This document shows, in pieces, positions 1 to 45,281 of a stretch of 45,281 nucleotides of DNA. The first letter of the stretch is position 1. Every line of letters starts with the position of its first letter. Location of the stretch: the IMG/VR virus record IMGVR_UViG_3300037424_000380, positions 1-45,281 of that record. One strand, given 5' to 3'. The DNA is from a virus (Duplodnaviria > Caudoviricetes). Both the position numbers and the translations under genes were made by a program. The notes under the pieces were generated by a model. It was not told the origin of the DNA and made no database searches. It saw nothing but the letters and a program-made list of their open reading frames with translations.

Positions 1-189
1 TGTTCATGCTGTCCAATGTGGACCTGACCAAAATGGCTCCGTCGCAGCGCGAGCAAATGATCAAAAGCGTGGCACAACCAATGCAGGAGGCTGCGGCAGG
101 TGGTCAGGCATCACCGGCAGGGCTCAAGCAGATGGGTGATCTGGCTACAACCATGGGAGTGGCACAGTAATGGTTGTGATAGATCTTGG
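1..189 (+). repeat. Left copy of 189-bp terminal direct repeat (3' end of portal gene)
   Basis: Identical to 45093-45281 except G128 vs A45220. Confidence 0.97.
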
Positions 190-319
190 GTTTAAACAAC
201 CTATCGGATTTATCAAATTAAGGGAACGGTATCGGATCAAAGCGACACGTTGTTTTGTAAACGCTATCGACTGCCGATGCAGGATCTCAAAAGTCATGTT
301 CAAAGGAGATATACTATGA
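170..319 (+). CDS. Possible 49-aa hypothetical protein (MVVIDLGFKQ...)
   Basis: ATG overlaps the portal stop (TAATG); its stop overlaps the next ATG (ATGA). Confidence 0.35.
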   Translation: MVVIDLGFKQPIGFIKLRERYRIKATRCFVNAIDCRCRISKVMFKGDIL

Positions 320-594
320 CTAAGACCGAACCGACATTGCAGGAGATCGCGGATCTTCGAGCCGCAGCGAGTATACAGCACGTATTGCCGGAGATCCTGA
401 GTGAGATCGAGGCCATGGAGCAATCCACCCGGACGCAGGTATTTGGCAAGCTGCGTGCCGGTACCTTGACACCGCAAGAGGCTCTGGCATATTGGATGGA
501 GGTTTTTAGTTATCAACGTTTGCGCACAAAAATGACCTCCAAGGCCGAACTGGCGAATAAAATTACCGAAACAAGGAGTATTACAAATGGCTAA
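316..594 (+). CDS. Hypothetical protein between portal and scaffold
   Basis: AAGGAG RBS before ATG 316; overlaps the scaffold start. Confidence 0.75.
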   Translation: MTKTEPTLQEIADLRAAASIQHVLPEILSEIEAMEQSTRTQVFGKLRAGTLTPQEALAYWMEVFSYQRLRTKMTSKAELANKITETRSITNG

Positions 595-1345
595 GAAAGC
601 AAATCAGCAGGTATCGGCGGACGATATCCTGAAGCAGATGTACCCGGACATCAAGACTTCCGAGGACTATGAGGACGAGCAGAAGGCTAAGCAGACAACG
701 ACAGGCGATGACACCTCGAAAACGATTGCGGCGCTTCAGGCACAGATCGCACGGCTGGAGGGCTCAGTTTCCGCTTCACAGCGTCCGGCTCCTGTCACGC
801 AGAACTACGCCGCACCACAGCGGCCTGTGATCGATTGGGACAAGGCCCCCGATCCGATCCAAGAGCCCGGCAAGTATGGCCGGTTTCTCGCTGAGGCTAA
901 TCAAGCCATAATCGATTATGAGAAGCAGGCTTGGCAGTATCAGTCCTCGCAGCAGAATTTGAACACTGCACGGACGCAGAACCTGTGGGCCAAATTCGAG
1001 GCCAACTACAAGGAGTATACCGAAAACACGGATCGGGTCGAGATTGCCGCCAGTCGTGTGTTGCAGCGCTTGCAGGGCGCTGGTATGGATACGGACGCTT
1101 ACATGTACGGCCAGTCTGACCAGTTCATGAAGGACGTCGTGGCCGAGATCGACACGCTCTGGGGCAAGGGTGGTTCCGGCGGTGAAGACGATGCGGAGGA
1201 CGACGACGATAATCGGACGGTCGTGCTCGGCGGTGCTGGCGGCAATGCAAAAGGTCCGTCTCAACAGCAGGAACAGCCACAGAAGTATGGCTCGTTGTCG
1301 AACGATGTGCTTGCATGGCAGGAGAAGACCGGCTTCTATCGGTGA
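587..1345 (+). CDS. Putative capsid scaffolding protein
   Basis: Acidic, helical/coiled-coil with low-complexity linkers; directly upstream of the major capsid gene; AAGGAG RBS. Confidence 0.7.
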   Translation: MAKKANQQVSADDILKQMYPDIKTSEDYEDEQKAKQTTTGDDTSKTIAALQAQIARLEGSVSASQRPAPVTQNYAAPQRPVIDWDKAPDPIQEPGKYGRFLAEANQAIIDYEKQAWQYQSSQQNLNTARTQNLWAKFEANYKEYTENTDRVEIAASRVLQRLQGAGMDTDAYMYGQSDQFMKDVVAEIDTLWGKGGSGGEDDAEDDDDNRTVVLGGAGGNAKGPSQQQEQPQKYGSLSNDVLAWQEKTGFYR

Positions 1346-1348
1346 CTA

Positions 1349-1377
1349 TTGACCACATACTGTGTGGATGTTATTCT
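1349..1377 (+). promoter_or_regulatory. Sigma70-like promoter for capsid operon
   Basis: TTGACC-17 bp-TATTCT with TG extended -10. Confidence 0.6.
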
Positions 1378-1436
1378 TACAAATATTTTTTGGGCCAAGT
1401 CAAACATAGGCCCGTGCATAATGAAAGGGAATAAAT

Positions 1437-2372
1437 ATGGCTTGGGCTTATGACGCACCCTCTGGTGTCTACAAAAATCACGCATTGAGCACGAAGGTTC
1501 GTCGGCAGGCTCTGGCGAAGACGGTTTTCTTCAAGTATCTGACCCCGGAACCGGGCTATGGGCGTCGTAAGGGCGAGAGCGTTACGCTCACACGTATCCT
1601 GCGCCTGCCTCTGGCCAATCGTGTCAACGAAACTGATCGCCTTCCCGGTGGCCGTCCGGCAATCGAAACCAAGACGGTTCGCATTTCCGAGTGGGGCTAC
1701 AAGGTCCCGATGACTACTCGCGAAACGGACCTCACCTTCTTCGACCTGCCCGGTAACATCGAAGCGGCGCTTCGTGATCAGATCGAACTGACCATGGACG
1801 TACATGCCGCCGAAGTGTTCAAGCTGACCCCGATCAAGTACGTGCCGCTTTCGACCGGCTTCAACCTTGACACGGACGGCTCGGCCACGGGTGTTTCGGA
1901 TCGCAACATGTCGATCTCCGATCTGCGCTCGATCCACGACTATCTGTCTGGCGACTTGAAGGCTCCGACTTTTGCCAATGGCAAGTATGTCGGCATCCTC
2001 TCGACGCAGGCTGCCCGTGGTATCAAGAACGACCCCGAATACAAGGATTGGCTGGCTCCTACGACCGCAAGTCCGCTGCTGGACGGTGTGCTGAAGGACG
2101 TGGAAGGGTTTACCCTCTTCGAAAGCAACAACTTCGGTTACGAACGCGATGCACTTTCGAAGTTTGCCGGGACGTCGGTTACGTCCGGCGAGGCCATTTT
2201 CTTCGGTGCCGATAGCGCCGGGCTGCTGGAGATCCAGTCCCCGGAAATCCGCATGGGCGTGAAGGAAGATCTGGGCCGCTTCTACGAAGTCGGTTGGGTC
2301 GGTCAGCTGGAAGCTTTCCATACGTGGGAAAAGGCTTCTCTGGCACGCGTTGTGCACGTAACCTCGAACTAA
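1437..2372 (+). CDS. Major capsid protein (HK97 fold, N4-gp56-like)
   Basis: 311 aa after scaffold; GESVTLTR, ISEWGYKVPMT and LKDVEGFTLFES segments resemble this MCP type; strong codon bias. Confidence 0.85.
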   Translation: MAWAYDAPSGVYKNHALSTKVRRQALAKTVFFKYLTPEPGYGRRKGESVTLTRILRLPLANRVNETDRLPGGRPAIETKTVRISEWGYKVPMTTRETDLTFFDLPGNIEAALRDQIELTMDVHAAEVFKLTPIKYVPLSTGFNLDTDGSATGVSDRNMSISDLRSIHDYLSGDLKAPTFANGKYVGILSTQAARGIKNDPEYKDWLAPTTASPLLDGVLKDVEGFTLFESNNFGYERDALSKFAGTSVTSGEAIFFGADSAGLLEIQSPEIRMGVKEDLGRFYEVGWVGQLEAFHTWEKASLARVVHVTSN

Positions 2373-2384
2373 GGGAGAACAGAT

Positions 2385-2900
2385 ATGAGCACGTCTTTTG
2401 CAACCGCTGATCGTGTAGCCTCCATGGGCAGTCTGAACCTTGGCGCTGGTGCTGCCACGGTGACGTACGCCCCCGGCAAGCCGATTAATGTCAAGCGGGT
2501 TATTTTCGTGACCACGACCGCACAGGCCACGGCAGGCGCGGCGATCACGTTCGGTGTCCGAAATGTCGATGACACGTCGTCCACGACTGTCGGATCGTTC
2601 ACCACTCCGGCGGTGATGGCACTGAATTCGGTCTATAAGGCCGATGTGGCCGGTGTCAGCACGACTGCCGTTACTCCGACCGGCGAGCATTCGCAGGTAG
2701 CGGAAGTCACGACTGGCCGTGTGGATGGGTATCAGACAAATCTTCCGGGCGAGATTGAAGTCAATCCCGGTCAGGAATTCTGGGTCACGTCCGGTGGTGA
2801 GGGTGACACTGGTGTGGCCACGGTCTACATCGAATATGTCGAAGAAGGTAACAATGCTGATCGCTTTGATGCGACGGATATTACCGTCACGTTCGCTTAA
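2385..2900 (+). CDS. Putative capsid decoration/minor virion protein
   Basis: Thr/Ala/Val-rich beta protein right after the MCP; RBS present. Confidence 0.6.
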   Translation: MSTSFATADRVASMGSLNLGAGAATVTYAPGKPINVKRVIFVTTTAQATAGAAITFGVRNVDDTSSTTVGSFTTPAVMALNSVYKADVAGVSTTAVTPTGEHSQVAEVTTGRVDGYQTNLPGEIEVNPGQEFWVTSGGEGDTGVATVYIEYVEEGNNADRFDATDITVTFA

Positions 2901-2910
2901 GGAGGCATGA

Positions 2911-3453
2911 ATGTCTCTCTACGGCGCGTTTGACAAGACCAAGCATCTGGAAGAACTGAACGATCCGCTGTTCACGAATGAGGGCGTTAAGTCGCCCTCG
3001 ACACGGAAGACGGAGGCTCGTGCGGCTCTGGGGGTGCAAAGCACGGCTGAGGTTTCGACCGCTATCACTGCGGCACTTTCAGCAGGCATTGCTGATGCTC
3101 GCTTCACTGCACAGCCGCTCGTTACGAGGACGGTAACTGCTGTGAATGCAACGGCCACGATGACGGCAGCCTCTCTGTTGGGCGGCATCATCACCTCCAC
3201 CACGGCAGCTGCTGTGGCCGGTACGCTGCCGCTGGCTGCGGATTTGGAGGTAGCGTTGCTGGCTGCGCATCCATCGCTCGGCGTTGGTGATACGATTGAA
3301 TTCATTGTGCTGTCAACTGGCGCTAATGCATTCACTGTGACGACGAACACTGGCTGGACCCTTGTCGGTGACATGGTGGTCGAAACCGCTACGAATGGCC
3401 GGTATATGGCGATCCGCACGGCGGCAGATACCTATACACTGTATAGGGCATAA
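2911..3453 (+). CDS. Putative virion structural protein (head fibre/decoration)
   Basis: Ala/Thr-rich; TLP...GDTIEFIV...FTVT...GWTLVG beta-sandwich pattern; AAGGAGG RBS. Confidence 0.6.
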   Translation: MSLYGAFDKTKHLEELNDPLFTNEGVKSPSTRKTEARAALGVQSTAEVSTAITAALSAGIADARFTAQPLVTRTVTAVNATATMTAASLLGGIITSTTAAAVAGTLPLAADLEVALLAAHPSLGVGDTIEFIVLSTGANAFTVTTNTGWTLVGDMVVETATNGRYMAIRTAADTYTLYRA

Positions 3454-3465
3454 GCTAGAGTGATT

Positions 3466-3496
3466 GTGGGGGTTAAGGCCCCCACACTTATTTTTA
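3466..3496 (+). terminator. Rho-independent terminator
   Basis: GTGGGGG/CCCCCAC stem followed by T-rich tract. Confidence 0.65.
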
Positions 3497-3518
3497 CCAA
3501 AACATAATAGGAGACAAA

Positions 3519-4031
3519 ATGTCAAATTCTCACGTCATTGATATCGACCGTGGCGTTTCTATTCGCCAAGTGGTCAAATTCGACCCCAAAAATCGCAGCA
3601 AGTTTGAGCCGGACAGCAAGTATGGTGGTATGACCGTCTACATGTATAAGGATGATCCGGGCAAGTATTATGATGTGCACGGCAAGCCGGTACCTGAAGG
3701 TGTTGCGGCTTTGGCTGGCTTTCCGATTGCCACTTATGCCAAGCATCGCCGCCGCAAGGAGGCCCTGAAGGCTTTCGACAAGCAGCTGGCGCAGGAACTG
3801 GCCATGGAGCAGGAAGACGAGGAAATCACGCTGGCCGAAGGTGGTGACTGGAAGGTTATTGCCATGCCGATGGATCGGGCCAAGGTTGTGGACAAGGAAA
3901 CCGGCGACATGGTTACGGCAACGCCGTTGTCGAGGGCGGATGCACTCGAACTTCTAACGCACCTAACACGCTCGGCAGCAGGTGATGTGGAGCCGGACGA
4001 CAAGCGCAAGACTGGTGTCAAGGCTGGCTGA
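3519..4031 (+). CDS. Hypothetical protein (head module)
   Basis: 170-aa ORF with AGGAG RBS. Confidence 0.75.
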   Translation: MSNSHVIDIDRGVSIRQVVKFDPKNRSKFEPDSKYGGMTVYMYKDDPGKYYDVHGKPVPEGVAALAGFPIATYAKHRRRKEALKAFDKQLAQELAMEQEDEEITLAEGGDWKVIAMPMDRAKVVDKETGDMVTATPLSRADALELLTHLTRSAAGDVEPDDKRKTGVKAG

Positions 4032-4059
4032 GCGCTGCACGACATGATGGGGTTTGAGG

Positions 4060-4088
4060 CAGGGCTGGCGGTTGATCGGCCCTGTTTT
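4060..4088 (+). terminator. Probable terminator hairpin
   Basis: CAGGGC/GCCCTG stem then TTTT. Confidence 0.5.
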
Positions 4089-4122
4089 CGTATGGTATAC
4101 TCGCAGAAAATTGGAGTGGCAA

Positions 4123-4815
4123 ATGTCTGGCTTTTCAACGATTAAATCTGAGGTTCTGGCGCTGGTGATCGATACACCGACTGCGGTGCAGACATTGGTT
4201 GGGCGTTTTGTCAACCGTGCAATACGCAAGCTGGAGGTGAAACATAATTTCAAGGTCATGGAAGCCGAGGTGACATACACCACGACAGCGGCAACTAGGG
4301 TGCTAGGCACGAGGCCGACCGATTGGAAGCAGCCGCGCAGGCGTCCGTATTATATCGATGAAGACGGTGTGCTGCACAATTTTCGCTGGATCTCAGACAA
4401 GGGCGCTGCGATTGGTTCTTACGGAGATAGTACTACATTGGACACTGGCGCACCAAGGCTAGTGTATGAGGACGATCTAACACAGGAATTTTTGCTCTTC
4501 CCGTACCCCGACAGTCTGTCTGATTATACCGATGGCGAATATCGCATCACGATCCCCTATTGGAAGTTCGTTGGCGATTTGATTGCGGACGGTGATACGA
4601 ATTGGTTCACTGAAAACACTGAGCAATGGATCATCTATCAGGCTGTTGCCGAGGCGTTCTATGCGAACGAGGATGAGAGCCGGGCGCAGCTTTGGGAGGT
4701 TAGGGCGATGAAGGAATTCAAGGACGCCGTTATGCTGGACAAGGACCGGCGTTACGGTGAGACACAGACACTGGTTTATCATATTGGGGCTTTGCCCCCG
4801 CACACTGAGGAATAA
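4123..4815 (+). CDS. Head-tail adaptor / tail tubular protein A-like
   Basis: GGAG RBS before MSGFSTIK; FVNRAIRKLE helix, LFPYPD...YRITIPY and IIYQAVAEA patterns typical of podovirus adaptors; position. Confidence 0.7.
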   Translation: MSGFSTIKSEVLALVIDTPTAVQTLVGRFVNRAIRKLEVKHNFKVMEAEVTYTTTAATRVLGTRPTDWKQPRRRPYYIDEDGVLHNFRWISDKGAAIGSYGDSTTLDTGAPRLVYEDDLTQEFLLFPYPDSLSDYTDGEYRITIPYWKFVGDLIADGDTNWFTENTEQWIIYQAVAEAFYANEDESRAQLWEVRAMKEFKDAVMLDKDRRYGETQTLVYHIGALPPHTEE

Positions 4816-4820
4816 TTACC

Positions 4821-5552
4821 ATGGCCGGACCTCCGTTCAACCCAAACACCACGTCTCCCGCGTCTGGCGATATCATGTCTGCGCACCCGGCGAGCGAGCG
4901 TCAAAGCCGTGCTGATCTTGTCGAGTGGTTGACTTTCTTGTCTGATCCGACGACCGGGATCATTAAGGTCACGGCCCTACCGTCAGCGGCCACGGAAATT
5001 CCGGCAGGCACAAAGATGCTATTTGTGCAGACTGCCGCGCCAACGGGCTGGACCAAGGATGTCACCCACAACAACAAGGCGCTGCGCATTGTCAACGGCA
5101 CTGCCGGAACTGGTGGCACGGCTACGTTCACTGATGTATTCACCGCAAAGTCGATCACTGGCTCGACGGACAGCACAACGGCAGCAGGCACGGTGGGCGG
5201 AACAGCGCTGACAGAGGCGAACCTACCGGCGCACACGCATACTGTCACGGCGACGGGCTCCACAAGCGTGGACGGCTCGCACACGCATACGATTGATTTT
5301 ACATATTCGCTTATCGCCACGGGCAGTATCGCAGGCGGCTACTCTGGCGTAGTTGGCGGTAGTCGTTCGACAAGTGCCGATGGTTCACACCAACATACAG
5401 TAGCGGTGAACGGCTCGACAAGTTCAATCGGCTCGAACAGCACACACACGCACACGTTTACCGGCACTGGACATACTCATACGCTGACCGGCGCGAGTGT
5501 GGATCTGGCTGTGGCCTATGTCGATGTGATCATCGCAACTCGCAACGCTTAA
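4821..5552 (+). CDS. Tail fibre/needle protein with collar domain and His-x-His repeats
   Basis: IPAGTKMLFVQTAAPTGWTK collar motif; HTH/HQH repeats as in metal-binding fibre tips. Confidence 0.75.
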   Translation: MAGPPFNPNTTSPASGDIMSAHPASERQSRADLVEWLTFLSDPTTGIIKVTALPSAATEIPAGTKMLFVQTAAPTGWTKDVTHNNKALRIVNGTAGTGGTATFTDVFTAKSITGSTDSTTAAGTVGGTALTEANLPAHTHTVTATGSTSVDGSHTHTIDFTYSLIATGSIAGGYSGVVGGSRSTSADGSHQHTVAVNGSTSSIGSNSTHTHTFTGTGHTHTLTGASVDLAVAYVDVIIATRNA

Positions 5553-5561
5553 GGAGCTATC

Positions 5562-5864
5562 ATGCAAAAACCTATGGCAAACTCGGGCGAGATCTGCCCA
5601 TTTCACCGCAAGGATGTGCGTAAGGTGTGCCACACTTGCCCGCTGTATATGCAAATCCGTGGCATGGACACCAATACGGGGCAAGAAGTAGATGGTTGGG
5701 GTTGTGCATTTACGTGGCTGCCGATGCTGATGATCGAGAACAGCGGACAGCAGAGGCAGACTGGTGCGGCGGTCGAAAGCTTCCGCAACGAAATGGTGCA
5801 AACGAACCAGAAGATGGCACAGGCCATTGTCGCGGTGACGCAGACGAAATTGATCGAGGGTTAA
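5562..5864 (+). CDS. Cys-rich fibre-associated protein (possible chaperone)
   Basis: CPF...CHTCP...WGCA then coiled tail QTGAAVESFRNEMV; follows fibre gene. Confidence 0.6.
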   Translation: MQKPMANSGEICPFHRKDVRKVCHTCPLYMQIRGMDTNTGQEVDGWGCAFTWLPMLMIENSGQQRQTGAAVESFRNEMVQTNQKMAQAIVAVTQTKLIEG

Positions 5865-5865
5865 A

Positions 5866-7680
5866 ATGGCCAATGGCAAGCCGACTATCTCTCCAAATCT
5901 TGGGCTATTCTTTGACCGACCTCCGATCCATATCCCGAACGGCGGCTTGCGGGACGGTTTGAATTTTCGCTGCAAGAACGGCAGCCTTGAAAGCCTGAAC
6001 ATGGGGTGGGAGAAATTCAGTACCGCATGGACACTCAACGGCTCTGTCATTCTGGTTGATAATTTCTTTCCGCGAGATCAGGATGAAAAGCTGATTTTTG
6101 GGACGGCCACGGATTTGTACCTTTACAACGCCAACACAGACACGGTGGCGTTTTTGACCCCGATCTATGCCACTGGTACCGCCTCGGCCTCCGGTACCGC
6201 TGTCACCGGCATCGCCACTGTATGGCTGACGAATGTCAGCGTTGGCGACGAGATCAGTTTCGGCAATGCGGCAGAGAACGATCCGACTGCGACGTGGTAT
6301 ACGATTTTGACGGTGGATACAGACCTAACACTGACACTGACAGCAACTGCTGGTACGGTGGCTGACGGTGTTTACACAATCCGCAAGAAATTCCAGATCG
6401 CCAGCGCCCCATACTGGGAAACAGACGTATTTGTGAATGATGGGACCAGTAGCGAGGATCTATGGTTCGCGACGAATGGGCTTGACTTCCCGGTTACATG
6501 GAACGGCACGGATGCTGCTGTGACGGTGCATAGTGAGCTTGCATTTGTTTGCAAAACACTTGCAACGTACAGTAATATGATGATTTACGGTAATATAACA
6601 CAAGGCGGCGTTACACTGCCGACCACAATCATCAACAGTAATGTAGGTTATCCGCTACAGGCGGGTGCAACGGCAGCCGGATTGTCAGAACAATTTGTTG
6701 TGCACTCGAAAATACACGAGATCTTGAATATGATCCTGCTAGGCGATTATCTGATTGTCTACAGCGAGCGTATTATTGTGCCGGTTCAATTTGTTGGCGA
6801 TCCACTTATATTTGTGTTTCGTGTTGCGATCTCTGGCATTGGGCCAATTAGTGCCAACGCAATTGCGGACTTTGGCGACTATCATCAGTTTCTCGGGGCT
6901 GATGCTGGATATATCTTCGACGGTGTGACTTTGAAGGAGATCAATACACATGTCTGGCGCGATATTCTTCGTCAGACTGACCCAATGCGCAGACGTGAGG
7001 CATATTCACACTTCGATGAGGAAAATGGCGAATTGCTTTGGGTGGTTCCAAACAATGCCGATGCAGGCGTTGGTGTCGTTGGGACGACCCCGGAGATCGC
7101 GTGGACAGAACACTATCTGGAGGAAGTTGACCCTCGCGTGCTGACTGGCTCTCCGTTCTCGAAACGTGATTTTGCCTTCACCATCACCGGCTACTATTCA
7201 CGACAGACTGGCCTGCTATGGTCCGAGGCTACATTCGCGTGGGAGAATTTCAACTTCGCGTGGAACGACCAGTTTTTCCAAACGGCATTTCCTCTTAGCC
7301 TTGCCGGTGACACAAACGGCCAGATCTGGACCCTTAACCAGAACCAATTGGCCGATGGCCTACCGCTGCCATCGTATGTTCGTACAGGGCGGTTTGCGCT
7401 CGGCAGCGGGCGTGAGCGCGATCTGCTAACCCGCCTTTATCCGTGGGCGCATTCGCTGCCCTATAACCTCGAAATAACGCTCTTCATGGGCGATCACATT
7501 GCTGGTGAATTGAGTACAAAGGGAACTGAGTTGTTTGACCAGAACCTACTGGAGGGTGAACATTTCGTGACCTTCTATCGTCGCGGTCGTGTGGCTGAAT
7601 TCAAGTTCGGGTCATCGAACGGTGATCCATGGATACTGGACGGATGGGACTACGATAAGGTGAGCGGAGGCAGACGATAA
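5866..7680 (+). CDS. Tail hub / packaged-DNA stabilisation protein (P22 gp10-like)
   Basis: 604 aa beta-rich; FLGADAGYIFDG and C-terminal RRGRVAEFKF pattern; position after adaptor. Confidence 0.7.
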   Translation: MANGKPTISPNLGLFFDRPPIHIPNGGLRDGLNFRCKNGSLESLNMGWEKFSTAWTLNGSVILVDNFFPRDQDEKLIFGTATDLYLYNANTDTVAFLTPIYATGTASASGTAVTGIATVWLTNVSVGDEISFGNAAENDPTATWYTILTVDTDLTLTLTATAGTVADGVYTIRKKFQIASAPYWETDVFVNDGTSSEDLWFATNGLDFPVTWNGTDAAVTVHSELAFVCKTLATYSNMMIYGNITQGGVTLPTTIINSNVGYPLQAGATAAGLSEQFVVHSKIHEILNMILLGDYLIVYSERIIVPVQFVGDPLIFVFRVAISGIGPISANAIADFGDYHQFLGADAGYIFDGVTLKEINTHVWRDILRQTDPMRRREAYSHFDEENGELLWVVPNNADAGVGVVGTTPEIAWTEHYLEEVDPRVLTGSPFSKRDFAFTITGYYSRQTGLLWSEATFAWENFNFAWNDQFFQTAFPLSLAGDTNGQIWTLNQNQLADGLPLPSYVRTGRFALGSGRERDLLTRLYPWAHSLPYNLEITLFMGDHIAGELSTKGTELFDQNLLEGEHFVTFYRRGRVAEFKFGSSNGDPWILDGWDYDKVSGGRR

Positions 7681-7889
7681 TGGCCTATGACAAGAAAGCC
7701 CTGATCGAGACGAAGCTGCGCCGTATGTCCGGCATGTCTCCAGAGAAGCGCATCGCCATGAATACGGCCTCTGAAACCATGTCCGCATGGGTGCGTTGCT
7801 GGAACTGCAAAACAATTGTTGAGGCCCCGCGCAATGAGTTGAAGATGTGCCCGAAGTGTCAGAAAAACTTGTGGAGCCGCGATGAGTAA
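7680..7889 (+). CDS. Small zinc-ribbon protein
   Basis: CWNC-x12-CPKC; GGAGG RBS; overlaps both neighbours. Confidence 0.65.
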   Translation: MAYDKKALIETKLRRMSGMSPEKRIAMNTASETMSAWVRCWNCKTIVEAPRNELKMCPKCQKNLWSRDE

Positions 7890-8622
7890 GCCAGCCACCA
7901 ACACACCGCCGTTGCCGTATCCGGGCACGACGAAAACTGTGGAAACCTTGAGCCGTTTCGATCAGGATCTGGTCAAGGCCCTTCACGCCTACCTCATAGA
8001 TCTGGCTCGTCGGGCAAACCTCGGCCTGTCACGCGACGGGTCTGAGCCGATGGAGGCATCCCTTGACATGGGTGGCTTCAGTATCTCAAACGTGGCGAAT
8101 ATAACCATATCCGGCACAGTCACACTGACCTCACCGCTACCGATTGCACAAGGCGGTACAGGTTCGACCACAGCCCTAGGGGCCAAGACCAATTTTGCGT
8201 TGGAGAATGTGGATAATACAACGGATCTGAACAAGCCGATCTCGACCGCCACGCAAACGGCACTCGACCTCAAGGCCGCACTTGCCTCACCAACCTTTAC
8301 AGGTACTCCTGCGGCTCCTACGGCAGCCTCAGGCACCGACACGACACAACTGGCCACTACAGCTTTCGTGCTCGCCAATTCTCCATCCATCCCCACCACA
8401 ACGGCAGGCGATGGGCAGTGGGTCAAGATCAGTGTCGGCGACAGCACGGCTCTGACACTTCCGGCTGGTGGTACGTGGGCATATTTTTTCATGACCATTG
8501 ACAAGGCGACTGGCGAATTCAGAACGCCTATTATCACAATTTCCGTTGCGGCAGGCGGTACGACGGTCACGACGACAAGTGCCTCACAACTGGCATACGG
8601 ACTAGCGTGGAGGATCGCATGA
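7882..8622 (+). CDS. Short tail fibre protein
   Basis: LPIAQGGTG, NVDNTTDLNKPISTA and SPTFTGTPAAPTA...TTQLATTAFV fibre motifs. Confidence 0.75.
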   Translation: MSKPATNTPPLPYPGTTKTVETLSRFDQDLVKALHAYLIDLARRANLGLSRDGSEPMEASLDMGGFSISNVANITISGTVTLTSPLPIAQGGTGSTTALGAKTNFALENVDNTTDLNKPISTATQTALDLKAALASPTFTGTPAAPTAASGTDTTQLATTAFVLANSPSIPTTTAGDGQWVKISVGDSTALTLPAGGTWAYFFMTIDKATGEFRTPIITISVAAGGTTVTTTSASQLAYGLAWRIA

Positions 8623-9050
8623 TTATGTTGCAATATCGCCGTATGGATGGGTCATTTGTAGCCACAGTACGCGGCATGCCATATCACATTACCGCCTCTG
8701 ATCCACGCTTCCAACAAGCCGTGGCACGAGCGCAGAGTATGGGCGATGCCTTGCCATATGAGCCACTGCCGCAACAACCAACCGAAACACTCCGCGACTA
8801 CGAGGATGCCATTCAAGGCCTTGTTGATGCAACCGCTCGCTCAAAGCAATATCATGATGGTGTGACCATGGCCAGTTATGCCAATTCCACCATCCCGCAA
8901 TGGGCTGCCGAGGCCACGACATTTATCGCATGGCGTGACGCTGTGTGGGTTTATACCTATCAAGAGTTGGCCAAGTTCGAGGGTGGCCTTCGCACCCCTC
9001 CGGGTGTAGCATCTTTTCTGACGGAATTGCCCGCAATCAATTGGGGATAG
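8619..9050 (+). CDS. Putative tail fibre assembly protein
   Basis: ATGA overlap with fibre; SYANS...WAAEA..FIAWRDAVW and ELPAINW C-terminus typical of fibre-adjacent chaperones. Confidence 0.6.
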   Translation: MIMLQYRRMDGSFVATVRGMPYHITASDPRFQQAVARAQSMGDALPYEPLPQQPTETLRDYEDAIQGLVDATARSKQYHDGVTMASYANSTIPQWAAEATTFIAWRDAVWVYTYQELAKFEGGLRTPPGVASFLTELPAINWG

Positions 9051-9058
9051 GACAGCAG

Positions 9059-9460
9059 ATGAACAGATCACCACGATATTACAGAGACAGAATTGGCCGT
9101 TTGTATGTCGACGGTCAGCTGTACATGGGCCGTAATCGCGTACCGCCTCTCCCGAACCGTATCGCCATGACTGACCGGACCACCGGCCTTGTGAAAGTGC
9201 TCTCGCATACCGGCACTCCGCGCGGCATTAATCTAGTTGAGCGCCAGACGACATGGCCGGATGTAACTCTGTATGCTGCGTATGAGGGACCATACAACGG
9301 CAATTGGCGTTTGTACCTCGATAGCGGCTCATTGGCATTTGAGGCCGCAACAGACTATAATAGCTCACGCATTTTAACCCGGCTGAATTTTGATACGACT
9401 GTGCTCGAATTGACTGCCGCAGCAGATGGCAGCATCGTTTATACGGAAGTGACACTTTAA
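9059..9460 (+). CDS. Hypothetical protein (tail module)
   Basis: ORF in operon; start chosen after upstream stop with AGGA RBS. Confidence 0.65.
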   Translation: MNRSPRYYRDRIGRLYVDGQLYMGRNRVPPLPNRIAMTDRTTGLVKVLSHTGTPRGINLVERQTTWPDVTLYAAYEGPYNGNWRLYLDSGSLAFEAATDYNSSRILTRLNFDTTVLELTAAADGSIVYTEVTL

Positions 9461-9482
9461 GTGTTTAAACAAGGAGAAAACA

Positions 9483-9932
9483 ATGAACGTGATCGAACTT
9501 CGCAACCCAAACGCCCTCGGTATCACTGATATCCAGCAGTTGATCAAACGAGCCGTGGAGAGTGGGGCTCTGCTTGCACCCGGTGGATTTGACACAGTTG
9601 CCGCAGATATTTTCACATTCGTTACGGACCCGAACCAATTCATGTTGCTCGGGGCTGAAGACGGTGCATTCAAGTCAGTCGTGCTGGCATTTCTTCCGGT
9701 AGGAAACCTCTTCCCGTATCCGACTGTTGTGCTGTTCTACAATGAAGGGTCACGTGCATTGTCCAAAGCCACACAGGACAAGTTGCTGGACATTATGCTG
9801 GAGCACGGTTATACTCGACTATTGGCCGTCAATTCGTCAAAACGTGGCGATAAGGTATGGCAAAAAGCATTAACACCTGCCGGAGCAACGTCGAATATTG
9901 TAGGCTCACTGGCTTTATTTGAGGTAAGATAA
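9483..9932 (+). CDS. Hypothetical protein, possible GNAT-like (P22 gp14 position)
   Basis: AAGGAG RBS; size and position just before ejection genes. Confidence 0.55.
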   Translation: MNVIELRNPNALGITDIQQLIKRAVESGALLAPGGFDTVAADIFTFVTDPNQFMLLGAEDGAFKSVVLAFLPVGNLFPYPTVVLFYNEGSRALSKATQDKLLDIMLEHGYTRLLAVNSSKRGDKVWQKALTPAGATSNIVGSLALFEVR

Positions 9933-10978
9933 TGGGATTTTCTGCCGGTAAATCGTCAAGCAAACCTGTCGATATGACGCCTACAGCCTTCAAGGATTTG
10001 CAACAGCCGTTCGCGAATGTCATTGGTGGTCTAATCGATCAGTATCTGCCGGGTGCTGCTGGTGACATGATCCAAGGTTATCAGGGTGCTACGACTGCAC
10101 CAGTCGGTGCGGCTGAGCAAGCCGCTCTTACCCAATTGCAGCAATATGCCGGTCAGATCGGCACAGGCGGCACTGGCACAGGTGCTGGTGGATCTGGCAT
10201 AACTCCGGCTCAGCAGCAGTTGCTGGACAGCACGATGCAGTCTGGCTCGACGCCGCAGGCCACGGCTGATTTTGTCGGCGGTCTTGGTCTTGAGGCACAG
10301 GCGCAGCCTTCTCTGGCAGACTTTGTGAGCGGTGTAGGTGGAGCCTCTCAAACCGGAGCTTATAGCGGTGATCCGAACAACCCGCTCATGACCGCCTATA
10401 TTCAGGCCGCACAACGCCAGACGCAACAGGCTTTGGAGGAAACTCTTGGTCGCACTCTGCCGGGACGCTTTGCAGCAGCAGGACAACAGACGCAACCGGG
10501 CGGTTCGTCGGCCTTCGACCGTGCCGCTGCCATCGCGACACGCGGAACGGCGGATGCCCTCGGCGACATCGCCACGAATATCTCCTATCAATCCTTGCAG
10601 GGTGCACAGGCCCGTGAGGCCGCAGCCCTTGAGGCAGAACTTGCACGGCGTGGCCAAACAGGGCTGCAAACGCAGCAGCTGACCGCTACGGCAAAGCAAA
10701 ATCAGCTTGATCGGGCTCTTGGCGCTTCGGAGCAGCAGACGCAGGCTCAGGTCGCACAGTCGCAGGTAACGTCTCAGGATGTAGATACGATGATCAAGAA
10801 CCTGCAAGCACAGGCGTTGCCTCGTATGGTTGAGGATCTTGGCGTCGAGCGCAGCATGGAAGTCTTCAACAACAAGATCAACTCACTTCTGTCCACTCTC
10901 GGCATTGCTGCCGGAACCACTCGCCCGGTTGTCGCAACACAAAGCGGTAGCTCTCAGGTCGGTATGAATTTGAAGTAA
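9932..10978 (+). CDS. DNA ejection (pilot) protein 1
   Basis: Gln/Ala/Gly-rich helical protein with MGFSAGKSSS N-terminus and NPLMTAYI motif; first of three large genes before lysis. Confidence 0.65.
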   Translation: MGFSAGKSSSKPVDMTPTAFKDLQQPFANVIGGLIDQYLPGAAGDMIQGYQGATTAPVGAAEQAALTQLQQYAGQIGTGGTGTGAGGSGITPAQQQLLDSTMQSGSTPQATADFVGGLGLEAQAQPSLADFVSGVGGASQTGAYSGDPNNPLMTAYIQAAQRQTQQALEETLGRTLPGRFAAAGQQTQPGGSSAFDRAAAIATRGTADALGDIATNISYQSLQGAQAREAAALEAELARRGQTGLQTQQLTATAKQNQLDRALGASEQQTQAQVAQSQVTSQDVDTMIKNLQAQALPRMVEDLGVERSMEVFNNKINSLLSTLGIAAGTTRPVVATQSGSSQVGMNLK

Positions 10979-10987
10979 GGAAATGTC

Positions 10988-12640
10988 ATGGCAGGCTCTA
11001 TTCTTGACGTAATCGGAAATCCGTTTCAGCGAGCCACAGAGGCTGCTACAGCGCAGCCTATGGGTAATACTGCATACTTCCCACCCGCGCCCTCTGCTGG
11101 CTCTGTTGGTATGCCGACTAGTCGTATGCCTTCCACACCTGCTTACAACCCTCTGCGCGATCCGGAAGGACCACTGGCAAGGGCTGGCTGGATAGGCGCG
11201 TTGATGGCTACAGGGCCGTCTCGTAGTGATCACCTTATGTCGCTTGAGCAGCAGAAGCAGCAGAAGATCGGTCAGGCTCGTGGCATGGCATTCCAGAAGC
11301 TCTCTGAGCTTGTAGGTCAAGGCTTGTCACCGCAAAAGGCATTCCTACAGTTTATCAACACGCCGGAGGGGATTGACTTCGTGGTCAACGATCCTGACCC
11401 GCAAGCTGCTGTTTCGCAGTTTTTGAAGCTGGCAACTCCTGATCCGACTGCGCAGGCACGAGCAGAAGTGTTCGGTCAAGGCAGACAGCCACAAGCAGCG
11501 GCCTCCGGCCAACCACAAGCTGGTGTGGACATCTTTTCTGGGCAACCGGCAGGTTCTGCCCCGACTGTAGGTGGTACCGACATCTTCACCGGACAGTCGC
11601 AGCAGGGTGCAGTACCGGGCATGCAGGCTCTACCCCCGAATGTGGACGGAGCAATGTTGCGGCAGGGCGCACAGTCGCTGGCCGCTAGTGGTGATATGGA
11701 AGGTGCTCGTCTGGCCATGGAATTGGCGAAGCAATATGATGCGCTGGATAACCCAACCGATCTGGTTGTTGTGCCGGATGCAGCCAGCCCTACCGGAGCT
11801 AGGTTGATACCGAAGTCACAGGCCGCTGGACTGCCTGCTTTCGAGCCTCGTCCGCAGGTCAGTATTGAAGACAAGCGTGGTGGTAAAGTCGATGAAGAAA
11901 TGTCGAAATACTATGTCAAGCGACTGGAGACAGAGATCGATGAGCCCACCAAGGCGGCTAGGGATATTGCCCCGAACATCCAAGCGTTCAGGGCGGGTCT
12001 TGCTGCGAACAACTTTGAGCCCGGCGCTGCCGGTGGTTTCCGTCGTCTGATGTCTCAATATGCGGATCTTCTTGGTATCCCCACCGATAGTCCAAGCATG
12101 CAGTGGATTGGCCTCGGCCAGCCAGCAACGGCTGAACTCATGGAAGGTGCCAGTAATCTGATCGCGGAGAGCATGTCAGGGTCCATGTCGCGTGTTTCGA
12201 ACCTCTCGATCACACTGCTAAAGCAGGCCGCACCGGAACTTGTCAAGACCAGATCCGGCAACGAATTGCTTCTTGATCTGCTGGACACCAACGCACAAAG
12301 AATGCAGCAGATTGGGCAATTCAAGGAGAACTTTATCGCGGAGGCTTATGCTCGCGGTGAGACACCGAATTTGCCACAGATGTTTGGCGAGATTGAAAAG
12401 CTCCGTGCAACATGGAAGCCACTTGACGATGAGTTTAAAGCCAAGATCCAGCAGGCCGAGAAAGACGGCAACAAGGTCACGTTCAAGGGCCTCGTCCAGA
12501 TGGACAATGTCGGAATGAAGGACAGCGGTGATCTCCAGACTTTCAAGAGTGAGGCGGAAGCTGCTGCGGCAGCCGAGAAAGACCCGACACTGACTGATGT
12601 CATCATCAATGGACGCCGTGCCACAGTTAGAAGGCCATAA
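10988..12640 (+). CDS. DNA ejection/internal virion protein 2
   Basis: 550 aa, Q/P/A-rich, helical; position. Confidence 0.6.
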   Translation: MAGSILDVIGNPFQRATEAATAQPMGNTAYFPPAPSAGSVGMPTSRMPSTPAYNPLRDPEGPLARAGWIGALMATGPSRSDHLMSLEQQKQQKIGQARGMAFQKLSELVGQGLSPQKAFLQFINTPEGIDFVVNDPDPQAAVSQFLKLATPDPTAQARAEVFGQGRQPQAAASGQPQAGVDIFSGQPAGSAPTVGGTDIFTGQSQQGAVPGMQALPPNVDGAMLRQGAQSLAASGDMEGARLAMELAKQYDALDNPTDLVVVPDAASPTGARLIPKSQAAGLPAFEPRPQVSIEDKRGGKVDEEMSKYYVKRLETEIDEPTKAARDIAPNIQAFRAGLAANNFEPGAAGGFRRLMSQYADLLGIPTDSPSMQWIGLGQPATAELMEGASNLIAESMSGSMSRVSNLSITLLKQAAPELVKTRSGNELLLDLLDTNAQRMQQIGQFKENFIAEAYARGETPNLPQMFGEIEKLRATWKPLDDEFKAKIQQAEKDGNKVTFKGLVQMDNVGMKDSGDLQTFKSEAEAAAAAEKDPTLTDVIINGRRATVRRP

Positions 12641-12644
12641 GACC

Positions 12645-14879
12645 ATGCCCATAAGCTTTACTTATGACGACGAAAATCCGGCATTGAAGAATGCTCCGGT
12701 TATTCTGCCAACCGATCAACAAGGCCCGCAGCCGATGGCTACACAACAAGGGCCAGCCATGCCGGGCATGCCCGGCGCTGCTGATCTGAACTTTCAGCGA
12801 TATGGTAGCCCTGTAGGGCCGGAAGTCGGTCCGAAGCAGCGTGTCGGGTTTGAGTACGAGCCGAAGCCAAGTGTCGGGACCAAGATGTGGAACAGGTTCT
12901 GGGGCACTGATGTTGAGGACCCGATGCCATGGACCCGCTTGGCTACACAGCTTGTCGGATCACTGAGCGGCGGTATTCCGGGTGCGACAATGGGCGGTCA
13001 AGTAGGCTCTGTCTTCGGCCCCATGGGTACCGTGGCAGGCACAGCCATAGGCGGTATCGTAGGCGGTATTGCCGGTGTGACGGCTGGCTCCGCCGCACCA
13101 GAGGCCACAATGGAGCTTGGCGAATTGACGGGCCTGCTTGCGCCCGGTTATCGTGAGGAACATGGTCTTTCTAATGACGAAATGCGCACCATGATCGAGG
13201 GCGAGGCTTTGATCGAAATCGCCACAGGCGGTGGTATCTCGCTTGCCCGGACAGCTAGCCGTGGACTGTCGAAGTTGGTGACGCGAACTGGTGCGGAAAC
13301 TATGCGCACTGCTGCTGGCGCGGCAGACTTTGCGATTGACCTGATGCCTGTACAGGTTGGTAGTGGGAAGATCCCGCGCGCTTTTGTGAATGTCATGGGG
13401 CAGTTTCCGTGGGTTGGAACCCCGCTTCGTAAACAGGGTTTGCTGATCGAGGAACAGGTAAAGTATGCCGTGGACAATTTGCCGTCCCGCATCGCGCCTG
13501 CTTTCTCGTCACCGGCTATCGGGCGTCAGGTCGTGGATGATGTGAAGAAACTGGCAGGTCGTATCGACAACTATTTTGGCGAGGCTTATAAGGCACTGGA
13601 CGATGCCGCTGAGGCATCTGGCGCGGTTATCCGGCCAGAACAGATTTTGTCAAGGGCTGACACTTTGCTGTCACAGATTTCAGACAAAACCCCATCCGTG
13701 GTCAGCGGCTCGCCGACAGCGTCTAAAGCCCTTGAGCGTGTCAAGTCGTTTATACAAGCAGAAATCTACCCGCTACGAGCTACAATGGATGACGGCAGTT
13801 CTGTCGTGGCCGAGCAATCGATCAGCCGTATGCGCGGCATGACGGACAAGATCAATGAGCAAATCGGAATGCTGGTCAAGGATGGCATCCCTTACAAGTC
13901 CCGGCCTGTGGAAATGCTTATCTCGCTTCGCAATTCTGCTCAGATGGATATGCTCACAAATGTCTATTCCGCTGACACGCAAGCTGCAAAACGCCTTATG
14001 GCGGACTACAAGGAGCTAAATGCCCATTTCTCGACAACCATGAGCGAGTTGTTCGAAACTTCAGCAGCCAAGCGTATTCGTTCAGTTTCGACTGGTGGTG
14101 CCCGTGGTACAGGTGCAAAGGCCACACGCACTACGACTGATAGTCTGATGCGCATTTTGTTGCATGACGAAAGTCCGCAGATCGTTGACGAAGTGCAGCA
14201 GCTTGTGTCGAAAGAGACATTTAACAACATGGCTGCGAACTATTTGCAGAACAAGCTGACTGCCGCAACAAAGGTTGCCGGTACAGAAAGCCAATTCAAT
14301 GTTGATGCATTTGCCAAGCTGATGGGGTTCACGGACAAGAATTCGAACCGCTACTTGCAGGCGAAACGGCTGCTTGACAAAACTGCCGTGCCGATTAGCG
14401 ATGTTGAAAAGTTGGCAGACTATATGCGTGTGGCATCCGACATCAATATCCCGAACATGTCACAATTTGTGGCACGTCGTGCTTCCTTGGGTGGCTTGCG
14501 TGCGGTGAAAAACGCCGTGCTTCCGGGTGCATTGCTGGCCGGTGGTGGCGCTGGTATGGCCGCAACGCACTCTGGGATCGGGACAATTGCAGTTGGGCTA
14601 GGTTCTGTCCTCGGTATGCGAGCCTTCAGCAAGATGATCTCGAACCCGGATAACGCACGCCCGCTTGCCTATGTGATGAACAACGAGATCAACAAATATG
14701 CATGGCGCAGATCGCAGGTTGCGGTCGTCCGTGGAGCTTTGCAAGCATTGGCCGATGAAGGTGAAATCACACAAAAGGAATTCACCACGCAGCTGAATGA
14801 CGCGACCATCTTTATTGATGAGGTGATTGGTGATACGTTGGATTATATGCAACAACGTAAGCAAGAGAAGCGTAAATGA
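12645..14879 (+). CDS. DNA ejection/internal virion protein 3
   Basis: About 744 aa with Gly-rich hydrophobic stretches (GxxxG), typical of membrane-spanning ejection proteins. Confidence 0.6.
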   Translation: MPISFTYDDENPALKNAPVILPTDQQGPQPMATQQGPAMPGMPGAADLNFQRYGSPVGPEVGPKQRVGFEYEPKPSVGTKMWNRFWGTDVEDPMPWTRLATQLVGSLSGGIPGATMGGQVGSVFGPMGTVAGTAIGGIVGGIAGVTAGSAAPEATMELGELTGLLAPGYREEHGLSNDEMRTMIEGEALIEIATGGGISLARTASRGLSKLVTRTGAETMRTAAGAADFAIDLMPVQVGSGKIPRAFVNVMGQFPWVGTPLRKQGLLIEEQVKYAVDNLPSRIAPAFSSPAIGRQVVDDVKKLAGRIDNYFGEAYKALDDAAEASGAVIRPEQILSRADTLLSQISDKTPSVVSGSPTASKALERVKSFIQAEIYPLRATMDDGSSVVAEQSISRMRGMTDKINEQIGMLVKDGIPYKSRPVEMLISLRNSAQMDMLTNVYSADTQAAKRLMADYKELNAHFSTTMSELFETSAAKRIRSVSTGGARGTGAKATRTTTDSLMRILLHDESPQIVDEVQQLVSKETFNNMAANYLQNKLTAATKVAGTESQFNVDAFAKLMGFTDKNSNRYLQAKRLLDKTAVPISDVEKLADYMRVASDINIPNMSQFVARRASLGGLRAVKNAVLPGALLAGGGAGMAATHSGIGTIAVGLGSVLGMRAFSKMISNPDNARPLAYVMNNEINKYAWRRSQVAVVRGALQALADEGEITQKEFTTQLNDATIFIDEVIGDTLDYMQQRKQEKRK

Positions 14880-15094
14880 CACATGACAACGCGCCAAATG
14901 TAATCGACGCAGGGGCAATCACAATCTGGATTGCAACTCTAGCCAATATCCTGCCTTCGGTCGCAGCGTTGCTGTCGATTGTCTGGTTCATGATACGCAT
15001 CGCCGAAAGCAAAACAGTACAAAAACTGCTAGGCAAATATGCTTGGATAAAGGAGAACGACAATGACAACAACCAAACAGGAAGTCACACTTGA
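14876..15094 (+). CDS. Putative holin
   Basis: Small hydrophobic protein (LPSVAALLSIVWFMIRI) directly before endolysin. Confidence 0.65.
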   Translation: MTHDNAPNVIDAGAITIWIATLANILPSVAALLSIVWFMIRIAESKTVQKLLGKYAWIKENDNDNNQTGSHT

Positions 15095-15737
15095 CAAGCG
15101 AACAGTGTTGGAGATTATTCAACACGAGGCAATCATCCGGCAAGCTTACCGTGATCAGAAGGGTATTTGGACGTGGGGTGTAGGCGTAACCAACGCCTCG
15201 GGCCACAATGTTGAACGCTACATCGACAAACCTCAAAAGATGGAACACGTTCTGAATGTCTACATCTGGCTGCTTGAAACACACTATTTGCCAGACGTGC
15301 TGGAAGCCTTTGCAGGCTATAACCTGAAACAGCATGAGCTTGCTGCGGCTCTGTCCTTCCACTGGAACACCGGAGCGATCAAGAAGGCGATGTGGGTCAA
15401 ACAGATTAAGGCCGGAAACCGACAAGCAGCCTATAGTTCATTCATGAATTACCAGAAGCCTGTATCGATCAAACCACGCCGCGAGGCCGAACGCAATCTG
15501 TTTTTCAACGGCATCTGGTCAAACAAGGACGGTATGGTCACGGAGTACACTCAGGTAACAGCTAAACACACACCAGATTGGAAGTCTGGCCGCAAGGTGA
15601 ATGTGGCTCCGATACTGGATCAGATTATGTACACTCAGCCGATAGTAGACAGGGCCGATCAACCGGCGTATAATCCACCTTCGACAGCCAGCTGGTGGAA
15701 TAGCATAAAAGCGTGGCTGTCACGGTTTTTCAAATAA
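15063..15737 (+). CDS. Endolysin, T4-lysozyme-like (GH24) muramidase
   Basis: HE-x8-D-x5-T catalytic triad (HEAIIRQAYRDQKGIWTWGVG), ALSFHWNTG, RREAERNLF. Confidence 0.88.
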   Translation: MTTTKQEVTLDKRTVLEIIQHEAIIRQAYRDQKGIWTWGVGVTNASGHNVERYIDKPQKMEHVLNVYIWLLETHYLPDVLEAFAGYNLKQHELAAALSFHWNTGAIKKAMWVKQIKAGNRQAAYSSFMNYQKPVSIKPRREAERNLFFNGIWSNKDGMVTEYTQVTAKHTPDWKSGRKVNVAPILDQIMYTQPIVDRADQPAYNPPSTASWWNSIKAWLSRFFK

Positions 15738-15748
15738 AGGAGTATGAA

Positions 15749-15946
15749 ATGGATATGCAGAAGATTTTCGGTGTGGTTCGTCACATTATCGGTGGCATCG
15801 GTGCCGGTCTTATCGGCTTCGGTTTTGCCAATCAGGGCGATATCACTCAGGTTCTCACTAGCCTCGACGGCGTTGTCGGCGGTGTCATGGCAATTGCGGC
15901 GGTTGTCGCCTCGGTCGTTTCGAAGATCAAGGGCAAGGCCGAGTAA
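15749..15946 (+). CDS. Small two-TM membrane protein (second holin/antiholin candidate)
   Basis: AAGGAG RBS; two hydrophobic helices, basic C-terminus; in lysis cassette. Confidence 0.6.
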   Translation: MDMQKIFGVVRHIIGGIGAGLIGFGFANQGDITQVLTSLDGVVGGVMAIAAVVASVVSKIKGKAE

Positions 15947-15952
15947 CTCTTT

Positions 15953-15983
15953 GAGGCCCGGTTCGTCCGGGCTTCTTGCTTTT
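15953..15983 (+). terminator. Hairpin/partial terminator within lysis cassette
   Basis: GCCCGG/CCGGGC stem followed by T-rich tract. Confidence 0.45.
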
Positions 15984-15993
15984 GGAGGCTACC

Positions 15994-16203
15994 ATGAATG
16001 TGTGGCTCATAATTAAAACCGTCATCACCCTCGTCACCTTGGCGCTACAGATGATCCGTGAAAACAAGATCAAGACCGGGGCCTACGACGAGGTTCTACA
16101 TGCAATTACCAAGCAGTTCGAAGTGCGCCGCAAGGCAGCCGAAGCAGCAGCGCAGGAGACACCAGTCGATGAAAGCCTTGATCCTTACAATCGTACTCGC
16201 TGA
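15994..16203 (+). CDS. Putative inner-membrane spanin (Rz-like)
   Basis: N-terminal TM helix, helical periplasmic part ending DPYNR; overlaps lipoprotein gene. Confidence 0.65.
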   Translation: MNVWLIIKTVITLVTLALQMIRENKIKTGAYDEVLHAITKQFEVRRKAAEAAAQETPVDESLDPYNRTR

Positions 16204-16372
16204 GATCTTGGTCGGCTGTGCGACCATCAGCGAAGCTCACAAAGGCACGGCAATTGCCAAGGACATCTGCGATCTGTACCCACCCATCACATATGATGGC
16301 AAGCTCGACACCACAATAACGAAAGACCAGATCAAGGTCTTCAACCAAAAACGAAACGCATTTTGTGCATAA
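16169..16372 (+). CDS. Putative outer-membrane spanin lipoprotein (Rz1-like)
   Basis: Signal peptide with lipobox LVG-C; additional Cys; overlaps 3' end of i-spanin. Confidence 0.7.
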   Translation: MKALILTIVLAEILVGCATISEAHKGTAIAKDICDLYPPITYDGKLDTTITKDQIKVFNQKRNAFCA

Positions 16373-16388
16373 CCCAAAGGAGATCTAC

Positions 16389-17090
16389 ATGCGCAAACTT
16401 CTCATTGCACTACTCGCCACATTCACACTTTTCACAGCGCAGGCGCAAGCCTCGGAACTGAAGACCATCGCAGCGGCAACCTTCAAGCTCTATGAGGGCT
16501 CGACTGGCATGTGCTCGACCACATTCCTGAAGAACGATCCGAACGGCGCTTTGTTCCTGACGGCTGGCCACTGCGTTGACCAGATCAAGGATGCTGCGCC
16601 ACTGAACGTGCGCAAGCAGGTGTTGGCCCCGAATATGCGTACTGTCATGTCCGAACAGACCTTCTATGTCAAGCCGGTGAAGACACTCCTGAAAAAGGAC
16701 GTGGCTCTTTTGCAGGTCATGGACAAGAACGTTGTGTTCGCTGAGGCTGGCATTGATATCGCCACACCCGAGGAAGCAACTGCGCTTGAATTCGGCACGC
16801 CGGTCATGGTGATCGGCTATCCGGCAGCACAGGCTCTCTCGGTTACTAAGGGTGAGTTTACAGGCCTCATTCCGTCGCCGTTCGGTGATGTATTTGACCC
16901 TAACCTGACCATGTATCAGACCACGGCTCCGGTAGCTGGCGGTAATTCTGGTGGTGGCTTGTATGCACAATTTGGCGGTACTTGGAAGCTGATCGGAACG
17001 ACGACTGGTGCACGAACCGACAACAACATCATGACCTACTTCCAAACGGCGGACACGATCAAGACGGTGTTGACCGGCTTCATCAAGTGA
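16389..17090 (+). CDS. Secreted trypsin-like serine protease
   Basis: Sec signal (MRKLLIALLATFTLFTAQAQA); TAGHC, DVALL, GNSGGG catalytic motifs. Confidence 0.9.
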   Translation: MRKLLIALLATFTLFTAQAQASELKTIAAATFKLYEGSTGMCSTTFLKNDPNGALFLTAGHCVDQIKDAAPLNVRKQVLAPNMRTVMSEQTFYVKPVKTLLKKDVALLQVMDKNVVFAEAGIDIATPEEATALEFGTPVMVIGYPAAQALSVTKGEFTGLIPSPFGDVFDPNLTMYQTTAPVAGGNSGGGLYAQFGGTWKLIGTTTGARTDNNIMTYFQTADTIKTVLTGFIK

Positions 17091-17104
17091 TCACTATAGC
17101 GTTT

Positions 17105-17134
17105 AAACAAAGAGGGCTCCGTAACTGGAGCCCT
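17105..17134 (-). terminator. Terminator for leftward replication transcript
   Basis: AGGGCTCC/GGAGCCCT stem with T-tract on the minus strand. Confidence 0.6.
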
Positions 17135-17230
17135 TGACGTATGCATGGCATACAAGTTAATATGGAGAGTGATGGTTATTCCATTGTAGTCTCCTTAAAT
17201 TGAGGCCCTTTCGGGGGCCTCTCTTTTTAT
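17134..17230 (+). ncRNA. Candidate promoter plus ~60-nt small RNA with anti-RBS sequence and UUCG terminator
   Basis: TTGACG-18 bp-TAATAT; 17180-17196 identical to 18475-18491; GAGGCCCT-TTCG-GGGGCCTC stem plus T tract. Confidence 0.45.
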
Positions 17231-17232
17231 CC

Positions 17233-17736
17233 TCACCATCCAATATCCTTGATACTCTCGACCGAACCAACCACATCGAAGTCACCGTACTGTGTTGACG
17301 GATAGTCAGCCATCGGCTGTGGTTTATCGACCATCGGACCTACCGTTTGTGCACTTATACCAATGCCTTCATTCGTGAACGCGATGTTGCTATTATGCAT
17401 GTGAACCGGATCTGGGCCGTTTGGCTTATGCCGCTCATGGCTCCAGCCTAGTGCGTTGAAGATAATCGCCTGCAATGCCTCATCGGCTCCATAGAAATCA
17501 CCCTGTTCGGTCTTGAAAAAGAACTCAATCATGTGGCGGTACATGGACTTCTCATAAGCTTCAAGCGGGATGCCCTTCTTCCAGTTGTCGCTGGCCCGAA
17601 GGGTGCCATCCGCCTGCCGTTGGTGCGACTGCATGTACATGGCAAAGCGTGCAAGCGCAAAGGGTGACAAGAAACCCTGAAAGTCTGGCTTGTCATCATC
17701 ATTGTCACGAGTTGCGCCGGTCGTAAATTGTCTCAT
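17233..17736 (-). CDS. dATP/dGTP diphosphohydrolase-like protein (DUF5664 type)
   Basis: FTTGATRD, LSPFALARFA and DNWKKGIP...SMYRH motifs. Confidence 0.75.
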   Translation of the reverse strand: MRQFTTGATRDNDDDKPDFQGFLSPFALARFAMYMQSHQRQADGTLRASDNWKKGIPLEAYEKSMYRHMIEFFFKTEQGDFYGADEALQAIIFNALGWSHERHKPNGPDPVHMHNSNIAFTNEGIGISAQTVGPMVDKPQPMADYPSTQYGDFDVVGSVESIKDIGW

Positions 17737-18005
17737 TTTTCGTCTCCTTCTGTTTTTTCGTAGTCTGTCATGTCAAGAATGTATTGGAGCACGAGTGCGG
17801 CGATCAGCACGGCATGTAAAGCCGCCTTTTCAGAGTGACCGGCACCAGCGCGTATTTCATCCCACAGATCTGTCACATCTTGCCATATGTGTGCTATCCC
17901 TTCCCTTGGGTTGTAGATTTCACCATGGATGTCGATCTCTTCGGCAAGTGCTGCACGAACCTTTGCCAGAATTCGTTCTGTCCGTTGCATATCAGCCGTC
18001 TGCAT
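17733..18005 (-). CDS. Degenerate MazG-like all-alpha NTP pyrophosphatase fold protein
   Basis: REGIAHIWQDVTDLWDEIR...HAVLIAALVLQYI mirrors the EE..ELWDEI...EA.QVAA pattern but lacks several acidic residues. Confidence 0.5.
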   Translation of the reverse strand: MQTADMQRTERILAKVRAALAEEIDIHGEIYNPREGIAHIWQDVTDLWDEIRAGAGHSEKAALHAVLIAALVLQYILDMTDYEKTEGDEK

Positions 18006-18479
18006 TCAGATGCCCTCCGACAAGAGTTGGTTGATGGCGTAGATCGCGTCGTCAAGATTGTTTAAACGCAAGGCCGCGACCTGTGTCACAAACGGATGCT
18101 CATGGATATTCCCCGCGTCCTCCATCACCAGAATGATGGTCTTCCCGGCTTCGCAGGCCATTCCCATTTCGGAAACCGTTCCGATACTGATCCTTTGTGC
18201 ACCAAGCAGGTGCACGAGAACAATGTCAGATCGCTTGATGTCGAGCCGGTCCTTCTCGACAATCACTTTGGCCCCGGAGAAGAAGTGGCTTGGATAGTCA
18301 ACTGCAAGCGGCCCTTGAACCTCGGCCAGATGCCCTTCATGACGCATAGGCGACAGAACCTTGATGCCATTGGCCAGATTTTCTGTTACGCGCTTCCGCC
18401 AGCCATATCGTGCATCGGCATATGTCTCGCCCAAAATCGGGCCAGATAGGTACACCGACCCTTTGTATGTTGTCTCCAT
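18006..18479 (-). CDS. Nucleoside 2-deoxyribosyltransferase-like / nucleotide N-glycosidase
   Basis: VYLSGPI, VLSPMR, DRLDIKRSDIVLV, SIGTVSEMGMA motifs. Confidence 0.82.
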   Translation of the reverse strand: METTYKGSVYLSGPILGETYADARYGWRKRVTENLANGIKVLSPMRHEGHLAEVQGPLAVDYPSHFFSGAKVIVEKDRLDIKRSDIVLVHLLGAQRISIGTVSEMGMACEAGKTIILVMEDAGNIHEHPFVTQVAALRLNNLDDAIYAINQLLSEGI

Positions 18480-18493
18480 TGTAGTCTCCTTGT

Positions 18494-19630
18494 TTAAACG
18501 TTCTCCGTCAGCGTAAACTTGAGCCCTGTCTTAAAGTCAAATGTTTTCGACACAATGGTCCGCAACGCGGTGTGGCCCATGCTGGCATTCCATGCGTCCT
18601 TAGCCGTGAAGGCTGGCAAGATCTCCCACTGTGCGCCGTGCTTCTCGTCACCCTTCGGACCACTCTTGTTCTTATGGTAGTGCCCGGAGTACCCATATCG
18701 ATACTGCGTATTGCCCCAGACCTGCGGCTCAACGGCAGCCATGACGCCGGGCATATCCTCGGCCTTGATCTTGTCGCCGTGCGTGAATGACAGCATCGTC
18801 GTGCCCCACTGATATGACCACAACTCTGCCGGACTACGATCTATCACGACACGCTCGTTACCCTGATACCTGAACCACAGTGCCATACCAAGCGCCTTAC
18901 TCGCATATGGATCGTGATTGCCTCGACACACATGGACCACAACATGTGTATGCTTTTGCAGGGCCATATCGATCATCCAGATAATCAACTCCGTACCAAG
19001 ATGCAACACCTTGTCATGTCGCCCGTCCACATCAAGGTGGTTTCCAGACCGCTCGGTCACGGCGTTGTTGTTGTCGGCATGGAAGAAGTCACCAAGTACG
19101 ACGATCAGGGCCTTCTCGGAATTGGGTGAAATCAGAAACAGATCGCCGACCGACCCAAGAAATTGTTCCTTGGCGATATCCAGATCGTAATTTGCTCCAC
19201 TCTCCTTGGCCCATGCGTACATTCCCAGATGCACGTCCACAACCGGATATAGGGTCAACTTGTTCTCAAGTATGCGATCCCACGCTGGTGCTGTGATGTC
19301 AGGCAGCGGGGTGATACTTTGCCCCATGCGCTCGATCAATTCCTCGATCATACGCTCGACAGCTTCAGTCTCCGGCAACTTATGCTGCCATTCCATCCGT
19401 GTGCCGGTTGCATCTACAAGCGATGTGACTTTGCCCATTGTGTAGCCGGGCGGCAGTTCAGGGCCAAGAAACTGGCCGGTCAGATTGCGCTTGATCGCAG
19501 CCTTCACCGAACGCCGCATACTCGTTTCCGAGACACCAAACTCAGCCGCAGCGGCGGTATACGACCCAAGTTTTTGGTATACTTCATACCTACGAAGATG
19601 TTCCTCGTCAGCTATATGCACGTCAGCCAT
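18494..19630 (-). CDS. Calcineurin-like metallophosphoesterase with N-terminal HTH
   Basis: DVHLG, GDFFH, GNHD, HGD, GHYH motifs; N-terminal SYTAAAAEFGVSETSMRRSV HTH. Confidence 0.85.
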   Translation of the reverse strand: MADVHIADEEHLRRYEVYQKLGSYTAAAAEFGVSETSMRRSVKAAIKRNLTGQFLGPELPPGYTMGKVTSLVDATGTRMEWQHKLPETEAVERMIEELIERMGQSITPLPDITAPAWDRILENKLTLYPVVDVHLGMYAWAKESGANYDLDIAKEQFLGSVGDLFLISPNSEKALIVVLGDFFHADNNNAVTERSGNHLDVDGRHDKVLHLGTELIIWMIDMALQKHTHVVVHVCRGNHDPYASKALGMALWFRYQGNERVVIDRSPAELWSYQWGTTMLSFTHGDKIKAEDMPGVMAAVEPQVWGNTQYRYGYSGHYHKNKSGPKGDEKHGAQWEILPAFTAKDAWNASMGHTALRTIVSKTFDFKTGLKFTLTENV

Positions 19631-21257
19631 CAATAATTCTCCATTGATTTTCGTTCTCAAAAATAATTTCGTGCAATCCATTCGGATTTGTGTCGCTGCT
19701 ATGACCCCAATTCTGGCCGACCGAAGCCTCCGTCTCGATGACCATTGTTCTGGTCACGCCGTTCACGTCTTTGATCGGGATTGGGATTGTCATCAGCTGC
19801 ATTGCCTTGTGGACAAGATCGTAACGACCCTTTGGAAACTGAAAGAGAATAGCATCGTGCACCTGCGCAAGCAACTGTATCTCGGGCAACTCGATCCAGA
19901 TCCTCCAAATCCCGATACTAATGATGTGTCCAACCGTGGCCTGCGGGATCACCGCCAGACCTGTTTTGTACGTGTGCTCATCCCACGGACGACCAAACAA
20001 CTGGAACCGCACCCCTAACGGCGTGACAATCGGCCTCTGGTCCTGCACCAACTCGCGGATCATGCCTTGGTACTGCTTGATGCCCGGAAACGCCTTGAAA
20101 TATCGTAGCTGACCCTCAGTCGCTGCCGCAACAGGAATACGCTTCTGAATTGCCATCCCATACGGCGTCAACCCCAAGTTACTGCCGTGCTGCACGGCTT
20201 TCGACTGAAACCGATAATCATGCCCCTCTTTGTCATCCCATACCGGAGTATGGCTTTTGGCAATCTTTTTGTCTTTCTTCAGATCCCAAGTCCACTCTTC
20301 ACCGCCGACACCCTCGGGCCAGATCAGTCGGCACACAAACGTATGCGTATCGCCACCCTCATGGGCCTCGATATAAGCCTCATCGCCGGACACAAAGCTG
20401 ATCACCTTGCTCTCGGCCTGCTTCAAGTCCGCATAGCACAACTCCATACCGTCGTCGGCCTCGAAGGCATACCGATGCTTCTCTGTGATGTTCTGTGCGT
20501 TGCCGCCACGTCCATACGCGTCCTGATTGGATGACCATCTATGCGTTGAAGTCACACCAACATTGAAGTTGGAATGAAAGCGACCATCATCCTCCCTGAA
20601 CTTCAAAAAGCCAATCTGTTTGTGCAGATCCGCATGTCGGTTCAGAAGCTCAATCGGCTCTGCATACTTCTGCTCCTTGACTTTCAGCCGCCCGGCGATA
20701 CGCTCTCTGGCTTCCTTGTCCGCAGTAATCTTGCCATTTTTGTTCGTGACTGGCTTCAGCTTCCACAAGCCATACACCAGATGCTGCACGTCATCATCAC
20801 TTGATGGTTTAAACGGACGGACCTTCAGACGACTAGCTCCGCAGTCAAGACACTTGCGCTCTGCTGTATCCGGCACGCCCGGCTGCCACTTATGCTTCCC
20901 ATCCTTACGAGACGGCTTGGTGCACGCCCCGGTGTTCTTCTCCATGTGATCCCAAATAGGCTTGATCTCGCGATGGTTCGCCAACTGGCGCTCGACCTTA
21001 TTGCACTCCAAAGTCAGTTCCCGCAACAACTGATCCTTGGCCAGCAGATTGATTTTGATCCCTCTAACCGTCATGGCTATCGATGGACCCTGCAAAGCCA
21101 TATAAAAATCATGGACCCGCCTGTCGCCATCCGACATACGGGCCTCAAGGATATTGTCGATCTCCAGTGTTGCAATTGTATCAAGCGCATTGTAGGCAGC
21201 CTCACGCTGGAAGCCGACCGTGCTTTGCGCCTTGGTCAAATTGATTTTGAGGACCAT
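19623..21257 (-). CDS. polA: Family A DNA polymerase, polymerase subunit (begins at ExoIII)
   Basis: THRWSS, NAQNI, motif A ADLKQAE, motif B RFQSKAVQHGSNLG, motif C QVHDAI; N-terminal YNALD. Confidence 0.92.
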   Translation of the reverse strand: MVLKINLTKAQSTVGFQREAAYNALDTIATLEIDNILEARMSDGDRRVHDFYMALQGPSIAMTVRGIKINLLAKDQLLRELTLECNKVERQLANHREIKPIWDHMEKNTGACTKPSRKDGKHKWQPGVPDTAERKCLDCGASRLKVRPFKPSSDDDVQHLVYGLWKLKPVTNKNGKITADKEARERIAGRLKVKEQKYAEPIELLNRHADLHKQIGFLKFREDDGRFHSNFNVGVTSTHRWSSNQDAYGRGGNAQNITEKHRYAFEADDGMELCYADLKQAESKVISFVSGDEAYIEAHEGGDTHTFVCRLIWPEGVGGEEWTWDLKKDKKIAKSHTPVWDDKEGHDYRFQSKAVQHGSNLGLTPYGMAIQKRIPVAAATEGQLRYFKAFPGIKQYQGMIRELVQDQRPIVTPLGVRFQLFGRPWDEHTYKTGLAVIPQATVGHIISIGIWRIWIELPEIQLLAQVHDAILFQFPKGRYDLVHKAMQLMTIPIPIKDVNGVTRTMVIETEASVGQNWGHSSDTNPNGLHEIIFENENQWRIIDG

Positions 21258-21415
21258 AATTCTTCCCTTGTAATGCGAACGATCCGGCTGACTTTTCCCT
21301 TCAGCTTCGGCTCGGCCTCGACCTCCTTATGCGCATCCGCCAGTTCATCAGCCTGTAGCTGCACCCTCGGCAGACCACTATGCAACTCGGCATACAGTTT
21401 CGACAACTTCACCAT
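21236..21415 (-). CDS. Hypothetical 59-aa protein (MVKLSKLYAEL...) between polymerase halves
   Basis: Read manually; below ORF-track cut-off; fills gap in operon. Confidence 0.5.
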   Translation of the reverse strand: MVKLSKLYAELHSGLPRVQLQADELADAHKEVEAEPKLKGKVSRIVRITREELWSSKSI

Positions 21416-21418
21416 GGT

Positions 21419-21604
21419 TCAGACTAACCTGCGTTCCCAACACTTTTCACCATAACTATCTATAGTGTAACGCATCTCAATACGCTGTAGCCACACCCAT
21501 GAAGATGACCCATCCAAGTAATCAGCAATTTTAAGTGGATACCAAGCAAACCACGAGGTCCACTCCTGCCATTTTGTCGAGGATTTTTTAGTATGTATAA
21601 TCAT
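21419..21604 (-). CDS. Small Trp-rich hypothetical protein
   Basis: WTSWFAWYP...WVWLQRIE pattern common in small phage proteins; lower GC. Confidence 0.65.
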   Translation of the reverse strand: MIIHTKKSSTKWQEWTSWFAWYPLKIADYLDGSSSWVWLQRIEMRYTIDSYGEKCWERRLV

Positions 21605-21607
21605 AAC

Positions 21608-22609
21608 TCAACCGTCCTTTTTCTCAACCGCATTTTGATAACGGCCACCCCATGTTTTGTAAGCGCCGATCCGGGTGTAACTCGCGGCCATGTTGGCAAG
21701 ATCTGCCGGTAACTCGGAGTACAGCACCTTATGTCGCAGCCGGGTGTCGCTGCGATAGTTGCGTGTGGCGATCCCATGCTTGTCGTACAGCCAGACCAAA
21801 TCGTAGGTGTAATTCTGTCCGACCTTCGGATTAGGAGCCCCGAGTATTTCCTCCACAGCGCGCCATACACGCCATTCGGCCTCGACCGTGGGCCAGTACG
21901 AGCGATTTGGCTTGCGCAAGTCCACGAACGGCACAGACATGGCCCGACTAGTCGTAGGTGCAAAGGAGATAGCTGTGATCTGACCCCAACCTGTCTCGAT
22001 GTCCACACTCAACTTCGGACTGGCTTTGCACTCCGGGATGAAATCAAGCACATCCTGTACGGTCGGCTCGATCAACAACTCCACATGTGGGTAGACGATT
22101 TTCGGCCCGAGTTCTGCCTCGGCGTTCGCCTTGATCAGATCACCGACCACAATGGACAGCCAGATCCAATTCTTCTGTATCGCAGCCGGGTGGTAGGTGG
22201 GCAGAAGCTTGTGGCCCGCCATGATGTTCGTTGCAGGTGTCACAGCACCGCGATACTTGGCGATCAGCGTCTGGCCGGTAAATGCCCACAAAGCCGTGGC
22301 TCCTAGCGGAACGATCACGGTCGGCTGTACGGACTGCAATTGTTCGTTTAAACGAGCCATGTTCTCACAGACACGTACATCGTCCTTCATCCACTTGTCG
22401 ATATCACTTTCCTCATCAACAACCGTGTCAAATACGTTGCCAATGAAGAAGTCGTCACGCTCAAGATTTGCGCTCCGCAGCATGGCATTGAATAGTGCCC
22501 CGGATGTCCCGGTCATAGGCACGCTTTCACCGAACCGTGGCGCATCGGCGACAAAAGCAATACGGGTGGGAATGCTCGACGGCATTTGTGGCTTGACAGC
22601 ATGAGACAT
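21608..22609 (-). CDS. Uracil-DNA glycosylase-like domain fused to N-terminal part of the 3'-5' exonuclease (other half of split PolA)
   Basis: RIAFVADAP, PTVIVPLGATA, PTYHPAAI (family 4 UDG-like); ExoI SVDIETG and ExoII GQNYTYD. Confidence 0.85.
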   Translation of the reverse strand: MSHAVKPQMPSSIPTRIAFVADAPRFGESVPMTGTSGALFNAMLRSANLERDDFFIGNVFDTVVDEESDIDKWMKDDVRVCENMARLNEQLQSVQPTVIVPLGATALWAFTGQTLIAKYRGAVTPATNIMAGHKLLPTYHPAAIQKNWIWLSIVVGDLIKANAEAELGPKIVYPHVELLIEPTVQDVLDFIPECKASPKLSVDIETGWGQITAISFAPTTSRAMSVPFVDLRKPNRSYWPTVEAEWRVWRAVEEILGAPNPKVGQNYTYDLVWLYDKHGIATRNYRSDTRLRHKVLYSELPADLANMAASYTRIGAYKTWGGRYQNAVEKKDG

Positions 22610-22611
22610 GG

Positions 22612-22776
22612 TCACTCCTTGTCGTGGTTATCTTTCTGCGAACGGTCCGGCATCAACAAACAATGGATGTAGGTCGCGACCGCGACACTCAGGAGCAACG
22701 CAGCCGTGAAGAGAAAGGCTCCGAGATAGACGATCAGGCCGACGAAATACAGGATGAGATTGAGAATAAATTGCAT
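22612..22776 (-). CDS. Small membrane protein (54 aa)
   Basis: Read manually: MQFILNLILYFVGLIVYLGAFLFTAALLLSVAVA...; fills operon gap. Confidence 0.55.
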   Translation of the reverse strand: MQFILNLILYFVGLIVYLGAFLFTAALLLSVAVATYIHCLLMPDRSQKDNHDKE

Positions 22777-22786
22777 CGCATGGCCC

Positions 22787-23194
22787 TCACATAATGTTTT
22801 GCATGATCCGGTTTCTTGTGTTCTCGACAGTCAAAATCCGTGAACTATACACTACAGCTTGAAAGCTAAATCCAAGATCGCCGTGGCCAACTATATGCCA
22901 TACCTCTTTGCCCCATATGACAGCCGCTAGGATCTCTTGGGCTACACCAGCCCCAATCATACCATCCCGAAATGACCGATAGCACACTACATCGGCCTCG
23001 ACCTGAATACACTCGGTAAACAGTTCCATCACAGGACGCCGTAACCGTTTGGCGGCATCAACTGCGATCTTAAACCTCGGTGTATTCGGATTTATGACCT
23101 TCCCGTAGCCTCCGAGGTACTCGATATCTTTACGTTCGGCCTCTGTGTCATACCAAGACATCGGATGTGCATAGTAGATGAGCTTATCAGCCAT
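22787..23194 (-). CDS. Second nucleoside-deoxyribosyltransferase-like protein
   Basis: LIYYAHP, VINPN, ADVV, IGAGVAQEI...GKEV flavodoxin-like NDT pattern. Confidence 0.65.
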   Translation of the reverse strand: MADKLIYYAHPMSWYDTEAERKDIEYLGGYGKVINPNTPRFKIAVDAAKRLRRPVMELFTECIQVEADVVCYRSFRDGMIGAGVAQEILAAVIWGKEVWHIVGHGDLGFSFQAVVYSSRILTVENTRNRIMQNIM

Positions 23195-23222
23195 TTGGCT
23201 TCTCCTTGTTTAAACTCTGGTG

Positions 23223-23519
23223 TCAGGCGGTTCCTATATAATCAACAGTCGGCGTTTGCCATACCGTCTCTGTGACCAGAGGTGTCAGAATAATACGCTC
23301 TGCGAGCGCGATCTTGTCGGCGGTTGTACCAATAACAGCGGCCAGTTCTTCAGGCGTCACAAAGTCGCGGCGAATTTGATAGACAGTATTGCGGCCATCC
23401 GGTGCGATCACAATCGTCACGTCATTGCCACTCTTTGGGTTGTGCTTGGCCAGCAGGCGCGTCAGGATGACCACCCAATCAATCGAACGTACCTCAATAG
23501 TGTATGTGTTGTTTTGCAT
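23223..23519 (-). CDS. Hypothetical protein
   Basis: AGGAG RBS; TGGTATACT extended -10-like element upstream. Confidence 0.65.
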   Translation of the reverse strand: MQNNTYTIEVRSIDWVVILTRLLAKHNPKSGNDVTIVIAPDGRNTVYQIRRDFVTPEELAAVIGTTADKIALAERIILTPLVTETVWQTPTVDYIGTA

Positions 23520-23565
23520 GGCTCTCTCCTGCGTTTGTACCTACAGACAGTATACCATGTAGAAC

Positions 23566-23583
23566 CGGGGGCCGAAGCCCCCG
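23566..23583 (-). terminator. UUCG-capped hairpin after SSB-like gene
   Basis: CGGGGGC/GCCCCCG stem with TTCG loop on minus strand; weak U tract. Confidence 0.45.
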
Positions 23584-23599
23584 AATTCATTCTTGCCAG

Positions 23600-24070
23600 T
23601 TAGTCAGCGACCTTCTGGAACTTGGACAGAGTATTCTGCCAGACCGTCTCGCCGACGCTGTTCTCGTAACTGCGCTCACCGACCTGTGCGATGACTTCCG
23701 CGCCACGGAACTTCTTGGCGAAGGCCAGCTTCCCGTTTCCGTCGAGGATATTGCCGTCCATCGACAAATCGTGGATTGCCAGATGCTTGCGAACACTGTT
23801 CCAGTCCGCAGCACTCTCCAGATAAACCGTGAACTGAAGATCGTTCACGCTGAAGTCATAGTCGCCCATCTCCTCCAGCAGATCCTCGGCCACGCTCACC
23901 GGCTTCACGGCCTTGTAGGTAAACAGAACCTTCAGGCTCTGCCCTTCCTCACGCGGCTTCACGAGCGACACATTCGTGCCCTTCAGCAACCAGCCGCCAG
24001 ACGGCAGGTTCTGCGGTTCCGGGACTTCATCCCAAGACCTATTGAGAATGTCTTCATAATCCAATGCCAT
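23600..24070 (-). CDS. Putative ssDNA-binding protein (DUF669-like)
   Basis: Follows Sak4-like ATPase; EPQNLPSGGWLL start and VIAQVGERSY...QNTLSKF end; acidic. Confidence 0.6.
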   Translation of the reverse strand: MALDYEDILNRSWDEVPEPQNLPSGGWLLKGTNVSLVKPREEGQSLKVLFTYKAVKPVSVAEDLLEEMGDYDFSVNDLQFTVYLESAADWNSVRKHLAIHDLSMDGNILDGNGKLAFAKKFRGAEVIAQVGERSYENSVGETVWQNTLSKFQKVAD

Positions 24071-24156
24071 TTCAATCTCCTTGTTTTCCACATGTGGTTA
24101 TAATATGGGCTTCACACCCACTTGACGGGCTGTGGTCATGTCTTTCCCGTACACAT

Positions 24157-25056
24157 TCACTTGAAGCCCGGAGCCTTGTACCCAAGGGCCTCGAAAATCT
24201 CAGCCAATCCGGTTTCAATCGGATATGTGGCCTTTACACTGCGGCTCGGGATCTTCAAGTCGATCTCCATGCCGCCGACCGTATTGATGACCCGCATATC
24301 CTTCCCCTGCTTGGTAGTCTTCAGAAACTCCAGCATGATCGGCAGCATGCCGTGGATCACCTGCGCATTGGGCTTCGTCACACTGACAGGATAGATGCGC
24401 GACGGGATCATCCCATCACGGATCATTTCCATCTTCTGTTCCTTCAACGCCTCGTTGCCTTCCTTGTCATCGTTCTGGTTCAGGAAATCAGCCGGGCCAA
24501 GGATTTGTTTGTGGCTATTGATGATCAGGTGGAACCGATTGCGATCAGCCTTCATGATCTCAATGAAGTTGGACCAGTCGGCCACGGCATGACCCCAGAC
24601 CGCAGAAGTCATATTGGCCGGTGTCTTGTTGTTCATCTTCATGGCCCGCAGCTTGGCGGACGTACCGCCGCTCGACATACTGTCCACCACGACGATGGTG
24701 TCAAGGCCCCATTCGGACGACTTGCCAAGATCAACCTCGGTTCCGTCCTCGTCCTTGTACTTCCAATGCTGCATCAGCGTCAAGGCTTTGTTGAACGCCT
24801 CCGGAATACCGCTGGCCTCGACATACTTGTCGCCGGAACGCATCTTGTCTTGCAGCGTTACGATGTCGATGTTGGCCAATGCACGTTCATCCACGTACTC
24901 GACCAGCGGCTGATAGTTGCCCTCGAAATCGATAATGCGCAACTTGTATCCGGCATTCGCCAGCGCCGCAAGTGCGCCGGTCTTACCTGATCCGGGAAAC
25001 CCGATGTGAAACGCCCTATACGGCGTGCGGCCTTTCAATTGCGCTGCATTCGCCAT
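24157..25056 (-). CDS. AAA_24 / Sak4-like RecA-fold ATPase (single-strand annealing)
   Basis: Walker A GFPGSGKT, IIDFE, Walker B IVVVDS, IINSH; flanked by nuclease and SSB. Confidence 0.78.
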   Translation of the reverse strand: MANAAQLKGRTPYRAFHIGFPGSGKTGALAALANAGYKLRIIDFEGNYQPLVEYVDERALANIDIVTLQDKMRSGDKYVEASGIPEAFNKALTLMQHWKYKDEDGTEVDLGKSSEWGLDTIVVVDSMSSGGTSAKLRAMKMNNKTPANMTSAVWGHAVADWSNFIEIMKADRNRFHLIINSHKQILGPADFLNQNDDKEGNEALKEQKMEMIRDGMIPSRIYPVSVTKPNAQVIHGMLPIMLEFLKTTKQGKDMRVINTVGGMEIDLKIPSRSVKATYPIETGLAEIFEALGYKAPGFK

Positions 25057-25060
25057 CGTG

Positions 25061-25333
25061 TCACCTGATAATCAGTGTGGAGGGATCTTCATCGGCTTCG
25101 ATCTGGTCGGCAGCCAGCGGCGTTTCGGTGATCGTAAACGGCTTGCCGTTGGCCGGATCATTCGACACAACGAACCGCTTACCTTGCAGCAAGGCGTTGT
25201 TGATTTCGTCACACCTTGCCAGCAAAGCCATTTTGACTTCGGAACTGATCGTTCCATTGCCTTCGGCCTCACTCAGTGTCATGAAAATTGCGTAACCAAG
25301 AGCCTCGTCTATTTCAATGTCGTGCTTATCCAT
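25061..25333 (-). CDS. Hypothetical protein
   Basis: AAGGAG RBS before MDKHD. Confidence 0.65.
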   Translation of the reverse strand: MDKHDIEIDEALGYAIFMTLSEAEGNGTISSEVKMALLARCDEINNALLQGKRFVVSNDPANGKPFTITETPLAADQIEADEDPSTLIIR

Positions 25334-25359
25334 GGCTTGTCTCCTTGATTTATGTGTGC

Positions 25360-25389
25360 AGCATATCCGCACTCGTTAAAATGTGTCAA
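25360..25389 (-). promoter_or_regulatory. Sigma70-like promoter
   Basis: TTGACA-18 bp-TATGCT on minus strand. Confidence 0.55.
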
Positions 25390-25392
25390 GTA

Positions 25393-26556
25393 TCACCGCT
25401 CATGCAGCGGGTTCCACCGATCCTGCTTCTGGAAATTACTCGCCAGATAACGGTCACGCATGGCAGGGGGCTGTGAGCATGCTTGTTTAAACGGGCAAAG
25501 CCAGCAGTTGCGTTTGTTCATCGGCCAATACCCATGAATGGCATATTGCTCGGCCAGTTGTATCCAGACCTCCAGATCATGCAAATGCTCTTCGTGCTGT
25601 TCCTCGACCTTGTAGAATGGATGTCGTCCAAACGCAATTCCACCTACCATGATCTGCACGGCATCGACCATTGTCCCTCGAATATTCAGATCCGGGAAGG
25701 CCAGCGTCCCGACCATGGCGTAGGTGTCGAACTGCGTGTCGGGTGAGTACTGATCGAAATATTTCGAATTCAGCGTCTTGGTCGTGGTCTTGTTGTCCGT
25801 GATGAACAGCATGCTCCCGAACTGGCCGATGTAGTCGAAGTTCCATGTCAGGATGTAATCTTCGCCATAGTGGTTCTTGAACGGCAACGGCAATCGCCCA
25901 CTCAATTCAACCGCCATGGTCCCATCCGGGAAGACATATGGATGGTAGCTATCGGCAAGATCTTCTGGCTGCTCCAGCCCGTACCACACCAACGCCTGTA
26001 TCAACGACTGCCGGTTTTTGCGTGCATCGTCCGGGACGTACCGCCGCTCGACCACAATACCGCCACGGCATTCCGTGCAAATATCAGGTGGATCTCCGGG
26101 GAACCACGCCTTCTCGAAAGCGAACGGGCATTTGGCCCGATTGCCTTTGGAATTTTTGTATGGCATGCTGCCATCGCACTTCCACATCGTCTCGTACCGA
26201 CCGCCCCATTGCGTGCCCGGCTTTGGCGAGTTCAACTCATCGCCGGGGTCCACAGTGCTCGGATCTTCCCCATCATCTATCCGGGTCGGGATGCGCCCTT
26301 GGGTGTAGGTTTCCTCCATCGCCCATCGCACAACGGCGACCAGCGCATCTTCAATGGATTGACCGACTAGTCGGGCCTTCTGGAACCGCTCTAGACCGCT
26401 GGCGATCAATCGTCCAAAGGCAAGGTCCACGCTGCCGTTCTGCCAGCCCTCAAGGTTCGCATATTGGTAGTGTCGCGGACAGAACTGAAATGACTTCAGA
26501 CTGCTGGCGTCCCATGCGATCTGCAAATTCGGATTGTGCTTGCTAAAAGCGGTCAT
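25393..26556 (-). CDS. PD-(D/E)xK exonuclease (Cas4/RecB-like)
   Basis: DASSLKSFQFCPR, FDYI...TDNKT, QFDTY, CWLCPFKQAC. Confidence 0.85.
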   Translation of the reverse strand: MTAFSKHNPNLQIAWDASSLKSFQFCPRHYQYANLEGWQNGSVDLAFGRLIASGLERFQKARLVGQSIEDALVAVVRWAMEETYTQGRIPTRIDDGEDPSTVDPGDELNSPKPGTQWGGRYETMWKCDGSMPYKNSKGNRAKCPFAFEKAWFPGDPPDICTECRGGIVVERRYVPDDARKNRQSLIQALVWYGLEQPEDLADSYHPYVFPDGTMAVELSGRLPLPFKNHYGEDYILTWNFDYIGQFGSMLFITDNKTTTKTLNSKYFDQYSPDTQFDTYAMVGTLAFPDLNIRGTMVDAVQIMVGGIAFGRHPFYKVEEQHEEHLHDLEVWIQLAEQYAIHGYWPMNKRNCWLCPFKQACSQPPAMRDRYLASNFQKQDRWNPLHER

Positions 26557-26643
26557 AATATCTCCTTGATAAAAAACAGGCCGGTGGTACTCACCCCGTT
26601 TATCGCCTACCGTTGTGACTGGCGCACCTGTAGGATCATCGGC

Positions 26644-26883
26644 TCAGACCGTCCGTTGGACTTCCTCGACCGTGACCTTGATCATCCGACCTAGTGCTAC
26701 GTCTTCGGCAGGAGTGCCGAACTGTAGCTCTGTCGTCTTGGCGAGTTCCTGTGTCGGCTGGATCAGCACTGTACCAATATCGACCATTGTCATGCGATTG
26801 ATCTCGGCAATCAGATCCGCAGGTGCAGTTACATCAGCGGTATCGGCCATGAAGTAGCCTTCAACACGTTTGCAATCAGTCAT
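26644..26883 (-). CDS. Small paralogue array member (ends MIKVTVEEV)
   Basis: AAGGAG RBS before MTDCK; shared motif. Confidence 0.7.
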   Translation of the reverse strand: MTDCKRVEGYFMADTADVTAPADLIAEINRMTMVDIGTVLIQPTQELAKTTELQFGTPAEDVALGRMIKVTVEEVQRTV

Positions 26884-27133
26884 TGTGGTTCTCCTTGTTT
26901 TCAGTGACATCAGTGCCGCCATCTGGAAGTATTTCGATAACCAGTCGGATATTGACCATACCCGGCCTATTGGGCGGTTTGGGATTGTCGTCAAAAAGGG
27001 TGATGCCCGGCCTTGATCCTATTAGCTCGCCCATAGCACGCTGGAAGTCCCTTTCCATGATGGCCCGTATCCGCTTTGCCACCAACTGTTCGCCGCCTGT
27101 CGGGATATGTGTATACCCTACAACAGTTCTCAT
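26876..27133 (-). CDS. Small paralogue array member, divergent (NIRLVIEI)
   Basis: GGAGG RBS; GITLFDD motif. Confidence 0.65.
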   Translation of the reverse strand: MRTVVGYTHIPTGGEQLVAKRIRAIMERDFQRAMGELIGSRPGITLFDDNPKPPNRPGMVNIRLVIEILPDGGTDVTENKENHND

Positions 27134-27135
27134 GA

Positions 27136-27372
27136 TCAGTCCTCCCTTGCCGGAATGTCCGTTGTCTCGATTGTCACTTTCAGGAAGTGCAGCGGTTCTT
27201 TGCCTTCAATAGCCGAATGAGCGCGGTTCTTGGCATAGCACTCGTCCACACTGTCGAAGAGCAAACCCCCACCAATAAGCAGCTCTGTAAGCTTGTTCAG
27301 TGTGTCTGTGACACTCTCTGGTGTGTTCACCTCGGGGTTCACAACTGCGATAAATGATACATGTTCAGTCAT
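27136..27372 (-). CDS. Small paralogue array member (FLKVTIET)
   Basis: AAGGA RBS before MTEHV; GLLFDSVDE motif. Confidence 0.7.
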   Translation of the reverse strand: MTEHVSFIAVVNPEVNTPESVTDTLNKLTELLIGGGLLFDSVDECYAKNRAHSAIEGKEPLHFLKVTIETTDIPARED

Positions 27373-27373
27373 G

Positions 27374-27541
27374 TCACTTTCCTTTCTTTTCGATGAACAA
27401 CGCACGCCGTTGGCGCTCGACCTCGATCAACTGCCGCAAGTCGTCGTCGTTCAGGGTTTTCGGATTGCAGTCAAAGAACCGATCCAGATTTGGCTCCTTG
27501 GCAATCTCATCGATCAACTCGTTGCCGTCCTTACCTGTCAT
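27374..27541 (-). CDS. Hypothetical 55-aa protein (MTGKDGNELIDEIAKEP...)
   Basis: Read manually; ATGA overlap with upstream gene; fills gap exactly. Confidence 0.65.
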   Translation of the reverse strand: MTGKDGNELIDEIAKEPNLDRFFDCNPKTLNDDDLRQLIEVERQRRALFIEKKGK

Positions 27542-27771
27542 TGACGCTGCCCGACATACTCGACCTGCTCGACCGTAATCTTGAAGATGATCTTCAGATC
27601 ATTGGCCCCGACCGTGGCGATCTGGTGCTTCAGATCCTCGGGATCGGCGGATGTAATCATTCCAAGCGAATTGAGAATGTAGGTCAGGCCATCCACGTAT
27701 TGCGCTTCCGTGTACGTCGCGGTATTCGAGCCGGTGTACAGAACGTTGTTCAGCTTGTCGGTCATGATCAA
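27538..27771 (-). CDS. Small paralogue array member (IFKITVEQ)
   Basis: GGAG RBS; GMITSADPEDL motif. Confidence 0.7.
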   Translation of the reverse strand: MIMTDKLNNVLYTGSNTATYTEAQYVDGLTYILNSLGMITSADPEDLKHQIATVGANDLKIIFKITVEQVEYVGQRQ

Positions 27772-27974
27772 TTCTCCATCTTTTCGATTGTGACCTTGAA
27801 AACGGCGCTTGCTGCCGGTTCAGCCGCTGTCTCTTGCATCAGTTCTTCCGGCGTGTCGAACATAACCGCGCCTTGTGCCGCTTCCTCAAGCACACACCGT
27901 AGGCCGGTCATCATATAGTTTGCATCACGCGCACCGGTCATGCACCCGATGTATTTGATTGCTGTATTGGCCAT
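27768..27974 (-). CDS. Small paralogue array member (VFKVTIEK)
   Basis: AAGGAG RBS; GAVMFDTPEEL motif. Confidence 0.7.
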   Translation of the reverse strand: MANTAIKYIGCMTGARDANYMMTGLRCVLEEAAQGAVMFDTPEELMQETAAEPAASAVFKVTIEKMEN

Positions 27975-27979
27975 TGTCG

Positions 27980-28219
27980 TCACTCCTTTTCTTCGTTGTT
28001 TTCGGGATCTTCACGGAACAGTTCGACCGTGACTTTGTAAATATTGCCCATCCGCTTTCCGCCTCTGGAAGTACCAAAGGTAAATGCGTCGTCCGGGTTA
28101 CGCCACAAGACTTTCCCGCCGAGCGACAGTTCGAGCGTTTCGGCTATACCATCGGCAACATAGGCCGTATCGGCTCGCTTGCCAACTGTATACATAACTA
28201 TGGGTTCTTTTGTCATCAT
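27980..28219 (-). CDS. Small paralogue array member (IYKVTVEL)
   Basis: AGGAG RBS; GKVLWRNPDDA motif. Confidence 0.7.
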   Translation of the reverse strand: MMTKEPIVMYTVGKRADTAYVADGIAETLELSLGGKVLWRNPDDAFTFGTSRGGKRMGNIYKVTVELFREDPENNEEKE

Positions 28220-28225
28220 AGGCTC

Positions 28226-28525
28226 CTATCGTTGTTTGAGTTTAAACGCGATGTACTCGTACTGTTCAGGCCGCAACTTGCGCTGCACCAGAGTTACCCG
28301 CCCTTTTTCATAGGCGTGCCACGCCATCTGGCCAAGGGTATGCATAGGCTCATAAAACACATGCATGTAGCTACCGTAGCCCGGCAACAATGTGACCGTC
28401 TCCCGGTCAGCGGCCAGAAACCCACGGTAGTATATGAAATGTGCCCCGGCTCTAGCCGTGTCCAGCCACCGCTGGAATGATGCCACTGTAATTTCGTCAT
28501 GATCCTGTGATATACTTTCTTTCAT
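28226..28525 (-). CDS. Hypothetical protein, possible winged-helix DNA-binding protein
   Basis: WL..A..G..FIYYRGFLA.DR...G.V.LVQRK...YEYIA pattern I associate with alphaproteobacterial phage proteins; first gene of leftward operon. Confidence 0.6.
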   Translation of the reverse strand: MKESISQDHDEITVASFQRWLDTARAGAHFIYYRGFLAADRETVTLLPGYGSYMHVFYEPMHTLGQMAWHAYEKGRVTLVQRKLRPEQYEYIAFKLKQR

Positions 28526-28778
28526 GTCCAACCTATCTGATTATAGGGCCTCAATCAGACGATTGATCGAAGCCGATGACACGAATGAAGCCTTTCAAAT
28601 GGAAGGTTTCACCGCAGAGGTGACTGTGCTTGTTCGAGGCTCGAAATCGTTTATTGCCTCTCGCTCTTTTCACACATATAGCCAGCTGGAAAAAAAGATG
28701 GAATGTGACATTCCGCCACATAGACAGAAAAAACCCAACCTGACATAACGAGCCTCTAGTTTTACAATGGAGGCCACT

Positions 28779-29084
28779 ATGACCGTTACCCAGATCATCC
28801 CGAACGGCACGCGTGTCTATCTCATTAATGTGGACGATTGGCTCACCGCCGATCACTTTTTCCATGTCCCCGCATCCCACACCAATGGCCGCATCGTTGG
28901 CTACATAGGCGACGGCCAGTACCACATCATCACAGATGCCGGTAAAGAGTGGATCTTGGGTGAGGACAGCTTCATGGTCGAACCGGAAGGTACGGCGATT
29001 TTCCCCGACCTTGTATCCGAACTGATCTTCGTTGGATCTTCCGTGCTCGTGCTTCTCATCATCATTATCCCATTCATCTTGTAA
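28779..29084 (+). CDS. Hypothetical protein, SH3/KOW-like with C-terminal TM anchor
   Basis: GGAGG RBS; GTRV...GRIVG...YHI; hydrophobic tail. Confidence 0.6.
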   Translation: MTVTQIIPNGTRVYLINVDDWLTADHFFHVPASHTNGRIVGYIGDGQYHIITDAGKEWILGEDSFMVEPEGTAIFPDLVSELIFVGSSVLVLLIIIIPFIL

Positions 29085-29107
29085 CCACCCAGACAAAGGA
29101 GCCTCTC

Positions 29108-29452
29108 ATGTCTGTAGATTTCTCCCCATTCGAGTTCGATGACACCATCGTCTTCACGCAGTTCATGTTCCCTGACGGCGGGCGTAAGCAAACCCTCGCC
29201 CCGATGCCGAACCCCGCCGAAGAGTGGGCTCCAAAGGTCCAGCGCTTGTTGGACGCCGGTATGACCTTCACCTGTGAGAAACACCCACAGTCACAAATGG
29301 TTACACTCTATGTCAGCGACGACGCTCACGACCGCGATATCGCCACGGTTTGTTTCATGGACAGTTATGGCAGCCCGGACGAGCATCTGAAGAACCTCAT
29401 CACCATGGCTCTCACTCGTTTAAACGAGAGCCCCTTGTCGCAGGAGAACTGA
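29108..29452 (+). CDS. Hypothetical protein
   Basis: AAGGAG RBS; 114 aa. Confidence 0.7.
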   Translation: MSVDFSPFEFDDTIVFTQFMFPDGGRKQTLAPMPNPAEEWAPKVQRLLDAGMTFTCEKHPQSQMVTLYVSDDAHDRDIATVCFMDSYGSPDEHLKNLITMALTRLNESPLSQEN

Positions 29453-29453
29453 C

Positions 29454-30053
29454 ATGTGCAAACCAACTATTCATTGTGATAAACACCAATCGTGCACTTC
29501 CGAAGACGCCGCCGAACAGCTGACAGCGCTGATCAACAGGGAACTGCATCTTTCGATCACGCCATATTACCTGACCCGATTTCTGCGAGAAAATTGGCCT
29601 ACAGTAGCCAAGTTGGCGCACAAGATCATAGGCCACCTCACCCATGTGTCAGACGACGAACCCATCGCCTACCTGCGAGACATCGACGGTACCGGTTCAT
29701 TGCATGCATGTGGCAAGGAAGATCCGGGCGCAATGCCGGTCTATGGCACACCACGAACCACGTCTTATTTCGACCGACTAGTCGTCGAGGCGCACAGGGC
29801 TGCTGAAACAGCCAAGGTGAAGTTCCCGCAACCCAACTACGTCACGCTCAAGATCGCCGAGGAGGCGGGCGAAGTGGTGCGCGGTGCAGTCCACTATCGG
29901 GAGAACCGCATGCCGTGGTTCGCGGTTGAAACCGAGATTATCCAGCTTCTGGCCATGCTCATCCGCTTCGTGACCGAGGGCGACGGGGTAAACAACATTT
30001 ACCCGCCAACGGTGCTAACCGATACACCGGCAAAGAAAGGTAAATCACGATGA
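29454..30053 (+). CDS. Protein with C-terminal MazG-like NTP pyrophosphatase domain
   Basis: LKIAEEAGEVV...ETEIIQLLAMLIRF acidic MazG pattern. Confidence 0.65.
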   Translation: MCKPTIHCDKHQSCTSEDAAEQLTALINRELHLSITPYYLTRFLRENWPTVAKLAHKIIGHLTHVSDDEPIAYLRDIDGTGSLHACGKEDPGAMPVYGTPRTTSYFDRLVVEAHRAAETAKVKFPQPNYVTLKIAEEAGEVVRGAVHYRENRMPWFAVETEIIQLLAMLIRFVTEGDGVNNIYPPTVLTDTPAKKGKSR

Positions 30054-30649
30054 CCGCTAACGTAAAATTTGCATGCCCCAAGTGTGGGGCCACAAGCGGC
30101 GATGACTGGTCTCAATGCCATGGTGTATGCCCGATTGTGTGGTCCCCATATTATGGCATGACCAAACATATAACTGACCACGCTCGCGGTTGTGAAGGAC
30201 GCACCCACACCTGCACATGCGGGTATGACGCGGAACGTGACGCCGACCTCACGGCATTGAGGGAGGAGAACGAGCAGCTGCGGGCAGCGTGCAACCAAGC
30301 CCGGTTGGCGTTCTCCGGCATGGTCAGCGTGCAGTCAGCTATTGACGTACTCGACAAAGCCCCCGCCAACGCCACCGCAGCCTTGTCCGCAGCCCCTGCT
30401 GTGGGGGTAAAAGCACTGAAATGGTTGGCAGACTATAATAGGCAGTACGCCTATGCTCTTTTCGGAGGAACCTATATCATCACCGAATATGCTGGCATGT
30501 CAGAGCCATTTTCACTTGAGGCGCGCGGATTTTCTGGTTCTTTGTCTCGCTATTTCCCCACCCTAGAAGCCGCCAAAGCCGCAGCACAATCCGACTACGA
30601 GGCCCGCATTCGCTCCGCCCTCACCACGGATGGCAAGGACAATGGGTGA
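30050..30649 (+). CDS. Mosaic hypothetical protein with Cys/His clusters and coiled coil
   Basis: CPKC..C...CP, H...C....CTCG, LREENEQLR, FPTLEAAKAAAQSDYEARI modules. Confidence 0.65.
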   Translation: MTANVKFACPKCGATSGDDWSQCHGVCPIVWSPYYGMTKHITDHARGCEGRTHTCTCGYDAERDADLTALREENEQLRAACNQARLAFSGMVSVQSAIDVLDKAPANATAALSAAPAVGVKALKWLADYNRQYAYALFGGTYIITEYAGMSEPFSLEARGFSGSLSRYFPTLEAAKAAAQSDYEARIRSALTTDGKDNG

Positions 30650-30881
30650 CGTAAAACCCAAAACGATCAAGCGCCGCACCATGGTTGAACTTTTAGCGGC
30701 GGTGTATGAGCACCACGGGTGGTGCCGCAAGGAAGGCGAGAGCCGTCCTAGGCGCGTTCAAGATATCTATGAGATCACGGCGAACTCTGGGCGCAACACT
30801 TATATCGCAACTCCTCGCGACAACGAGCCGCCGAAATCAGAAGTTGACGAAGCTGGCAACATCGGCTGGATGGTCCCGTGA
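30642..30881 (+). CDS. Hypothetical protein
   Basis: AAGGA RBS before MGDVK. Confidence 0.55.
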   Translation: MGDVKPKTIKRRTMVELLAAVYEHHGWCRKEGESRPRRVQDIYEITANSGRNTYIATPRDNEPPKSEVDEAGNIGWMVP

Positions 30882-31018
30882 CACTACAGCAACGCGCAGC
30901 GGCGATTTTCAAGTGGGGTAGTCTATATCCCACGATATGGCCATTGTATCAAGTGTGGGCCGCAAGGCTATACCAGCAAGACCGTATTGAGCGTGGTGTA
31001 GAGGAAGACCAGTTGTAA
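30878..31018 (+). CDS. Possible 46-aa protein (GTG start)
   Basis: GTGA overlap; read manually. Confidence 0.35.
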   Translation: MTLQQRAAAIFKWGSLYPTIWPLYQVWAARLYQQDRIERGVEEDQL

Positions 31019-31107
31019 CAATTCGTGATCATTCGTGATCTTGACCGCCACACCGCCACACCGCCACATGCCACAAACGTCCTGCACACAAACCACAGGA
31101 GACACGC

Positions 31108-31305
31108 ATGGAAAAGCTGAAAAAGATCTTTCAAGGCATGACTTTCCGCAAGCCGCATGTTGATGACACCCTACGTCATGTCTTCCATGGCCTGCACGGC
31201 GTGTACTTCGGCAGCGTCTTCCTTGAAGGCCACGGCGTCTACGCCATGGCTAGCGGCGGGTTGCTCGTCCTTCTCGTGCTGAACTATTTCCTCCATTTCG
31301 ATTGA
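31108..31305 (+). CDS. Small His-rich membrane protein
   Basis: AGGAG RBS; HGVY repeated twice; hydrophobic C-half. Confidence 0.7.
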   Translation: MEKLKKIFQGMTFRKPHVDDTLRHVFHGLHGVYFGSVFLEGHGVYAMASGGLLVLLVLNYFLHFD

Positions 31306-31316
31306 GGGGGCAAGCT

Positions 31317-31487
31317 ATGTGCAAGGTTGTCATCAAGTTCCTGACTATCGAGCGGCATCGCCGTTACCAGATCACAATCACCTCCGGCATCTTTGTTGCC
31401 ACCCTTACCGGAGTATTGTGGCCCGACTACTCCTACGCCAGCGCCCTTGCTGGCGTCGTCACCAACCTGATCTGGATATGGGAGTAA
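31317..31487 (+). CDS. Small membrane protein
   Basis: GAGG RBS; two hydrophobic segments. Confidence 0.6.
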   Translation: MCKVVIKFLTIERHRRYQITITSGIFVATLTGVLWPDYSYASALAGVVTNLIWIWE

Positions 31488-31523
31488 TCCCATATCCTCA
31501 TCGTTTAAACACGGAGACATCCA

Positions 31524-31649
31524 ATGACCGAAAACCACGTCACATACTTGCTATCCATCGTCTTCGCGGCGATCCTGATCATCGGTGTCACGGATAACCT
31601 TGTCACATTCCGCACCGCACATATGGAGGCGTCCTATGACTGCCGCTGA
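31524..31649 (+). CDS. Small membrane peptide (41 aa)
   Basis: GGAG RBS; YLLSIVFAAILIIGV; read manually. Confidence 0.5.
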   Translation: MTENHVTYLLSIVFAAILIIGVTDNLVTFRTAHMEASYDCR

Positions 31650-31776
31650 GACAACCGCTTCGCTCGGCCAGATCCTTATGATGTACGGCGGCTTTATCAT
31701 TTTCGCCATTATCGCATGCGCCATCGGCCTTTGGCTGCTTGGCCCCGAACCCGGAGACGACGACCATGACCACTAA
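31636..31776 (+). CDS. Small membrane peptide
   Basis: GGAGG RBS; single TM helix. Confidence 0.55.
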   Translation: MTAAETTASLGQILMMYGGFIIFAIIACAIGLWLLGPEPGDDDHDH

Positions 31777-32077
31777 CCTGTACCCACGCGACTACCTGCT
31801 ACTGCAAAACGTTGTCGAGCGGCAAGAGGAACTAAACGCCGCATTGTCCGGCAAAATCGTCATCATGGCCAGTGGCATATACGCCGGTCGCCGTGGTCGT
31901 GTTGACAGCGTCCAAATGCATTCGGGCTACAACCCCGGCTGGCTGTTCTACATTCGCCTGTCCGAACCCGGCTGGGACGACTATTTCTACAACCTGATCG
32001 TCGCTCGCCACAACGAATTCCAGTTCGAGGATGCCCAAACGCCGGGAGAGCCTGATCATGGCCCCACGCAAGCTTAA
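31766..32077 (+). CDS. Hypothetical protein, KOW-like motif
   Basis: GKIVIMASGIYAGRRGRV. Confidence 0.6.
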   Translation: MTTNLYPRDYLLLQNVVERQEELNAALSGKIVIMASGIYAGRRGRVDSVQMHSGYNPGWLFYIRLSEPGWDDYFYNLIVARHNEFQFEDAQTPGEPDHGPTQA

Positions 32078-32282
32078 TCAGAAGGAATACGAGTTCCTGA
32101 CAGCCTGTTGCGATTGTGCGCCTTACCGTGGGCTCATGGCTCCGCCTGAGTACAAAAAGGCCGCGACTTCGTTATTGCGCAAAGGCTTGTTGTGGAATTT
32201 GGGCTTTTCCGACTTTCGCGTCTATATCGCAACCGAGAAAGGTCGCAAGCTTTGTGCGGAACTTCACACAAACTTCGTTTAA
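32058..32282 (+). CDS. Hypothetical protein, winged-helix-like
   Basis: SLLRKGLL...VYIATEKGRKL wHTH-type ending. Confidence 0.6.
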   Translation: MAPRKLNQKEYEFLTACCDCAPYRGLMAPPEYKKAATSLLRKGLLWNLGFSDFRVYIATEKGRKLCAELHTNFV

Positions 32283-32297
32283 ACAAGGAAACTAACC

Positions 32298-32480
32298 ATG
32301 AGCAATGAAACCAAAATCACCTTCTGGCAGCGTTATCTCGGCCCGCAAGGCCCACACCTGAGCCATCGAACCTTTTTCACCCAGACCGAACGGCCCGCAC
32401 CTGCCGACACACAGTGCAGTATTCACCCGCGTGTCGTCCGTGGCAGAACAGTCCATCCCAAGGTCAACACCTGCAAATAG
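32298..32480 (+). CDS. Hypothetical protein
   Basis: AAGGA RBS. Confidence 0.5.
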   Translation: MSNETKITFWQRYLGPQGPHLSHRTFFTQTERPAPADTQCSIHPRVVRGRTVHPKVNTCK

Positions 32481-32489
32481 GAGCTTGCC

Positions 32490-32834
32490 ATGATTGTCAT
32501 ATCACACGATCTCGCAACCGTGCTGCACAAATGGTGGCACGGTGCCCATGCCGCGTATCCCATATATGCTACTCACTGTTATGGCTTGTGCTTCTTTGTC
32601 GAGACGTATGGCGCATTCCAGACAGATATGGAGTTATCTGCTCTTCTGTGGCAAGAGTTTGGCGAAACGGCGTCTGTACCATTCAATCATGGGGTTTTAT
32701 CGGAATACCATGACGAGCGTAAGAATTTCGCTTGCCATCGAAACGAAAAGCGTCTAGCTTGGGTGAAAGCGAAACTCGACGCCTACGATGCAGCACAACG
32801 CACAAAGGAGATTGACCATGAGCATGAAGATTGA
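32490..32834 (+). CDS. Hypothetical protein, paralogue of 33569-33907
   Basis: AGGAG RBS; shared GLC, PFN, HxN..R..WV motifs. Confidence 0.75.
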   Translation: MIVISHDLATVLHKWWHGAHAAYPIYATHCYGLCFFVETYGAFQTDMELSALLWQEFGETASVPFNHGVLSEYHDERKNFACHRNEKRLAWVKAKLDAYDAAQRTKEIDHEHED

Positions 32835-33039
32835 GGCCACCAAGGGCAAAAGCCCATATGCCAAGTATCAAAAACTCCCCTACCGCTACGGTGAAAACTA
32901 TCAGCGGTGGGCCAAAGCCGTGGCCGAAACCGGCCTGCTATCCGCCCAGACCATGGCAGCGGACGCAGCTTTTCGCATGGAATTCGGTATTCCAGCCCGA
33001 CGTCACTTCGGCGATTTCAGTCTGGAGGATCTGACATGA
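32818..33039 (+). CDS. Hypothetical protein
   Basis: AAGGAG RBS before MSMKIE. Confidence 0.65.
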   Translation: MSMKIEATKGKSPYAKYQKLPYRYGENYQRWAKAVAETGLLSAQTMAADAAFRMEFGIPARRHFGDFSLEDLT

Positions 33040-33137
33040 AACCGTCCAGCGATCCATACACCCGTATGATGTGGGTTGTCATCGTCGTGTACGCCATTGC
33101 CCTGTTCCTTGTCCTCGGCGTGGTGTTACCGGCATGA
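33036..33137 (+). CDS. Small membrane peptide
   Basis: GGAGG RBS; single TM helix. Confidence 0.5.
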   Translation: MKPSSDPYTRMMWVVIVVYAIALFLVLGVVLPA

Positions 33138-33345
33138 CAACGTTCATCTACCGTGTGTTTTACAGCGCTCTGATCGCTGCCGCTATTCTCGGCATCGCCC
33201 ACGAAATGGCAACGCTGTTACCATAATTACGCGACGTTCCCGTGGCAGTCCATCGCGGGAATGGTGCAAGAGGAAAGCCGGGGGGTGAATAGGCGCGTTC
33301 TCCGGCTTTCCTATACCCGCACCACACCATGCGTTTAAACACAGA

Positions 33346-33531
33346 TTATCACTCTGCCGTAGTCTGATCAATTGATAATCTGATAATATGGGGGGTAGTT
33401 TATCAACGGCCATCATTGAAATCATTACGCTTTTATCAAAAAGGGTGTAGTTGGAGAGTGTAACCTATTGATTTTAAAGCACGATTATCAGATTATCAAA
33501 ATTTCATTGACACCCACGCCTGATTTGATAA
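33346..33531. repeat. TGATAA repeat cluster 1
   Basis: Eight TGATAA/TTATCA hexamers; TTGATAATCTGATAA at 33372 and inverted at 33485. Confidence 0.85.
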
Positions 33532-33534
33532 ACT
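33507..33534 (+). promoter_or_regulatory. Sigma70-like promoter
   Basis: TTGACA-16 bp-TAAACT with TG extension. Confidence 0.6.
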
Positions 33535-33568
33535 TCACCTGTCAACAACACACCACGAGGAACCTACC

Positions 33569-33907
33569 ATGACCACGATATCACCCGATCTTGCTAAGAT
33601 CCTTCGCCAGTGGCAACGCGACTACAAAGCGCCTGACAACTCAACCGAAAGCTACCGCGTACGGCACAACGGCTTGTGTTATTATGTCGATGTCTATGGC
33701 TATCGAGCCGTTCTTTGCGAGCTTACGGTTCATCTTCAAGCCGATTGCGGTACCGCAATATACCCATTCAACACTTCGCATCGCAGCTATTGGCTTGAAT
33801 GCGACATAGGTGCGGCCCATACCAATCCACGGCGCAAAAAGTGGGTCGCCAAGAAGCTCGCCGAGTACCGCGCTGCAAATCGCAAACCCAAAGGAGAAAG
33901 CAAATGA
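33569..33907 (+). CDS. Hypothetical protein, paralogue of 32490-32834
   Basis: GAGG RBS; shared motifs. Confidence 0.75.
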   Translation: MTTISPDLAKILRQWQRDYKAPDNSTESYRVRHNGLCYYVDVYGYRAVLCELTVHLQADCGTAIYPFNTSHRSYWLECDIGAAHTNPRRKKWVAKKLAEYRAANRKPKGESK

Positions 33908-34122
33908 CCAACAGACAGCCCAAATTCGACACGCTCGAATTCATCATGCAGTACGAAGACGGCAGCCTGACCGAGGAAGAAACCATCGCCGGTTTCCAAC
34001 ACTTGATCAACACCGGCCTTGCATGGCAGCTACAGGGCAGCTATGGCCGTATTGCCGCACACCTGATCGGAGCCGGACTTTGCCACGACGGCAGCGGGTT
34101 TCCCATGGAGGCCAGCCACTAA
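33904..34122 (+). CDS. Conserved small phage protein (IMQYEDG...FQHLINTGLAWQLQGSYGR)
   Basis: AAGGAG RBS; motif familiar from phage early regions. Confidence 0.75.
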   Translation: MTNRQPKFDTLEFIMQYEDGSLTEEETIAGFQHLINTGLAWQLQGSYGRIAAHLIGAGLCHDGSGFPMEASH

Positions 34123-34155
34123 CAGCAACACAACCACAACACAGGAACCACGACA

Positions 34156-34353
34156 ATGCACCCCATCAACCTCAACGCCTACGCCCACACACCGCTCGCC
34201 CAGATTGGCCGCGTGATCCGTTGGCACGAAGAACTGGCCACGTATTACACCGGGCGGCTCGCCGCTCAGCACCGGGCCAAGGCGAACGCTCTCCGGGCCA
34301 CGATCACGGCCCTCTTCCTCCAACGCTTCACCGCTGGCGACTACGCCGCATAA
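34156..34353 (+). CDS. Hypothetical protein
   Basis: AGGA RBS. Confidence 0.6.
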   Translation: MHPINLNAYAHTPLAQIGRVIRWHEELATYYTGRLAAQHRAKANALRATITALFLQRFTAGDYAA

Positions 34354-34370
34354 CCACAGGAGTACCGACC

Positions 34371-34604
34371 ATGAACGTAAGCACCTACAATTTCGCCCAC
34401 TACCGCCTGACAGCCGGACCGCGCAACACCTACATCCTGTTCGACCGGCAGCAAGATCTTGTCCTCAACATCGCCGAAGATGAATTCAACTTCATCATGA
34501 ACGCCGAGACAATTGAGGACCGGCTGACCTCCTGCCGTGAAGTCGTGGAAGAACACGCGGAGCAAGAACACGATTTCGCCTTGCACGGCTCACTGGAAGG
34601 CTGA
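34371..34604 (+). CDS. Hypothetical acidic protein
   Basis: AGGAG RBS before MNVSTY. Confidence 0.65.
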   Translation: MNVSTYNFAHYRLTAGPRNTYILFDRQQDLVLNIAEDEFNFIMNAETIEDRLTSCREVVEEHAEQEHDFALHGSLEG

Positions 34605-34619
34605 CAGACACGATCATGG

Positions 34620-34652
34620 GCTAGGGCGGGTCACACTGCCCTAGCTTTTTTC
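34620..34652 (+). terminator. Rho-independent terminator
   Basis: GCTAGGGC/GCCCTAGC stem then TTTTTT. Confidence 0.75.
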
Positions 34653-34680
34653 TTGCGCTCTACGGGCCATGTGCTACAAT
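34653..34680 (+). promoter_or_regulatory. Sigma70-like promoter
   Basis: TTGCGC-16 bp-TACAAT with TG extension. Confidence 0.55.
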
Positions 34681-34715
34681 GCGACTAGTCGTTAACAACC
34701 AATGAGGACAGCCCC

Positions 34716-34919
34716 ATGCAGAAGATCTATCTCGACTACGGTCGCGCACCAGTCCGTAACGATCACTATGTCGCCAGACGCGTGTTCCGCTATGCGTTTA
34801 AATCCGCAGACAACACGATCAACATTGGTTCGGTTGTGGCCTACACAAGGCCCGGCGCGATTACCACATTGCAGCTTGATCCGTCCCGCGTGACTGACAA
34901 GCTGAAGGAGATCTTGTGA
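34716..34919 (+). CDS. Hypothetical protein
   Basis: GAGGA RBS. Confidence 0.6.
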   Translation: MQKIYLDYGRAPVRNDHYVARRVFRYAFKSADNTINIGSVVAYTRPGAITTLQLDPSRVTDKLKEIL

Positions 34920-35236
34920 TGGCCGCCGAATGCAGAGAATGTGGTTGCCCGATCAACAGCGGACGGACAGGCGTTTATTTCTGTTCACCAGAGCACCGCA
35001 AGACGTGGAACAACCGACGCGCCGTGCGCGGCGCTGAGTTGTATGATCTGTTCATGGCCAATCGCTTTGAGCGGCAGTTGGCCACGGACAAGCACATGTG
35101 GTCGATCATGACCAATCTCGCCTCCGCCTATCGGGACGCAGACAAGGCGTTGCGGAGCGGCAGGCGGTCATGGGACGCCAAGGAAACACTTGCCCGGTTG
35201 CCAATGGCATTCGGCACAGATGGAGACAAACGCTAA
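34919..35236 (+). CDS. Zinc-finger protein
   Basis: CRECG...FCSPEH treble-clef-like motif followed by NNRRAVRGAELYDLFMA helix. Confidence 0.7.
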   Translation: MAAECRECGCPINSGRTGVYFCSPEHRKTWNNRRAVRGAELYDLFMANRFERQLATDKHMWSIMTNLASAYRDADKALRSGRRSWDAKETLARLPMAFGTDGDKR

Positions 35237-35306
35237 TGGGTATCTATGTATTCCTCTCCATTATGGTGTTTTTCATCGTGATGGCCTCACAACAGGAGAT
35301 TGATTG

Positions 35307-35510
35307 ATGTCACATGATCTGAAATCACTGATTGGCCCCGTCGTGCACATGGAGGTGGTCGCATGGTATCAGGGCTATGAGGCGCGATACGCCAGCCGTG
35401 GCAAAGGTGCCAACCCCTATGCAAGCCATGTGTTCGGCCCCGAATGGCTGAACGGCTGGCAATTGGCGGATGAGGAACTGAGAGTGAACGGGACGTATCT
35501 GATTCGCTAG
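35307..35510 (+). CDS. Rmf/CrpP-like domain protein
   Basis: AWYQGYEA...NPY...EWLNGW matches ribosome modulation factor-like signature. Confidence 0.6.
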   Translation: MSHDLKSLIGPVVHMEVVAWYQGYEARYASRGKGANPYASHVFGPEWLNGWQLADEELRVNGTYLIR

Positions 35511-35541
35511 CCATGGGCCGTGGGGGGGGGGGGACAAGCGA

Positions 35542-35569
35542 AAGGGGGCGATTGTGGCCCCTTCTCTTT
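35542..35569. terminator. Terminator between convergent operons
   Basis: AAGGGGGC/GCCCCTT stem, T-rich tail; preceded by G12 run at 35522-35533. Confidence 0.55.
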
Positions 35570-35605
35570 GTGCGTTTGGTGTTGTGCGTTTAAACGCGAG
35601 TGGTG

Positions 35606-36232
35606 TCATGCCTGCCGTTGGAAGATTGTGTGGCAGGTGTTGCAAGTGCAATCAAAGGCGTCTCGGGCAACACGGACCCGCAACGGCGGTTCGCAAGCGC
35701 ATGTGAAGAGGCGAAGTCGTGAGCCAGATCCGACGCCACGGGACTTGCCACCACGCGTGCCAATCGCTGCCGTGCATGGCTTGGGGCCGGTCTTGCGACC
35801 AAAGTCGAGCGTGACTGGCTCACCATCGTCCGGCTTGGGTATGTCAGCGATTGCATCCCGAATGTCAGGGGCGAACATAGACCAGATGTAGCTTGTGCCA
35901 GCGGCACGCGAACGACGCAGACCGAGTTTTTCGCAAGCCGCTTTCCACTCCGGGCCATGACCGGCAGACCATCCGGCGAGCACATGAGCAAGCTCGTGGA
36001 TCGTGGTCCCTGCCAGTTGTGTGATCGATGACTGGTTGAAGGCGGAAATCTCCACGAATGGAGCTTTGCTGTCAGCCTTGCCCCATTTGTCGTAGTATGT
36101 CACGCCACGCACGCCGTTAGGACCAGCGCCATAGGCGAGCTTGACATTCTTGCATGTGCATTGCTCCACGGACGATAGACGCGAACAAGCTATGTCCGCG
36201 ACCTTGTGAACGAAGTCTTCGTGGGTAAACAT
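35606..36232 (-). CDS. SprT-like zincin metalloprotease with C-terminal Zn ribbon
   Basis: TIHELAH...GHGPEWK...LG; CAC...CNTC. Confidence 0.8.
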   Translation of the reverse strand: MFTHEDFVHKVADIACSRLSSVEQCTCKNVKLAYGAGPNGVRGVTYYDKWGKADSKAPFVEISAFNQSSITQLAGTTIHELAHVLAGWSAGHGPEWKAACEKLGLRRSRAAGTSYIWSMFAPDIRDAIADIPKPDDGEPVTLDFGRKTGPKPCTAAIGTRGGKSRGVGSGSRLRLFTCACEPPLRVRVARDAFDCTCNTCHTIFQRQA

Positions 36233-36245
36233 GTCAGTCTCCTTT

Positions 36246-36299
36246 GATCTCATCAGCAAGCGCCTAACGCTTGGACCGGCCCGAAGGCCGGTTTCGACC
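36246..36299 (-). ncRNA. Type II hammerhead ribozyme
   Basis: Minus strand reads GGUC GAAA CCGGCC UUCG GGCCGG UC CAAGCG UUAGG CGCUUG CUGAUGA GAUC: complete core, GUC site, stems I, II and III all pair. Confidence 0.92.
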
Positions 36300-36304
36300 T
36301 GCCG

Positions 36305-36646
36305 TTATGCCGTGGTGTCGTTTGCCGTAATAAAACAGATTGTGCCGTTTGGGTTTTGCACATAGACGGCTTCTTGTTGTGCATCTTCGACGACGATCCG
36401 GGCAATGTGATGCAGGCGTTGCACGTTGATGGGCAAATCCTCCATAGCAATGGTGTAGACCATAACAGCTTCGGTCACAACCGTTCCATCCGGTGATTTC
36501 CAGCCGCCGAAAGAGTGTGTCGCGGTGAAGCCGCCAAAGTCTTCAACAAGGGTTTTCTGAACCCATGTGCGAAGATCGGCAAGACCATATCCGGCATTGT
36601 TGCGAGCGGGGACGATGATCTGAGCGGTGCGGAGTGCATGTGTCAT
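36305..36646 (-). CDS. DUF3574-like / PII-like fold protein, candidate SAM lyase
   Basis: FGGFT...GGW...G.VVTE...QQEAVYV pattern; AGGAG RBS. Confidence 0.6.
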   Translation of the reverse strand: MTHALRTAQIIVPARNNAGYGLADLRTWVQKTLVEDFGGFTATHSFGGWKSPDGTVVTEAVMVYTIAMEDLPINVQRLHHIARIVVEDAQQEAVYVQNPNGTICFITANDTTA

Positions 36647-36649
36647 GTC

Positions 36650-37660
36650 GGTAGCTCCTAGGATTTGGCCGTGGGCCGTTGTGCCGTGGGTGGCAGGTGT
36701 CTTTATAGCATGTGTGTTTAAACGGGTGAAGCAAAAATATGCCGTGGGCCGTTGACAGTGGGCGATGATTGTTCACAGTGAACGGATGGGGAACAAATCG
36801 CATGGTGGGATTTTGTGAGCCGTGACAGCGGGATAGGGGTAAAGCGAGCCGTGGGCCGTTTATGGGCGATTGGGGGCCATGTTGCCGATTTGCCACGGTG
36901 GACGGGACACGGCGGGGTGAGCCGGGGCCGAGTTGCGGTTATGCTCGGGCTGAGCATAAGTGCTTGGCGGTATTGCGCGATTGTTTCGGAAGCGTAATGA
37001 TTAACTTGTTAACTATCGATGCTGAACTTGTTAACTAGTATGTTAGTTGCGCACCGTGAGGGGTCCAAAACCACGCGCTCGACCGGCACACGGCATAACG
37101 GTGTACGGCATAGCGATCACATAGCACAACAGTTATATGCACCAACAACGGGCCATGCACGGCAGGGGGCTGCGTTAGGGACGACTTACGTAAGGGCTGG
37201 CTTACACATGCACACGCAGCGCACGGCAAGGGGTAAGCACATGATTACATTAGGCCGGGCTTATGTAAGCATAGAGGCACATAAGCACATAGCTACGTAA
37301 GCACACACGCACAGAGGGGCGCGTAAGCCGTGGCGCACGTAAGCACACACTTACGTAAGCACAGGGGGCACCTAGTTCCCCCCAGACGGCCTACGGCACG
37401 CGAGCTCGTTCAGGGACCCAATACACTGGTTGAGGTGCCTTTCACCACATGCAACCACTAGTTGCGCACACACCCACAGCCCACGGTCAACGGCAGATCG
37501 TAACTCTTTGATAACACATGACTAATAGCCCGCGAGCCTCGCTTCGCTCGGCCACACCGCATGGCGTAACGGCATAGCATCCCACGGCACACGGTGTACT
37601 TAACATGTTAAATATATACACCGACCTTCCCCCTTCGACCGCTTTACCCCGCGCCGTGGT
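36650..37660. other. Repeat-rich non-coding region (candidate origin, packaging or terminus region)
   Basis: No credible ORF; GCCGTGGGCCGTT x3, AACTTGTTAACTA x2, GTAAGCAC-like array; strand-composition switch near 37010. Confidence 0.6.
36702..36730 (-). promoter_or_regulatory. Sigma70-like promoter with GTTTAAAC in spacer
   Basis: TTCACC-17 bp-TATAAA with TG extension. Confidence 0.5.
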
Positions 37661-37667
37661 GGGGAGA

Positions 37668-37814
37668 TTATCAAACAGGGCTCAGAAGCGTTGATAAAGT
37701 GATAATTTGATAATCTGATAAAGGGTGAGAGACTTTAGAACAGACAGTGAACGATCACTCCTTTGATAATACTCTATTCTCATATCAACCTTTCACCGCC
37801 TTGCACGATGATAA
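37668..37814. repeat. TGATAA repeat cluster 2
   Basis: Seven hexamers, four in 8-bp tandem period (37692, 37700, 37708, 37716); TTGATAATCTGATAA at 37707. Confidence 0.85.
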
Positions 37815-37829
37815 ACAGGGTGGTATTCT
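37801..37829 (+). promoter_or_regulatory. Sigma70-like promoter for helicase/terminase operon
   Basis: TTGCAC-17 bp-TATTCT with TG extension. Confidence 0.65.
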
Positions 37830-37890
37830 ATGAGACATAATGCAGTCACGTACATAATCCGCACATAAAATCATATATTTAGGAGCTATA

Positions 37891-38904
37891 ATGCCAACTG
37901 AGGTCATAAAACGCAAAAAGCCCTCCATCATCACGCTCGATACGATTGCCCCCAAGGAAATGACATGGTTGTGGCACCCTTACATCCCCTCCGGCACGGT
38001 TACGGCGGTATTCGGGCAGGGTGGAATGGGCAAAAGTTACATGACCTGCGACATCGCGGCCCGTTTATCAAACGGCACGCCGTTGCCCGGCAGCGATGGG
38101 CCGACAATTCCGCAAAAAGTGTTAATGCTGAGCGCTGAGGACGATTATGCGACCGTTTTGGTCCCGCGCCTACTGCGTATGGGTACAAATTTAGCCAACA
38201 TTGCCGTGCCGAGCTTCCAATTCACCCTCGATCCGTGGGGTGCTGAACAGGTCGCCGAGCTTATGCGCGAATTCGCAGCCACGGTGGTCTTTATCGACCC
38301 AATTGTGTACTATGCCGGTGGCAAAATGGACATGAACAAGTCCAACGAAGTCCGTGCGATGATGGAAAAGCTCAAAGGAGCCGCCGAGGCGTCCAACTCA
38401 TCCGTCATTATCGTCGGCCACATACGCAAATCCGAGGAAGGCAACGATGCGAACCGCATGATGGGCTCCGCCGATTGGGTAAACGCCGCCCGTAGTGGTG
38501 TGCTGGTCACGAAAACCAACGATGGCATGCCAGTCATGCGCCATGTGAAGACAAACTATGGCAAGAAAGGGCTGTCGCGTGGGTTCGAAATCACGGACGA
38601 GGGCTTCATCTGGGGTGATGTGTTCGATGAGGACGCCACACCCGTGGCTGGCGATGGTCCCAACAACCGTGGACGCAAGGACGCCGCCGTGAGTTTCCTG
38701 CGTGTTGTGCTGGCCCACGGCCCGGTGCCCGCCGAGGAATTGATTGCCCTTGCAGCGGAAGAAAACATAGCACCGGCTACGCTCAACAGGGCCAAGATCG
38801 GTGTGGCCGAAAGCGTGTACTCGAAAACAAGCGGATGGGTGTGGAAGTTGCTAGACAAGCCCGGCAACTCACGGCCCACGGTGGACGATTTGCCAAGGGA
38901 GTGA
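37891..38904 (+). CDS. RepA (RSF1010)-like / AAA_25 helicase with C-terminal winged helix
   Basis: WLWHPYIP, Walker A GQGGMGKS, LSAED, VVFIDPI, VGHIRK, GSADWVNAARS; C-terminal GPVPAEELI...IAPATLNRAK. Confidence 0.85.
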   Translation: MPTEVIKRKKPSIITLDTIAPKEMTWLWHPYIPSGTVTAVFGQGGMGKSYMTCDIAARLSNGTPLPGSDGPTIPQKVLMLSAEDDYATVLVPRLLRMGTNLANIAVPSFQFTLDPWGAEQVAELMREFAATVVFIDPIVYYAGGKMDMNKSNEVRAMMEKLKGAAEASNSSVIIVGHIRKSEEGNDANRMMGSADWVNAARSGVLVTKTNDGMPVMRHVKTNYGKKGLSRGFEITDEGFIWGDVFDEDATPVAGDGPNNRGRKDAAVSFLRVVLAHGPVPAEELIALAAEENIAPATLNRAKIGVAESVYSKTSGWVWKLLDKPGNSRPTVDDLPRE

Positions 38905-38907
38905 GCC

Positions 38908-39123
38908 ATGAGAAAAATCCTCTCGATCACCACGGCAAGTGGCAAACGGTACAAGGTCGGCAAGGACGGCGTGGTGCTGATTGATCTACAAACAGATCAT
39001 CATGGTACTGCCGTGATCTATTGGTATATCATTTGCGCCGTCGACGGTCCCGTGGCCCGCATCAGCACATCGCAGGTGATCACCATCACATATAAGACGA
39101 ACGGAAAACACAATGCCAGCTAA
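38908..39123 (+). CDS. Hypothetical protein
   Basis: GGGAG RBS; operon position. Confidence 0.6.
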   Translation: MRKILSITTASGKRYKVGKDGVVLIDLQTDHHGTAVIYWYIICAVDGPVARISTSQVITITYKTNGKHNAS

Positions 39124-39868
39124 CGCTATCGACAAAAAGCTCCGGGTCACGTACAAGCCCGAGATCGCCCTGCGTATCTGCGAAGAGGTCGCCGGTGGTG
39201 CGACCATCGTGGAGATTGAGGCCACGGATGGTATGCCGTCACGGTCCACAATTTATCGCTGGCTGGCCGTGTACCCAAAATTCTTCGACGCCTATGAGCG
39301 AGCCCGCGAGGTGAGCGCGCAGTCGTTCGAGGATGAAGCCCTGATGATGGCCCGCACGCTGAAGAACGCCAATGACTTCACAGGGGTTAAGGTACAGGCG
39401 TACAACATCGCCATGCAACAGTTGCGGTGGTCCGCCTCCCGGCGCGACAAGGCCCGTTACGGCCAACAGATCCAAGGCGCGACTACGGTGCCGATACAGA
39501 TCAACACCACACTTAATCTGGCACAGGACGGCCAGCCACAGCCGACCGACACACAGAGCAGCATCTACACGGTTGAGGCCACGGTGACGCTTGGCCATGC
39601 GGAGACTGAGGGCTACGAAGAGGACAGCGTCGAACAGATGGTCGGTGAGGGCGAAGTGCTTGACCTGTCGGCAAACCCGGACGATGATGAGAAGTTGCCG
39701 TTCGGCCTTCCAGAGACTGAAACCCAACAGCTTCACAATCCGAAAAACGGCAGGCCGTTTAAACAACATCGGAAAGGGCCGCGCAAGTCGGCAGGGCAGG
39801 CGGCACGCAGCGCCAAGATCTATGCGGCAACACAGGCGAGAGCCACAAACAAACAGGACACGGAATAA
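39113..39868 (+). CDS. terS: Terminase small subunit
   Basis: ICEEVAGG...GMPSRSTIYRWL...FFDAYERARE (Sf6 gp1-like) plus long acidic/basic tail. Confidence 0.82.
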   Translation: MPANAIDKKLRVTYKPEIALRICEEVAGGATIVEIEATDGMPSRSTIYRWLAVYPKFFDAYERAREVSAQSFEDEALMMARTLKNANDFTGVKVQAYNIAMQQLRWSASRRDKARYGQQIQGATTVPIQINTTLNLAQDGQPQPTDTQSSIYTVEATVTLGHAETEGYEEDSVEQMVGEGEVLDLSANPDDDEKLPFGLPETETQQLHNPKNGRPFKQHRKGPRKSAGQAARSAKIYAATQARATNKQDTE

Positions 39869-40851
39869 TGGCACTTGGACTTGGAAACTTTCTGACCACG
39901 ATGATGAACACCGCCGCTCAGCAGAACCCGCTCATGCGTGTGTTGCAGGCCGTAGGTACGCAGGTACCACAACAGGCTGCCGCTCAGCCACAGACACCAC
40001 AAATCGCATACAGCGACCCGATGATCTCAAATCAGACGACGGGCGCTAACCGCCCACGGCAGGCGAAGACCAGTGCAGGTGAGAGCTATGCATATAACTA
40101 CTACCTAAAAAAGGGCCTGAACCCTGCGGCAGCGGCAGGGATCGTTGGCAATCTTGCGCAGGAGAGCGCCTTCCGGGACGATGTACTGACCGGCAAGCGC
40201 ATGGGCGATAACGGGGCCAGCGGTTTCGCCGCACAGTGGCAGGGTTCACGGCTAACAAATCTGAAGGCATACGCGGCTGCACGGGGTGAGGACACTCCGT
40301 CGCTGAACACACAGCTTGACTTTGTGCTGGAGGAAGGCAACTCGCAGTCGCCATACAAGGACGATGGGGCCGTGAAAGCCATGCAGTTGCTGTCCACGGT
40401 GGGCGATGTGGGGCAGGCATCAGACATTTTCCGCACTCATTTTGAGCGCCCATCGGCTCCGGATAGTGCGCGGCGTAGGGCTCACGCCATGCGCATTGCA
40501 GGCGTCACGGCAGATCCCAATTTCACACCCACGGCAACCGCCAGCGCAAAGCCCAATGCTTTGGGCCGTGTTCTGAGCGCCGTCACAGGTCAGCAAACCC
40601 TCACGGCAGGGGAAGAGACGAAGCAGCCACAAAGTCCGTGGGATCGCGTTATGGCCAGCGTGACACAGGTTCGTCCGCAAGCACCGCAACAAGCCGCTCC
40701 GGATATGCCACAGGCCGAACCGGCGGTGGATACAGGGGCCGAAGAGATCGCTGGATTGCAGGAGCAATTAGCACAGCGTATAGTGAGCCCAAGGCAGTCG
40801 GCGGCTCAACGTCGGCAGGAACTGACAGCGAAAACGAGGTATAAGGTATGA
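39868..40851 (+). CDS. Protein with phage tail-type lysozyme (Phage_lysozyme2-like) domain
   Basis: AAAGIVGNLAQES, GFAAQW, QLDFVLEE, FRTHFERP; Q/P/A-rich flanks. Confidence 0.82.
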   Translation: MALGLGNFLTTMMNTAAQQNPLMRVLQAVGTQVPQQAAAQPQTPQIAYSDPMISNQTTGANRPRQAKTSAGESYAYNYYLKKGLNPAAAAGIVGNLAQESAFRDDVLTGKRMGDNGASGFAAQWQGSRLTNLKAYAAARGEDTPSLNTQLDFVLEEGNSQSPYKDDGAVKAMQLLSTVGDVGQASDIFRTHFERPSAPDSARRRAHAMRIAGVTADPNFTPTATASAKPNALGRVLSAVTGQQTLTAGEETKQPQSPWDRVMASVTQVRPQAPQQAAPDMPQAEPAVDTGAEEIAGLQEQLAQRIVSPRQSAAQRRQELTAKTRYKV

Positions 40852-40911
40852 GTTGCACAGGCGTGAAAAAGACCAACAAGGCAGGCAAACCGAAACCAAA
40901 AGGACCACGAA

Positions 40912-41044
40912 CATGAAAACTGGTAACAAAAAGCACGAGGCAGGTGAAAGCAAGAAAACTGAGGCGAAGGAAAACGCCAAGAAGGCTCGCAAGGGCTACG
41001 GCGGTAATCCATTTGCCAAGGCTCGTAAGAATACAAAAAATTAA
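40912..41044 (+). CDS. Small basic protein
   Basis: AAGGA RBS before MKTGNKK; Lys-rich. Confidence 0.55.
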
Positions 41045-41061
41045 TACTATGTGAGTGTGAT

Positions 41062-41277
41062 ATGGCAGAGATTTCTCATTACATAATTATTAACAAAAAA
41101 ACTGGTGCACAAGTAGATAAAGCTACTACGCTAAAAGGTGCACGCAAGTCTGTAGATAGAAATGATAATAGTTATGGCGGTTATATTCATACGTTTAAAC
41201 CAATTTATATACAAGAGAAAAGTGAACTGCGAAATGGTAATCCATTTGATAAAGCCAAAAAGACCATGAAGGGCTGA
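41062..41277 (+). CDS. AT-rich hypothetical protein
   Basis: Low-GC ORF bounded by 13-bp direct repeats. Confidence 0.55.
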   Translation: MAEISHYIIINKKTGAQVDKATTLKGARKSVDRNDNSYGGYIHTFKPIYIQEKSELRNGNPFDKAKKTMKG

Positions 41278-41278
41278 C

Positions 41279-41566
41279 ATGGACACCAAAGGGCGGCGAC
41301 AAAGCAAGAACGTAGTGGGAAGAGAGCTTGCGCCGCTCGTAGGAGCGAGCCAGTCGCTGCGGCAGCCGATAGTAAAATTCGTCCCACTTAATGGTGAGCA
41401 ACTGGATGCCTTTGATAAGGCCAAGTCTCTTGGGTTGGACAAAGCGCTTAAAGCCATGCCGGACGCTGTGAAGCGAGATATGCAGATGAGAGCCGAGCGG
41501 CAGAAGGCTGAACGGACAAAAACTAGCCGGAACCCCACGAAGCGCGAGCAACAGAAAAGAAAATAA
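41279..41566 (+). CDS. Small basic hypothetical protein
   Basis: Operon position; GRRQSKNV motif. Confidence 0.6.
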   Translation: MDTKGRRQSKNVVGRELAPLVGASQSLRQPIVKFVPLNGEQLDAFDKAKSLGLDKALKAMPDAVKRDMQMRAERQKAERTKTSRNPTKREQQKRK

Positions 41567-41567
41567 C

Positions 41568-43058
41568 ATGCCAGCTACAGAACGGAAGATCATCAATTTC
41601 AATCCGAACCCGATCCAGAAGGGGTTTATCGAGAGCCAAGCATACGCCGACCTGTTTTCCAGCCGTGTCGGTGAGGGCAAGTCCACGGCGTTGGTGTGGT
41701 CCTGCTTCTATCACACGAAGCACAATCCGGGGGCCGAGTGGGCCTTTATCCGCGATACGTTTGAGAACATTCAAAAATCCACCATGAAGACCTTCTTCGA
41801 GTGGTTCCCGCCCGGCATCTTTGGCACGTATAACGCTACGAAGAAAACCTTCACATGGGCCGAGGGCATCGCATCCGGGACTGTGACCTTTGTGGGTATG
41901 GACGACCCGAGCGATGCATCAAAGCTTCTGTCGTGGGTGCTAGGCGGCATTGCGATTGACGAGCCCGCGCCAGCGGCAGGCTCACATGGGGTGGACGAAA
42001 TGGTGTTCGACCTCGGGATGCAGCGTCTGCGCCAGCCGGGGCTCAAGTGGTATGCAATGAAGCTGGCCACGAACAATCCTGATGAAGAGCATTGGACATA
42101 CCGCAAGTTCGTCAACGAGGCCGAAGAAAATAACTACAGGCTATGGCAGCCAACGAAGCCTGAAAATATATCGAACCTGCCGGAAGGCTACTATGAGCGG
42201 CTGCGCAAGCAGATGGGCCATAGGCCGGACCTTGTGCGACGCTTCATCGATGGCGAATTTGGCTTCCAGCAGGAAGGCGAACCGATCACCCCACAGTGGT
42301 CCGACCGTATCCACCTGACGATGGGCCTATCACCGATCCGAGGCCGTGAGATTGTTCTGCTGTGGGACTTCGGGCACAACCCGACCTGCATCATCACGCA
42401 GCGCACACCGCTTGGGTATTGGAACATTCTGTACTCCTTCGTTGGTGAGGGCATCGGCGTCGAAGAGCTAATCGTGGATCAGGTCACGCCTGTGCTGAGG
42501 GACAAATTCCCCAAGTGCCCGATCCGGCATATCGGCGATCCGGCAGGTAATCAGCGTGAACAGACGAGCATCCAACGGTCAGCGGTCAAATCCATCAAGC
42601 AGTTGATCGGTGGCACATGGCGGTCCGGCCCGGTAAAGTGGGAAGAACGTAAGAACCCGCTTCAGGCCGTCCTCACACGGACCATTCAAGGCGTCGGGTT
42701 GGTGCAGGTTGATCGTTTAAACGCACCACATGTTTGGCACGCATTGCGCGGTGGTTGGCACTACCACAAGTCGCGGACCGGCACAGTGTCGGCTGAGGCA
42801 TTGAAGGACAAACATAGCCACCCCGGCGATGCCATGTCTTACGGCGCGGCGATCCTTTTTCCCGTTGGGCGTGTGTTGGGTGAGGGTGGAAAGATCATCG
42901 ATCCGAAAACGGGCCACTACTTTGGTGACAACCAACATGCCAGCGAGGGCATCATTCGCCCTGACGAGCCATTCAGGATAGGGCCGAGCGGTCCTACCCG
43001 CATGCCGGAACACGGAGAAATCGTTGTGCCGGGACGAGGCGGCAAGGGGTACTTCTAA
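41568..43058 (+). CDS. terL: Terminase large subunit
   Basis: PIQKGF Q-motif, SRVGEGKS Walker A, IAIDEP Walker B, ATNNP, WDFG and HPGDAMSY nuclease motifs. Confidence 0.92.
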   Translation: MPATERKIINFNPNPIQKGFIESQAYADLFSSRVGEGKSTALVWSCFYHTKHNPGAEWAFIRDTFENIQKSTMKTFFEWFPPGIFGTYNATKKTFTWAEGIASGTVTFVGMDDPSDASKLLSWVLGGIAIDEPAPAAGSHGVDEMVFDLGMQRLRQPGLKWYAMKLATNNPDEEHWTYRKFVNEAEENNYRLWQPTKPENISNLPEGYYERLRKQMGHRPDLVRRFIDGEFGFQQEGEPITPQWSDRIHLTMGLSPIRGREIVLLWDFGHNPTCIITQRTPLGYWNILYSFVGEGIGVEELIVDQVTPVLRDKFPKCPIRHIGDPAGNQREQTSIQRSAVKSIKQLIGGTWRSGPVKWEERKNPLQAVLTRTIQGVGLVQVDRLNAPHVWHALRGGWHYHKSRTGTVSAEALKDKHSHPGDAMSYGAAILFPVGRVLGEGGKIIDPKTGHYFGDNQHASEGIIRPDEPFRIGPSGPTRMPEHGEIVVPGRGGKGYF

Positions 43059-43108
43059 CCGCCAGCCACATACAGTATAGTGACGGAACCAAACAATGGA
43101 GAAAAATC

Positions 43109-43447
43109 ATGGCAGTACGAAGCGTGACATTGACTGAGGCCGGTACCGGAGTGATGGTGGCCGAATGGGCAGACCTTGACAATGGTGACAGCGGGACGCC
43201 GGTTGCACTAGCTGGATATCCAATCAAGACAATTCAGGTCATCGGCGGCACAAGCGCCGACATCGAAGGTAGCAATGACGGTGGCACGACTTGGGCGGCT
43301 GTGCGTGAACTTGGTGGTAGTGGTGGTACAGCTGCGCTGACAGCCATGACACCTAGCATTAAATCCATTCGTGAAAACCCGCTGTTAATCCGCCCGGCAG
43401 GAGTGGTCGGAGCCAATTGCAAGGTCGTTCTGGTCGCTGTTCGGTAA
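43109..43447 (+). CDS. Putative virion structural protein
   Basis: TIQV.G...IEGSNDGGTTW...IRP jelly-roll pattern; between TerL and portal. Confidence 0.6.
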   Translation: MAVRSVTLTEAGTGVMVAEWADLDNGDSGTPVALAGYPIKTIQVIGGTSADIEGSNDGGTTWAAVRELGGSGGTAALTAMTPSIKSIRENPLLIRPAGVVGANCKVVLVAVR

Positions 43448-43456
43448 GGAGCACAC

Positions 43457-45262
43457 ATGAGCATTCAAGGACAGCTACCGGCGATCATACCGGAGCAGGA
43501 TGAGAAGTCCACCAAAATCGTCAAGGCGTTGGCCACATATAAAACGGAAGCCGAACACAATCGCAAGTCCGGGATGAACCCGCGTGATGACAAATGGCGG
43601 CAGAACCTCGACCTGTACTGGAACCGCTATGACCACTCGAACAAGGCCGACTGGCAGTCGAAGAACGTGATGCCAGAGGTTCCAGCATTTGTGGACCGCT
43701 TTGCTGCGGCACTGAAGGAAGCGCTGGTGTCTACACCGACCGGCTTCTACACAGTCACCGACCCGTATGACACAGAAAACGACTTGACGACCCCAATCAA
43801 AAACATGACGGACGTGTGGCTGTCGGTCATTGGCCGCAACCAGATTGGCCAGCCTATGGACTTCTCGACCGTCTTCGAGGAACAGATGAAGATGGGTGCT
43901 CTGATGGCCATGTCTGGCGTTGTGCTGTGGAAGGACGATGTGCCGGGTGGTCGCGTGGCATTTGAGAGTGTGGACCCGCGCTTCATCTGGCTGGACCATA
44001 CCTATCGGAACCTGTATCGTATCCGCCGCACAGAGGTGGACGCGGTGGATATCGCCCGGATGGCTAGTGCTACCTCCAGCAAGGGAAACCCCATCTACAA
44101 CCTTCCTGAGTTAAACCGACTAGTCGGCTCACTGACACAAGATCGGCGACAGCAGGAGGAAATGACCGGACACGGCAGCGAGGTACGCTCGGATCGCAAA
44201 CCGATCATTCTGGACGAGTACATTGCATCGGTCGTGGATGAGCATGGGCAGTTGCTGATGGACAACGAGGTTGTCATCGTGGCCAACGACGAATATCTCA
44301 TCCGTGGGCCTGAGCAGAACCCGTTCTGGCATAAGAAGGACTGGATGGTTTACACGCCATTGATGCCAGTCCCGCTCTCCCCGTATGGGCGCAGCTACAT
44401 GGAGGACTTCGGCTCTATTGCAAAGGTCTTCACCGATCTGACGAACCTGATCCTCGATGCCACATATATGGCCTCCATGAACGCTTATGCACTCGTGCCA
44501 TCCATGCTGAAAGACCCGACACAGGTGAATAGCGGGATCTATCCGAACAAGATCTTCCATCTTGAGGAAGGGTATACGGTCGAGGACTTCGCGAAAAAGA
44601 TCGAACTTGGTTCACTGGATGCAGGATCGATCCAGATCTGGCAGAGTATCAAGAACGAGTTGTCGGATGCTGCCGGGATGAATGAGATCGGCCTCGGTCA
44701 GCTGCCCGAGAAGACACACATTGCGGCAACGGCGGTCGCTGGCGCTCAGCAGTCTTCGTCTGCCATTTTGCGCAGCGTTGCGCAGACGGTGGAGACACGG
44801 TTTCTTGACCCGCTGTTGGATCTGGTGTGGAAGACTGGGTTGCAGCATGCCTCACCAAACGATGTGCGAATGGCTAATGCGGTCGGCAAGGATATGTACA
44901 CGGCCCTACTCTCGCGGCGTCGGGAGTTGATCAGGCAGCCGATCACGTTTCAAGCTCGTGGCATTTCCGGGCTGATCCAGAAGCAGCAAAAGCTACAGGC
45001 GTTGTTAGGTGTGATGCAGGTGATTTCCCAGAATGAAAATCTCTTGGCAGCTTTCATGCAGCGGATTGATATGAATAAGTTTATTGATCTGTTGTTCATG
45101 CTGTCCAATGTGGACCTGACCAAAATGGCTCCGTCGCAGCGCGAGCAAATGATCAAAAGCGTGGCACAACCAATGCAGGAGGCTGCGGCAGGTGGTCAGG
45201 CATCACCGGCAGGGCTCAAACAGATGGGTGATCTGGCTACAACCATGGGAGTGGCACAGTAA
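43457..45262 (+). CDS. Portal protein (P22/T7-like size)
   Basis: 601 aa after TerL; NPFWH...PYGRS, TATAV-like segment, helical C-terminus. Confidence 0.85.
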   Translation: MSIQGQLPAIIPEQDEKSTKIVKALATYKTEAEHNRKSGMNPRDDKWRQNLDLYWNRYDHSNKADWQSKNVMPEVPAFVDRFAAALKEALVSTPTGFYTVTDPYDTENDLTTPIKNMTDVWLSVIGRNQIGQPMDFSTVFEEQMKMGALMAMSGVVLWKDDVPGGRVAFESVDPRFIWLDHTYRNLYRIRRTEVDAVDIARMASATSSKGNPIYNLPELNRLVGSLTQDRRQQEEMTGHGSEVRSDRKPIILDEYIASVVDEHGQLLMDNEVVIVANDEYLIRGPEQNPFWHKKDWMVYTPLMPVPLSPYGRSYMEDFGSIAKVFTDLTNLILDATYMASMNAYALVPSMLKDPTQVNSGIYPNKIFHLEEGYTVEDFAKKIELGSLDAGSIQIWQSIKNELSDAAGMNEIGLGQLPEKTHIAATAVAGAQQSSSAILRSVAQTVETRFLDPLLDLVWKTGLQHASPNDVRMANAVGKDMYTALLSRRRELIRQPITFQARGISGLIQKQQKLQALLGVMQVISQNENLLAAFMQRIDMNKFIDLLFMLSNVDLTKMAPSQREQMIKSVAQPMQEAAAGGQASPAGLKQMGDLATTMGVAQ

Positions 45263-45281
45263 TGGTTGTGATAGATCTTGG
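45093..45281 (+). repeat. Right copy of 189-bp terminal direct repeat
   Basis: Matches 1-189 with one synonymous mismatch. Confidence 0.97.

Follow-up and report, generated by a model that had tools for sequence, protein, structure and literature searches.

An iterated palindrome in a podophage genome is probably the binding site of a SprT-like protein

The window analysed here, all 45,281 nucleotides of IMG/VR record IMGVR_UViG_3300037424_000380, is a complete podophage genome carrying an iterated palindrome, GTTTAAAC, which is probably the binding site of a phage-encoded SprT-like protein in an undescribed gene-control system. Selection on the word, linkage of gene and word, covariation of the word with the zinc ribbon of the protein, and the fold of that protein are established here. 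Judged from sequence, the SprT-like protein is very likely the binder of the sites, and its main function is somewhat likely to be repression. We favour, with reserve, a sequence-specific repressor that is dimeric and carries a protease; the sites would be its operators.

All 19 copies described in an earlier sequence-only reading of this DNA were recovered (Table 1), against 0.23 expected under an order-2 Markov model; their density is 420 per Mb. The word is strict, since its 24 one-base variants together total 8 copies. It is a perfect 8-bp palindrome, not an asymmetric 13-mer oriented with transcription. The flanking bias noted in that reading is present (5′ pyrimidine in 16/19, 3′ purine in 17/19); over 154 sites the flanks are weakly symmetric with a slight G/C/G preference at +1 to +3, beyond which we found no longer consensus and no second motif at a fixed distance. 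By gene caller, nine copies lie inside genes as claimed (four R-L-N, five x-F-K), eight are intergenic and two span stop codons. Across 1000 synonymous-codon shuffles the in-gene count averaged 0.34 and never exceeded 3, which, together with site placement, supports the earlier proposal that selection acts on the DNA. Five copies do abut ribosome-binding sites (RBSs), and 17 fall within 17.1–42.7 kb, with 9463 the sole copy inside the virion block. A promoter spacer had also been proposed at 36716; a consensus scan scored no sigma-70 promoter around this site, which is a candidate autoregulatory operator of the sprT gene pair.

Table 1. Positions of the GTTTAAAC sites and of the SprT-like and DUF3574-like genes in the window.
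Feature	Position	Strand	Context
GTTTAAAC	190..197	.	intergenic, after portal stop, 118 bp ahead of next start
GTTTAAAC	9463..9470	.	adjoins RBS, 12 bp before ATG 9483; only copy within virion block
GTTTAAAC	17101..17108	.	convergence point of late (+) and replication (-) blocks
GTTTAAAC	18060..18067	.	inside nucleoside deoxyribosyltransferase gene (R-L-N)
GTTTAAAC	18492..18499	.	spans stop of 18494-19630; 12 bp before ATG 18479
GTTTAAAC	20807..20814	.	inside DNA polymerase A (P-F-K)
GTTTAAAC	22346..22353	.	inside UDG-like/3'-5' exonuclease gene (R-L-N)
GTTTAAAC	23208..23215	.	adjoins RBS, 13 bp before ATG 23194
GTTTAAAC	25485..25492	.	inside PD-(D/E)XK nuclease gene (P-F-K)
GTTTAAAC	28240..28247	.	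3' end of 28226-28525 (A-F-K); next start 23 bp on
GTTTAAAC	29418..29425	.	in 29108-29452 (R-L-N); 28 bp before ATG 29454; flanks make 14-bp palindrome
GTTTAAAC	31503..31510	.	13 bp ahead of start at 31524
GTTTAAAC	32277..32284	.	spans stop of 32058-32282; adjoins RBS before ATG 32298
GTTTAAAC	33333..33340	.	intergenic
GTTTAAAC	35588..35595	.	10 bp beyond sprT stop codon; early (+) genes and sprT converge here
GTTTAAAC	36716..36723	.	69 bp upstream of gene pair ending in sprT
GTTTAAAC	39757..39764	.	inside small terminase gene (P-F-K)
GTTTAAAC	41193..41200	.	in 41062-41277 (T-F-K), 78 bp before next start
GTTTAAAC	42715..42722	.	inside large terminase gene (R-L-N)
SprT-like zinc metalloprotease	35606..36232	-	208 aa; proposed site binder
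DUF3574-like gene	36305..36646	-	Pfam E 6e-5; directly upstream of sprT

A search for a co-occurring gene, which the sequence-only reading had suggested, found one that it had not named, the SprT-like gene. Among 18 capsid relatives that were read whole and measure at least 35 kb, the GTTTAAAC trait is all-or-none and tracks this gene: all five motif-rich relatives (12–35 sites) carry it, at 40–52%, and 12 of the 13 motif-poor relatives (0–2 sites) lack it. The thirteenth, G050, has a 31% copy and carries GTGTACAC in place of GTTTAAAC. One motif-rich relative, G040, which has the gene and 16 sites, is nested within sisters that lack both gene and motif, on the capsid tree and on a quick tree of the portal. 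No replacement palindrome as strong was found in the motif-free relatives, G054 and G068 showing only a CTCGAG-type bias. The binders put forward earlier fared poorly: 28226-28525 has homologs in motif-free G071, G023, G010, G048 and G050, none of 26 relatives gave a hit for 32031-32282, and 18494-19630 is a metallophosphoesterase/exonuclease absent from G040. A host nucleoid or segregation protein, also suggested, is unlikely, as alphaproteobacterial chromosomes contain few copies of the word, which follows the phage gene across host phyla.

Megablast of 17–41 kb against 50,697 phages gave no match, and terminase and polymerase searches returned distant isolates only. The nearest layout is that of Caulobacter phage Kuura (polymerase 29%), in which there are 3 sites (0.06 expected) and nothing matching the sprT-like gene. 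The DUF3574-like gene is probably co-transcribed with sprT; it is not needed for the system, since only 3/26 relatives have hits to it. No methylase, integrase or partition gene was found among the 82 window ORFs scanned, and because the latter two are missing from this genome, lysogeny cannot be the general purpose of the system.

Linkage extends beyond this clade: in unrelated phages and plasmids the gene is accompanied by the word itself or by a variant one letter away. In 43 subfamily A loci, collected by gene and lacking the core genes of the clade, there are 87 sites against 1.8 expected, and in 80 loci of the distant subfamily B (PHROG 6361; related to subfamily A by hhalign, 96%, E 2e-9) there are 722 against 11.2, with a control word at 9 against 24; as some of the loci in each set are related to one another, these counts overstate independent events. 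SprT-less relatives hold 3 sites in 554 kb, with 2.85 expected. A site lies within -150 to +720 of the gene start in 19/43 subfamily A loci, and held-out MW202512.1 has nine sites, one at the sprT RBS. Conversely, a motif-first scan found the SprT-like gene in 8/12 enriched loci versus 4/68 others; in 3 of the 12 the DNA read did not reveal it. The word is absent from 16/43 gene-bearing loci on other backbones, and 8/18 site-free subfamily A loci have no enriched variant either, with the ribbon intact. HExxH is missing from 12/80 subfamily B loci that keep their sites; these could have an intact paralog elsewhere. All-against-all clustering, which very short or very divergent ORFs may escape, revealed no second shared gene family among the 45 largest ORF clusters from the 43 sprT loci and 16 genomes, nor did it show, in that set, a distinct HTH repressor gene travelling with the peptidase. 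Hosts of gene and word span Actinobacteria and three proteobacterial classes, and the pair occurs on plasmids as well as phages; a search for the window-type SprT on plasmids gave no match.

The SprT-like protein contains HExxH at 79–83, a third histidine at 92, a Gly/Arg loop and a putative C-terminal zinc ribbon. In 39 aligned subfamily A proteins H79, E80, H83 and H92 are invariant, as are C153, C178, C180 and C200, C197 being nearly so. It matches PHROG 6361 (E 2.8e-9) and, under the gathering cut-off, Pfam SprT-like (PF10263, E 5e-4); NCBIfam has no family for it. SPRTN 6mdx is the best structural match of the model (Z 9.3, with rmsd 2.8 across 102 residues), such hits covering residues 1–161 only. 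IrrE and CapP are among weak fold hits. Foldseek found no PDB match at E 0.001 or better, and an Atlas look-alike of the C-terminal region, Zn_ribbon_SprT (score 0.76), serves as a lead only. The protein combines a zincin domain with a putative zinc ribbon and has no HTH; its fold is neither that of a nuclease nor of a methylase. Modelling gives a SPRTN-like homodimer, scoring 0.70 against 0.00 for the best control, at a mark reached by 20/30 solved pairs and 1/23 single chains; at least 59% of contacts are shared between runs, with pLDDT of at least 75. This supports the dimeric binder anticipated in the sequence-only reading.

Arrays of GTTTAAAC or GTTTACAC are found in cultured Arthrobacter, Microbacterium, Streptomyces and proteobacterial phages and on a Magnetospira plasmid, usually including a copy at the sprT start. 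All 13 cultured phages with an intact ribbon have arrays (GTTTACAC 13–41, or GTTTAAAC 4–7 copies), 11 of them with a copy at most 140 bp upstream of the annotated sprT start, versus 0–1 copies in all five with a rewritten ribbon. The word is lost with the rewritten ribbon within one host genus (EB versus EH Microbacterium phages), and a different ribbon goes with a different preferred word, GTGTACAC. Three cluster AZ phages have 17–27 copies of GTTTACAC. AZ phages form immune lysogens, and two papers, in their available text, call the AZ/EH immunity repressor unidentified; the SprT-like protein is a candidate for this role. According to the excerpts available, plaques of Liebe, with a truncated SprT, are clear and those of Maureen are turbid, the two differing at three further positions.

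Placement bears on function. Intergenic or gene-edge positions account for 68/143 sites against ~10% non-coding DNA, the other 75 being inside coding sequence, and 33/139 sites in 8 genomes lie within 25 bp of a start (~4.5% by chance). The 17 window sites in 17.1–42.7 kb, a region chosen after looking, are spaced more regularly than at random (CV 0.46, p 0.0004), as are those of Powerpuff, Gretchen and LazerLemon (p 0.002 or less throughout) and of the Magnetospira plasmid (p 0.018). Regular spacing was not found over the whole window (CV 0.94) or genome-wide in 5/5 clade relatives, and several elements have just one or two sites, at the sprT-like gene itself. About half of the permissive codon contexts are used overall, 9/18 in the window (0/6 before 17 kb, 9/12 after) and 24/34 in G042. 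The in-gene copies, codon-context use and even spacing suit DNA coverage as well as promoter control.

In the mechanism we propose, two protease domains are predicted to pair and so to present a zinc ribbon at each C-terminus; the conserved S/T-R-x-x-K/R strand of these ribbons would read the half-sites of GTTTAAAC. The dimer would bind beside the gene that encodes it and at numerous genes of the early and replication sets, at promoters, just ahead of RBSs and inside coding sequence, and binding would damp transcription, providing negative feedback in lytic phages and control of lysogeny in temperate ones. The protease half may be an accessory switch or effector, lost in some lineages, acting for example through SPRTN-like DNA-triggered self-cleavage or by cutting proteins met at the site.

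The stoperator-like regulator and the self-marking factor are the two functions from the sequence-only reading that still lead. In a version of the latter, which we consider possible but rather unlikely, the same protein and sites would station an active protease every 1–3 kb on the element's own DNA, directed at host proteins involved in silencing, scanning or attacking DNA that enters the cell (xenogeneic silencers, translocating restriction or SMC-type defence complexes, trapped topoisomerases), with the copy at its own gene serving as feedback only. The invariance of the catalytic residues in 39/39 subfamily A proteins and their presence in 68/80 subfamily B loci are as expected of such a shield, but arrays are kept with a dead active site in the remaining 12. 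Even spacing in the early region of the window, Powerpuff, Gretchen, LazerLemon and the plasmid, and heavy use of coding opportunities, speak for it, against a marked preference for sites immediately ahead of start codons, an almost unmarked virion block, uneven genome-wide spacing in the clade relatives and the elements with sites only at the gene. It would also accord with the occurrence of the system on plasmids and with the cutting of DNA-bound proteins by SPRTN (PMC5128726, available text). In 60 genomes of the Alphaproteobacteria, the likely host class, GTTTAAAC was less frequent than its reversed control in 51, equal in 3 and more frequent in 6, reaching at most ~38 per Mb and mostly below 3 in large genomes; being far rarer there than in the window, the word labels self.

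The same counts, with no enrichment over the control in 54/60 genomes, weigh against an improbable alternative in which the word is recognised by a host protein that the phage protease counteracts in the manner of an ImmA/IrrE-type anti-repressor, which would keep gene and sites together with no direct binding. Any other binder must be the host's, since no second element-encoded gene is shared, and the weak IrrE and CapP fold hits, together with Kuura and the three enriched loci that have sites without the gene, fit this idea; yet the hosts range over Actinobacteria and three proteobacterial classes, and the word changes with the ribbon and vanishes with its rewriting in the same host genus. 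A modification or recombination tag (HIP1-like, a methylase target or a nicking site) kept by a mutational or repair process seems even less probable. Although the strictness of the word, its weak flanking consensus and its use in all reading-frame options that permit it would suit a tag, no methylase was found among the ORFs scanned, the linked gene has a zincin fold, and positions are biased to its start and to RBSs. Virtually no weight is left to an artefact of composition or assembly or to a side effect of codon and RBS preferences: A/T-rich words are common just ahead of RBSs in GC-rich genomes, but this explanation is refuted by the Markov count, the codon shuffles, the zero copies in sister phages of like composition and the arrays reproduced in GenBank isolates.

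The repressor reading we favour resembles several known systems. ImmA/ImmR and CapP/CapH are metallopeptidase–repressor switches, and LexA and CI are repressors with a self-cleaving domain. IrrE/DdrO is likewise a metallopeptidase–repressor switch (PMC6868357, available portion). As in all of these, a protease would here be coupled to a palindrome-binding repressor; IrrE-type systems, however, use two proteins and an XRE-type HTH, and LexA/CI rely on a serine autoprotease and RecA; here no partner gene was found, and protease and reader would be one chain. Cluster A mycobacteriophage stoperators (L5 gp71, TipsytheTRex repressor) are, in the text available, asymmetric 13-mers that follow the direction of transcription and lie mainly in short gaps between genes; the repressor that binds them is a monomer and has HTH and Stoperator domains (PMC9283540). 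The arrays here are similar in having twenty-odd copies of one word genome-wide, at promoters and close to where genes begin; they go with a single phage protein that has a site next to its gene and a candidate immunity role. They differ in that the word is a strict 8-bp palindrome with half of its copies inside genes, the predicted dimer has a zincin domain and a putative zinc ribbon with no HTH, and the system also occurs on plasmids and in phages without integrase. The HExxH zincin domain followed by a putative zinc-binding region, and the 6mdx match, recall the SPRTN/Wss1 metalloproteases. Many kinds of DNA activate SPRTN, which cuts proteins bound to DNA whatever they are, with no sequence specificity reported in the available part of the source (PMC5128726), whereas the SprT-like protein here covaries with one 8-bp word. 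Lizalica gp46 is a cluster AZ 'SprT-like protease' with a predicted SPRTN-like function; the accessible text names no binding site and does not describe the genome-wide GTTTACAC array (bioRxiv 10.1101/2025.05.26.655371). In a full-text literature search, with most subscription papers outside its coverage, none of the matches listed described phage GTTTAAAC/GTTTACAC arrays or a sequence-specific SprT protein.

We tentatively raise a broader reading, a widespread class of DNA-address-guided proteases in which a zinc-ribbon dimer would read a self-written 8-bp word, one that the host almost lacks, and confine proteolysis to self DNA, its substrates being itself, RNA polymerase, or host silencing or defence proteins, and which would include the AZ/EH immunity repressor. 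If our interpretation is true, the common phage and plasmid 'SprT-like protease' would gain its first specific function and DNA target, and a protease-fold protein would join the sequence-specific DNA readers. Clusters AZ and EH would have a concrete immunity-repressor candidate, a protein with 17–27 mapped sites that is testable in existing phage–host pairs, and for engineering, a protease or repressor that is addressed by 8 bp and changes its word with a short ribbon would be a useful component.

The array of the 8-bp palindrome GTTTAAAC in the window is real and selected. The sequence-only reading had claimed 19 copies, and all 19 lie at their coordinates; the word is the most frequent 8-mer of the window (0.23 copies expected under an order-2 Markov model), while the 24 words that differ from it by one base add up to 8 copies. 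Nine copies fall in called genes, translated as R-L-N or x-F-K; a codon-preserving null gives a mean of 0.34 and a maximum of 3 (1000 synonymous shuffles). Half of the protein-permissive places for the word are used (9/18), with 0/6 before 17 kb and 9/12 after it. The 17 sites at 17.1-42.7 kb, a region chosen post hoc, are evenly spaced (CV 0.46, p 0.0004); even spacing was not found over the whole window genome.

The record represents a 99% complete podophage that has terminase, portal, capsid and lysis genes; its DNA polymerase A is split and its early region is divergent. Searches of its 82 ORFs gave no match to an integrase, partition gene or methylase, and a search of the phage collection found no close isolate. 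GANTC occurs once against 153 expected and is nearly absent from most close relatives, a depletion that we take to be tied to CcrM of an alphaproteobacterial host; the host is therefore probably an alphaproteobacterium. Ten 6-bp palindromes, including GCCGGC, CGGCCG and CGATCG, are absent from the window. The contig ends (1-189 and 45093-45281) share a repeat of ~189 bp with one base difference, probably an assembly overlap, and the GTTTAAAC copy at 190 directly adjoins this end. The two-gene polymerase split recurs in relatives and in the Caulobacter phage Kuura.

Features located in the window
Feature	Position	Remark
DNA polymerase A, split	19623-22609	polymerase gene and separate UDG-like/3'-5' exonuclease gene
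Ribosome modulation factor-like ORF	35307-35510	above Pfam cut-off
Trypsin-like peptidase	16389-17090	after lysis genes
GACTAGTC starts	11116, 21946, 26365, 29776, 34683, 44118	

A second strict palindrome, CGACTAGTCG, has 6 copies in the window against 0.15 expected, 5 of them in genes (0.1 after codon shuffling), and one copy directly follows a -10-like TACAAT before gene 34716. Among relatives it occurs in G002 (2), G042 (3) and G020 (1) and is missing from G001, G019, G040 and G073; ORF 34916-35236 (PHROG 20494), considered as its binder, is found in the same three relatives, but also in G073 and G074.

Capsid relatives fall into two classes, with many copies of GTTTAAAC or none. Any copy was present in 13/41 and 1/29 capsid-search records, many of which are fragments. 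Among 18 relatives of at least 35 kb read whole (the long record G070, with 0 sites, lies outside this set), five are rich (18, 23, 16, 35 and 12 sites) and 13 are poor (0-2 each). The sole window ORF present in 5/5 rich genomes and missing from 12/13 poor ones is 35606-36232 (minus strand), a SprT-like gene encoding 208 residues with an HExxH motif and a putative C-terminal zinc ribbon, 40-52% identical to the rich-genome copies. Two rich fragments, G002 and G020, carry it as well; five others (G003, G004, G017, G021 and G033) lack it in the stretch available. In the poor exception, G050, the copy is 31% identical and its C-terminal loop is rewritten; this genome contains GTGTACAC 3 times (0.16 expected), and a related locus 6 times (0.05 expected). 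G040, with the gene and 16 sites, clusters on the capsid tree and on the portal tree, the latter a quick one, with G023 and G048, which have neither gene nor sites. The 12 SprT-less capsid relatives hold 3 sites against 2.85 expected. Four near-complete phage contigs of the window clade (L093, L096, L099 and L100) are binned into unrelated MAGs, so their organism names are not those of hosts.

In phages and plasmids alike, the array goes together with a SprT-like protein that the element itself encodes. For the window-type proteins (subfamily A), a profile search gave 68 loci, 71 with an earlier search, and 56 were kept, each at least 38% identical over 90 residues, after removal of 1 duplicate and of 14 matches that were weak or divergent. 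The 43 loci without clade core genes contain 87 sites against 1.8 expected, with at least one site in 27, p < 0.001 in 17 and a site within -150 to +720 of the gene start in 19; positions recur at -21 to -127, +52 and +617 relative to that start. Whole records had a match in 35/50 (50 of 57 loci given). GTTTAAAC is absent from 18/56 loci, of which 10 have a one-base variant at uncorrected p < 0.01 and 8 have nothing; the clear variants are GGTTAAAC (5 versus 0.08 and 5 versus 0.19) and GTGTAAAC (4 versus 0.04). Among the 45 largest clusters of an ORF clustering, no second gene family was common to these loci. As a held-out check, the only GenBank phage with a subfamily A protein, MW202512.1, has 9 sites, one adjoining the sprT RBS.

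A scan starting from a 14-base form of the word gave at least 123 stretches, 80 with flanks. Among the stretches listed, 12 have further copies at p < 0.001, and a SprT-like gene lies in 8 of these loci (9 counting the whole record) versus 4/68 of the others; it lies within 300 bp in 5/43 short loci listed. Most of these genes belong to a distant subfamily, B (PHROG 6361), first met as weak matches of the A profile and homologous to A over 176 columns, with S-G-S-R-L-R-L paired to Q-G-T-R-L-L-K. Because 11 word-first loci went into the B profile, its scores on those loci lack independence. Of 312 subfamily B loci, the 80 best contain 722 sites against 11.2 expected, 68 loci being significant (many of the phages are kin), and the control word gives 9 versus 24.

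Phages account for 164 of the records with subfamily B and plasmids for 74; 18 cultured phages and 3 plasmids were examined. Arrays are present in 13/13 phages with an intact ribbon, either of GTTTACAC (Powerpuff 27, Yang 20, Liebe 17, Zeta1847 22, Gretchen 14, LazerLemon 40, Araceli 41, 4A 13) or of GTTTAAAC (Mica 7, Arya 7, ECO1230-10 5 with 0.97 expected, Mano 4, Persinger 4), and in 11/13 a copy precedes the annotated start of sprT by at most 140 bp. Phages with rewritten ribbons, from two lineages (Dismas, Eden, Brahms, FP1 and Psa21-HRN), have 0-1 copies. A Magnetospira plasmid (L365, NZ_FO538766.1) carries 18 GTTTAAAC in 31 kb against 0.4 expected; its sites run through transfer genes, and its sprT gene is annotated as hypothetical. 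A Sphingomonas plasmid has 3 sites (0.05 expected). A Ralstonia plasmid, with an R-H ribbon like that of G050, has no GTTTAAAC and 2 GTGTACAC, one of them 56 bp before sprT. From these variants across cultured elements, the family word is therefore GTKTAMAC.

All 39 aligned rows share the HExxH motif, a third His, four Cys and the ribbon residues R172 and R187 without change. A monomer model (pLDDT 88, flexible linker at 141-170) best matches SPRTN (Foldseek E 0.038; Z 9.3, rmsd 2.8 over 102). The two-copy model scores 0.70 (best control 0.00), a mark met by 20/30 solved pairs and 1/23 single chains; runs agree in at least 59% of contacts with pLDDT of at least 75, and the predicted interface is the protease sheet. 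This modelling supports a predicted dimer, which would fit the palindrome. Long basic, histone-H1-like extensions occur in some SprT-like proteins (L051:1569-2879, from G040, and L186). HExxH is lost in 12/80 subfamily B loci that retain ribbon and sites, so DNA reading looks like the core role of the protein.

Across 8 rich genomes with 84-94% coding DNA, 57/143 sites are intergenic and 11/143 lie at gene edges, and 33/139 fall within 25 bp of a start called by our own gene caller (~4.5% by chance), peaking at 10-18 bp. Together with the copy at the gene's own start, this layout is what a repressor regulon would look like. Roadblocks or a genome coat would fit the copies inside genes, the frequent use of permissive codons and the even spacing, the last seen in 4/12 other genomes tested. 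In the likely host class, 51/60 genomes have fewer copies of the word than of its reversed control, so GTTTAAAC is not a host chromosomal word; one 1.4-Mb bacterial genome in this sample, G203, is an exception (39 versus 3). We lean towards a repressor with an accessory protease, favoured over a self-addressed protease shield, which appears rather unlikely.

Among known systems, as far as the accessible parts of the sources go, the closest working analogue is the cluster A stoperators, but the symmetry of the sites and the fold of the protein set the window array apart from them (PMC9283540). DNA activates SPRTN, which also cleaves itself and, in the accessible text, is not described as sequence-specific (PMC5128726); the window protein is linked to one word. 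Lysogens formed by AZ phages are immune, with no repressor known for them (PMC8758107); in the available portion of a preprint their SprT-like protein is named a candidate lysogeny factor, Liebe has clear plaques and a truncated copy, and unspecified repeats near the gene are mentioned with data not shown (10.1101/2025.05.26.655371). Excerpts elsewhere propose that jumbo-phage SprT proteins cleave host proteins (PMC7824862) and leave the IncU mpR peptidase without an assigned role (PMC7414963), and the accessible part of the Kuura paper makes no mention of palindromes (PMC9959647). Full-text literature searches gave no description of such arrays or of a gene-word link; the supplement of 10.1101/2025.05.26.655371 may bear on the repeats. 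The array behaves like an operator array, yet it belongs to none of the stoperator, SPRTN and IrrE/DdrO systems. If the protease does act at the sites, this would be a categorically new system.
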